Under the pieces are notes generated by a model, which saw only the letters and a program-made list of their open reading frames with translations, did no database searches and was not told the origin of the DNA. DNA of 52,376 nt from Octopus bimaculoides (Eukaryota), in assembly GCF_001194135.2 (NCBI RefSeq), contig NC_068989.1, forward strand, positions 17,646,229 to 17,698,604, read 5' to 3'. Positions within the stretch are counted from its first letter, which is position 1; each line of letters begins with the position of its first letter. A program made the position numbers and the translations under genes. This document shows, in pieces, positions 1-52,376 of the stretch.

Positions 1-619
1 AGCAATAACTGTTGTTTTCTTGTAATATGTTATCAATATATGGTACTATTATCATAATGACACAATGTTTCAAATTATATTATGTTTAAAAATGTTATTT
101 ATTTCGAATAAATGAGTCTTGCAAACTCTTTTGGCCCATATTTCTTCCTGAAATTTTTTAAAAATCCATATTTTTCCCCCAGAATATGATTATTTGGTTT
201 CCGTCTCTAGGAATTTACTTTATATATTTGCATATCGAACAATGAGTAACATAGTTATTATATTGGAAAATATTGAAGCATAAATTTATCAATATATACA
301 ATTTGCAAACACTTTTGACCCCCACAGTATGTTCTTTTTGGATAATGGTTTGTAGATTAGAGAGTGGGAATGGTTGCTGTGCAAAACGTTTCCTGACTTT
401 AAAAAGTGTCAAGCACAGGTATTGCTGGAGAGGAAAAAGAAATGAACATCTTGTATGTACATGGCTGGCCGAAGCTTCAAAAGGCACATCTAAACAATGA
501 AAGTTCATATTGATAATGAAATAAATGGTAAAAAGGACTCTGGAACATTTTGTTCTGTGGTATGACCCGGCAGGTGTCCCAGGGCACCACAGCTTGGATC
601 CGGTCGTCATCCTGCAACT

Positions 620-1790
620 GTGAGTAAATTCAAGTTAAGATGCAAGCCTATGAATATAGGTGGTTGGAATATTCGAACGTTATTAGACAAAGATTGTCTG
701 AAATCTCGTCCAGAGAGAAGATCCGTGCTTGTTGCAAAAGAGTTACAGCGTGATGATATGGATGTTGTAGCGTTAGCCGAAACAAGAATCCATGGAAAGG
801 GGAATTTCGTAGAGAAATCTGCTGGATATCATTTCTTTTGGAGCGGTAGAGAAGAGACCTATAAGAGAGAATCAGGAGTGGGATTTGCTATCAAAATCAC
901 TCCGGCTTCAAAACTTGAGTTACTACCATGTGGTCATTCAGAACGTTTAATGTCTTTAAGGCAGCCAGTGGTTAGGGTAGCGGACTCGCGTTCGGAGGAT
1001 CGCAGTTTCGATTCCCAGACCGGGCGTTGTGTGTGTTTCTTAAGCGAAAACACCTAAAGCACTCCACGAGGCTCCGGCAGGGGGTGGTGGCGACCCCTGT
1101 TGTACTCTTTCGCCCCAAATTTCTCTTTCTTCCTGTTTCTTGAGTAACGCTGCGATGGACTGGCGTCCCGTCCAGCTGGAGAAAACACATACGCCATAGA
1201 AACTGGGAAACCGGGCCCATGAGCCTGCCTGGCTAAGCTTCAAAAGGGCGCGTAAATAAAATTTTAAAAAGGCTGCCATTAAGAAAAGGTTGCTATGCAA
1301 CACTCATAAGTGCATATGCTCCAACTATGAATTCATCAAAGGATGATAAACTTGCCTTCTATCTATCATTTACAGAGATTATACGCAATATCCTTCATGA
1401 TGACAAAAGTGTCATTTTGGGTGATTTTAATGTTCGAGTTGATGCAGATTGGGGTGTCCTAGGAAAGCATGGGGTTGGGAGTTCCAACAGTAATGGTTTG
1501 CTACTGTTACAAATGTGTGTAGAAATGGAATTGTGCGTCATGAATACAATGTTTTGACTAAAGAATAAGTATAAAATGACATGGATGCACCCTGGTTCTA
1601 AGAAATGGCATCTTATAGATTGCATCCTCACCAGGAAACGAGATGCTAGAGACTTTGCTATTGTACGAGTGATGCTTGGTGCAGAGTGCTGGGCTGATCA
1701 TAGTCCTTTGCGTGAATTTTCTTGTCAAGCCTAAGGTTAGAGCAAATAATGTCAAATTACCTAAACGGATTGATGTGAATAAACATATAT
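620..1790 (+). mobile_element. RTE-clade LINE, apurinic endonuclease region, decayed and interrupted by a SINE
   Basis: IGGWNIRTL..RPERRSVLVAKEL...ALAETR...GVGFAI, then after the insertion TLISAYAPT...VILGDFNVRV...NSNGLLLL...NTMF...TWMHPGSKKWHLID...ADH. Confidence 0.88.
968..1268 (+). mobile_element. tRNA-derived SINE, chimeric (family A head + family B tail)
   Basis: Box A/B-like head. Flanked by near-identical 10-mers aaggcagcca (958-967) and aaggctgcca (1269-1278); its removal restores the RTE frame MSLRLPLRKG. Confidence 0.8.
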
Positions 1791-3048
1791 ATACGAAATA
1801 TATACGAAATATATGCAATTAATAAACTCATATACTTATTTATGAACGTATTTATATTTCTATTACATGTAATTTTTAAAAATATAATCTATTTTAATAT
1901 CCGAACAACTATCATTTATATATAAAATTATCATTACAATCACGTGACCTTTGCCTCTGCACCTTATAACTAAATCAGATATGGTAATTTACAAGGTAAT
2001 TTACAAAGGAATCGCTTGTATTTTGAATTTGAAATCCCTGATCGCTAGGATATAGCGATTATTTACAACCTGTATCAAAATGACGATTTGGATCAACCTA
2101 CCGTATACTCGATAAATAAGTCAGACAAAAAAGTCATTAAGACATTTGGTAATAATCTTAATTGTTGTCCATAAATAAATTTTTCTTTTGATCCATATGT
2201 ATACTGAGATTTGCTTTGTTGATGAGAGGTTGCGAGGCCCTGACGCCTAATTAGTGAAAGGTTGTGCCGTCCATTTATTATTCTGTAATAGTAGATATTT
2301 ATAAAATGTAAAAAAAGGGCTCTAATCGAGAATGGATATTATGGTATATTTTCTTTTCTTATATTCTCAAAAATATTTGCTATCTATGATGAACAGTTTA
2401 CAATTCCCAAAGTGCAAATCAACGTTTGATAAACTTCGTTTAATTGATAAAAAAAAGAGCCAGTTATTTGTATTTTCGGTAATCAAATGCTACCTTTCTG
2501 TCACCTATCTGATCTCATTCGTATTTTTTCTTTCTATCAACAGGTACCTCTATCGCTCGATGTTGCTGGTTCCGTATTCATGTCATGCTTACTAAAATGT
2601 GTTCACTAAGTGGGAGGCTACAGGAACAACCGAGTATTTGACAAATATTAAAGAATATCAATTTTGTTTTGTTGACGTTATTGTTTTAGAAATGTGAGGC
2701 ACTCCCACAACTAACAAACACAGACACAATCTATTGTACATGTTGCTTGACACTTAGTGGCAAAAAATATCTGTACACCTTGAATTTCCAGTCAATGTGA
2801 TGAAACAAAGCGGTAACGGAAGAGAGGTTAACGAAAAGAATTTAAATCAATAACAATATTGAAACAAGTGACAAACTAAAAGCTAAAAACGGATTTTAGT
2901 TTGTTTTATCGTTTTAATCATGGAGAATATATTTTTTCTTTAGAATTAAGATATTCTCTCTCTTTCACTGTTTCTCGATATCTCCACCCTTCTTAATACA
3001 TACATACATACATACATACATACATACATACATGCATGCATACATACA

Positions 3049-3513
3049 TTGTTGTTGGCACTCCGTCGCTTACGACGTCGAGGGTTCCAGTTGATCCGAT
3101 CAACGGAACAGTCTGCCCGTGAAATTAACGTGCAAGTGGCTGAGCACTCCACAGACACGTGTACCCTTAACGTAGTTCTCGGGGATATTCAGTGTGACAC
3201 AGTGTGACAAGGCTGATCCTTTGAATTACAGGCACAACAGAAACAGGAAGAGTGAGAGAAAGTTGTGGTGGAAGAGTACAGCAGGGTTCGCCACCATCCC
3301 CTGCTGGAGCCTCNNNNNNNNNNNNNNNNNNNNNNNNNNNNNNNNNNNNNNNNNNNNNNNNNNNNNNNNNNNNNNNNNNNNNNNNNNNNNNNNNNNNNNN
3401 NNNNCTTTAGGTGTTTTCGCTCAATAAACACTCACAACGCCCGGTCTGGGAATCGAAACCACGATCCGATGACCGCGAGTCCGTTGCCCTAACCACTGGA
3501 CCATTGCGCCTCC
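3049..3513 (-). mobile_element. tRNA-derived SINE family A, full length with N gap
   Basis: Head GGAGGCGCAATGGTCCAGTGGTTAGGG..GGTTTCGATTCCCAGACCGGGCG and tail GGAGTGCCAACAAC; close to the 40214-40592 copy. Confidence 0.85.
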
Positions 3514-3681
3514 ACACATACATACATACATACATACATACATGCATACATACATACATGCATGCATACATACATACATACATACATGCATGCATACATG
3601 CACATACATACATACATACATGCATGCATACATGCACATACATACATACGTACATACATACATACATACATACATACATAC
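3514..3681. repeat. (TACA)n microsatellite, representative of many (TACA)n/(CA)n/(TA)n/(TC)n tracts
   Basis: Similar tracts at about 11295-11420, 25345-25493, 36807-36870, 39705-39838, 43325-43426 and 45290-45790; most N gaps abut such tracts. Confidence 0.95.
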
Positions 3682-3694
3682 AGTTTTCCTTCAT

Positions 3695-3825
3695 TCTCTC
3701 AGTTTATTTTCTCTCATTCCTTTCTGGTGAAGAGCGCAGGCTCGAAACTTAAAAGATTTTTTCATTTTCCCGACCGTCAAACTAATGCACTTGCTTGTTG
3801 TTCATACACCTGTATTCGTCTTATA
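3695..3825 (+). mobile_element. Penelope-like 3' terminal repeat fragment
   Basis: ctggtgaagagcgcaggctcgaaactt...; homologous to the copies at 25540, 31597 and 37560. Confidence 0.6.
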
Positions 3826-4279
3826 TTTTTTTTTTATAAATTTCAACTATAAACATATATATGTGTATCAGTGTGCATGTGCATGCAATCACTCATAATA
3901 AATGCTCCTATTTTTTAAAATACTACTATTGACCTGCTTAAGTTACTTTTAAATGAAAGAATGCGTTTTCACATTAAAGTATCTTTCTACAAATGAAAAA
4001 AACACCCTGATTTCTTGAATAAGCATACATCGACATATTTACAGACGGGGAGAAATAGAAATGTGAAGTACAGATGTCTTTTGCCAAGGTATAATTGCGT
4101 GTGCTAATTATACTCTTGCAAAAAGGTTTATTTGGTTTTAACGGAAAATCGAAAGATAGCTATTAGACCAAATTCAAAAGAAAACCGTTCGCACCGTTTC
4201 CTATCTTTTCTATCTCCTCCTAATGCTAAAGCGATAGCCTTTCTTTCTCTGAAGTAACTATCTTGCATACTCTCCCCAC

Positions 4280-4460
4280 ATATGACCAATAACTCCGCCT
4301 CCCGTTTACTCAATCATACTTGCTGTGTCTCGTCTTCTCGATGCCAACCTGTACAAATCCATACACTTCGCACAGCCCTTTGGAAATTTCTTCTTACCTA
4401 TAGATTTCCTATGAATATCGATTTAGAAATATTCAAGATAAACACCAGTCTTCCAGGACC
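4280..4460 (+). mobile_element. LINE (L2/Jockey/CR1-like) 3' end remnant
   Basis: TLRTALWKFLLTYRFPMNIDLEIFKINT resembles the RT..LWN.LP..FP...L..FK terminus of such LINEs. Confidence 0.4.
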
Positions 4461-4664
4461 TAACTTGAATAACATAATATTAATATCATCACTTTATTTT
4501 GAAAATTTGAACTGTGAAACTATCGTTAATAACAAAAATGAATTTAGGAATTTTATTGTTTCAACTAAATAGAAGGCCAAATAAGGAAATATGAAAAAGG
4601 AATCGTTAATAAAAACTTAAGCTTGACCATAGACGTGTTTTAAATACATATGTGTACATAAGGT

Positions 4665-5105
4665 AGTAAGCTAACAGAATCGTCAATATGCAGGGCAAAG
4701 TGCTTAGCAGCATTTCGTCCGTCTTTACATTCTGAGTTCCAATTCCGCCGAGGTCAACTTTGCCTTTCATCCTTTCAGGGTCGATAAAATAAGTACCAGC
4801 TGAGCACTGGGGCCGATGTAGTCGACTTATTTTTCCCCCCACGCTCTTGAAATTGCTCGTCTTGTGCCAAAGTTTTACATTTTAAACCGATATATATATA
4901 TGTGTGTATAGAAGGCTGAATTGTTGGCACACCGGACGAAATGCCTCACAGTATTTCGCTCATCTTTACGTTCTTAGTTCAATTTGTGCTAGGCTAACTT
5001 TGCCTTTCATCCTTTTGGAGTCGATATAATAAGTACCGGTTGAGTACTGAGGTCGATCTTACTCTCTCCTTCGAACTTGTTGGCCTTGTGCCAAAATTTG
5101 AAACC
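4665..5105 (+). mobile_element. Two tandem partial copies of SINE family C
   Basis: ...cttagcagcatttcgtccgtctttacattctgagttc.aattccgccgaggtc.actttgcctttcatcc...gtgccaaaatttgaaacc. The family recurs about 10 times in the window. Confidence 0.75.
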
Positions 5106-5134
5106 AATATATATGTGTACATATGTACGTGTAT

Positions 5135-5752
5135 AGGCGCAGGAGTGGCTGTATGGTAAGTAGCTTGCTTACTAACCACATGGTTCCGGGTTCAGTCCCA
5201 CTGCGTGGCACCTTAGGCAAGTGTCTACTACTATAGCCTCGGGCCGACCAAAGCCTTGTGAGTGGATTTGGTAGACGGAAAGAAGCCTGTCGTATATATA
5301 TATATATATATATATNNNNNNNNNNNNNNNNNNNNNNNNNNNNNNNNNNNNNNNNNNNNNNNNNNNNNNNNNNNNNNNNNNNNNNNNNNNNNNNNNNNNN
5401 NNNNNNNNNNNNNNNNNNNNNNNNNNNNNNNNNNNNNNNNNNNNNNNNNNNNNNNNNNNNNNNNNNNNNNNNNNNNNNNNNNNNNNNNNNNNNNNNNNNN
5501 NNNNNNNNNNNNNNNNNNNNNNNNNNNNNNNNNNNNNNNNTGTGTGTTTGTCCCTCCCAGCATTGCTTGACAACTGATGCTGATGTGTTTGCGTCCCCGT
5601 AACTTAGTGGTTCAGCAAAAGATACCGATAGAATAAGTACTAGGCTTACAAAGAATAAGCTCTGGGGTCGATTTGCTCGACTACAAAGGCGGTGCTCCAG
5701 CATGGCCGCAGTCAAATAACTGAAACAAGTAAAAGAGTAAAAGAGTAAAAGA
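5135..5752 (+). mobile_element. tRNA-headed repeat family D with internal microsatellite
   Basis: aggcgcaggagtggctgtatggtaag...ggttcagtccc head and (gtaaaaga)n tail. Other copies at 6205-6437(-), 11628-11785(+, partial), 17797-18238(+), 52098-52376(-). Confidence 0.8.
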
Positions 5753-6779
5753 GAATATATACGCATAAGTATGTGATTGTGCGTGTGTGTGTGTATGTGT
5801 ATGAGTAGATATATGTATATCTACACACGCGCCCGCGCCCGCGTGTGTGTGCAAGCGCATATATGACATATATTTCTATATACAGATATAAGTATTGGTA
5901 CATATATACTTGCTCATACGCACAAGCATATATTGACGTTTAGAAGAAGAGGGTGAGAGAATATATATATATGCATATTGATATAAGCGGACTCTCTTGT
6001 CATAAATGAGAGGTAATGGTTCTGCAACTAGTTGAACAGCCTGCACCGGTAATTTGTTTGTAGTGATCAAATGTGTGATGTTTGATGGTATGAGTTCTCA
6101 TTGTCTCTCATACAGAGGGACAGAAAGTTGTAAAAGATGATTAAGCGTTTAGAAAAAAAAAAAACAAAAAGAAAAAAAAAACGAACGAGTAACATTGATT
6201 GGTTCAGAAGTTGTATTCTTTATTTTTTTCAGTCATTTGACTACTGCCATGCTGAAGCACCATCATGCGGACTTATTTATGTGACAGGAAGACAAACACA
6301 GACACAAAGACACGCATACGACAGACTTTGGTCAGCCTGAGGCTATAGAAGAAGACACTTGCCCAAAGTGCCAAGCAATGGGACTGAACCCGGAGCCATG
6401 TGGTTGGGAAGCAAGCTTCTTACCACATAGCCACGCCCTCTGTTCTGTTATTCATTCTACTATTAGTCCTATTATTTCGTCTTTTTACTGCTTTCTCTTA
6501 GCTTATGAGAGGATTTGAGGTACAGGGATAGCCAACATCCCATATGATACAGACCTGCTATTAATGGTATTACTTAGCTCAATTAGCTATTTGTAATAAC
6601 TACAGTGGTTACAAACGTATGCATAGTCGATATGTTTTACTAGTTCAATAAGGTAAAAGAGAAGGGGAAAATAAGAAAGAAGAATAAAATCGGAAGCGAT
6701 CATAACATTAACAGGCTTTCCTATATAAGTCAACTTAATGCTATAGATATTCTTATTAAATATATGAAGGGTAAGTGTA

Positions 6780-7190
6780 AGTGGTGAAGGAAATCCTGTA
6801 AGTTGTTTTGATAGAGGAAGGATTAAGTGTACTTAAAGTTCCCTGAAGTAAGAAAAGAAAACGTGGATGAATCAGATGGATTTGGGCAAGGGTTATTCAT
6901 CGCTTGATGAGGAGTAAAGGAATGGTCAAAGTGAAAGATCTGAAGAAGAGGCCTTGTGACTCTAAAGCAAGTCCGGTTGTAGGATCAGAGGTGAATGCTT
7001 ACTCGATGTGCAATATCTGGAGACATTTTGCTCTTGTAATTATTAGCCTGTGAGGTAGCCATCACTGCGACTGCCTCACACTTGGAAATGGCGACTTCCC
7101 CTAAATGCTCTTGCAGCAAGTGACCACTCAGAGTTGCGGGCGTTATGTAAACGAACTGATAGGGCAGATGTAGCATCTCTAACTAATGAG
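6780..7190 (-). mobile_element. Decayed LINE 3' fragment
   Basis: Minus-strand HFDHSFTP...NP similar to LINE C-termini; heavily degenerate. Confidence 0.3.
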
Positions 7191-7271
7191 CTGACTTGAA
7201 GTACGAAGATATTAGGTAGTAAGGTTCAATAAAACGATTAGTATGATGGACTGGAGAAAGTCACTTTCATT

Positions 7272-7688
7272 AGTCCATCGCAGCGTTACTCATTTTTGCC
7301 TGCTGAGTGGACTGGAGCAACATGAAATGAAGTGTCTTGCTCAAGAACACCACACGTCGCCCGGTCCAGGAATCGAAATCACAATCTTACGATCATGATG
7401 CTGACACCCTAACCACTAAGCCACACGCCTCCACTATATATGCGCCCTTTTAAAGCCTAGCCAGGCTCATGGGCCCGGTTTCCCGGTTTCAATGGCGTAT
7501 GTGTTCCCCAGGTGGACGGGACGCCAGTCCATCGCAGCGTTACTCATTTTTGCCAGCTGAGTGGACTGGAGCAACGTGAAATGAAGTGTTTTGCTCAAGA
7601 ACACAACGCGTCGCCCGGTCCAGGAATCGAAACCACAATCTTACGATCATGGTGCTGATACCCTAACCACTAGGCTACGCGCCTCCAC
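7272..7688 (-). mobile_element. Two tandem CORE-like SINEs (family B)
   Basis: Head GTGGAGGCGCGTAGCCTAGTGGTTAGGG..GGTTTCGATTCC. Body GTGTTCTTGAGCAAAACACTT..CTCCAGTCCACTCAGCTG..AAAATGAGTA resembles the MIR/CORE consensus. Copies at 7272-7434 and 7435-7688. Confidence 0.75.
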
Positions 7689-8119
7689 ATCAAATTTCGA
7701 AAGTAGACGCTAATTTGGCTATAGGATAAATATTCTTATAATTTAACCCAATGACAGCTTTGATCATGCAAACCTACCTTCAAATTCTTCCACATATGAA
7801 TAGCTCACAGCTTATTTATATCGGCAATAACAAGCTTCATCGGATCTTAATTTAACATGTACGATGTTGTGATCAGAGGGAGATGTGACTTCCATTTCTA
7901 ATGTGTCTATTGACTGCATAGATATTCCTTTTTTGACTTGTGTTGTTGAGGATAGTATTTTTAGGAACAAACTGCAACATTTTCGATCTGGATTATGAAT
8001 GCACAATTTTTATGATATAATAAAATAAAATGTGGCACTTATGGATTACTTAAATGAGAGCGAGTATATGATTGATTTTCAGAGTAAAATCTAATTAAAA
8101 AGGTAACATTGAGAGGCTG

Positions 8120-8440
8120 ATCTCTGGTCTGGGACGCGAAGTGCGGCGACATGTTACCCGGCTCCGGCCTTGCTGAATCGTCTGTAAAACCGGGTGTCGC
8201 GGCCCGTAATGCAGAGGAGATAAAAATCAATAAATACAAGGACCTAACAGGCTGCTATCCGTTTGTGCCGGTCGCCGTCGAGACGTCAGATGTTCTTGGA
8301 CTCCATACTTCCGATTTCTTCCGTAAAATAGAGATAACGGTGGGCCGTCGGAGAAATGAACTCCGTGAAGTGGAGTGGCTGCTACAACGAATGTCGCCGA
8401 CCATTCTCCGAGGTAACGCAGTCATTACCGTGGGGTAAGG
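8120..8440 (+). mobile_element. CRE-clade non-LTR retrotransposon C-terminal (restriction-like endonuclease) fragment
   Basis: VWDAKCGD...GVAARNAEEIKINKY...FVPVAVET..LG...RE..WLLQRMS..ILRGNA. Confidence 0.75.
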
Positions 8441-9760
8441 CTGACCATACCATTTATTCTGAGATATCTGACCCATTGCCCCTTCCATCTTCCGCTGCCT
8501 TACCCCGCCATCTTTTTTTCCTTTTCTTTCTTTTCTTTCTCTCCTGTTTCTTTGTATTTAAATGTTCTAATAAAATAAAGATGTTTTACAATAATTGTAA
8601 GACAAAAAAAAAAAAAAGACAACAGAGGATTATGTTTATGCCTTGTTACTCCTTAAGTATCAACTGGTCTCGTTCACTTAACTGCAAATAAGGAATAAGA
8701 GTATTGTACAATGAGCGTGTGTGTTTTTAGCTTTCAGATATTGTTCAGTTGAAGTTCTACAATCCAATAGATAATGTAACTCATCCATTCCAGCGGCTGT
8801 GAAAGCATAAGTATCATTGAAATCTCTTCATATATTTTCATTTAGACTCACGTCTAATGATCTTTAAATTACCAAAAATATCGGTGAAAACGTGATTCTC
8901 TCGTTCTGTATAATTTATATTGCTAAATAATAATATACCTGTGAAGATACGTATGAGTTATTAAAGCGGCTGTAGTAAATAAATTTTTGACATAGCATTG
9001 ATAATCTCTGTCTCCTGTTTTTCAAAATGTATTTTGCTCTTCGCCTTCGTAATAGCTGATTACGAACTGTGTGCAAAATTCTTTAAAGTTGAGAAATTTC
9101 AGAGTTTAACATAATGTGATAAAATTTGTGTGTATATACAAATATGTATGCGTGTATATACATATACATATGTGTATATGTGTATGTGTGTATGAATCTC
9201 TCTCTCTCTCTCTTTCTTTCGTTCTATACATACTTACATATATTATATATAATATAATATTATATTATATATTATATTATATAAAATATAACCCGACATT
9301 CATATATACTTAAAAATATACACAGAAGCTGACAAGAACTCATCATAAAATGTCTCCAAACAGATGCTGTGGCAATGTTGCCATGTGGCAAATATGCAAC
9401 GAACTTTTTTACATTCTAAAAAATCTTGACTTAACTTAAGCCAAAACATTCCACATTCCAGCCACATTCCAGCCACGATCATCATTTCCCTCTCGCAGGC
9501 AATGTATATCAAGGACAACGTTATTCAATATGTCCTTTTTTACGTGGAGATGTGTAATATGAGAAATATTGCTGCTAAATCTGGTAGCTGGAAGTACCCT
9601 CTAGAACCTCCCTTATAATAAGCTATTAATAGTTGAATGATGGTCAGAAAATTGCTTGTATATTTATTTGAAGTATCTTAAACAATATTTGATGTATTGA
9701 AAAGGGAAAATATGTGTTCTGGATGAAACACTGATTTTCCATGAATGGTATGCTGTAAGT

Positions 9761-10058
9761 CAGGGGTTTTCAAACTGTGGTCTGTGGACCACAGGGGGTC
9801 CGCAAGAACAAGACAGGGGGTCCGTGGACAGCAAATACTTTTTATGGGCAATTTGATTTTATATATGTTTTTTAATCGAAATCTTTTAATTGACAATAAA
9901 CCTATTTGTTAAATACTGTTAAATAAATAAATGTACAAATATATGTTATTTTAAGCAAATATTTATGTATAAATGTCATAAGCGTTTATAAGGGGGTCCC
10001 TAAGGTAAAGCCTGAAATATAAAGGGGTCCGCAAGTCAAAAAGGTTTGAAAACCCCTG
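9761..10058. mobile_element. hAT-type MITE, 298 bp
   Basis: Perfect 15-bp TIRs caggggttttcaaac/gtttgaaaacccctg and a perfect 8-bp TSD ctgtaagt (9753-9760, 10059-10066). Confidence 0.92.
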
Positions 10059-10532
10059 CTGTAAGTAATAGATATTTCATCTTGTATCTGTGATGCAATT
10101 ACTATATTTTATGAGTATGTGTTTGTTATAAGCCTGGAGAACCTATACACACGCGCGCGCGCAACATAAATTGAGTGGGATTGATGGAAAAAATGAAAAG
10201 AAACAAAGACATGCTTATAAAACTATTCTGATAATTTCTTTATTTCGTTTTGATTGCAATAATGATTAGTCTGATCTGAAAAAGGTTTTGTTTTATATGT
10301 TAAATACGTATTTGATTCTCTCAATATTATATATATTTCTTGCAAATGTTTCCGAAAGAATTATCATGACAGAAAATTATGCATGCGTTATTTTTATTCT
10401 AGAATCACAGGAAAAAGCATTTAAAATTATTTAAACAAAATCATTTATATATAAACAATGAAATATATATATATGTATATNNNNNNNNNNNNNNNNNTAT
10501 ATAGTGAAAGTGATTGTTGTAGAAAACAAATA

Positions 10533-10538
10533 TTTATT
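10533..10538 (-). terminator. Candidate AATAAA polyadenylation signal
   Basis: AATAAA on the minus strand about 105 nt after the stop codon. AT-rich context makes chance matches likely. Confidence 0.4.
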
Positions 10539-10642
10539 AATATATTTTCAAATTAAAAATTATCATCGTACGGTGAAATGAAAATTCAGTCTTGATTTAT
10601 AGGAAACATAGTGGGGATTATAGAAGTTCATTTTAGGTGTAT

Positions 10643-10818
10643 TTATTTTCCAATGTTGCAGTTGGCTTTCATTGGCCAATCACACACTTGTAGTGCCTCG
10701 TTGAAATGCAAGTTTCCAGGACAATCTTTTCTGTAGGAATGATTCCAATCACACTGGTAAAAATGTCTGCAACTTTGTGGGTCAGGGAAAAGGCCGGATT
10801 CCATAGGGCACGTGAAGT
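10643..10818 (-). CDS. Coding exon 11 (terminal): chitin-binding type-2/peritrophin-A domain and stop
   Basis: caatag|(D)[58 protein letters not shown]-x12-C-x5-C-x9-C-x12-C-x7-C with typical DP..C..FY.C and CP..L.F.....CDW motifs; phase-1 acceptor. Confidence 0.9.
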
Positions 10819-11294
10819 CTATTGAAAAAGAAAATAAAGAAAAAAATATATATATAAACACACAATATATATATGTATGTATATGCATATACATGTATAC
10901 AAGTATGTGCATATATATGTATACATGTATGCATGTGTGCGTGTATATATATATATATACATTTTTATATATAACGTTGACCACTAACGTGGACATTCAA
11001 TGTGCTAGAAATACACAAGATGTGATCCATTTCTAGCACATTGAATGTCCACGTTAGTGGTCAACCTTATATATAAAAATGTACTTTAATCCCCTGAGAT
11101 TGCAGATACTGTTTCTGAATCTCTTTGATTCTTTAAACGTGCTAGCTTCCTGGTAATTAATCGATATTAATTAATATATGATTTTTTNNNNNNNNNNNNN
11201 NNNNNNNNNNNNNNNNNNNNNNNNNNNNNNNNNNNNNNNNNNNNNNNNNNNNNNNNNNNNNNNNNNNNNNNNNNNNNNNNNNNNNNNNNNNNNN

Positions 11295-11332
<38 letters not shown>

Positions 11333-14300
11333 CACATAGACATACACGTACATACATACATACATACATACATACATACATACACACTTACATACACATA
11401 CACACACGCGCTACACACACATATTTGGATACAAGCACATTTACACATTTTATTGACATTTTAACCGACGATCATTCAAGCATATTTAAATGATTACTTT
11501 TATATGAGACTGAACACAAAGAAAGTCTGTAAATACAGTCTTGAAAAGCATTTACCGATTTGCTTTGCTGTCAGAAATCTCTAACTTTTTTTATTTATTT
11601 ATTAGACTCTGCTCTGTATTATTTCAGTTAGGTAAGCTGTACTATTTATGTATATAAGTACTAAAGATAAACTTTAGAAAAATATAACTCCTGGGGGTCT
11701 ATTCATCCGACTAAAATACTTCAAGGCGGTGCCCCAGCATAGCCGCAATCTAATAACTAAGACAAGTAAAAAATGAAAAATAAAAGCTAAAATCGGATCC
11801 GGCAGATATACTTATCAAATAGGAAATGTAAGAATGAATAAAGTTTCGTACTTACTCATTTGGGGGATTTTAACTGCAAAAGAATAAGAAAAATACAAGC
11901 ACTATTTTAGTAATTGTTTAAGATGTTATGTTCTACGTATTAACATTTTATAAAATGCATATACAAGGGGGTGCTGAAAAGTTTCTGGTTTGGGGTAAAA
12001 GAAAACACAGGAGGATTCACACACTTATTGCAGCGGGCCTTCAGTTCTTCTATGCTCAGTAAAAGAACTGTGACCCCTGTGACGTGGACCATACCATTAA
12101 ACACACTCTGCAACGTCTTACCCTCGCTATTTCCCCCAGTATAATCGAAACACAATGTAACTCTCACAGCCTACGGAAATTTCTCCTGGAAGTGACTTTC
12201 TTTACCATAAGATGTAATACCATGGATCATGATAGCACCTACAAATGACGTTCTTAGCATTTTTACTATTTCTATTATGTTATTTTATTATCACTTTATT
12301 ATTTTAACTTACTTCCTCACATGTTAATTTACTAACATTTGGTCTCTCTGATGAAGCGTTTAGGCTCAACCATCCAATGTTTGTTCAACATTTGTAAAAT
12401 CCCTTTATATCACTGGCGTGATGCGGAAAAGTTGGAAGATTGGGCAACCCCATGGTAGAAACAGCTGTAAAAATTTAGTATTTATACACTCATTTATTCT
12501 TATTCGTTTATTTTTATTTTTCTATTTATTTACTTATTTATTTATTTGCTTATTTCATTCGTTTATTTGGATCAGTTATACATATGATTGTAACCAATTA
12601 ATAAATAGATATAATTGAATGTTTACAGGTTGTTGTTTGTCGATTGTTTATCCTCTCCATTTTCCTCTATTTGCCTTATAAATCCTGGGTGTATTTCTGC
12701 TTTACCCCCACCCATACCTAGTATTCGATTGCGATATTACCCTGCAATAGTAAGCACTTGGATATAAATGCGTAGGTATACATCTAGTAGTATATTGGAT
12801 ATTTACTATCCCTTAGATAGTTGCATAACCTCTAACACATACATATATATATATATATGTATGTATGTATGTATACACATATATACATACATGTGTGTAT
12901 GTATGCATGTATGTATACACACACATATATACATACATATAATATATGAAATATTATTAAGTAAGAAAATAGAGAGATTCAATGGATAAAATTGATTTAT
13001 TAATTAACATTGCCTACAATTGGTACATGTGTGTGTGTGTATGTATGTATGTATGTATCTATGTATGTATGTGTATATATGAAGAGATTCAGTGTAAAAC
13101 GCAATAAGCACCAAAATAATGTATTTGTAGAAGTTGTTATCAATCTATTGTCCATGGAAGTGGGAACTTTACTGCATAATTAGTTTTTTGCTCTACGAAT
13201 CATATCTCCAGCTCTTTCGTGTTAAAAAGTAACTTCTTTCGTAAAACGCACTAAACGCTACTACTCTTTCGCCACAGAGCGAAATATATCCACCTGACCA
13301 ATCAGGGTGCTCGATTTGTCGAACAATGCAAGTTCATGAAAGTATTACATATATGTAACTGACAGGTGGGAGTTCAGTCAATAGTCAGGCCAAATTTGAA
13401 TATCAAAGTAGAATATTGAAAACGGTAAGTAACGAAGCTGGATTTTTTTTATTAACCCTTACATATGTTTGTAATCGCAAGCATTAATATTCTAAGTTGA
13501 TCTAGAATAATATAGTTAAACAGTTTATGGCTAGAACAAAAATAAAATATGCGTGAGTGTGTCTGTGTGTGAATGAGCACGCGGTACTGCGCGTGTGTGG
13601 TATGTGTGTGTATATGCGCATGTGCATGCGAGTGAAAAAAGCGAGTGTGAGTGTGTGTGTGTATGTGCGATGTTGTATTACATAATGTGTGTGTAAATCC
13701 GTCTGGTTGCTCTATTGCCCCCAATCTGCATTCTGCGTGCTGGAGCATATATGGTGTGCGTGTGTATGTGTATGTGTGTCGCGCGTGTGCATGAGAGAGA
13801 GAAATGAGCGAGTGTGTGTGTGAGTGTGTGCAATGTTGTATTACATAATGTATGTGTTTGAAACTATTATGGATTAAGGGAAATATTTACGTCTACTAAT
13901 ACCTTTAATTCATCTCTTACCTAAAAACTCAAAGTTGTTCTGAAGTCTATGGTGCGATAGCAATATCTAATAAAACTAAACACAATTTGAGTTGTCTCCC
14001 GTTCTTTATGAAATGATTAAAATAGTGTCATTGCGTTAATGCAGTATTTTCCTCATAGCGTATGATTTTTAATTAGAGTTTTGATACTCATTTATATTGG
14101 CATATCTGTATGTTTCCATACCTTGTACCATTCTTGCTTAAAGAAATTTTATACATTAATGTTAAAGGAGATAAAATGTTAAAGTTATTTGTATATGAAA
14201 AGTTAGTGTATTTACGGTAAAATAAATATAATCTATTTTATAAGACCTTTATTTTTTTGTTCAAATCAATCTTTGAGGTTGGTGGAAAGAAATGTTTGTT

Positions 14301-17300
14301 TTGTTTTAGAACTATGAAGAAAATTCATTAAAGGAATCTAAATTTGAAATATCGAATAAGCTTATCAAAATATTAAAGTTATATGCTTTTGGAATATAAG
14401 TTTTAAGTTAATTTCTTGATTAGAAAGAATGATACCAACAGGACACGGTAAATTTTCCGAACAGTACAAAAGACGCAAGTGAACTGAAAAGGCTGCAACT
14501 GGGAATTGAAGTAATATTTGGATTTTGATTCAACCGGATCTTAAATCATACGCCATCATGCAAATAGCATCAAATTATGAAACACATAAAAGTTATACTT
14601 ACCTTCGCAGTAATTCCCATTAAAACCAGATGGGCATTTGCAAGTGATTGGGTTGGCATTATAAAGGCATGTTCCTCCGTTACGACAAGGGTTTGTTAGG
14701 CAATTCACAGCTGGATTCTTTTGATCACAAAGCTTACCATACCATCCATTAATGCAAGAACAAGAGAAGTCATTCGTTCCGAATCTGCTACAGCGGCCGT
14801 TGTTAAAACAAGGGTTCGGAGTACAAGGATCACTTTGAAATTCGCATCTCTGTCCTGTCCAGCCTTGTCGACAAGCACAAACGTAGTTGTTTCCCATAGG
14901 AAAGCATTGTCCACCATTTAAACAGGGGTTTGTTGTACAAGTCCTTACCAAACTCTCACAATTTTTTCCAGTCCATCCATAGGTACATGTACAGGTGTAA
15001 TTATATGTATCTTGTACATAACATTGTCCATTATTCAAACATGGTTTTGAAGCACAAGGATTCCTAATCCCACAGTCTCGACCCCCAAATTCTGGAGTAC
15101 AGTCGCATATTCTTGTGTTTAAGTTACAAGTTCCACCATTTTGACATCTTGGAGAGCACCGATTTGAAAACTGGCATTTATCTCCGAAAAAGCCATTTAG
15201 ACATATGCAAGTAATTTGATTGTTTACCATCTGACAACGTCCACTATTATGACAGACATTTGGATTAGACGCGCAAGCATCTCTAATTGAACAATCTGTC
15301 CCTAGAAAACCTTGAGGGCAGTTGCATCTTCGTGTGGTTACGTCACAAATTCCTCCATTTTGACATGGTGAATAGCATTCGGTCGTGTTCTCGCACCTAT
15401 CTCCGTAATATCCACTGAGGCATAAGCAAGTGATTTGATTGTTTACAAGCTGACAAGTTCCACCATGTTGACAGATATTTGGTGTGCAAAATGGTTGTTC
15501 ACATCGTTGTCCTGTGAATCCAACAGGGCAAAGACAAGTGAATTGAACTCCATTTGGATAGCATGTACCACCATTTTGACAGGGTGAGGTTTGACAGGAA
15601 TTAATGAGAATTTGACATTGTGTACCAGTAAATCCAGTTAGGCATTCACATTTCGCAACAAAGTTAGTTGTAGCACATCGGCCACCATTTAGGCAAGTCA
15701 CTGAGCGACATTTATCTTCAAATTGACAACGATTACCGTAAAAGTTAGGAAGACATTGGCACATAAATGAGGTTCCCGCATTCGAACATTTACCACCGTT
15801 CATACAAGGTGCTGACAGACATGCTGAAAGAACTAGTTTCAAAAGCAAAAAATAGAAAAAGAATAAATTAGCAGGTGATCAAATAAAATTGTTAGGAAAT
15901 AAAACTCTTTTATGAGAGTTATTAAAATACCATTACAAAAAGACTTAATTTTGTAAATGAGTTACAAGTGAACGTGATTTTTTTTCATCTTGAATGAATA
16001 AAAAATTTAAAGTTAAGTTAGCATAGTTATGCCTTAATATCATTTTTACTGAGTGGTATATCAGAAGCCAAAGTAAAACTGTCAATGTAAAACTCATAAC
16101 ATCTCATGTGAAACTACTAACTGAACTTACATTTCATCAATAAGACGTTAAAAACATATTAAGTTCAAATATGTTTGATATAACGTCAATTGGTAATATA
16201 AATAGAGCTGTATTAATATTATAGTTATATAATTAAGGCGGCGAGCTGACAATCGTTACTGCGTCGAGCAAACGAGGAAAATGATGAGCAGTATTTCTTC
16301 TGTTTTTACTTCTGAGTTCAAATTCCACCAAGGTCGACTTACTCCTTCATCCATTTGAGGTCGATAAGACACACTATTTGAACACTGGGGTTGATGTAAT
16401 CGACTTAACCCCTCCCCCGAAATTGCTGGCCATATGTCAAAACTTGAAAGCAATTTTATAGCTGTACTAAAATTAGAGTTGTTATAATTCTATTAATACT
16501 GTAGAAAAGAAGTTGTATTGATATTAGGTTCAAAATTTGGCACACGGCCAGCAATCTTAGAGGAGGTAGTAAGTCGAATGCATCGATTCCAGTGCTCAGC
16601 TGGTATATATTTTATCGATCCCGAAAGGTTGAAGGGCAAATTCGACCTCGGGGGAATTTGAACTCAGAACGTAAAAAAGGATGAAATACTGCTTAGCATT
16701 TTGCCCGGTGTGCTAAGGAGCCTGCCATCTCGCTGCCTTACAATCGGCTATAATATTAATACCATTTAAGGCGGCGAGCTGAAGTATCGTTAGCATGCGG
16801 TCAAAATATCTAGCAGTATTTCGTTCGTTTTCACCTTCTCAGTTCAAGTTCCGCCGGGTTCGACTTTGCCTTTCATCGTTTCAGGATCAATAAAATAAGT
16901 ACCATTTAAGCACTGGGGTCGATGTAATTGATTTATTCTCTCTCCTGAAATTGCTGATCTTGTGCCAAAATTTGAAACCTATATTATAGTCGATGACTGT
17001 CAACTAATTGTTTAAGAGTAGTCGTGTGACTATATTTCCTTAAGTTCTCGTTAAAGAGACAAAAATTAAGCAGACAAAAATTAAAACACTTTTGAACCTT
17101 TTTACCTAAAGTTGTTATATAAACTTTGTAAGTTGACAAGAAATGTTCTAAGTGAAAGCTTAGTTCTGAAAATTCTTATGAAATTCTATTGCTACATGAG
17201 CGTCTAATTTTCCTTTGAAAATCAGGTTACAGCGCTCGATTTTATTATAACCTGAAGGCAAACACGTCGAATTCGCCTTGAGTATGAGAACAGATGACAT

Positions 17301-20300
17301 GTATTGAATTAAATCTCACGTGCTTCTTAATCAAATGAAAAATCAACTGTTTTTTCTCTCTTAGAATTAGATAATGTAAAATTCAGAAACGACCGTCTCT
17401 TTAAATTACTGGAATCTAGTTATATTACGTCTTCCTAAAAAACAGAAAACTGTGTGTAAACAATATTGTTAAAACTCTCAGTTACCACTTTGACATCTGT
17501 TTCCGGTAAATCCAGGGACACATTTGCAAATGAAATCATTGACGCGATTCATACATGTACCTCCATTGTAACATGGCTGTGTTTCGAAAAAGCATGGTTG
17601 CATCTCTAGAAAAATAGACAAACATTTAGTGATGTTTCAAGACATAAAGTGTGTATTTCAAAATATATTAAATTTTTCGCTTTCCTTTATTTCAAATCGG
17701 TATCGCGTTATGAGGTTATCTCTTAATAGGATATAATTGTATTGGTTCAGTCCAAGAAGAAAGTGAAGCTATTTAGTTCCTACACCTTTTGTAACGGTGG
17801 TGGTGGTAAGAAGTCTGTTTCCCAACCACATGGGTCTGGATTCAGTTCTACTGCGTGGCATGTTGGGCAATAGTCTTCTACTATAGCCTTAGGCCCACCA
17901 AAGCCTTTGAGTGGATTTTGTAGAAACTGAGAAGAAACTGAAAGAAGCTCATCTTGTGTGTATGTGTGTGTGTGTGTTTGTTTGTGTGTGTGTGTGTGTT
18001 TGTGTCCGTTTGTGCCCGTTTGTCCCCCACCACCGGTTGACAACCGGTGTTAGTGTGTTTAAATTCCCATAACCTTGAGGTACGGCAAAATTGACCGATA
18101 GATAGTACCAGGCTTAAAAATAAAATAAGTATTTGTATCAATTAGTTCGACTAAAATTCCTTGAGGCGATGCCGCATGCCTAGAGGTAGATGGCTGCAGT
18201 TTAAAGACTGGAACAAATAAACTTTAAAAGATAAAAGATAAATGGTCACCCATAAAAAGACTAGATTCCAACACGAACGAAATACTCCTTCATTTTTACC
18301 GTACTACTACTAATTATAACTGACTGAGTTATCTAATTCTGTAGTAGTGACATACAATAATTCAGACTGAAGCAGTTACAGTGAAGCTTCATGACTATAA
18401 ATGAAGACATGGTGTCAGGTTACAAAATTCTGAGAACTTAAGAAATATCTTGATGCTCTATCGACACAATATCTTGTTGCTTTCAGAGAGAACGGGCCTC
18501 TAACCTTTTCTATTCTTCTTGTATTAACGGATAGAGTTAGAAGATATTAATACAGGTAGCGGATCTTTTCTGTTTGGCTGCATCTGATGAAATTTTAAAG
18601 TTTAACGAACATTTAAAAATTATGGTGTAGTGATGTAATTTTCCACGTTGAATCTCAGGAGCTAATTCACTTTTCCAGAAAAATTGTTTTAAAAGCGTTA
18701 CAGAGATTTAAAGTTTGATCATTTTTACCCAGTCAGACAACTGGGTTTAGAAGCTGCCAATTTTGCGTGTTGTCGGTTGTAATCAAATGAAATATTGGTG
18801 GAATTCTACTTTACGCATGCCATATAACCCCTCATATTTTTTTTTATTTTGGGGAATTTACACACAGGAATTCGTAGAATTATACACCCTGCCAAATATT
18901 AGTGCGTGATTTAAGGCCTATTTAGCTATCATTTTCAGTACATCTCACAGCCATCTCATATCTCATGTGTTTTGAGTATTCAATATGCGAAAAATGACCA
19001 CGTGGGTAGGCAGTTTGGCAACAGCTTAGCTTATTACTATGGAAACAAGTTCCTATATGTCTGTGGCTTTCGATCAACTAAAATTATCCGAAATTTGCAA
19101 AATTTAAAAGTTGTTAAATCTTTACTTATTAATTTATGGCGAAAATGAATTTCCTATCAATGACAACCATACAAAAATACACCAATATACCGAATATGAA
19201 ATCAATTTAAAAAAAAAATTAAGAAATTAAAAAGTGGCAGCCAAACAAAAATGATCCCCAGTAAGAGAAAGGGAAAGGATTGGAAACAGTATTTAAACCG
19301 AGAAGTCTAAGGGAGAGAGAGAGAGGAGGGAGGTGGGAGAGAGAGAAGGAGAGAGAGAGACCTGCATTAAATGTGCTCAAGTGGAGATTGCACAGGGCTA
19401 GAAATTTCAAAACAGAAGGAATATTTTTCTCTATTCAATGACTTGTTTGGCCTCTAACTAATGAGATGTTAATTTGATTCATTCTGTTTTCTTCTTCGCC
19501 TTTATAACCAGTCAGAGTAAGGTGGTCATTGAAAGATAGATAAAGACTAGAAAATTTAATATGTAAATATTGTTGTTAGGTGAGCAATTTTTATTGGATG
19601 CTATCAAGATATTTAAGAGAGTATTGTGTCAAACTAAGTATGGAAAGCCGATGCGGAAGTCAGAATTATTTTACGGTCTTGAAAATAAAACCAGTTTTTG
19701 GAATGAAGCATTGATTTGCGTGACTGTAAGTGCATTATTTTTAGAGAGTGAAGTTTTAAGCTGTGCGTTGTTTCACAGTATGGGGTTCTGGTTCTTAAGA
19801 AGTATAGTACGCTTCTTGTCACTATCGAAATGCTAACGACGTTTCAATTAATAAAAAGAATTACTAAGGTTGTAAATAAAGCTTTTGTGCGGAAGTCAAT
19901 CACAGTCTTCAGAGGTAAATATATGCTGTTTCAATTTTTATGTTTTTATTAAAGGTAACATTGTACCGACTGAATTATCACAAGGATTTTCGTCTTTATT
20001 TCCTCCTACCGAACGAAAATATTAGCTCATAAAATTTAATAAATAACTCACTTTTCTCACACTGTTGGCCTGTAAACCCGTGCATGCAGTTGCAGTTATA
20101 ACCATTAACTCTCGAAATGCATGTGCCTCCATTGTAGCACGGTTGTGCATCACAGTAATCTACACCTAGAGAAAATATAATATTATACAGTATTTAGAAG
20201 CTTTATTTTGTTTGCTTGATACCGAGAACTGAAAACCATAGCATGTGAAATGAACCATCGAAAATGTGCTTCCGTCTGTTGATTATTTTGCTTTCAGATT

Positions 20301-23300
20301 TTCTTTTCGCTTTCTGTGTTTGATTTTCCTAATAAACTTTTAAGTGGCGAGTTACCATACTGATTTGGTATTAATTTCATGTGAATATAGGTTATATTTC
20401 CTGATAGTAATTTGTCAATATCTCACTCAAATATTATCTTAAATTGAATATTTCTGCTATAACCGGGTTGGTAGTTTTCCTTTGATCTCTGACTTCTTCG
20501 GGCGTCTGACTTGTGTATTCCACATAAATGAAAACTCTTCATCCTTGCATTGATTCTGCTTTCTGTTCTTTTCTTTTCTGTAGCTGAAATAATGAAGTTC
20601 TGCTGTTCAGAACTTCCAGTTGAACCTTCCCCTACTCACATCAATACGTTATATACATTTTTATTTTCGTGTCTCACTCTGTTTCTCTTCGTTAAAGCCC
20701 CACTGAGCATAACATGTAGTTATTAAAAAGACCACGTTCCTATCCCTTAAATCTATATTATTAAGTCCACATTTAGCTCACTTCCTACTATCAAAATTCC
20801 ACATTAACAACACCATTCTTTATCCCATTCTTCAAAACTGAGATAACCGTGTAGGTCTAGCATTAGTCTTCCAACAAATGATTAAAAATGGTTAACATAT
20901 TTCTTAGAAATTTACTAAGAACAAATCAACTTGTATATTTCCAATTAAATCTTATTGAAAATTCTTGGAATATTCCATATTCCATTTTTACTAGCCGAGA
21001 ATCAATTTCTAACTTCATGTTTTACTAATATATAAAATAAAAGAATATATTATTAAGTTCACATCGCTTGGCGTAAAATCCCGCATTGTAACGACATTAG
21101 AAGTCCTTGGCGAGATTAGTGCATGAATCAGCATTTAGACATGTCTGGGTGCTACACATATTGTTGGCTTGTTCAAGACAAGTGGGTATATAGGGAGATT
21201 AGTTATCAATAAAACAAATGTAGCCAGTCACAGAAAGGCGGTGAGCTGGCAGAATCGTTAGCACGCCGGGAAAAATGCTTAGCGGCATTTCGTCCGTCCT
21301 TACGTTCTGAATTCCAATTCCGCCAGGATCGACTTTGCCTTTCAGCCCTTTCGAGGTCGAATACTGGAGTCGATTTAATTGACTTATCCCTCCATCGAAC
21401 TTACTGGCCTTGGACCAAAATTTGAAATCAATATAGTCTGTCACACATATTTTTATCACTAAAGCTGTTTTGTGAAACACTGGCGGGATAATACAGTTCT
21501 ATATTTAAGTGAAGAGGAATTATGTACATTATTTACATTTGACGGATATTTTTACTCATCTTGTTTGTTGTTAGCATAACTTTTCGGCTGATATACCCAC
21601 CAGCCTTCATCAGGTTCGAAATTTTCCCAAGACACCTGATGAAGGCTGGAGGATATATCAGCCGAAACGTTGTGTTAACAACAAACAAGATGAGGACAAA
21701 TATCCATCAAATGTAAATAATGTAAATAATTGGCGGGATATTTCAATAAGGAATGCAACAAGGAATCGGCAAGGATATGATATGTTACAAGGATATGATA
21801 AAATATATTTATTAAATAAATAATATATCTATATGAGAATATATTAAATAGTATATCATGTTAAGAAAATTAGAATGTATTACATCGAATTAAATGAAAT
21901 TACGTTAGTAAATTAACGAGTCGTAATAAAGCACCAACTAAGATTGGTTTTTACACTAAAATAAGATAGTTTCTGTAGACAAAAGAATTCAATGGATACC
22001 AATAATTTTTTTAACTAGACATATTTAGTGGCTGTCATTATTTCTCAATTTACCATGGAGCTTGATGACTAAATTGCTTGTAATACTTACATTTGATAAA
22101 ATGTTTGCAATACTTTATCATAATGATGTAAATTGAAATAGAAATACTTCATTCTTACCAATTTCACATCTGAATCCAGTGTAACCACTCGGACACATAC
22201 AGGAATAGTTACCAATACCGTCAACGCATGTACCACCATTTAAACAAGGAGTTGTCGTCAGACTGCATTCGTCGATGCCTAAGATAAATTAATATTAACC
22301 CATTCTTTCACTTCGTTAATCTTTGCTTTGAAAACTCATTCTAATTTGGAACAACACCAGAGCTATTACAATATCATGCATGTCTACATTGTTAGTTTTT
22401 AAGGGACTATTGTTAATATCTTGTTGAGTATATGAGCAGATAAATTCAACCTGCCTAACTAACATGTAGGTAACAACAAATTTTTCGACCGTTCGATCAT
22501 ATCTACTCCTAGTATTAGATGTTAACTTTTAACTAGAGTAATAGCTTTTAATTTTTCACTCACAATAAATTATTATTGTCCAGTCAAGGAAATGACCGAA
22601 ATACTCTGCAACCATTATTTGGAATATTTCTGAGGAGATAAGTAACACACTAGCAGGTGAAATATATGTAGAAGCAGATGGCTTGTTATATTAAATATAT
22701 AATGTACATAGAAGTGTAAATCTGAGCGTGCATATGTTAAAGATGTCCACGTTAAAAAGAGTTTATTCTATGAAATAGATTCAATTAGCAACATTGTTAT
22801 AGCTAAAATAAAATACATATTGATAATTTTGTGATTGTTAGGATTAAACAGTGTCACCAATTGTTTCAAATAAAGTTTACAAGTTAATAAGAAAAAAATA
22901 AATACCTTTATTACAATATTGTCCTGTGTATCCTGGGTTGCAGTAGCATCTAAACACAGAACCTTGCACACTACAAGTCGCACCATTTTTACAGGGTGAG
23001 CTACGACATACATCAGCTGAAAAAAATGTTGGAGATACATATCTTTTACACACATTTTTCTCTATCTATGTAAATAATGAAATTCGATAAAATGAAAGTG
23101 AATCAAATGCATTAATTACAGCAATGTATTTACAATCTCACAGAAAGAAAATTTGCTGATATTTGTTGATTTGTTTTAACAGAGATTTACATGCTTTATA
23201 TTGAATTGAGCTATCGCCAGTCGAGTCGACACCGTGTCAGTCTAGAGTTGAAAGTGTCAAAGCATCCTTTATTATCACGAGTGCTACATTGAGAATAATG

Positions 23301-25342
23301 ACAAAGATATTCAACTCTCATTCATTTGAATGCTTTGCTGTAAATATGTATTATGTGACGGTGTAGCTTTCTGCTGTTAGGAGGAAGGGCCCTGTAATAA
23401 TCCTTTCTACTATTGGCACAAGGCCTGAAAGCTTTTTGAGGAGGAGGGTTTAAGTCGATTACATCGACCACAGTGTATAACTGGTCCGTATTTAATCGAC
23501 ACCGAAAGGATAAAAGGCAAAGTCGACCTCGGTGGAATTTGAACTCAGAACGTAGCGACAGGCGAAATACCGCTAAGTCCAGCGTGTAGCCCTGTAATAA
23601 TAACGAATGACTACAGCTTAAAGAGACATTCTTTTCAAAAGAGCAAATCCCACATTAAGACAGTGTTGGCTATTCCGAAAGAAAATCGTATGAAAGGAGA
23701 GTTAAAACTTTTAGAAACAGTATAGTATGTATATGTCATTGAAAAAAACTTATCAAAATTATAGTATGTTTCAAAATTACGTTTCTGGCGGATATTCATT
23801 ATTCAAGGCGATATGTATTATAAGAGAGGATAATAAAGCATAAAATTCTGAGATACTAAGTGCTTTCCTCAAGGCACTAACGATTGAGGGAAGTGAATCA
23901 ACTTCACCAGAGAACAAAGAGTCGACCCAATATAGCGCTCCCCTTATTTTCTATTACAATCTCATACTTCTAACTCTTACAAATACTTATGTTCTATAAT
24001 ATTATATAAGAATTTACCACTGGAGTGGCACAAACAGTAGCGTATCTAATTAGATATTTTACCCTGGCTTCGTTCAAATTTCGCCGAAACCAATTTGTAT
24101 TGTTTTCTACTTTTTCCGAGATTGATAAACTAAAAATAGAAACGAAGCTCTGTGTACGCCTTAAATTACAATCGCTATCTGTGAATCATACTAAGTATAT
24201 ATTCATCTTTAAAGGGTATGAAACTGTAGAATTGTCTGAAATAAAGTCTCTTCATAGACTTGATGTGTTATTTGTGCTTCGACAAGCTTCCGCAATACCA
24301 GTGAATATTTCATTCCTGTTTCCGATATATATCTCAAGATACGCATTTCGTTTAAGCAGATGGCAATTAGATGCACGTTATTGACAAGCTAGTATTGAAT
24401 TGTAACATATTTTATCGAACTCAGGAATTTATAAGGTAAACTGATCGAGGCGAAATTAAAGTTCATGATGTAAAGAGACATAAATAATCTATAATTACCA
24501 TTGAGGTTACAGAACGGACCAGAGAAACCAGCCTTGCAGACTTTTTGACCGTTGTTATCACACATAAACCTGACTTGCTCAATGATGGGAATTTCACACT
24601 TCATCGCGCAATTAGGACCGTAATAGCCTTGGCTGCAGTAAGTCTGAAATAAAACAATTACACAAATATTCTAAGACTTTAGAAAATGGCACTTTAAAGA
24701 TTTATGCTATTTTGGTCGCAAATAGATCGTATTGAGGATAAACATGTTTATTGCACAATTTTTGCATCTCTAGAGGTGTGAGTGATATCTAATTCAAGAG
24801 AAGGTTGGACAGAAAAATAAATGCCAGCTAATTTCACTCAACCATTCTTCCAACTGCACGCCAACTGCTGCATGATACATGAAGATCAGAAATGGATGAC
24901 CAAAGATTTGATCAGTAATATTGGGTTTATCAATGTCTCCGAGCAGAGCCTAACAGTGTCCGCAACACAAGCAGCAATAAAAAGGTACATTAATACAAAT
25001 ATGAGTGATGATACTCGCAGATCAACAAAAGTAGGGCAAGAAATATCAAGATAATTTCAAGATAGTTCATAACTTTAAGACTTACTCGTATTTGATATGT
25101 CAGTTGACTACCAGTTCCATATTGACCAACCGTAGTTTGCATTTGATAACTGGCTTCTTCGATGCTCTTGTGGGGCATATTATATCCGCTGTTGTAATCA
25201 TATTTATCAATCAATTCTTGGTTGTCTTTTGCAGTAAAAGAAACAATAAATTTCTGAAAAACAGAGGTTAATGAGTATATATTCTACTAGATATAGATAC
25301 TATTGTAAAGAGTATAGATCACTAGAAATATAAGGTTATATA

Positions 25343-25397
<55 letters not shown>

Positions 25398-25449
25398 NNN
25401 NNNNNNNNNNNNNNNNNNNNNNNNNNNNNNNNNNNNNNNNNNNNNNNNN

Positions 25450-25497
<48 letters not shown>

Positions 25498-28241
25498 TCT
25501 CTACGTGTTTATATATATAGTGAGAATTTATTAAAAAAACAAAAGACGAAGACGGGTCTGTAAACAACAAACAGATGCATTAGTTTAACGCTCGGGAAGT
25601 GAGGAAGTCTTCTACGTTTCGAGCCTACGGTCTTCGACAGAAAGGAACACAGAAATAAACAGGGAGAGTAAATAGGAAAAGGTTTAGTGGCTAGCAATCT
25701 ATTATGGCGAATGCCGAACAGTGGGGGCACACAGGAGAGCTAGAAAGAAGTGGAGATAATATAATAGTGGTGATCCCAAAACGAAGGTGCTCGTGGGTGT
25801 GTATGTGAGAGCGTGTATGTGCGTGTGGAAAAGGGCTGGTAACCTTGACGTGTGAGTGTGTGCATGTGTAGGTGTGTGGATGATGGTGTGGGTGCTGGGA
25901 AGTGGTCAGTGCTAGTGTGTGCGGGGTGGTGTGATGTGGTGTATGGTGTAGTGGTGTTGGGGTGTGGAGGAAGCGAGATTGGGGGAAACAAGGGTGGGGG
26001 TCTAAGGGATGGGGTGGGGTGGGATGAGATGGTGGGGTTGGAATGTGTAGGGGTGAGGAACGAGGGAGAGGGTGACGATGAAGGGAGAGAGTGGGAGAGA
26101 GAAGGTGGGTAGGAGTGAAGAGAAGAAATAGGTGCCAGAGCAAGAGGGGAGAGGTGGGTGGGAGGAATTAGGTGTGAGAAGAAGAGAGGAGGAAGATAGT
26201 TAGATGAAGAGGGGAGGGGAGTTGAGCCCATGTAGAGCAAAAGAGCGAAGAGAGAAGATTAATCCCTGCTCTCGGCGAAGACAGGAGTCCAGACGGCCCC
26301 TGTGCAAAGACAATCCGGACATAGACAGGTGTTGTAAAGAGTGACCGGTAGAGCGAAAATGGCGCGAGACCGGGGTGTCGTTGCCGTGTTTGACGTATTG
26401 GATGTATCCGATGTTTAGAGAAGGACAGAGAGAGAGAGAGAGCAGTAGATGCGGTAGATGACGTTGTTAGAAGTGCGAAATTCTCGAAATACGGGAGTAG
26501 AAAAACAGGCAACAACTGATGAATGGTCGTTCTTTGTGTTGTTTGTCTTGTTTTCCATTTGTGTATTTCGTTGTTCGAAAAAATAGTTTATGTTCCTGTA
26601 CTCGTACTTCGTATTTTTTGTTGTTAATGTTTTGTGACGTCCTGTGCCCACACACGCATGTATATACACGTATAGATGTATGTACATATACGTATGTATA
26701 TATATGCATATGTATATATNNNNNNNNNNNNNNNNNNNNNNNNNNNNNNNNNNNNNNNNNNNNNNNNNNNNNNNNNNNNNNNNNNNNNNNNNNNNNNNNN
26801 NNNNNNNNNNNNNNNNNNNNNNNNNNNNNNNNNNNNNNNNNNNNNNNNNNNNNNNNNNNNNNNNNNNNNNNNNNNNNNNNNNNNNNNNNNNNNNNNNNNN
26901 NNNNNNNNNNNNNNNNNNNNNNNNNNNNNNNNNNNNNNNNNNNNNNNNNNNNNNNNNNNNNNNNNTATATAATTTTTTTCCTAATAAAAGGTTTTCCATT
27001 TCTCTTTCGTTTTGTATCTTTTTAGCTTCGACAGTAATCTTATTGTCTTTTTTAAATGAGGAATTTCATTTTGTTACTAACTGCAAAATCTTCTATTTTT
27101 TTTACCTTTTTGTTAGATAGCATTTAATGTTTTAAAAAAATTCAGCACCTCCAAAGATCTAAGCAGTAGTCTCTAAAATAAATTTCACTTGCCTTATTTT
27201 ACATTGTTTTATAACCTTAAATTGCTGTAGGTGAATTGTATATGTAGATAAATTGTTTTAGATGAATTGTTGTAGACAAATTCGCCGGATACCATTGAAA
27301 CAGTGGACCACCTAATCTCTGAGTCTGAAAGTCTTAATACCACCGGAGTATAAATCAAGACATGATAGAGTTGGCCAATAACTACATTGATTAATATTGT
27401 ATGTCAGCAGTATAAAATCAAAACTACGGAAATGTAATATAATCATCACCCTAGGATGTAACTGAGGGAGAAAATATAGATTCTTTGGGATTTTCCAGTA
27501 CATGCACTCCGAACCATCAATGCTAATAAATTAGATATTGCTGTGAAAGACCAAAACAATAATGTTTGTTTATTGATCAACATGAGTTTTCCTTGTGATC
27601 ATAATATCTCAGCAAAAGTCTTTGAGAAGCTCAGAAAATATAAAGATTTGCTCATTGAAATTTAACTGCCTTGAGATGTGGCATCTCAAGGCAGTTACAA
27701 AACCACTCATCGTAAGAGCACTAGCAATGATTTAAAAAAACGCAACTGAAAATGATTTCAGAATGATCCCTGGCTTCATCCAAGCAAGTAGTGCAAAAGA
27801 TTGTTTTAACAGGTACGTCTTAAAACGTACCGGGAAGAGCTTTGTCGATGTGAAAACGATTACTACTCACGTATTTTATCTTTTTTTTGTTTTTCGCAGA
27901 ACTTCATTTAATTTAGAAAATGAACAATTTGGTGTGTTTAGATTAATGGCCTATCAATGTATATAGTGAGTTTCTTTTCCCTAGGAGTCGGGAGGACACT
28001 CGGCAAGAAATGGAAAGAAAATGGAAAGAAGAAAATCTCAAAATAGTAATTCTTTCTACTTCAGGCACAAGGCCTGAAGTTTTAGTGGAAGGAGCTAGTC
28101 GATTACAACAATTTCAATGCTAAATTAAATCGACCTCGAACGGATGAAAGGCAAAATCAACCTCGACGGAATTTGAGCGGACAAAAGGCGACTGAGAATT
28201 TTGTCCGGTATACAAGCGATGCTGCTTGCTCACCGCTTAAA

Positions 28242-28296
<55 letters not shown>

Positions 28297-29223
28297 GCTG
28301 CTGCTGCTACTACTACTACTACTATTAATAATAATAATATTAATAATAATGACGAAAACAACAATAAAAACAATAACAACAACAGCAAAGAAGAAGAAGA
28401 AGAAGAAGAAGAAGAAGAAGAAGAAGAAGAAGAAGAAGAAGAAGAAGAAGAAGNNNNNNNNNNNNNNNNNNNNNNNNNNNNNNNNNNNNNNNNNNNNNNN
28501 NNNNNNNNNNNNNNNNNNNNNNNNNNNNNNNNNNNNNNNNNNNNNNNNNNNNNNNNNNNNNNNNNNNNNNNNNNNNNNNNNNNNNNNNNNNNNNNNNNNN
28601 NNNNNNNNNNNNNNNNNNNNNNNNNNNNNNNNNNNNNNNNNNNNNNNNNNNNNNNNNNNNNNNNNNNNNNNNNNNNNNNNNNNNNNNNNNNNNNNNNNNN
28701 NNNNNNNNNNNNNNNNNNNNNNNNNNNNNNNNNNNNNNNNNNNNNNNNNNNNNNNNNNNNNNNNNNNNNNNNNNNNNNNNNNNNNNNNNNNNNNNNNNNN
28801 NNNNNNNNNNNNNNNNNNNNNNNNNNNNNNNNNNNNNNNNNNNNNNNNNNNNNNNNNNNNNNNNNNNNNNNNNNNNNNNNNNNNNNNNNNNNNNNNNNNN
28901 NNNNNNNNNNNNNNNNNNNNNNNNNNNNNNNNNNNNNNNNNNNNNNNNNNNNNNNNNNNNNNNNNNNNNNNNNNNNNNNNNNNNNNNNNNNNNNNNNNNN
29001 NNNNNNNNNNNNNNNNNNNNNNNNNNNNNNNNNNNNNNNNNNNNNNNNNNNNNNNNNNNNNNNNNNNNNNNNNNNNNNNNNNNNNNNNNNNNNNNNNNNN
29101 NNNNNNNNNNNNNNNNNNNNNNNNNNNNNNNNNNNNNNNNNNNNNNNNNNNNNNNNNNNNNNNNNNNNNNNNNNNNNNNNNNNNNNNNNNNNNNNNNNNN
29201 NNNNNNNNNNNNNNNNNNNNNNN

Positions 29224-29257
<34 letters not shown>

Positions 29258-31534
29258 GCGCGCGCGCACACACACACATAAATGGAGAAGGATTATGATA
29301 TACTATTGTTATATCATGATAAACACTCCTCAGTGATATCGAACACTTACCTGAAATGGCTGAAGAACCACAAGTGTCATAGGGTTCCGTTGTGACCCAA
29401 CGTATGACGTATTTAAGTTTATGATGTTATCACCTGAAATTAATTTTTAAAAAATGAAATAAAAATTTATTGTATCAAAAGAGTGAAAAGCGATTCAATT
29501 AGGCTCGACATTTAAAATATTAAAATATATACTAAAGAAAGTATTTATAATGGATATGGACGAAGTGAATGCTATAAACGTTCAATGCCAAGGGACACTT
29601 TTGTTTAACGAAGTTGATTTTTACATTTCCAGTTTCTCTGCTTTTTAGGATGCTAAATTCGAAGAAAATGGTAGAATGTTGAAATATATTCTTTCTCCCT
29701 ATCTAATTTGTTTTCTGCACGTTCCTACTTAAAATCTCTGTGGTTCATAAAAAATAACAATAGTAAATTAACATAATGCTGGCAACACTATTTATTTAAA
29801 ACTTCACCGCTACTCTCGTCTTCAAAAAGCAGACGATATTCTGTCGTATCCTTTTCGGCGTTTGTGTTTTTCTTTCAAACCGTCTAACCGCCATTTCTAT
29901 ATTATTTATTCAGTCCTGTATAGTTTTTTTTTCTTTCAACTGTTATGTTAAAATAGCTCTATCTAACACCAATTGTATATTCTGATGCTCTTTTAACAAT
30001 CATTTTAGCATCTGTTCTTAAAGTCTCTCTCTTACGTTTCTATTTATTTTCATTTTTATTTTTGCACTTTTCGATCATCCAATGGCTATATTGATATGAT
30101 AGCGGGGAACCAGCTAAGTACTGGTCCATAGCCAAAACGATTAACTCATAACAGTCCGTGACTACGTAGTTCTGTGATTACACAGTAACATAATGTAACG
30201 GTTTCTCATATGGACACAATAGAAAACAGTCAATTGAATTGACTACTCTTCACGGCTGTCACTTTACTGCCGTGGGAGACTGAAAGGCAATCTCGGAAGG
30301 ATTTTAACTACACATAATATAATGCAAAATCATTATGGATTTGACGAGTCATACGCTGCTTTGCTGAGCAGTGTTCAAATTCTCTTGCGGATAAATCTTT
30401 ACCAGTGAATGGGATGAAAAGATTTAGCTTAACGTTACAAAAACCGGAGTTAAAGCATCAAACTTATACCTCCTAGTAATTTATGAAAGGATTAGAAAAT
30501 AAAATATTGACCTTGAGGCAAGGTAAATACACCAATACACTACTTAAGACTACAGTTAAGCTTCTACAGTGCTAGCTCTGCAAGCATCGAGTTTAAATTC
30601 TAACTCAAGTCATTTAATTTTTTTTTAAATGGCATCAAGAGAAACGAGACTGGGTTGCTGAGAAAGTTATGAGTATTTTAACATTCCATTTCATTTTTCC
30701 GCAAAAGTACAAGGAAATGGTACTGAACGGAATATTTTAAAATGTGACGAACAATACTGATGACGCCTCATAAAAATGTCGGTTAAATAGGCATAAAAGG
30801 ATTTTGCTATTAAATTGTACAAATAATGTATGCTGATTATATTAGTACACATATTTGGGTTAAATATTTATTATTACTGATTCAGTATCAAACTAATTTC
30901 ATGGTCTTGGTCAACTGCTAAACATTGTAATCATACAACTATATGGAAATATAACTTTTGTATGGAGCCAAAACTGATTAAAATCACAGCATATAACGCA
31001 CTGTCGTCAAAAACAAAACAAAAATACAATAGTTTGAAACACTTTAGTTTCAGCATAGTGCCGACAATTTGGAGCTTCTTTTCATGTTTCAGAATATTTA
31101 TCAAACAACTGAAATGATTTTCTAGTAAGCATTGTAATACAAAATCCCATTTATTAATGATGGTAAATAAGGTCTTTTGCAAGAGAGAGCTTAAAAACGA
31201 TCTATTAAAAATTATACTGATATGAACTGCATGCAAGTTCTTTCTTTCCTATGCTTGTTAAACAACTTGATTATTTTGGTGGGACCCTTCGAAAGAGATA
31301 GTTTCATAGAAAGTTTTAATAATGTGGAGAATCTAGAATGCGCTTGTTTAGTGTGAGTTCGCTCTTGCCGATGAGACATGATGTTGTAACTAGGACATGT
31401 GTGTATGCATGTATGTATGTATGTATGTATGTATGTATGTATGTATGCATGTACATATGTATGCACCCATGTATACATATACATACATGCGCGAAATTAA
31501 AAATATAAAATGGCGTCAATTTACCCTTCGCATC

Positions 31535-31581
<47 letters not shown>

Positions 31582-33069
31582 CAATTTACAAAAAACCAAA
31601 AGACGAAGACGGGTGTGTAAACAACAAACAGATGTATTAGTTTAACGCTCAGGAAGTGAGAAAGTCTTTTACGTTTCGAGCCTATGCTCTTCGACAGAAA
31701 GGAACACAGAAATAAACAAGGAGAGAAAATAGAAAAAGGTTTAATGGCNNNNNNNNNNNNNNNNNNNNNNNNNNNNNNNNNNNNNNNNNNNNNNNNNNNN
31801 NNNNNNNNNNNNNNNNNNNNNNNNNNNNNNNNNNNNNNNNNNNNNNNNNNNNNNNNNNNNNNNNNNNNNNNNNNNNNNNNNNNNNNNNNNNNNNNNNNNN
31901 NNNNNNNNNNNNNNNNNNNNNNNNNNNNNNNNNNNNNNNNNNNNNNNNNNNNNNNNNNNNNNNNNNNNNNNNNNNNNNNNNNNNNNNNNNNNNNNNNNNN
32001 NNNNNNNNNNNNNNNNNNNNCCCCATGTCTGGCAACAGGAGTCTGCGCCATGCCACACAAGCAGAAGGACCCAGTCATGGCTGTCAGACAATTTCTGCGG
32101 CTACATCACCACTAACATCTGACCACCTAACTCCCCAAACTGCAACCCCCTGATTATTATGTGTGAGGCGCAGTTGAGCGAGAGGCCAACAAAACTCCTT
32201 GTAACACCAAAGAGGAACTGAAGGCAAGGATTATGGCAGCATTCAGCAACTTAAACAAGGAGACCGTCCAGAAGAGTTGTAAGAGATTCCGAAGTCATCT
32301 GGAGGCTGTGGTTGAAGCCAATGGCGATTTTATTGAATAAATTTGCTCGTTAGTATTTCAAGATATTTTTGAAGTAGTTTTGGTAAATACATGTTAAAAT
32401 GAGATGTCAGTGTTATTTCCATAATCCTTGCCTGCAGTTCATCATGGATGTTACAAGGAGTTTTGTTGGTCTCTCGCTCAAATGCGGCCCACGCATAGTA
32501 ATCAAGGGGATTGTAGTTTGGGAATTTGTTGGCCAGATGTCAGTGGTGATGTGGTCGCAGAAATTGTCTGACAGCCATGACTGGGTTCCCCTGCTTGTCT
32601 GGCATGGTGCAAACTCCTGCTGTTAGACATAGGGTCTTTCAGCAGCCTCCCTCTTGACCCAGGCACTAGATGTAGGTCTCCGTGTGGAGACTGAGGCTGT
32701 GTGGGAAGATGAATGGAGGCATAACGTCGCCATCACTAGTGATCACTCCAAATACCAGGAGGACCCAGTCGTGACTGTCAGACAAGTTCTGCGACCACAT
32801 AACCCCTAACATCTGGCCACCTAATTCCCCAAACTGCATCCCCCTTGATTATTATGCGTGGGGCGCAGTTGAGCGAGAGACCAACAAAACTCCTTGTAAC
32901 ATCCATGATGAACTGAATACATATATAAAAATGAAAATGTTTTCTATCAATGAACCACTCAGTAGTATATTTTCTTCCCGGTTACTCTTATATGTACGTG
33001 TGTGTTCGTGTGTGTGTATATATATGTATGTATGCATGTGTGGGTGTGTGGGTGTATGTNNNNNNNNNN

Positions 33070-33119
<50 letters not shown>

Positions 33120-35100
33120 AGGATGTGATTATATCTATATTTTAAAGATAGCATTCTATCAATAGTTACCAAACTTACAAAAGAGAAAAAAACACTTTCT
33201 TGTTCAAACTTTAAAAAATCAGAATGGAAACGAGTCCGTTTAAATCCATCTTAACTTGGCAAGGGAACTGCAGCTCATAAGAAAGAAGCAACAAACCAGG
33301 AATTATCGACACACAGATGAGCAATTTGCTGATGCTTGTTGGAAAATCGGCTTTGTATAGATGCAGGTGAAAGGTTAGCTTTCTGTAGGAATTTCAACTT
33401 TTGGACAAGAACATTCTGCGTCGTTTCCCTGGCCATCGCTAATCTTTTCATGCTTATTCTTATTCTTAATTGTCCTTTACATTGACTTTTAGTGTATCTA
33501 TTTCTTACTTTCTGTCTGCTCTCCTCTATCTACTGTCGTTTGTTTCCATATGAGCGAGACTGTTGACATTATTCAGCCATTCGTTGACAGAAAGATTACG
33601 AGAATAGAAGCTTCACTTTCTACAGAAAACCGCACCAACCGCTGAAATGAATCCTATCTAGCCTTTATAACATTATTTGTCCTCTTTTATAAAAACTAGC
33701 CAATGTTGAGGTTCTACATGTCATACCACATTAGCAAATTCTGTAGAAGGCTATACGTGGCATCGCTTTGAGTCAGTAGGTATAAGTTAATGTAGTGAGG
33801 AAAGGTGAACAATTAGGCAATGCAGGACAAGGACATTTAATTTCATTTAATTAAATCTAAAATTTAGCTACACAACAAAAGTTAAAAATAGTACAAAATC
33901 GTCAAGATAGTCTCTGACAGCCGTTTCTAGGATATCCCAGCTATTGGAGCATCGTATCGAGTGAAGACGCTATAAGTTGAGAATACCGCCATCGGAAAAA
34001 TATAGGTTAGACAGTGATATTGGTTGCGATTCATTATGTCCAGGAGGGTAGGTGGATCCTATTAAATCCAGTTAGATCGTTTCATCTTTAGGTAAATCCA
34101 TAGTCAGAAAGAATGGTAGGAATAGGGAAAGAATTGTTATGCAGTGCTCTATACTGAGGGAAAATATTGGCATGCACTGCAAATCAATTCTTTCTCTACT
34201 CTCACCATTCTGTACCACTTAACCATTCTTTCTGATCATGGATTTGCTTATAGAAGACCCAATCTAACTGCATTTAATTGGACCCTCCTACCCTCTTGGT
34301 CATAATGAACCACAACCAATATCATTCATGAGGACCATTCTTTCACTGTCTCACCTATATTTCCCCGATGACGGAATACCCAGCTTATAGAGTGAGTATT
34401 CGCTCGATACGATGCACCAATAGCTGGGATATCCTAGAAACAGCTGTAGAGACTATTCTTGTAATATGTTTTCTATTCGTTATGATGCTATATTGTAGAT
34501 TGAATTAATTGAAAAAATGAAATTTACTGTCCTTGTCCTGCATTGCCTTTCCTCACTACTTTAACCTGTTTATANNNNNNNNNNNNNNNNNNNNNNNNNN
34601 NNNNNNNNNNNNNNNNNNNNNNNNNNNNNNNNNNNNNNNNNNNNNNNNNNNNNNNNNNNNNNNNNNNNNNNNNNNNNNNNNNNNNNNNNNNNNNNNNNNN
34701 NNNNNNNNNNNNNNNNNNNNNNNNNNNNNNNNNNNNNNNNNNNNNNNNNNNNNNNNNNNNNNNNNNNNNNNNNNNNNNNNNNNNNNNNNNNNNNNNNNNN
34801 NNNNNNNNNNNNNNNNNNNNNNNNNNNNNNNNNNNNNNNNNNNNNNNNNNNNNNNNNNNNNNNNNNNNNNNNNNNNNNNNNNNNNNNNNNNNNNNNNNNN
34901 NNNNNNNNNNNNNNNNNNNNNNNNNNNNNNNNNNNNNNNNNNNNNNNNNNNNNNNNNNNNNNNNNNNNNNNNNNNNNNNNNNNNNNNNNNNNNNNNNNNN
35001 NNNNNNNNNNNNNNNNNNNNNNNNNNNNNNNNNNNNNNNNNNNNNNNNNNNNNNNNNNNNNNNNNNNNNNNNNNNNNNNNNNNNNNNNNNATACATACAG

Positions 35101-35132
<32 letters not shown>

Positions 35133-36800
35133 GTATGTATGTATATATATATACATATATGCGTATATAATGTTAAATGTCGAAATAATGTCTAAGCAAA
35201 TCGTTTGAATACTTCATTTACAATCATTTCATCATAATTTAATATAATGAGTCTTCCATAATGCTGTAATCATACCGGCAACTATTGATTAAACTTCATG
35301 CAGCATGTGGGATTTTTTCATAACACATGTTGATCATGACTCGTGGGAATTTCGTAAAAGGAAATTTTAGGATTCATGTTCAACATTATTAGGCAAGAAA
35401 TCCTACATGACACAGGAAAATTAATGATTGCAGCATTACGTAAGACCGGTTATTTTGAAATATGATGAAACAATTGTAATCAAAGCATCGAAAGGAGTTG
35501 ATAACTCCATGTCTACTACTACTGGTAGAACGAAGGAAGAACGTTTTGTGGGAGTTTTGCCCCATGCGTAAAATGGAATTGAATATAAATCAGAAAGCCA
35601 ATGCAGAAGATTTCTCTGAGCGAATGCTGTCCTAAGGGGTATTCAACGTGGACAAGCGGTGGTTGATGAAGCAAAATTATCGGCTGAAGTTAGATAGACA
35701 AGAGATTCCAGACAGAGAAGTGCGCGAAAGCATCTTTTGACCCTTACTGTGACGCTCATACTCTAGAAAATTGTGAGTCTTTTGTGATTAGAGACTTCTT
35801 TAATTAGGATGTCAGCGCACTTGTTCTCTTATAGAGAGGCCCAGGTCTTAAAAAGAACCTAAACTGCCTCTCAAAGAATTAATTATAACACAAAAATATT
35901 ACACTATTCTTATGGTAGTTTTGAACTTAAGACCAAGGATCATATTTACTAGTTTTTAAAAATTTTTTATGTATAACGATGTACTTACCGATAACTCCTG
36001 TTTCTCTCGTCCCATATTCACACGATACTGTGCTACTGTCAGGTCTGGCACAAACATTGAGACTTGTTTGACATTGTAAACTTCCGAAGTTTGAGCAATG
36101 ACGTCTGTTGGCCAGTAAACGATTGAAATTTTCAAACTTGATTAGCTTCACATCAATAACATAGTTTGCTACAATTGGCTGCAAAGGAACAATAAGAACC
36201 CTTTATTAGATATGTTTAGCACACTTAACATTGGTGCATTTTATTATTGATTGAAAATAAAATTTCTTTTAACTCTTTACGATCATTTTCATTGTATACA
36301 AAAGGGCATAATAGTTAGTCTGGAGTAATATTCATGCCAGATATATAAATACAAACTGTTTAATACTCATTAAATGTTAGATTTACCTTTCTTATGATGG
36401 CGTGTTAATGTTACAAAGGCGATTAATGATGGTGGATCATGTATTTTGTACTTCAATTAATTTATGGGAGAGATACTGTTTCGCATCCTTCTAGATTGAT
36501 AGCATAAGCACGGACACAACTACATTAGGTTTGACAACGTAATGGCAAGTTTATAGCAACAGTAAGTTTGGAAACACAAGTTTGATGGCATAACTGCAAT
36601 AATTATGACAATTAAGTTTGAGAACATAAAGTTCAGTATGTTTAATAGAATAACTACAAAAATGTTATATATTTATTTATTGTTATAACATAAACACAAT
36701 GTTTGATAACTTAACTACAGACGATATATATAGTTCCCTTTCAATATATGTGTCATGTTTCGATGTAAGAAATCAATACAAATAAAATTAATGCGATATG

Positions 36801-36854
<54 letters not shown>

Positions 36855-39064
36855 CACACACACACACACAACACTCACGCCAGCCCACACATACACACAA
36901 TCAAACAAACAAACCACCATGCACATATTTATATAACTGTGTAAGTGTCTGCATTGATTCATTCTGTGTAAGGAGAATAGTGCTTTTTTTTTTCTTCAAT
37001 ATTGATATTTGTTCAATATGAGATTAATAAAAGGTGACTGTGAAGATTAATGCAGATTATAAACAGGTAAATATTTAGTGATACCATTGAGTACAGAAAA
37101 CCGTATTTATACTCATGAATATTTTAGGTGCACGCACACAGGTCTACGCACAGACGCGCACACACACACACACACACACATACACACACACACACACACG
37201 CGCGCACACACACACACGCACACACGCACACATACATGCACAGACACGTGCCTGCGCGTTCACTCGCAAGTATGTGTCAGTGTATTTGTTTATGTGTGTT
37301 TGTATGTTTATGTGTCTATATAATTTATTGACATTAAACATTACATACTGGCTACTACGCAGTAAACGGTATTGTTCAGACGATAAAACTAGATGACTAA
37401 TGTATACGTATGTACATAGCCATTTATACACCCAGCTGCGCATCCATCCATCCATCCATACATGTATGTATGTATGTATGTATGTATGCATGCATGTATG
37501 TATGTGTGTATCTATCTTATATATATATATATATATATGGGAGAATATACAAAAAATAACAACAGACGAGGACAGGTGGTGTAAATAACAAAAGTATATA
37601 TTAGTATGACGCTCGGGAATACGGAAAGTCTTTGACGTTTCGAGCTACGCTCTTCAACAGAAAGAATACGGAGACAAGGAGAAAAACACGGAGAAAAAAA
37701 ATTGAATAGTGTTCAGTCAACGGTCAATCATANNNNNNNNNNNNNNNNNNNNNNNNNNNNNNNNNNNNNNNNNNNNNNNNNNNNNNNNNNNNNNNNNNNN
37801 NNNNNNNNNNNNNNNNNNNNNNNNNNNNNNNNNNNNNNNNNNNNNNNNNNNNTATATATATATATATATATATATGCATATATATATATTTGTCTGTATG
37901 TATGTGTGTGTATAGATAAAATGCATATATATGTATGCATACCTTATCACACTGTGTCACGCTGAATATCCCCGAGAACTACGTAAAGGGTACATGTGTC
38001 TGTGGAGTGCTCAGCCACTTGCACGTTAATTTCACGAGCAGGCTNNNNNNNNNNGCCACTTGCACGTTAATTTCACGAGCAGGCTGGCTGTTCCGTTGAT
38101 CGGATCAACTGGAACCCTCGACGTTGTAAACGACGGAGTGCCAACAACAATATGTATGCATATGCATACGTGTGTGTGTGTGTGCGTGTGTATCCATGTA
38201 TGCACACACATCCACTAGCACACTGCACACACATATATACATTTACAATAGGGGAATGCTGAATTGTATAGGCAATAGACAAAATAACTTGCAGCATTCT
38301 GTTCGCGCATGCATGCTCAAACCTCACTGATGTCTTAACGAAGTCGATAGAATACATAGTGAGATTGATGTAATCAACTATATCCAAGAAAATGTCGCAT
38401 CGTGGCCAGTCTAGGATGTTGAACAAGTAGATAACACTAAATATTATTTTTCCCGTCGTAATCTGCTGAGGCAGATTAGTTGAAATTTAACGATGTCTTT
38501 CGGGCTTTAAATAATTCCAGCATTTATTTAAACTTACTGAATCTACAGTGTTTCTGTTCTGACCTGGAGTAAATGATCTGATGGTCACGTAAAATTGAAT
38601 ATAATATCTCTCGGTTAAACAGCATTGATCAGATTATCTGACAACTATACAACACTGAATAAATTCTCCGGTAGCTTATACAACACTGGAAATGTCATCA
38701 TGCAACAATGAATAAGGCATCTGGTATATAACAACAACAACAACAACAACAACACCCTATGTATGAAATGGAATGAGATAAAGAATTAATATGTTTTGAT
38801 ACACTGTAAGTTATTCAGGCATTATCGTGCACTTTGTATTGGCAGACAAGTGTACCTGTTGTGTATGATCAGAAATTATAGAAACGTGGACTGGGTGAAG
38901 AGAAATCGGTTACGCGGGAATCAAACATACAAAACGGACTCGGGTAATCAAGTACTATCACTGATCATCTCTATCGAACATGCACTATAACACGCATATA
39001 GCTAGGAATTGCATAGATACACACTTATAATAATTATTACACATACACACACACACACACACGT

Positions 39065-39112
<48 letters not shown>

Positions 39113-39767
39113 TTTAAAATGCAGAGATGCCTATAATAGGACATCTACTCGCTAGAAATAGCAGCAAAAGACTNNNNNNNNNNNNNNNNNNNNNNNNNNN
39201 NNNNNNNNNNNNNNNNNNNNNNNNNNNNNNNNNNNNNNNNNNNNNNNNNNNNNNNNNNNNNNNNNNNNNNNNNNNNNNNNNNNNNNNNNNNNNNNNNNNN
39301 NNNNNNNNNNNNNNNNNNNNNNNNNNNNNNNNNNNNNNNNNNNNNNNNNNNNNNNNNNNNNNNNNNNNNNNNNNNNNNNNNNNNNNNNNNNNNNNNNNNN
39401 NNNNNNNNNNNNNNNNNNNNNNNNNNNNNNNNNNNNNNNNNNNNNNNNNNNNNNNNNNNNNNNNNNNNNNNNNNNNNNNNNNNNNNNNNNNNNNNNNNNN
39501 NNNNNNNNNNNNNNNNGTATATATATCTACATATATAATTATATGTATGCATATGCAAATATGTACATATTTGTATGTATATAAAGCAATAAATATGAAA
39601 CGCACACGCACACACATGCGCAGAAACGCGCGCGCACATATACACACAGAAATCTAACAACGCAAATAAATATACGCCTCAAATATCCAAGTGTACGAGC
39701 ACCTGTGTGTGTGAAATTAAGTGTGTGTGTGTGTATGTTTATGTGTGTGTTTGTGTGTGTATGTGTG

Positions 39768-39811
<44 letters not shown>

Positions 39812-42800
39812 TGTGTGTGTGTGTGTGCGTGTGTGTGTGGTTCAGCTGTTATTTATGTTAATTTCTAACTTGATTTTGTTTTGCTTTCTAAATATTTTGA
39901 AATTTCTCTTATCTTTTTTTGCATTGTTTTGTTTTGTATTTCAATTAATATTGTAAGGTGACATCTGTGTTACGGCTGTATTTGATCCAATATTGTAACG
40001 CAAAACACCTATCTCTCAGTTTTATTTGATCTTGAATTTTGACATGATACATCTGTGTTATAGTTACATTTGATCTAGCATTATAATACGTGACATCTGT
40101 ACCACAGCTGTATTTGATCTAGCATTGTGACATGACACATCTGTGTTACAATTATATTTCATTTAGCATTATAGTACGAGACATCTGTATCAGAGATGTA
40201 TTTGATCTCAAACGGCACTCCGCCGGTTACGACGACGAGGGTTCCAGTTGATCCGATCAACGGAACAACCTGCTCGTGAAAGTAACGTGCAAGTGGCTGA
40301 GCACTCCACAGACACGTATACCCTTAGCGTAGTTCTCGGGGGAGATTCAGCGTGACACAGAGTGTGACAAGGCTGGCCCTTTGAAATACAGGCACAACAG
40401 AAACAGGAAGTAAGAGTGAGAGAAAGTTGTGGTGAAAGAGTACAGCAGGGTTCACCACCACCCCCTGCGGGAGCCTCGTGGAACTTTAAGTGTTTTCGCT
40501 CAATAAACACTCACAACGCCCGGTCTGGGAATCGAAACCGCGATCCTACGACCGCGACTCCGCTGCCCTAACCACTGGGCCATTGCGCCTCCTATCTCAA
40601 ACGGCAACACGAGATAAATGTGACTCAATAAGATAATATGTGGCGTATGGCGGGTTTTTAACTAATCATATGCTCAAGAATGAGACACTAGGTAATCATT
40701 GGTTTTAAATTTTGGCTCAACGTGACATCTGTACCACAGTTGTATTTGATCTAGCATTGTGACATGACACATCTGTGTTACAATTATATTTCATTTAACA
40801 TCATAATACCAGACATCTGTATCACAGATGTATTTGATCTCAAACGGCAATACGAGATAACTGTGACTCAATAAGATAATATGTGGCGTAAGGCGGGCTT
40901 TTAACTGATCATATGCTCTAGAATGAGACACTAGCTAATCATTGGTTTGGTTTTAAATTTTGGCTCAAAGCTAACATCTTGGGGGGGGGGGGGTAAGTCG
41001 ATTACATTGACCCCAGTGCTCAAGTGGCACTTATTTTATCGACCTCCAAAAGGGATGAAAAGCAAAGTCAACCTGGGCGGAATTTGAACTCAGAACATAA
41101 AGAGGGACGAAATCCTGCTAAGCATTTTACCCGGCATGGTAAAGGTTCTGTCAGCGCGCAGCTTTACACTTGTTAATTATTGCTTAAAGAAATGAACATG
41201 TTGTAGACATGGTCTTTGTTCATTGTTAGTTCAAATAAGCTAGCGACATTTATTTATGTGTAGCCATATGTGGCACTGATATTGAGATACGAAGCAGTGG
41301 CCCTACACATCCTATCGACTCTTTCTGATATTCTGTCAGCACAACTAGCATTCAGTCTTTAATTTAGGTTGCGTATCTATTTGAGGGAATAAGATAACCG
41401 AGTTGATTACTTATCGATCTTCAGGAAGAAAATTTCATTGTTCACGTGTCTCAAGTGATATGCTTTGCTTTACCCATTACAGCGACAGTTGACAGCGGCC
41501 AGACCAGATGAGCTAATTGCAAATAAGCATCATCGGTAGGAACAGTATACAACATGAGGCAGATGAAGCACAATGTAACTGATAGGTTTTGGCTCATTCG
41601 ATGTGGATTAGTCAGAAATGGTTTGGCTCTATCAGGAGTCAGGAGGATACACTATACTTTTAGAGTTGAATCAGTGTTATAAGACTCATCTCCACCCAAT
41701 CTCTCAGCATCTGACGTCTTCGGATCGGCTTTTTCAGTGATGGCAGAATTATGGGGTGGCAATAGATTGCATTTTCAGTTAGAGACAGAGAGCAAACGGA
41801 TGTAGGAGATTTTGAGAATGCGACATGTTCATTTCCATCTTAAAGCCTCAGTAGTGCAGGCTGTTTTATGTAGTAAGCTATGTTAGGCTGAGAAATAAGC
41901 CTCTTTTATATTTGAGCCACGATTCAGTTTCGATTCTAGGTAGAAACTATTTCATTTCATTACATTCTTTACATGAACGTTTTAAAATACAAGAATGTCT
42001 CAAAATCCCATTTCTATACTCTTTTCGATGTGACTCGTCTTAAATAATGAGATCTTGATTTTTATGTGCTGTACGCTGGTGTCGATCCCCAGTCATATAA
42101 TATTGATGTTTCGCATAATCACATGGGTAGTTGCTGTTGGTATAAATTATATTAATATATACGTTGTACGCCGGGGAAAAAGCTTAGCGGCATTTCGTCC
42201 GTCTTTACATTCTGAGTTCAAATTCCGCCTAGGTCGACTTTGACTTTCATCCTTTCAAGGTCGATAAATTAAGTACCAGTGAAACACTGGGGTTGATGTA
42301 ATCGACTTACCCCTCTTCCAAAATTTCAGGTTTTGTGTCCAAAGTAGAAAGGATTATTAGCAATATTGCTTCTCCATAGTGAGGTTACTGACTTTAATAT
42401 CATTAATCCACGAAAGTTTGCGTGACCACTCGAATTCTGAGAACCACCAGTAAAGTCTAACCCAAATCAAACATTACTAAAGATAAAAAGGGAAAATATA
42501 TTGAATGAATATTTTCAATCTTAAATATGTTCAATCAGGGCCCACTTGGGGCTAAACAACATCGATCTTGTTCAGTTTGATTTCTAACACGGGTTTTGTG
42601 AAGGTTATTAATATCGGTGTGAGTATAATATTGTCGAATATTATACTGATACAGTAGCATGGGAGGTGATGAGGATGAAGTTGATTCGATTAGGGTTCTA
42701 ATTTGGAATGAAGAATGATTAAACTAAATTGAGTCTGGTGCCCTACTAAAATTTCGTGAGGTCCTTTAAGCTACATACAAAAGAAAAAAATAAACAGAAT

Positions 42801-44215
42801 TATAAGTTATTGGGCTAAAGAATTGCGGTTTGTGATATTGTAAAATGTGATGGTTTCAAACACGGATTGAACCTAGTCCACTTCGTTCCGAGAGAAGTTA
42901 CCTTTTACTACAGTGCTTTCGCCTAAACATATCACAAATAAATTCTTTAAATATTAAATTGATTAATAATTCAGTATTAGATTTAGTTAGAATATCGAAT
43001 GAAAAATGCCAGTTGAATAATTTTGCACATGAGTCTATATTCAAGCTAGAGATTCTGTTCATTATTATTATTACTGTTGTTTATCCACATTGTACATAGT
43101 CGGTCAAACGGTGAGGTATGACTACATCTCCATCTACCTGAAGACAATGCTTCACATAATGTTCAGTCTCAAACTATCACAAACAATGTCATTAATTTCA
43201 TGCAGAAAATGATGTGCTATAGTCTATCATAGCAAACATTTAATCAATATACAAACGTCATTAATGAATACATGTACTCGTAAATTCAGATAGATTTACG
43301 CGTACATAAATAAACACAGATACACACACATACGTACGTACATACATACATGCGTACATACATACACACATACATACGTACATACATACATACATACATG
43401 CATACATACATACATACATACATACATTTTCATAGAATTACGTAATATCAATGCATATGTCGATAGTAACTGAAGTAGTTATACGAGTATGTATGTATAA
43501 TCAGCTATGATTATATACGTCTAGCCATTTTATTACTGTGGCGACAGATTTCTGTGGATTTTTTTGTGTGTGTATGTGTGTGTGCGCGCACGTAGTGTGT
43601 GTGCGCATGAATAAGAGAGAGAAAGAGTGCGCGTTTTTATGTCTTAAAACAAGCGACTTACAAACACACACGCATATAAATACTCCAATTAATACATTTA
43701 ATAATATATTCATATAATAATCACCCATGGCTAGTTTCTTATCATTACATAAACATAAACTGCTGATTGTATTCGCACAAAGTTTTATACACCTTGATGC
43801 GTTCCTGCACGTTTACAGGTGTAATATTTATTTATAAATGTACGCAAATAATTAAAGGTGTTTGATGGTCGTATATACATACATACATACATACATATAT
43901 GCCTAAATACATGATACATATATCTGTATATGTTTATGAATTTGCACTGTCACTGAAACGCAGCATAACATCTGTTTATATTGTAATAACGAGAGGTGAT
44001 GCAATCTATGTGCATGTATTTATGTATATGTGAGTCTGTATATATGTGTATATCCATAAGTGCATTTTTATGTAGATGAAATATGTATATGTGTTTACCC
44101 GTGTGTGCACGTACATATGTGTTCACATTTTAAGGAATGTAAGGCTTAGGAATAGAATACTTACAGAGATTGTAACAGCAACAAGGAGCAGAAGACTACT
44201 AGTTAACTGAAGCAT
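10643..44215 (-). CDS. 11-exon gene for a predicted secreted Delta/Serrate-like protein: SP-C2(MNNL)-DSL-EGFx15-ChtBD2, 832 aa
   Basis: Coding exons (minus): 44165-44215, 35989-36178, 29351-29433, 25086-25253, 24499-24643, 22906-23016, 22159-22278, 20052-20165, 17486-17605, 14603-15823, 10643-10818. All junctions are GT-AG, phases are 0,1,0,0,1,1,1,1,1,1, total length 2499 nt, one open frame ending in TAA. Confidence 0.88.
10958..11083. repeat. Near-perfect hairpin: 55-bp arms, 16-nt loop
   Basis: Arms 10958-11012 and 11029-11083 are reverse complements with one mismatch. Confidence 0.9.
11960..12060. mobile_element. Mariner-like terminal remnant
   Basis: ta-caagggggtgctgaaaagtttctgg resembles a mariner TIR start; no partner TIR found. 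Confidence 0.35.
14603..15823 (-). CDS. Coding exon 10: 11 tandem EGF repeats (EGF5-15)
   Basis: 1221 nt, phase 1-1, within the 430-aa ORF 14556..15848. ctttcag| acceptor and GAAG|gtaagt donor. Confidence 0.95.
16235..16979. mobile_element. Three SINE-C copies in +/-/+ arrangement
   Basis: 16235-16451(+), 16528-16740(-), 16768-16979(+), all with the aaggcggcgagctg head and gccaaaatttgaaacc-type tail. Confidence 0.85.
17486..17605 (-). CDS. Coding exon 9: EGF4 (K)[39 protein letters not shown]
   Basis: 120 nt, phase 1-1, tttctag|...|gtaact. Confidence 0.92.
20052..20165 (-). CDS. Coding exon 8: EGF3 (G)[37 protein letters not shown]
   Basis: 114 nt, phase 1-1, ctctag|...|gtgagt. Confidence 0.92.
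21054..21167 (-). pseudogene. Decayed EGF pseudo-exon in the intron between EGF2 and EGF3
   Basis: aacaag|(A)[36 protein letters not shown]. 114 nt, phase 1-1 geometry, in-frame TAA, Cys5 to Tyr, and AT instead of GT at the donor position. Confidence 0.8.
21235..21428 (+). mobile_element. SINE family C copy
   Basis: ggcggtgagctggcagaatcgttagcacgccggg...ccaaaatttgaaatc. Other copies at 23400-23587(-), 28060-28235(-), 40950-41165(-), 42165-42355(+). Confidence 0.85.
21491..21730. mobile_element. Palindromic Penelope-like insertion with 10-bp TSD and a hammerhead-like motif
   Basis: Direct repeat tggcgggata at 21481-21490 and 21731-21740; inverted arms about 21518-21614 and 21635-21731; CTGATGAAGGCTGG..TCAGCCGAAACGTT. 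Confidence 0.7.
22159..22278 (-). CDS. Coding exon 7: EGF2, calcium-binding type (G)[39 protein letters not shown]
   Basis: 120 nt, phase 1-1, IDEC...D....Y calcium-binding EGF consensus. Confidence 0.93.
22906..23016 (-). CDS. Coding exon 6: EGF1 (A)[36 protein letters not shown]
   Basis: 111 nt, phase 1-1, six-Cys EGF, GT-AG. Confidence 0.92.
24499..24643 (-). CDS. Coding exon 5: DSL domain [48 protein letters not shown]
   Basis: Six Cys spaced C-x8-C-x3-C-x11-C-x7-C-x8-C as in Jagged/Delta DSL, with YYG and CD.NG.K.C motifs. Confidence 0.93.
25086..25253 (-). CDS. Coding exon 4: C2/MNNL C-terminal part [10 protein letters not shown]...GSQLTYQIR
   Basis: 168 nt, phase 0-0, ttttcag|...|gtaagt. 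YQIR matches Jagged1 FEYQIR immediately before the DSL domain. Confidence 0.88.
25540..26418 (-). mobile_element. Penelope-like element 3' portion (GIY-YIG C-terminus plus terminal repeat)
   Basis: Minus frame 26418-26200: ..[31 protein letters not shown]...[19 protein letters not shown].., matching the PLE pattern pvarHF..gHs...E..lI..l....GlN, followed by a low-complexity 3' region and terminal repeat. Confidence 0.8.
27330..27835 (+). mobile_element. R4/NeSL-type non-LTR retrotransposon, restriction-like endonuclease remnant
   Basis: [24 protein letters not shown]...[37 protein letters not shown]...LIVRAL. Confidence 0.82.
28242..28453. repeat. Compound trinucleotide microsatellite (ACT)n-(GCT)-(AAT)n-(AAC)-(GAA)n
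   Basis: Directly visible; adjoins a long N gap. Confidence 0.95.
29351..29433 (-). CDS. Coding exon 3: C2/MNNL middle (G)[27 protein letters not shown]
   Basis: tttcag| acceptor, |gtaagt donor, 83 nt, phase 1 to 0, bridging the flanking exons exactly. NP motif corresponds to Delta NPIRFPF. Confidence 0.82.
31597..31748 (-). mobile_element. Penelope-like terminal repeat copy
   Basis: Close match to 25540-25690; runs into an N gap. Confidence 0.65.
32021..32915. mobile_element. Rearranged DD37D (maT-type) Tc1/mariner transposase remnants
   Basis: [12 protein letters not shown]...[15 protein letters not shown]-type segment with 37 residues between the second and third catalytic positions, carrying stops and a frameshift. 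Three overlapping-homology copies: +32021-32340, -32400-32750, +32755-32915. Confidence 0.8.
33792..34559. mobile_element. About 770-bp imperfect foldback element
   Basis: Arm pairs include gtagtgaggaaagg/cctttcctcactac and tttctaggatatcccagctattgg/ccaatagctgggatatcctagaaa; symmetry continues inward to about 34147/34174. Confidence 0.8.
35229..35468. mobile_element. Degenerate palindromic MITE-like element
   Basis: tcatcata..taatgctgtaatcat / atgattgcagcattac..tatgatga plus inner arm similarity. Confidence 0.5.
35989..36178 (-). CDS. Coding exon 2: N-terminal part of Notch-ligand C2/MNNL domain
   Basis: ttgcag|[63 protein letters not shown]|gtaagt. Resembles Delta FELKL..F.N..GLL.N..CC...C.T.F.VC...C.YG...T.V.G. 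Confidence 0.88.
37560..37700 (-). mobile_element. Penelope-like terminal repeat copy with hammerhead-like fold
   Basis: Minus strand TCTTT-CTGTTGAA-GAGC-GTA-GCTC-GAAACGTC-AAAGA. Confidence 0.6.
37946..38150 (+). mobile_element. SINE family A 3' half
   Basis: Matches the tail of the 3049 and 40214 copies. Confidence 0.75.
39959..40968. repeat. Degenerate ~43-bp minisatellite inside a ~250-bp tandem duplication
   Basis: Repeating gacatctgt..tatttgatctagcatt units. Duplicated blocks are 40089-40720 (SINE-interrupted) and 40721-40968. Confidence 0.8.
40214..40592 (-). mobile_element. SINE family A, full length, 13-bp TSD
   Basis: atctcaaacggca at 40205-40217 and 40594-40606. Confidence 0.9.
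44165..44215 (-). CDS. Coding exon 1: signal peptide [17 protein letters not shown]
   Basis: ATG at 44215, hydrophobic core, and a phase-0 donor TCT|gtaagt that matches the phase-0 acceptor of the C2 exon. Predicted cleavage near PIVA^NY. Confidence 0.8.
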
Positions 44216-44385
44216 GTTGATTGTCTTATTAGGGATTATCTAATGAGAGTTTAAATATATAGTGCTTATATAAATATCACCAGTCCACTTGCCCCTGCGA
44301 AGGCGACGCTAGTCAACGTATCGAATAGCGACTTAATGCACACACTCACACTCACAAAGGAGTTTCTGTGTGGAAACGAACTCAC

Positions 44386-44608
44386 TGAATTCTCCAAATA
44401 AGTCCGGTGAACAGACAAGACAAATATGACAAACTGTGAGGGAAAGCCCGGTATTTAAAGGTGATCGTCAATAGAAGACAGTGTTATGTTTGTGAATGAG
44501 GTCGAGTGTATATGCCAAAGTTTACACAATGGTATACGAGTTTGAAAGTCGCGCCAGATGACCAATGAAAACGGGTTTCTGTAGCTTTGTTCCTCTAATC
44601 GTGCCAAT
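44386..44608 (-). promoter_or_regulatory. Candidate core promoter and non-coding first exon
   Basis: TATA-like TTTAAATA (44459-44452), Inr-like TCATATT about 32 nt downstream, and a GTGAGT donor after 44386. Possible acceptor cattag| at 44240/44239 before the ATG exon. Two CCAAT motifs (44562, 44604). Confidence 0.35.
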
Positions 44609-44805
44609 CAGAGACTACATCAGCTGGAATAAGACCGACAGTGTGAGTGCTATTCGCATCTCACGCCTAGTACGAGGCAGTAAACTTGAACATCAACTAA
44701 CCAACACCTGCTTTCGGTTGTGAAAAGGCAATCTCAAAGGTAGGGCGATATAAAGGTAGGGGTGGGGTGGGGGAGAGGAGGTTGGAAAAGAAGAAAAAAA
44801 AGACT

Positions 44806-44900
44806 ACGATGATGGCGACGACGACGACGACGACGACGACGATGAAGAAGAAGAAGGAGAAGAAGAAGAAGAAGAAGAAGAAGAAGAAGAAGAAGAAATA
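44806..44900. repeat. (ACG)n-(GAA)n microsatellite upstream of the candidate promoter
   Basis: Directly visible. Confidence 0.9.
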
Positions 44901-45483
44901 AGAGCTATAAAAAGCAAGAATGGAAGAAAAAGGAAGAAAAGAAGGGTAAAAGAAGAAACGTGTGGAGTGGCAATGATTAGGAAAAAAGTATTTCTCTAGC
45001 AGAGTTAATATATGTAGGAGTTTTATAATTTGAATGTAAACAGAATGAAAATAAACGAACAAAAGGTTTTTTGTCTTTAATGTAAATATAAAAGATAGAA
45101 AGACATAATAGAGATCTGACATAGAATTATACAATATTTATTTTGTGAACCGTTTCAAAGAATATAGCTTTATTGAATATAACTTATTTGGAAAAGGATT
45201 GTCTACCTATCTATTTCTCTATGTCTGTATCTATCTGTCCCTCTACTACACACAGACACATACACGCACACATACATGCATGTACGCACGCACGCACACA
45301 CACACACACACACACACGTTCACGCACATGCACGCACACGCATGCATTTATGGATGCCAGTTTTAATACCTACCTACCTACCTACCAACCTACGTACCTA
45401 CCAGCATACATACATACATACATACATACATGTAAGTACGTAGCTAAGTATATACATATTGTGTATATGCATATGTGTGTATA

Positions 45484-45519
<36 letters not shown>

Positions 45520-45706
45520 TATATATNNNNNNNNNNNNNNNNNNNNNNNNNNNNNNNNNNNNNNNNNNNNNNNNNNNNNNNNNNNNNNNNNNNNNNNNNN
45601 NNNNNNNNNNNNNNNNNNNNNNNNNNNNNNNNNNNNNNNNNNNNNNNNNNNNNNNNNNNNNNNNNNNNNNNNNNNNNNNNNNNNNNNNNNNNNNNNNNNN
45701 NNNNNN

Positions 45707-45738
<32 letters not shown>

Positions 45739-46344
45739 TATATATATACATACACACACGCATAAATATATATATATATACACATATAAGGGTTATATGT
45801 GTATATATATGGCATATGTACATATTTACACACAAACGTACATGTATGGTTTAAATTCTATCAAAGTTCTACTTAGCACTATAACTATTTTCTTTCCTTT
45901 CTTTCCTAGGTCTACCCATGTATATACTGTTTTTGTCTTTACTATTTATTATGCAAGTCTTTTCATCGTTTGACAAAAGGCGATCATCAATACATACTCA
46001 CCATTTCTTGTTTAACTTGGAAGCAGTTATAGAATGGACGAGACTATGTATGCATGTATGTATGTATGTGTGTGTGAGAGAGAGAGAGAGAGAGGGAAAG
46101 AGAGAGAATGAGAAAGAGAGACAGGCAGAGAGAGGAGAGAAAGTGTATGTGTGTTACTTCTGTTGTGGCTACATCACTTTGTTCGAGTATTTTTATAATA
46201 GAATGTTGGGATGCCAAGAAAAGGTTCTGTCTTGTTCTATAGGCGAGTCGATTTTCTACAACAAATTTATTAGAGCAAAAACGAAAGATCATTAAGCATT
46301 TACTAAGAGCAGAAGTTGGTTAGATTCTCGATGGCGTACCATTC

Positions 46345-46386
<42 letters not shown>

Positions 46387-46929
46387 NNNNNNNNNNNNNN
46401 NNNNNNNNNNNNNNNNNNNNNNNNNNNNNNNNNNNNNNNNNNNNNNNNNNNNNNNNNNNNNNNNNNNNNNNNNNNNNNNNNNNNNNNNNNNNNNNNNNNN
46501 NNNNNNNNNNNNNNNNNNNNNNNNNNNNNNNNNNNNNNNNNNNNNNNNNNNNNNNNNNNNNNNNNNNNNNNNNNNNNNNNNNNNNNNNNNNNNNNNNNNN
46601 NNNNNNNNNNNNNNNNNNNNNNNNNNNNNNNNNNNNNNNNNNNNNNNNNNNNNNNNNNNNNNNNNNNNNNNNNNNNNNNNNNNNNNNNNNNNNNNNNNNN
46701 NNNNNNNNNNNNNNNNNNNNNNNNNNNNNNNNNNNNNNNNNNNNNNNNNNNNNNNNNNNNNNNNNNNNNNNNNNNNNNNNNNNNNNNNNNNNNNNNNNNN
46801 NNNNNNNNNNNNNNNNNNNNNNNNNNNNNNNNNNNNNNNNNNNNNNNNNNNNNNNNNNNNNNNNNNNNNNNNNNNNNNNNNNNNNNNNNNNNNNNNNNNN
46901 NNNNNNNNNNNNTAATGAGCGACCAAAGA

Positions 46930-49400
46930 AGTTGGAATCTCAATGTGCCGGTTTCGACGCTAAAACTATTAGAGTTATCAGAATCTGGAATGTACGGACA
47001 TTGCATCAGAGCGAGAAGATGACACAACTATTGAAACTATTTGCAGTTGCCTACTTGTCATCCTGAATTGGATATGAAGTGGAAAATCAAGCAAGGAAAA
47101 GAGACCAGTAAAATGTTCTAGCATACTTGTGAGTCATCCTGATACTAAGTAAAAGAAACTTCCAGTGCACTCATGTGTTAGACGCCAGTCGGTTATTGCG
47201 TCATCGCAATGCATTTTCACTCACAGCTTTGTAAAGAACCTCTTCAGTCAAGTTTATGCGCCGAAGATGAAACGATGCAGTGATGAGTGTCTTCTATGAA
47301 CAACTGAAAGATTCAGCTCTAATGCTATCCCCAGTCGTAATAACAAACTGCTTCAATGTAAAGATTAGAAGGGAACGGCAAGAAGCTAAGCCGTGCACGT
47401 TATCGGATCACATAGATCTAATAAGGAAACCAGTTTAAAAAAGTAGTTTGATATTGTTCTGAAACATGAACAGGAACACACATTTTGTGTACACACATAA
47501 TCCATAAAAGGACATGCAAGAAGAACGTGCAAGATGAGAACAACAAGAAAGAAATTATTTATGTCTAATTCAATTTGAAGACCACTTCACAAGATGTGTG
47601 AAGTGCCGATGTTGGAGCAGATTACCACCAGCTGAAAGTGACAGGGAAGTTCTGTTAAAGAAACAGACGTTATCAGTGTTTGGTCGCGAAAAAGCAAAAA
47701 TACATCACAACACCAGTGCAGTACTACTTTCTGTCCATGAATAAACTTCAGCTTCCACAAGATTGAAGATTAGTGGGCAATTAATAACACTAACAGCTCA
47801 TAATGTACTATCAATCGCAGAAGTGGAAGGAGACAAGAACATTGTACAGAAAAAGAATCACAAAACCTAAATAATTTACGTTGTGCCTTAAAGAACGGAA
47901 GGAATCAAGAAAAAACCCGCAAAGGGGGGGGGGAGAACAAACTGTTACAGATATTAGATATCAGACTGTCAAGTGAAGTGGAGCCACAAAGCTGAAAAAA
48001 AGGGGAGACTGGAAAGAAAAAGGCAAAAATTACCAAAAGGCGCAGGTAGTAAGAACAATGCAAAAACACTCTATCGTTTTGTTAGAGAGATCATGTTAAA
48101 AAAGTAACAGCTGTGTGCCAGTCAAGGACAAAACTAGTAACATTTGGTTTACATAAAAGGAACAAATCCTGGTAGTTTGCGCAAATTTCAACTGGAACTA
48201 AGCCACCAAGATTCAGTCGTACGTTTTGACTTCAACTTAGATCCACCAGCTGAATTTCTGTAAGATCTGATGAGATCATCAAGGAAGAAATACAAGCGCT
48301 GAAGAAACTAAACCGTAGCAAAGCTAATGGTTATCATAAAATTTCAGCTGAACACTTGGGCCACAACAGCGAGTCCTTGATGATTATAATACTTTCAAAC
48401 ATGGAAACCTTGTACACTGCAACTATTGCTGAAGAAATAAATTGCTCTCTATACCAGAAAAGCTTTACGAATTGCATTATTGAATAAGATTCGACAGAAC
48501 ACTGATTGTTTTTGAGAGGACAATCAACAAAGTTTAGTTCTTGCTGCATCTTCCACTCAGCGAATTTTCACGCCGGCATTATGAGAATAAATGTTCATGC
48601 TGCAAAACTGTGCATAGAGTTCCAGTATGTTTTTCTGGTCTACTTTGTAAATTTCATAGAAGTCTTGATAGCATCTATGGGTAGTCATTATGAAAGATCT
48701 CTCAAGCCATGGTATATCCAACAGTCTCCTGCTATGTCAGGACGGATGCTGGCTAAACCGATCTGTAATATCATCATTGGCATTCGCCAGCTGCAGCCAC
48801 CCTCCAATTCTCTTTTCTCCAGCAGAAGAATTTGAAACGAAGATAGCCAATGGGAGAACTGTACGACTTCGGTGGAGTATAACGAAAATACTTTGTAATC
48901 TGAATTTTGCCGATGATATTACATTGCTGATAGAACCAAGGGCTGAACTGCAAGAACCAGCTATCTGGCTCAAATAACAAGCAGTAGGGATAGAAGCATA
49001 GAAAGTGACTGGGACAGTAGAATTAGCAAGGTATTCCAGTTCACGTAGTAAATCTGGACCATAATAGCCATCATTACTAAAATGAAAATCCGACTTTACG
49101 TGCAATAGTTTTGCTAACAATGAAACACGGAAATGATGGCGATGAGACGATTGTGGTGAGGAAGCTAAATGCATTCTACCAAAGCTGCGTCCGGAATTTC
49201 TTCAAATTCATCTGGCGAACCGAATCACAGATGACGAAATTTTTCTGCGAAGCAAAACCCACCTGCTACAAAACGTCGTGCTGCATCGATGTTGCCTAGC
49301 AGGTGATACTTTGCGCCTAGCAGTAACTGAGCAGGTAAAGACTACACTAATGTAAACACAAGATGAAAAATATTGGTAAAAGGACCAGCTCAGTACTAGT
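46930..49400 (+). mobile_element. Highly decayed RTE-like LINE (endonuclease to RT)
   Basis: Fragmentary motifs: EEIQALKKL..SKANG, KALRIALLNKI..D.FLR, CIEFQ..LVYFVNF, LSSHGI, ILCNLNFADDITLL; many stops and frameshifts. Confidence 0.7.
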
Positions 49401-49674
49401 TCGCCTGGCACTGAACGTTCCAGGAAAACCACAAACACACAAGGAATATTTGAATAGGAGAGAAGAGAATTAAGTTATAGTAAACTTGGGGTGCGCATTG
49501 TTAGAGACGAACAAGTCATATTGCTTGCCGCTTATGACACGTGAATAATGAACCTAACATACACAATATTACTAAATAATTAAACAGTATGTATATATTA
49601 CATATGTAGCTAAAATGGAAAGCTTTTGTGAGATACTATGTAAGTTTATAGATACAGTTTTTTTGCATGTATGT

Positions 49675-49725
<51 letters not shown>

Positions 49726-52323
49726 GTGTAAAAGTCAAAGTTTGTAGACCATTTTTTAAGCTCAAATTTATGGGGTCAACTATTACATGGATACTATTTC
49801 CGAGGGGCTGAAATTCAAGCCAGAATCCGAAGTATCGTATCAGCAGCAGAAGTCCAACTGATCTCCAAGTGAAAAACAAAAAAACACAATGAATTACAGT
49901 AATATTATCAATTCTGTTCATCAACACACATGTCCTAGTAAAATATAAAGATAGCATGGGAACCACTGATCTAGTGATTAGTTGAATGTTTTTAGGCTTA
50001 CCAAAGTTATTCCTTTGTACGAATTCAGACAGTGGCGTTTGTCAGTGTTCACCAACAGTGCTGTCTGTGAAACATGTTTCTCACCATGTAAACAACGAGT
50101 TTATGACTCATGTGCTTATTGTACTTGCAGACGTTTGCAGCCTTGCAGCATATCCTATGCATACATTTTAGTAATGGTGATGTAGCATCCATCAACAGAT
50201 GTGTAGTGCTCGCTATTGAATGGTGTTTTACTATAAGCAGCGAGCATTCTATTAAAAGCACCAATCATTCCACCTATTAGCACGCTATAGTAAGGTAGCC
50301 ACACAATCTTATAACAGTGTTAACTCTATGTACAGGATAATACAGTACCTTGACCCACAAATGTGCTGTTGTTCGTGAAATACTAGGGTCGACTTTTATA
50401 CGGGATTTACGAAAACTCCCAACAGAAATAACAACACTTGAATTGAAACGTCATCATTTTCAGAATATGAAAATTATCGTGAACAATCAAATGATCGTTG
50501 AGAAAGACGGAGGGATCGAGAAGATTATGCAAAACCTAAAATCATTCAACTCATTTACACCCTGTCCGCACCCCCAAAAAACAAAACAACAACAAAAAAA
50601 CCGCTTATGAAAACTGTCTTATTTTACAGGCGACATTAAGCTTCAGAAAGTTATCAACCAGATAAAAAACGCCTCTGATCTGCATCCAGTAATTCAATTA
50701 ATGAAACAAAACAATATATATCTGAATGACGAGAATTTGAAGCTCATTCTCTTAAATGGTCACATTTATTCAATCAGGAGAACCTCTCATCGTCAGAAAC
50801 AACGTTAGATGGACAGCCCATATAAACAGTATTGGGGATATGGCTCACAGAAAGCTCAGAATGTTTCAGTTCAGAGATCCAAATCATCCTTATATTCTCT
50901 TCCGTTTCTTAATCCCACATACCTTTTGATTTTTATGGCCATCTCGCAGCAAATATTACTAGAATGGGAGAATATTAAAGGACGAATACAAAAAAAGTAT
51001 TAACTTTTTACGGGCCTTGATTACTGGGATCGCATGAAAACATTCAGATATCAATCTCTTCAACACTCGTTGAGCTCACTATAATCTGTACTATTTCAGC
51101 TGTTTGGAAAATATTGCTGATAATATATCTTCCGAACAATGCAAATTACTCAGAATCAACTTCGTACTAATTACTCTCTAGAATAGACCTCAGGAAATCC
51201 TGGACCAATCTTTTATAAATCTGTAGTGATTTAAACTCACTAAAGCATTCTGTTCTCTTGGTAAGTTGTATTAACATATATTTGCATGTTCATAAAACTA
51301 ATAAATATAGATATAATCAGACAAGATAGCATACACACATATATATGTATACTTACATAAATACACATATATGCGAGTGTGTATGCATGCACGAATGTAT
51401 CAATAAGGGGATAGAATTTAAACAAATAAAGTGTATATGCATACCAATTAAATAGCAATATGAAACTATAATAAATAGATATATTTAGGATAAGTTATAA
51501 ATTACTCCGTGAGTTCACACGGAATGAGAAGGTATTTAGAAGACTACATGCTTATCATAAGCACGTGTAAGTTTGAGAAAATATGTATTGTTCTACCTAA
51601 AAGGGACTGAGAATGTATGTTAAAATTTAAATAACACGAAGTGTTGAAGTGCAGAAGGTTTGTTTAAAAGAGAATAAGCACTGTGATGGTAACAACAATG
51701 GGACATCAACAACGATTTGTAGGTTTAAATTGTAGAAAGTTGTCATATTTTTTATCCTGTTTCAAAATAGCATTTCAGCGCACTAAACTGTGTTCTCTTC
51801 ATGGATATGTAAAGATTTTATACTCTCCATGACGAAAAAAATTAATCAAAAGCAGACGACTGAATAAATAATATATGAAATGTGAGACCTCACAACAGGC
51901 GAAGTTATAATCTTAAATACATCAATATTGACTACTTTATATTAACTTCAACCTGCTCAATTCAATATCACCTCCAAATCGACAAAGCAACTAACAGCTT
52001 CGAGTAAATTTGAATCTAATTATATTAACATGGTTTTAAGCAACCCAGATAAACCACCTTTTTATGGTTTCAAACAACAACTAGCATTCTTCGAAAGGAA
52101 TGACGAATTACTCTTTACTCTTTTACTCTTTTACTTGTTTCAGTCATTTGACTGTGGCCATGCTGGAGCACCGCCTTTAGTCGAGAAAATCGACCCCAGG
52201 ACTTATTTTTTGTAAGCCTAGTACTTATTCTATCGGTCTCTTTTTCCGAACCGCTAGGTTACGGGGACGTAAACACACCAGCATCGGTTGTCAAGCCATG
52301 GTGGGGGAACAAACACAGACACA

Positions 52324-52371
<48 letters not shown>

Positions 52372-52376
52372 CATAT

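What the first reader, a model, noticed from the sequence alone, without database searches (positions are those of the whole stretch)
10643..44215. Secreted Notch-ligand-like protein ending in a chitin-binding domain (C2-DSL-EGF15-ChtBD2)
Seen in sequence: 11 exons splice in frame into an 832-aa protein with signal peptide, C2/MNNL, a DSL with exact Jagged/Delta Cys spacing, 15 EGFs, and a peritrophin-A/CBM14 domain followed by TAA. There is no hydrophobic TM stretch or cytoplasmic tail. Established knowledge: canonical Delta/Serrate are type-I membrane proteins needing an intracellular tail for Mind bomb/Neuralized-driven endocytic pulling; soluble ligands tend to be inactive or inhibitory while immobilised ones can activate; the ligand C2 domain binds phospholipid. 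I know of no described DSL + chitin-binding fusion, but could not search. Inference: the protein may be tethered to chitinous matrix (in a cephalopod, beak, radula, sucker cuticle or gut lining) as a naturally immobilised ligand or decoy, or act as a long EGF-rod linker between membranes and chitin.
Basis: partly seen in the sequence, partly recalled or inferred. Interest (0 to 1): 0.93.

Follow-up and report, generated by a model that had tools for sequence, protein, structure and literature searches.

The report
Secreted octopus Delta-like chitin-binding protein
An expressed Octopus bimaculoides gene encodes a secreted protein that joins the head of a Notch ligand (C2 + DSL) through 15 EGF repeats to a chitin-binding domain. 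It belongs to an octopod-only tandem gene family, but its Notch-contact surface is not conserved, so it is more likely a chitin-matrix protein than a signalling ligand.

Summary
On the minus strand, 12 exons (not 11) give a 2526-nt CDS of 841 aa (not 832). The product is identical to XP_014781344.1 / UniProt A0A0L8GGG7 of Octopus bimaculoides, named only by automatic annotation ("fibropellin-1", "Delta-like protein").

All assembly gaps lie in introns. Single mRNA contigs from two independent runs carry exon 1 through the ChtBD2 exon. All 42 raw junction reads join EGF15, microexon and ChtBD2.

The architecture is signal peptide, C2/MNNL, DSL, 15 EGF, CBM14, stop, with no TM segment. It is one of a tandem, octopod-restricted family with variable EGF number.

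The DSL keeps the exact Cys spacing but replaces the conserved Notch-binding face (RPRDD-F-GHY becomes [10 protein letters not shown]). EGF1-2 are ordinary EGFs, not the Delta/Jagged type.

Best reading: a secreted chitin-anchored EGF-rod matrix protein that reused a Notch-ligand head. A chitin-tethered Notch ligand or decoy is possible but unlikely. I found no paper describing it. It is a new variant of a known kind.

The parts
44165..44215 (-). Exon 1: ATG at 44215, signal peptide [17 protein letters not shown]; donor GT
   Evidence: The mRNA loose end at 36178 reads into this exon.
35989..36178 (-). Exon 2: first part of the C2/MNNL domain ([12 protein letters not shown]...GVI)
   Evidence: Carried by the same contigs as exons 9-12 in X2 (2967 nt) and X3 (2748 nt).
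29351..29433 (-). Exon 3: C2/MNNL, middle part
   Evidence: The loose end at 35987 reads into it.
25086..25253 (-). Exon 4: C2/MNNL, last part, ending ...LTYQIR
   Evidence: Pfam MNNL covers residues 25-164.
24499..24643 (-). Exon 5: DSL domain (six Cys, spacing 8-3-11-7-8) with a diverged Notch-binding face
22906..23016 (-). Exon 6: EGF1 (phase 1-1)
22159..22278 (-). Exon 7: EGF2, a cassette exon skipped in isoform X3 (801 aa)
20052..20165 (-). Exon 8: EGF3, a cassette exon skipped in isoform X2 (803 aa)
   Evidence: Included in the X1 and X2 mRNA contigs.
17486..17605 (-). Exon 9: EGF4
   Evidence: Joint 17486 to 15832 seen in X1, X2, X3 contigs and in 7 X23 reads.
14603..15832 (-). Exon 10: EGF5-EGF15 (1230 nt).
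11856..11873 (-).
   Evidence: 42/42 junction reads plus the contigs. The linker is conserved in paralogs and in P0103.
10643..10818 (-). Exon 12: ChtBD2 / peritrophin-A (CBM14) domain and the TAA stop. The 3'UTR continues below 10643 to at least 10500.
   Evidence: Pfam CBM_14 57.2 bits. PDB CBM14 matches include 6G9C at 1e-12, tachycitin, chitotriosidase and squid beak CBP-3. mRNA evidence.

Best explanation
This is a secreted, roughly 90-kDa extracellular-matrix protein of Octopus bimaculoides.

Shown:
- It is transcribed as one mRNA encoding signal peptide, C2/MNNL, DSL, 15 non-calcium-type EGF repeats, a short linker and one CBM14 chitin-binding domain.
- It has no membrane anchor.
- It sits in a tandem array of paralogs that differ mainly in EGF number, and cassette EGF exons are alternatively spliced.
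- Its DSL domain keeps the fold-defining cysteines but not the Notch-contact residues.

Inferred mechanism:
- The C-terminal CBM14 fixes the protein to chitin fibrils of a chitinous secretion. The tissue is not identified. Candidates are the sucker lining, foregut cuticle, radula or beak, and the egg envelope.
- The disulfide-locked EGF array acts as a stiff-but-extensible rod of adjustable length.
- The diverged C2-DSL head supplies the second attachment. It could bind the apical membrane or lipid of the secreting epithelium, as C2 domains of Notch ligands bind phospholipid. It could also bind other matrix molecules, possibly EGF repeats of neighbouring copies.

The result would be a chitin-to-cell or chitin-to-chitin cross-linker built on a co-opted Notch-ligand scaffold, not a canonical Notch signal.
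For: - Gene model and mRNA. Single contigs of 2967 nt (X2) and 2748 nt (X3) span exons 1-12. 42/42 junction reads join EGF15, microexon and ChtBD2.
- Secretion and no anchor: the only hydrophobic stretch is at residues 1-25, and the stop follows the CBM14 directly.
- CBM14: 57.2 bits in Pfam, and it aligns to solved chitin-binding modules.
- C2 + DSL ancestry: Pfam MNNL 32.9 bits and DSL 39 bits. The AF2 model's 24 best PDB matches are all C2-DSL-EGF fragments of DLL1, JAG1, DLL4, JAG2 and Serrate, with E from 4e-16 to 3e-10.
- Loss of the canonical Notch face: columns that in 110 other DSL proteins are R (91/110), D (87/110), F (64/110), G (106/110), H (103/110) and W (105/110) read P, I, Q, V, R and F here. 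The substitute motif is conserved among paralogs. F207A abolishes JAG1-Notch1 binding (PMC3888931).
- No Delta/Jagged-type EGF1-2: no EGF_DL_JAG or JAG1-like_EGF2 hit, although 14 and 12 relatives have one (alignment).
- Structural-protein hallmarks: tandem duplicate about 20 kb away on the same strand. Family members range from 429 to 1441 aa, differing in EGF number. Phase-1 cassette EGF exons. No cbEGF consensus.
- Expression: contig depth about 3700 in one sample against 259, 59 and 4.9 in others.
- Precedent in the same species: octovafibrin, an EGF29 rod with binding domains at both ends, is the load-bearing egg-tether fibre (PMC10336842).
Against: - No tissue label could be read for the expressing samples, because run identities are coded. 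Association with a chitinous structure is therefore untested.
- Chitin binding is inferred from sequence only.
- The head domain's partner is unknown.
- A diverged DSL face does not prove loss of Notch binding. Nematode DSL proteins are also divergent, and octopus Notch could have co-evolved.
- The AF2 model has only moderate confidence (mean pLDDT 65.7, pTM 0.49).
- Contig depth is a poor measure of expression.
Confidence: 0.55

Rival explanations
1. Chitin-immobilised Notch ligand or decoy. The ChtBD2 fixes the protein to chitin. Cells touching that matrix either have their Notch pulled and activated without ligand endocytosis, or have Notch blocked by a non-pulling competitor.
For: The head is truly homologous, over its full length, to the Notch-binding C2-DSL module. 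Eight EGFs carry the O-fucose consensus and three the O-glucose consensus typical of Notch-pathway EGFs. DSL proteins without a TM domain act on LIN-12/Notch in C. elegans, and DSL ligands without the DOS-type EGF pair exist (PMC2504490).
Against: Every residue of the conserved DSL Notch-contact face is replaced, including the F207 equivalent (Q here) and the G-H-Y motif. The Delta/Jagged-type EGF1-2 pair is absent. The C2 domain has lost two of the six cysteines, including the CC pair. Rapid tandem expansion, variable EGF number and very high expression in one sample are unusual for a developmental signal.
Confidence: 0.12
2. Chitin-recognising defence or barrier protein. It would be a secreted lectin-like molecule that binds chitin of fungi, parasites or prey cuticle, or lines the gut as a peritrophin-type barrier. 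The EGF rod and C2-DSL head would present it to haemocytes or epithelia.
For: The CBM14 is most similar to the chitin-binding modules of chitinases, tachycitin and peritrophin-like allergens. Lineage-specific tandem expansion and sequence divergence are typical of immune and barrier genes. The protein is secreted.
Against: It has a single CBM14, whereas peritrophins and agglutinins are usually multivalent. There is no evidence on tissue or on induction by challenge. The long EGF rod is more typical of structural matrix proteins such as octovafibrin.
Confidence: 0.15
3. Annotation or assembly artefact. On this view the ChtBD2 exon belongs to another transcript, or a TM-encoding exon is hidden in an assembly gap.
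For: Six or more N-gaps lie inside the gene span. The chromosome-scale record carries the same gaps, because the gene span is an identical 33,573 bp.
Against: Full-length mRNA contigs from independent runs carry exons 1-12 with no unexplained bases between exons. 42/42 raw junction reads link the microexon to both neighbours. The stop codon is in the ChtBD2 exon and is followed by 3'UTR in the same contigs. Paralogs in three species end the same way.
Confidence: 0.02

Closest known systems
Canonical DSL Notch ligands (Delta/DLL1/DLL4, Serrate/Jagged)
   Same: N-terminal C2/MNNL domain followed by a DSL domain with identical Cys spacing, then tandem EGF repeats. The best structural matches of the modelled head are 4XBM, 4CC0, 5MVX and 7ALT.
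   Different: No TM segment or cytoplasmic tail. The DSL Notch-contact face is replaced. There is no Delta/Jagged-type EGF1-2. The C2 domain has 4 instead of 6 Cys. A C-terminal CBM14 domain is present.
Nematode DSL proteins without a TM domain or DOS motif (C. elegans DSL-1 and relatives)
   Same: They contain a DSL domain and lack the DOS-type EGF pair, and soluble forms exist. They form a lineage-specific expansion: ten DSL proteins in C. elegans (PMC2504490).
   Different: The nematode proteins are short, have few EGFs and no chitin-binding domain, and are shown genetically to act on LIN-12/Notch. There is no such evidence here.
Octovafibrin of O. bimaculoides (XP_014771937.1; CTL-EGF29-CTL egg-tether fibre)
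   Same: Same species. It is secreted, has a long array of non-calcium-binding EGFs flanked by a binding domain at each end, and NCBI names it as fibropellin-like. Its mechanical role is demonstrated (PMC10336842).
   Different: Its terminal domains are C-type lectins, not C2-DSL and CBM14. It has 29 EGFs against 15. It is not a member of this gene family.
Peritrophin-A / CBM14 chitin-binding proteins (peritrophins, cuticle proteins, tachycitin, chitinase CBMs, squid beak DgCBP-3)
   Same: A six-Cys CBM14 with the conserved aromatic positions. Pfam gives 57 bits, and PDB matches run from 1e-12 down to 0.037 for the beak protein.
   Different: Those proteins carry CBM14 alone, in tandem, or with catalytic or mucin regions. 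None is joined to a C2-DSL-EGF array.
Sea-urchin fibropellins (the name NCBI gives this gene)
   Same: Secreted proteins with many tandem EGFs that form an extracellular layer.
   Different: [quoted passage not shown] Neither is present here. The name reflects EGF similarity only.
EGF-array + ChtBD2 protein P0103 from a marine metatranscriptome (ERR1719383, organism unknown)
   Same: Tandem EGFs joined to a C-terminal ChtBD2 through a homologous linker: YCEVPKMSTFTC against YCEVKIPQMNFTC.
   Different: It has no C2 or DSL. Its N-terminal region is different and Ser-rich. It is only 35% identical over the last 215 aa.

Membership tests
DSL (Delta/Serrate/LAG-2) Notch ligands | N-terminal C2/MNNL domain | tested here: met
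   Pfam PF07657 scores 32.9 bits (cut-off 22.5) over residues 25-164, profile positions 4-156 of 157. The model is a beta-sandwich, and the top PDB matches are ligand C2-DSL fragments plus isolated C2 domains. It is divergent: 4 instead of 6 Cys.
DSL (Delta/Serrate/LAG-2) Notch ligands | DSL domain with six cysteines in canonical spacing | tested here: met
   PF01414 scores 39 bits (cut-off 24.2). The spacing C-8-C-3-C-11-C-7-C-8-C is identical to Jagged/Delta.
DSL (Delta/Serrate/LAG-2) Notch ligands | [quoted passage not shown] | tested here: not met
   The sequence here is K, E, P, I, Q, V-R-F. In 110 other DSL proteins the corresponding columns are R 91/110, D 87/110, F 64/110, G 106/110 and H 103/110. 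F207A abolishes Notch-1 binding (PMC3888931).
DSL (Delta/Serrate/LAG-2) Notch ligands | Delta/Jagged-type atypical EGF1-EGF2 (DOS motif) after the DSL | tested here: not met
   No PF21700 or PF21795 hit for the 841-aa protein, whereas 14 and 12 of 94 relatives have one. In the alignment, EGF1-2 look like generic Notch-type EGFs. Some accepted ligands (DLL3, LAG-2) also lack this feature.
DSL (Delta/Serrate/LAG-2) Notch ligands | Type-I transmembrane segment and cytoplasmic tail | tested here: not met
   No hydrophobic 19-mer after the signal peptide (maximum 1.08). The stop follows the CBM14 directly, and the mRNA contigs and reads show no other 3' exon.
DSL (Delta/Serrate/LAG-2) Notch ligands | Binds and activates or inhibits Notch | not testable with these tools
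   This needs a binding assay or reporter assay.
CBM14 / peritrophin-A (ChtBD2) chitin-binding domain proteins | Six-Cys CBM14 domain above the family threshold | tested here: met
   PF01607 scores 57.2 bits (cut-off 22.1), E = 1.8e-15, when the domain is scanned alone. It is not reported when the whole EGF-rich protein is scanned. It matches CBM14 modules in the PDB.
CBM14 / peritrophin-A (ChtBD2) chitin-binding domain proteins | Binds chitin | not testable with these tools
   This needs a chitin pull-down.
Fibropellins (NCBI product name) | N-terminal C1s/CUB-like domain and C-terminal avidin-like domain flanking the EGFs | tested here: not met
   No such Pfam hits. The definition of the family is taken from PMC10336842.
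Octopod C2-DSL-EGFn-ChtBD2 family (defined here) | Shared N-terminal head (at least 54% identity), the diverged DSL motif (D/E)xPxxEQxRF, and a C-terminal ChtBD2 after a conserved linker | tested here: met
   Members occur in O. bimaculoides, O. sinensis and O. vulgaris, plus an Argonauta hians N-terminal fragment. No closer relative was found among 1.84 billion representatives.

The most novel reading that the evidence does not exclude
The octopod family could be a natural matrix-tethered Notch-pathway ligand system. In this reading, a DSL head fixed to chitin by its ChtBD2 engages a co-evolved octopus Notch (or another EGF-repeat receptor) on cells that contact the cuticle. Mechanical resistance would come from the matrix instead of ligand endocytosis, coupling cuticle contact or renewal to cell fate.

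A related variant is that the DSL head binds the Notch-like EGF repeats of neighbouring copies. The ligand-receptor pair would then have been turned into a self-assembling chitin cross-linker.
Probability: 0.1. Interest if true: 0.9.

Novelty: new variant of a known kind. Interest (0 to 1): 0.5.

Why it matters
This domain combination (C2-DSL-EGFn-CBM14) exists so far only as automatic predictions under misleading names such as "fibropellin-1", "jagged-1b-like" and "notch homolog 1-like". It shows the Notch-ligand head being reused outside the membrane in a lineage-specific, tandemly expanding, highly expressed gene family.

If the matrix reading is right, it adds an EGF-rod chitin linker to the small set of cephalopod chitin-associated structural proteins. 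It also offers a second example, beside octovafibrin, of EGF arrays used as mechanical elements.

If the head still binds Notch, it would be a natural test of the pulling-force model using an immobilised ligand.

There is a practical point as well. Whole-protein Pfam scans miss the CBM14 and MNNL domains in these Cys-rich proteins, so domain-architecture searches under-report this family.

Tried and rejected
- Laying RNA on long stretches spanning the last introns failed twice. A sequence filter tripped at 10901-10939 and at 12869-12954. I used short stretches and read the junctions from loose ends instead.
- A protein search with the 141-aa C-terminal fragment returned nothing, for technical reasons: no shared words, although identical database proteins exist.
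- A profile search with the EGF-linker-ChtBD2 alignment returned only generic short EGF proteins and no further ChtBD2 fusions. It says nothing about how widely the cassette occurs.
- A Pfam scan of 94 N-terminal relatives found no CBM_14. The same scan also misses it in the query itself, so this negative is weak. A family-specific HMM run with --max found ChtBD2 only in the Octopus family and in P0103.
They were corrected from P0001 and from the RNA.
- I looked for paralog exons in the window flanks and found none.
- The exact-sequence look-up of P0004 failed, and P0272 was used instead.
- I could not identify the tissue. Run, sample and study names are coded, the 2015 genome paper is not held, and other cephalopod genome papers do not mention the gene.
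- Alignment of the C2 calcium-binding aspartates (JAG1 D72, D140, D144) was ambiguous by one column, so I make no claim about them.

Full report
**What is there**

The window is low-GC (36%), repeat-rich animal DNA with 15 N-gaps. On the minus strand between 44215 and 10643 there is a chain of Cys-rich open frames. Their boundaries are all AG...GT and they join in frame.

A protein search returned an Octopus bimaculoides RefSeq prediction, P0001. It matches the window exons residue for residue. The window model without exon 8 equals it exactly at 803 aa. With exon 8 the product is 841 aa and is identical to XP_014781344.1 / UniProt A0A0L8GGG7. The locus is CM046609.1:17.65-17.70 Mb of assembly GCA_001194135.2, with the same gene span of 33,573 bp.

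Comparison with P0001 exposed an 18-nt microexon at 11873-11856 encoding VKIPQM. It has a good acceptor and donor and lies between the large EGF exon and the ChtBD2 exon. The coding sequence therefore has 12 exons, 2526 nt and 841 aa, rather than 11 exons and 832 aa. Isoforms X2 and X3 skip exon 8 or exon 7, which are single phase-1 EGF cassettes.

**Gaps**

None of the N-runs overlaps an exon. The chromosome-scale record carries the same gaps, so it is not an independent check. The RNA is.

**RNA evidence**

- At the ChtBD2 acceptor (10818), the unaligned continuation is the reverse complement of ATTACTGCGAAG|TTAAAATCCCCCAAATGA. That is the end of exon 10 plus the microexon. It appears in every contig of three runs and in 12/12 and 30/30 raw reads of two further runs.
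- From the other side, the exon-10 donor continues into the microexon and then into ACTTCACGTGCCC, the start of the ChtBD2 exon.
- The same contigs (2967 nt in X2, 2748 nt in X3) also hold exon 9, the 17486-to-15832 joint and exon 2. Their loose ends read into exons 1 and 3.
- Contig coordinates leave exactly 741 nt between exons 2 and 9, equal to exons 3-8, and exactly 18 nt between exons 10 and 12.

So there is no hidden exon, no TM-encoding alternative in these data, and no support for the direct 14603^10818 joint. The contigs run on into 3'UTR after the TAA. Contig depth ranges from about 3700 in one sample to 259, 59 and 4.9 in others. This suggests strong sample specificity, though contig depth is a crude measure and sample identities are coded.

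**Domains**

- The N-terminal 213 aa score above threshold for MNNL/C2 (32.9 bits) and DSL (39 bits).
- The last 58 aa score 57.2 bits for CBM_14. They align to chitin-binding modules of solved chitinases, tachycitin, chitotriosidase and a squid beak chitin-binding protein.
- Fifteen EGF units are present. None has the calcium-binding consensus. Eight have the O-fucose motif and three the O-glucose motif.
- The only hydrophobic segment is the signal peptide.
- An AlphaFold model of the head built on a 13-sequence alignment has moderate confidence (pLDDT 65.7). Its 24 best PDB matches are all C2-DSL-EGF fragments of DLL1, Jagged-1/2, DLL4 and Serrate.

One technical point matters for database searches. 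When the whole protein is scanned, Pfam reports neither CBM_14 nor MNNL. This explains why the precomputed domain list of the long isoforms lacks PF01607 while short paralog isoforms show it.

**Is the head a Notch-binding head?**

The DSL cysteine spacing is exactly canonical. The segment that forms the Notch-contact face is not. Where 110 other DSL proteins, from vertebrates to cnidarians, read (R)-P-R-D-D-x-F-G-H-Y, this protein reads [10 protein letters not shown]. The near-invariant Trp of the last loop is Phe. The substitute motif, (D/E)xPxxEQxRF, is conserved among the paralogs, so it is a constrained but different surface.

In human Jagged-1 the single change F207A abolishes Notch-1 binding and signalling (PMC3888931). 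The equivalent residue here is Gln. The two EGFs after the DSL are ordinary Notch-type EGFs, not the atypical Delta/Jagged pair. The C2 domain has lost the CC pair.

These tests lower the claim that this is a working canonical ligand. They cannot exclude a co-evolved interaction.

**Family and distribution**

A full HMMER pass of the head over 1.84 billion representative proteins found only six close clusters. All are octopod: O. bimaculoides, O. sinensis, O. vulgaris and an Argonauta hians fragment. Scores then drop to 25-35% identity with ordinary or multi-DSL proteins of other phyla.

Every full-length close relative ends in the same ChtBD2. Lengths run from 429 to 1441 aa, mostly through EGF number. 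The next paralog (842 aa, same architecture) lies about 20 kb downstream on the same strand. O. vulgaris accessions are near-consecutive on one chromosome.

Outside the family, one EGF-array protein from a marine metatranscriptome carries a ChtBD2 after a homologous linker but has no DSL. This hints that the EGF-ChtBD2 cassette is older than its fusion to the DSL head.

**Literature**

No paper in the library combines a DSL domain with chitin binding in cephalopods, and none mentions this gene. The closest functional precedent is octovafibrin of the same species. It is a secreted EGF29 rod with a lectin domain at each end and forms the load-bearing egg-tether fibre (PMC10336842). Nematode DSL proteins without a TM domain or DOS motif show that secreted DSL proteins can signal (PMC2504490).

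**Interpretation**

Shown: a real, expressed, secreted C2-DSL-EGF15-CBM14 protein from an octopod-specific tandem family, with a non-canonical DSL face.

Inferred: the CBM14 anchors it to chitin, the EGF array is a rod of adjustable length, and the diverged head provides a second attachment to membrane lipid, a receptor or other matrix molecules. I rate this chitin-matrix linker reading at about 0.55. A defence or barrier lectin gets about 0.15, a tethered Notch ligand or decoy about 0.12, and an artefact about 0.02.

**Verdict**

It is a new variant of a known kind: present as automatic predictions in databases, not described in the literature searched. I score interest at about 0.5.

Noticed in passing
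window 11856-11873 (-): An 18-nt microexon encodes the EGF-to-ChtBD2 linker. Equivalent linkers (VPDRQAS, VPDQQGS, VPDPQAS) are present in paralogs, and VPKMST is present in the unrelated P0103. One O. sinensis paralog isoform (P0008) lacks it and reads YCEGFKC.
   Followed up: partly
whole protein: Pfam scans of the full-length protein report neither CBM_14 nor MNNL. The isolated segments score 57 and 33 bits, well above the cut-offs, so the loss is probably a composition-bias filtering effect in Cys-rich proteins. Domain-architecture look-ups will therefore miss this family's long members.
   Followed up: partly
L002 (CM046609.1 17,576,412-17,646,966), about 20 kb downstream of the window gene: A tandem paralog, 'fibropellin-1-like' (842 aa), has the same C2-DSL-EGF-ChtBD2 architecture and lies on the same strand. 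A third family gene on the same chromosome is annotated as 'delta-like protein 1' (184 aa).
   Followed up: partly
P0282 (O. sinensis XP_036362847.1, 1441 aa): It carries two ChtBD2 domains, at 297-353 and 1384-1441. This is probably two adjacent family genes merged into one gene model.
   Followed up: no
window 16300-17000 (intron 9): Interspersed repeat copies here have very high RNA contig depth, up to about 25,000, and many chimeric joints in all runs. These are transcribed repeats elsewhere in the genome, not part of the gene.
   Followed up: no
window 620-1057 (+) and 1327-1557 (+): These ORFs resemble the endonuclease end of a non-LTR retrotransposon (..GGWNIRTLL..VVALAETR..), judged from my own knowledge and not tested. 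The flanks 1-10600 contain no exons of the DSL family.
   Followed up: partly
P0125, P0128 (Nematostella), P0126, P0134, P0137 and others: Many non-bilaterian and spiralian proteins consist of a C2 domain followed by up to 12 tandem DSL domains, often with a TM segment. They keep the canonical RDD-GHY motif that the octopus family has lost.
   Followed up: no
L003 (Logan ERR1719383 contig, 3354 nt) = P0103: An EGF-array + ChtBD2 protein from a marine metatranscriptome, organism unknown. It has a homologous linker but no DSL head, and may represent the donor type of the EGF-ChtBD2 cassette.
   Followed up: partly
window 10715 and 10879: Variant letters in the RNA. T>C at 10715, inside the ChtBD2 exon, appears in 6 of 15 reads of one orientation in X23. 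G>A at 10879 lies in an intronic repeat. These could be polymorphism or editing; I did not resolve which.
   Followed up: no

Follow-up and report, generated by a model that had tools for sequence, protein, structure and literature searches.

The window analysed here is a 52,376 nt stretch of the Octopus bimaculoides genome (contig NC_068989.1). On its minus strand lies a gene that probably encodes a secreted, chitin-anchored extracellular protein, derived from the Delta/Jagged proteins but distinct from the canonical Notch ligands. The product is probably no ordinary Notch ligand because it lacks a membrane anchor, has none of the canonical Notch-binding residues and ends in a chitin-binding tail. 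A Notch-ligand gene would, on this reading, have been rebuilt into one for a secreted matrix protein.

The gene corresponds to O. bimaculoides XP_014781344.1. Its exon 5 is identical to the DSL domain given as Obi_XP_014781344.1 in the supplement of PMC8166818, a match that covers the DSL segment alone, and that supplementary list of DSL domains is the only place where the gene occurs in that paper. The model constructed here has 11 exons, all with GT-AG boundaries, and when joined they form a single uninterrupted reading frame of 832 codons that begins with ATG and closes with TAA (Table 1). The DSL-encoding stretch is exactly one exon because it is bounded by ...ttatttcag on one side and gtaattat on the other. 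The 832 aa product has a signal peptide, a divergent C2/MNNL domain, a DSL domain, 15 EGF repeats of six cysteines each and a C-terminal CBM14 domain that is followed by the stop codon. A Kyte-Doolittle scan of the whole protein shows the signal peptide only (the N-terminal 17 residues), with no transmembrane helix or cytoplasmic tail; exon 1 therefore contains the sole hydrophobic segment of the modelled protein. This exon has 92% nucleotide identity to its counterpart at the O. vulgaris locus L001. The first lead to exon 2 was a tblastn match with sequences of DLL1 and JAG1, which served as a lead only and was confirmed later with database proteins. Exon 3 runs from phase 1 to phase 0 and so connects exon 2 with exon 4 in frame. 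At the 3' end, the phase 1 acceptor of exon 11 equals the phase 1 donor of exon 10, and an AATAAA (10642-10647) overlaps the stop codon. The possibility that the CBM14 exon is a separate downstream gene was rejected on this phase match, the continuous frame and the identical ends of the RefSeq paralogues. In the O. vulgaris copy of the EGF relic in intron 7, the stop is at the identical codon.

Table 1. Features of the gene, with positions in the window
Feature	Position	Strand	Basis or comment
TATATAAG box, putative core promoter	44265..44272	-	~50 nt upstream of the start codon; read directly off the sequence
Exon 1: ATG and signal peptide, then gtaagt donor	44165..44215	-	best BLOSUM match to the O. 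vulgaris P0012 N-terminus
Exon 2: divergent C2/MNNL domain, first part (...GVIG)	35989..36178	-	tblastn lead, splice sites, family hhalign
Exon 3: C2 domain, middle	29351..29433	-	tblastn with O. vulgaris P0012; splice sites
Exon 4: C2 domain, end (...GSQLTYQIR)	25086..25253	-	aligned to the JAG1 C2 C-terminus ...FEYQIRVTC
Exon 5: DSL domain	24499..24643	-	spacing C-x8-C-x3-C-x11-C-x7-C-x8-C; Pfam, phmmer
Replaced DSL loop, C176-AMK-C180 to 192	24560..24610	-	alignment to JAG1, family comparison
Exon 6: EGF1, ordinary hEGF, not DOS-type	22906..23016	-	Pfam, splice sites
Exon 7: EGF2, ordinary, also EGF_CA-like, not DOS-type	22159..22278	-	
Dead EGF exon relic in intron 7, outside the CDS	21050..21165	-	in-frame stop, one cysteine lost
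Exon 8: EGF3	20052..20165	-	91% nt identity in O. vulgaris
Exon 9: EGF4	17486..17605	-	also compared with O. vulgaris
Exon 10: EGF5-EGF15, eleven EGF repeats in a single exon	14603..15823	-	Pfam EGF 185 bits, 11 stretches
Exon 11: CBM14 / peritrophin-A chitin-binding domain, then TAA	10643..10818	-	Pfam, PDB matches, phase

The original prediction described a DSL domain with intact disulfide spacing and a replaced Notch-binding loop, and both parts of that description are borne out. Exon 5 alone matches Pfam DSL (PF01414) at 43.3 bits (E 4.6e-11, cut-off 24.2) over profile positions 1-44 of 46, which is far above chance; in the context of the full protein the score is 35.3 bits. The runner-up Pfam family on the exon is the teneurin EGF, at 18.6 bits, and a teneurin, laminin or stabilin-type EGF identity was rejected on the Pfam ranking together with hhalign. 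The six cysteines have the canonical spacing, and a phmmer search of the PDB gives gap-free alignments of the domain with human JAG1, DLL1 and DLL4. The scaffold motifs that had been said to be conserved are retained, including GFSGPFC.

The JAG1 counterpart of the replaced loop is C-NKF-C-RPRDDFFGHYA-C. Five of the JAG1 residues in this region, F199, R201, R203, D205 and F207, make up a face that has been validated by mutation (PMC3415683). In the window protein these positions are K179, E181, P183, I185 and Q187, so all five are substituted, as is the GH that follows. The changes from JAG1 are F199>K, R201>E, R203>P, D204>I, D205>I, F206>E, F207>Q, G208>V, H209>R and Y210>F; those at H209 and Y210 are of a conservative type. 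If conservative changes are allowed, the family to which the window gene belongs scores 0/5 for the face, whereas every designated lophotrochozoan Delta1, Delta2 and Jagged examined, including the three from O. bimaculoides, scores 5/5. The canonical octopus ligand sequences were taken from the supplement of PMC8166818, since a homologue search with O. bimaculoides Delta1 gave only the cricket and hake Delta proteins.

The family has a new loop motif of its own, P-x2-E-Q-x-R-F, or in its fuller form K/R-C-x-x-P-x-x-E-Q-x-R-F. No variation is seen at P183, E186, Q187, R189 and F190 among paralogues whose identity is ~63-66%. Judged by these invariant residues and by a dN/dS of 0.21 between paralogues, the replaced loop is not decaying.

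The designated lophotrochozoan ligands keep the whole face, yet a divergent DSL loop is in itself not rare. It occurs in many of the non-canonical DSL proteins of lophotrochozoans and cnidarians, so that the loop alone is less special than it had been rated. Among these, the non-canonical DSL-repeat proteins (for example Obi_XP_014785705.1, the bivalve multi-DSL proteins and the Nematostella 'delta-like D') also have degenerate faces, scoring 0-2/5; DSL-repeat proteins belong to a lophotrochozoan DSL expansion that has already been noted (PMC8166818). Those non-canonical proteins with canonical spacing mostly keep GHY before the fourth cysteine, whereas the window family has [VT]-R-F. The window family differs further from the other non-canonical DSL proteins in having a single DSL domain behind a C2 domain, together with the CBM14 tail. 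The suggestion that the DSL domain has been repurposed with its scaffold retained is probable at the level of sequence, where a kept scaffold is combined with a replaced surface. Drawn from a single exon, it did not take in the features that are decisive for the biology, namely the lack of a transmembrane or cytoplasmic region, the CBM14 end, the strongly diverged C2/MNNL domain and the membership of a multi-copy Octopus family.

EGF1 and EGF2 had been described as ordinary EGF repeats with no DOS motif, and this is what was found. The published DOS regular expression (Komatsu 2008, PMC2504490) has no match anywhere in the modelled protein and matched the controls JAG1, DLL1, cricket Delta, hake Delta and O. 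bimaculoides Delta1. The Pfam models for the atypical repeats, which have a cut-off of 27 bits, give no score above 13.9: EGF1 reaches 13.9 bits with EGF_DL_JAG and 12.8 bits with JAG1-like_EGF2, and EGF2 reaches 13.8 bits with JAG1-like_EGF2. The cricket Delta control scores 64 and 42 bits with the same two models. The plain Pfam EGF model gives 29 bits for EGF1 and 42 bits for EGF2. Consensus sites for O-glucose (C-R-S-S-P-C) and O-fucose (C-KNGA-T-C) are present in EGF1. The DOS-type pair is also lacking in some accepted ligands, namely DLL3, DLL4 and those of C. elegans (PMC2504490).

The C2 domain is less readily recognised than the DSL domain. The N-terminus of the window protein itself gives no match to Pfam MNNL, and no MNNL motifs were found by regular expression upstream of the DSL exon. 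In the N-terminal part of the domain there are 4 cysteines, versus 6 in the canonical ligands. Comparison by hhalign of the family N-terminus with canonical Delta N-termini, however, gives a probability of 99.5% (E 4e-23) across 179 columns that span both the C2 and DSL domains, and the O. sinensis paralogue P0121 matches Pfam MNNL at 32.1 bits. An AF2 model of P0121 has a pLDDT of 60, with about 30 in the CBM14 domain, which is in effect unmodelled; since the model is mediocre it was used for fold assignment only and no residue-level structural claim is built upon it. A Foldseek search with this model returned the C2-DSL-EGF structures of DLL1, DLL4, JAG1, JAG2, Serrate and Delta at the top, with E values of 1e-13 to 1e-22. 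On these profile and fold comparisons the C2/MNNL domain of the window protein is homologous to that of the canonical ligands, although strongly diverged, and the gene descends from a Delta/Jagged-type Notch-ligand gene.

At the other end of the protein, the isolated terminal domain matches Pfam CBM_14 (PF01607) at 57.2 bits over profile positions 1-53 of 53. The assignment rests on this isolated-domain scan, as CBM_14 is not listed for the window protein in the whole-protein Pfam scan. The domain has the six-cysteine ChtBD2 pattern with its conserved aromatic residues, and its PDB matches are the chitin-binding domain of a chitinase (E 4e-12), tachycitin (7e-8) and Der p 23 (1e-7); squid chitin-binding beak protein 3 is matched only weakly (E 0.055). 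The ChtBD2 module is shared with other CBM14 / peritrophin-A proteins, to which the window protein adds a DSL domain. The same CBM14 C-terminus is present in the O. sinensis RefSeq models P0015, P0120 and P0121, and the rebuilt O. vulgaris orthologue ends likewise. No precedent for a DSL and a chitin-binding domain in one protein was found in the literature searched, nor was anything relevant found there on octopus peritrophin or sucker proteins.

This domain order suggests how the protein may work. Its CBM14 tail would hold the secreted product on chitin, whether in a cuticle, in a chitinous lining or in mucus rich in chitin. The EGF array would act as a stiff spacer, and the distal C2-DSL head may bind a non-Notch partner through its remodelled, constrained face. 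Canonical Notch activation would not be expected, because for this the receptor has to be pulled on through the endocytosis of a ligand that is anchored in the membrane.

The canonical ligands (Delta/DLL1/DLL4 and Serrate/Jagged, including O. bimaculoides Delta1, XP_014769856.1, and Jagged, XP_014779348.1) have in common with the window protein the C2/MNNL domain, the DSL cysteine spacing and an EGF array. Unlike them, the window protein has no transmembrane or cytoplasmic region, none of the five face residues, no GH and no DOS-type EGF1-2, and has a CBM14 domain added. A Delta-family duplicate of molluscs, 'Delta2', has been described as being without a transmembrane domain and is present in the octopus (Sci Rep 2021, PMC8166818). 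Two O. bimaculoides Delta genes are listed there, XP_014769856.1 and XP_014771450.1, of which the latter is taken to be Delta2. It keeps a canonical loop, CRVRDDELGHYYC, and a short DOS-like EGF1-2, and has no CBM14 domain, in all of which the window gene differs. The window gene was therefore rejected as the mollusc Delta2, as both the accession and the sequence differ, the loop of XP_014771450.1 being CDHFCRVRDDELGHYYC. Since Delta2 keeps a canonical DSL domain, it is no precedent for the loop seen here.

The DSL domain of DLL3 is degenerate, and the protein acts by cis-inhibition inside the cell. Inhibition of this type needs membrane anchoring, and the window protein has no anchor. DLL3 is a transmembrane protein with no chitin-binding domain, whereas the window protein has the CBM14 tail. 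No C. elegans DSL protein is known to have a CBM14 domain. DLL3, a mammalian member of the DSL family, has no DOS motif and is reported to inhibit, not activate, Notch (PMC2504490). The C. elegans DSL proteins, such as LAG-2, APX-1 and DSL-1, are also without DOS, as is the window protein (PMC2504490). They differ from it in being genetically proven Notch ligands that are paired with separate DOS co-ligands. The absence of a membrane anchor does not alone exclude Notch activity, because C. elegans DSL-1, which has one EGF, is described as a secreted ligand (PMC3415683).

A protein of this kind could instead be a secreted modulator of Notch that binds the receptor by its C2 domain, its EGFs or a DSL face that has co-evolved. 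It would then be either an antagonist (decoy), in solution or bound to the matrix, in the manner of engineered secreted Delta/Serrate, or a chitin-immobilised agonist. In vertebrate ligands the C2 domain supplies a second contact with Notch. The full ligand-type C2-DSL-EGF head has been kept here under purifying selection, and Delta and Serrate in secreted form are reported to antagonise Notch in Drosophila (Sun and Artavanis-Tsakonas 1997, as that work is cited in PMC8166818). The Delta2 genes of molluscs without a transmembrane domain (PMC8166818) and the DOS-less C. elegans ligands, with the secreted DSL-1 among them (PMC2504490, PMC3415683), are consistent with such a role. This reading is nevertheless unlikely: the residues missing from the face, 0/5 being present, are those whose mutation abolishes both trans-activation and cis-inhibition (PMC3415683), the face has a charge reversal (R201>E) and a mid-strand proline, the DOS-type EGF pair is absent and the mollusc Delta2 proteins themselves have a canonical DSL domain. 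It is very unlikely that the protein is a matrix-tethered Notch ligand, in which the CBM14 tail would attach the C2-DSL head to an insoluble layer of chitin, this anchor would replace endocytosis as the source of mechanical resistance and the remodelled DSL face would be a product of co-evolution with octopus Notch. Notch is activated in the laboratory by plate-immobilised ligand, of which this would be the natural counterpart. If it were so, the movement or growth of cells against a chitinous cuticle would give them a Notch signal.

The gene belongs to a multi-copy family with tandem neighbours in at least two genomes, those of O. vulgaris and O. bimaculoides. The family was recovered by an exhaustive homologue search with the bare 48 aa exon 5 as the query; a word-indexed homologue search with the spliced fragment gave anonymous EGF fragments only and no orthologue. 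It was found only in three Octopus species, the squid, cuttlefish, vampire squid, argonaut and nautilus genomes being outside the search. The O. sinensis paralogues P0015, P0120 and P0121 have the same layout of signal peptide, C2, DSL, EGFs and CBM14 and end at the same residue, while the number of EGFs per family copy is 5, 7, 15 or 17. For several members of the family, the public models are truncated or in the wrong frame. Nothing was found in the literature searched on the family accessions or on octopus 'jagged-1b'.

The full set of 11 exons recurs in O. vulgaris, in unchanged order and with 89-97% nucleotide identity, compared with ~84% for the introns, and the joining of the exons gives an uninterrupted 907 aa ORF. 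Splice sites are unchanged in those exons (2-9 and 11) for which a check of the boundaries was made. The two species differ by ~239 substitutions and two indels, both in frame. All 106 of the cysteines are conserved, against 143 changes among the 726 other residues (P = 1e-9). The whole-gene dN/dS between the orthologues is 0.66, which is below 1 (P = 0.007). The original prediction had proposed an estimate of dN/dS across cephalopod orthologues. In the orthologue comparison the DSL exon has 8 non-synonymous and 2 synonymous changes, a dN/dS of 0.94 that is indistinguishable from neutrality. Between the window gene and its O. bimaculoides paralogue L002, on the other hand, the dN/dS of the DSL exon is 0.21 (P = 1e-4), so that the altered domain is under constraint. 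The same comparison gives 0.26 for the C2 exon (exon 2) and 0.17 for the CBM14 domain (both P < 3e-4).

These data bear on whether the gene is a decaying duplicate, or an annotation artefact, with an odd loop produced by drift. The orthologue dN/dS values for the gene and its DSL exon, the dead EGF exon in intron 7 and the defective public models of its relatives would fit such decay. It is a most improbable explanation, since a 2.5 kb ORF is free of stops and frameshifts in two species in spite of the substitutions and indels between them, the checked splice sites and every cysteine are kept, the exons are more conserved than the introns and the paralogue dN/dS is 0.17-0.26. The pseudogene reading was rejected on the ORF, the cysteines and dN/dS.

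By analogy with protochordate VCBPs, the protein might be an immune-type or surface-recognition molecule in a chitinous barrier, fast-evolving and with a recognition head that varies. This would be a special case of the chitin-anchored matrix protein proposed here. The family is multi-copy, with tandem neighbours and a varying EGF number, the orthologue dN/dS is high (0.66) while the scaffold is frozen, and the C-terminal CBM14 tail has the same placement as in VCBPs (PMC2632668). The idea is purely an analogy, however, and the head domains are under ordinary purifying selection between paralogues (dN/dS ~0.2) rather than diversifying selection; an immune-type function is therefore rather improbable.

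The secreted, chitin-anchored protein favoured here appears to be a clear example in which a ligand of core signalling has been dismantled and reused. All the defining features of canonical Notch signalling have been lost, from the face that binds the receptor and the DOS pair to the membrane anchor and its endocytic tail, while the head has been kept under selection and a chitin-binding module has been gained. The automatic names given to such genes, 'jagged-1b-like', 'delta-like protein 1' and 'notch homolog 1-like', are misleading and will inflate the number of Notch ligands counted in octopus genomes. If the head does bind a new partner, the DSL fold would be a general-purpose binding scaffold rather than a Notch-only module, and for the structural biology of Notch the family would be a natural negative control of the ligand face. 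For the cephalopods, it would represent a lineage-restricted, multi-copy family of secreted proteins that is probably part of a chitinous structure, for which the sucker lining, the beak or radula, the gut cuticle and the stylets are candidates.

The DSL segment singled out in the original prediction (window 24499–24643, minus strand) has a polypyrimidine-AG acceptor on one side and a GT donor on the other, and these coordinates are therefore exactly one exon, which translates to 48 residues. Taken alone, the exon matches Pfam DSL at 43.3 bits (E = 4.6e-11, profile positions 1–44 of 46), with no other family near this score. Its phmmer alignment to the PDB chains of human JAG1, DLL1 and DLL4 is gap-free, with a 17-residue window segment opposite the JAG1 loop C-NKF-C-RPRDDFFGHYA-C. 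The prediction of a replaced loop in an otherwise maintained scaffold is borne out, its residue-by-residue description being correct and the scaffold motifs (one of 13 residues, and GFSGPFC) being present.

The gene model grew from minus-strand reading frames rich in cysteine and was completed with proteins from an exhaustive library search. All introns are GT-AG and their phases agree. A hydropathy scan of the product found no hydrophobic segment besides the signal peptide, and the stop codon, overlapped by an AATAAA, directly follows the coding part of the CBM14 exon; the protein is thus predicted to be secreted, without a cytoplasmic tail. PDB relatives of the CBM14 domain are chitinase chitin-binding domains, tachycitin and Der p 23. 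Of the 15 EGFs (residues 216–773), eight have the O-fucose consensus (C2-x4-S/T-C3) and three the O-glucose consensus (C1-x-S-x-P/A-C2), EGF1 having both. The array looks like Notch-receptor-type EGFs in its sequence, hence the automatic name 'notch homolog 1-like'.

Features of the window gene, its product and the surrounding sequence
Feature	Position	Strand	Description
Window gene	ATG 44215 to TAA 10643	-	11 exons, 832 codons, open
Signal peptide	N-terminal		17 residues
C2/MNNL-like domain	exons 2–4		
DSL domain	exon 5, 24499–24643	-	
Four EGFs	after DSL domain		one exon each
Eleven EGFs	exon 10, 14603–15823		single 1.2-kb exon
CBM14/peritrophin-A chitin-binding domain	last exon		Pfam 57.2 bits
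Relic EGF exon	21050–21165, intron 7	-	36 residues
Match to truncated paralogue	22771–22839, intron 6	-	23 residues
Transposon debris	620–1057	+	
Transposon debris	32100–33130	both	
Transposon debris	48500–49200		
N runs (of fifteen)	3314–3404, 5316–5540, 26720–26965, 28454–29223, 31749–32020, 34575–35090, 39174–39516, 45527–45706, 46387–46912, others		

In human JAG1, F199, R201, R203, D205 and F207 form one conserved DSL face, mutation of which abolishes both trans-activation and cis-inhibition (PMC3415683, a review of Notch-ligand structures). The window protein has K179, E181, P183, I185 and Q187 at these positions. The face was scored in part 2 of a published lophotrochozoan DSL file, for sequences of canonical spacing only and allowing conservative replacements. 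Designated Delta1, Delta2 and Jagged proteins (from O. bimaculoides, O. sinensis ('Ovu'), Pinctada, Lottia, Mizuhopecten, Lingula and Elysia) scored 5/5 without exception, whereas every member of the window-gene family scored 0/5. The family also has [VT]-R-F in place of the G-H-[YFWN] seen in nearly all DSL sequences of canonical spacing. Several other non-canonical DSL proteins retain 0–2 of the five residues, so a degenerate face is not unique to this family. On the test proposed with the prediction, such loops were not found among bona fide lophotrochozoan ligands, but members of the broader, uncharacterised DSL expansion have them. Complete loss of this validated face argues against two Notch-directed alternatives, a secreted antagonist and an agonist immobilised on chitin, which we consider unlikely.

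The absence of a DOS motif also held: the published regular expression found none in any family member and was positive in JAG1, DLL1, cricket Delta, hake Delta and O. bimaculoides Delta1. Pfam atypical-EGF models agreed, and EGF1 and EGF2 are, as described, plain Notch-type EGFs. Many cnidarian proteins (e.g. Nematostella 'delta-like D' and Desmophyllum 'jagged-2') have 4–10 tandem DSL-like domains, as do many unnamed proteins from metagenome assemblies, with GHY kept in most of this set. Judged by these sequences, DSL repeats are in use far beyond Notch ligands.

The family members are nonetheless real relatives of Notch ligands. In a profile-profile comparison, their N-terminal 250 residues matched canonical Deltas (O. 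bimaculoides Delta1, cricket, hake and bryozoan) with 99.5% probability and E = 4e-23, along 179 columns that take in both C2 and DSL. Pfam MNNL scored 32 bits in P0121, one of three O. sinensis RefSeq paralogues, and was not detected in the window protein itself. The best structural matches of a mediocre AF2 model of P0121 (pLDDT 60) were the C2-DSL-EGF crystal structures of DLL1, DLL4, JAG1, JAG2, Serrate and Delta (E 1e-13 to 1e-22).

Exhaustive searching with the 48-aa exon, together with a profile search, detected close relatives in O. vulgaris, O. sinensis and O. bimaculoides alone; 'Octopus-specific' refers to the libraries searched, with squid, cuttlefish and nautilus genomes lying outside that search. 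The O. sinensis proteins (P0015, P0120 and P0121, named 'jagged-1b-like' or 'delta-like 1') share the layout of the window protein, including the C-terminal CBM14, with 5–7 EGFs. The O. vulgaris orthologue, L001 (OX597822.1:59805888-59860866), has all 11 exons in order at 89–97% nucleotide identity, with matching splice sites at the exons checked for boundaries (2–9 and 11). Rebuilt on the window exon set, it gives an uninterrupted 907-aa reading frame that ends like the window protein. Another DSL-containing gene begins approximately 7 kb downstream in L001, and in the second O. bimaculoides copy, L002 (CM046609.1:17550382-17585751), a further DSL fragment lies 1 kb past the CBM14 exon; the family is therefore in tandem in at least two genomes. 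EGF number is labile, with 5, 7, 15 and 17 in different copies. The 17 of O. vulgaris, against 15 in the window, reflect an in-frame 219-nt insertion in the exon 10 orthologue (L001 36741–38180), a tandem duplication of two EGFs.

All 106 cysteines are identical between the window protein and its O. vulgaris orthologue, while 143 of the 726 other residues differ (P = 1e-9). No stop or frameshift occurs among the ~239 substitutions, neither indel breaks the frame, and the exons (89–97% identical) exceed the alignable intron sequence (~84%). Whole-gene dN/dS is 0.66, below 1 at P = 0.007, which is high for a signalling ligand. A pseudogene is rejected by the intact reading frame, the cysteines and dN/dS. 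Changes in the DSL exon by itself are too few in this pair to be informative (8 non-synonymous and 2 synonymous). One 13-residue stretch does not differ between the two species. The deeper comparison with L002 (dS 0.7–1.0) brings the statistical power missing from the orthologue pair: dN/dS is 0.21 (DSL exon), 0.26 (first C2 exon) and 0.17 (CBM14), with P < 3e-4 in every case. The much higher dN/dS between orthologues (0.66 at dS 0.14) than between paralogues for these domains may stem from a recent relaxation, from slightly deleterious changes that still segregate, or from dS being underestimated for so close a pair. Across five family sequences (63–86% identical), P183, E186, Q187, R189 and F190 never vary and only K or R occurs at position 179, so that a new chemical state is fixed at three of the five positions of the former Notch face. 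Conservation of the loop equals that of the rest of the DSL domain and does not exceed it (5/11 versus 13/31 invariant). The relic EGF exon is interrupted by a stop in its frame and has tyrosine in place of one cysteine; its O. vulgaris copy (L001 31388–31629, 92.6% identical) has the stop at the same codon and a 1-nt insertion, and the exon was therefore dead before these species split.

Public annotation of the family is poor. In O. vulgaris, the deposited models leave out EGF2–4 and either misread the frame of the CBM14 exon or do without it: CAI9727905 lacks the EGF2–4 exons and ends before CBM14, CAI9727904 has the CBM14 exon in the wrong frame, and CAI9727911 is a fusion of one copy's tail with the head of the following copy. 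The O. bimaculoides model XP_052826287 (184 aa) misses exon 4 and breaks off after the DSL domain, with EGF and CBM14 exons present downstream. The intron 6 match is 78% identical to the last 23 residues of P0014, a truncated O. bimaculoides model, and is probably shared intronic or repeat sequence annotated as a terminal exon.

The window DNA is eukaryotic and rich in AT, with numerous microsatellites and masked or N runs. The fifteen N runs (gaps or masked repeats), most of which have (TGTATG)n, (CA)n or (TA)n-type microsatellites at their borders, overlap no exon of the gene. Within the transposon debris, one reading frame may be a LINE 5' fragment, given its weak, below cut-off endonuclease/exonuclease/phosphatase match (21.5 bits). 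Inverted copies of another, including a 21-residue stretch, resemble a mariner-type transposase C-terminus, and one with a FADD motif may be a reverse-transcriptase remnant; neither matched Pfam.

The gene is already annotated: its DSL segment agrees in every letter with 'Obi_XP_014781344.1' of a supplementary DSL alignment (Sci Rep 2021, PMC8166818), a RefSeq prediction whose only use in that paper was among the 138 DSL sequences of a supplementary tree. 'Delta2' genes lacking a TM, DOS-less ligands and divergent DSL domains are also known (PMC2504490, PMC8166818). The literature searched yielded no description of a C2-DSL head combined with a C-terminal chitin-binding domain, or of complete, conserved replacement of the Notch face, and no recognition of a distinct multi-copy Octopus family.

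Alongside the architecture, losses and constraint observed, a role can be proposed. The protein would be secreted and kept on chitin by its CBM14 tail, with the EGF array as a rod-like spacer, differing in length among copies, and the C2-DSL head offering a remodelled surface to a partner, probably not Notch. Canonical Notch activation takes a membrane-anchored ligand whose endocytosis pulls the receptor, and would therefore be impossible for a protein of this predicted form. A role in immune-type recognition within a chitinous barrier, which VCBPs suggest by analogy, is quite improbable. With the chitin-bound protein presenting a remodelled head as the preferred reading, the gene would be a tidy example of domain co-option, and it is a caution on ligand counts drawn from automatic names.
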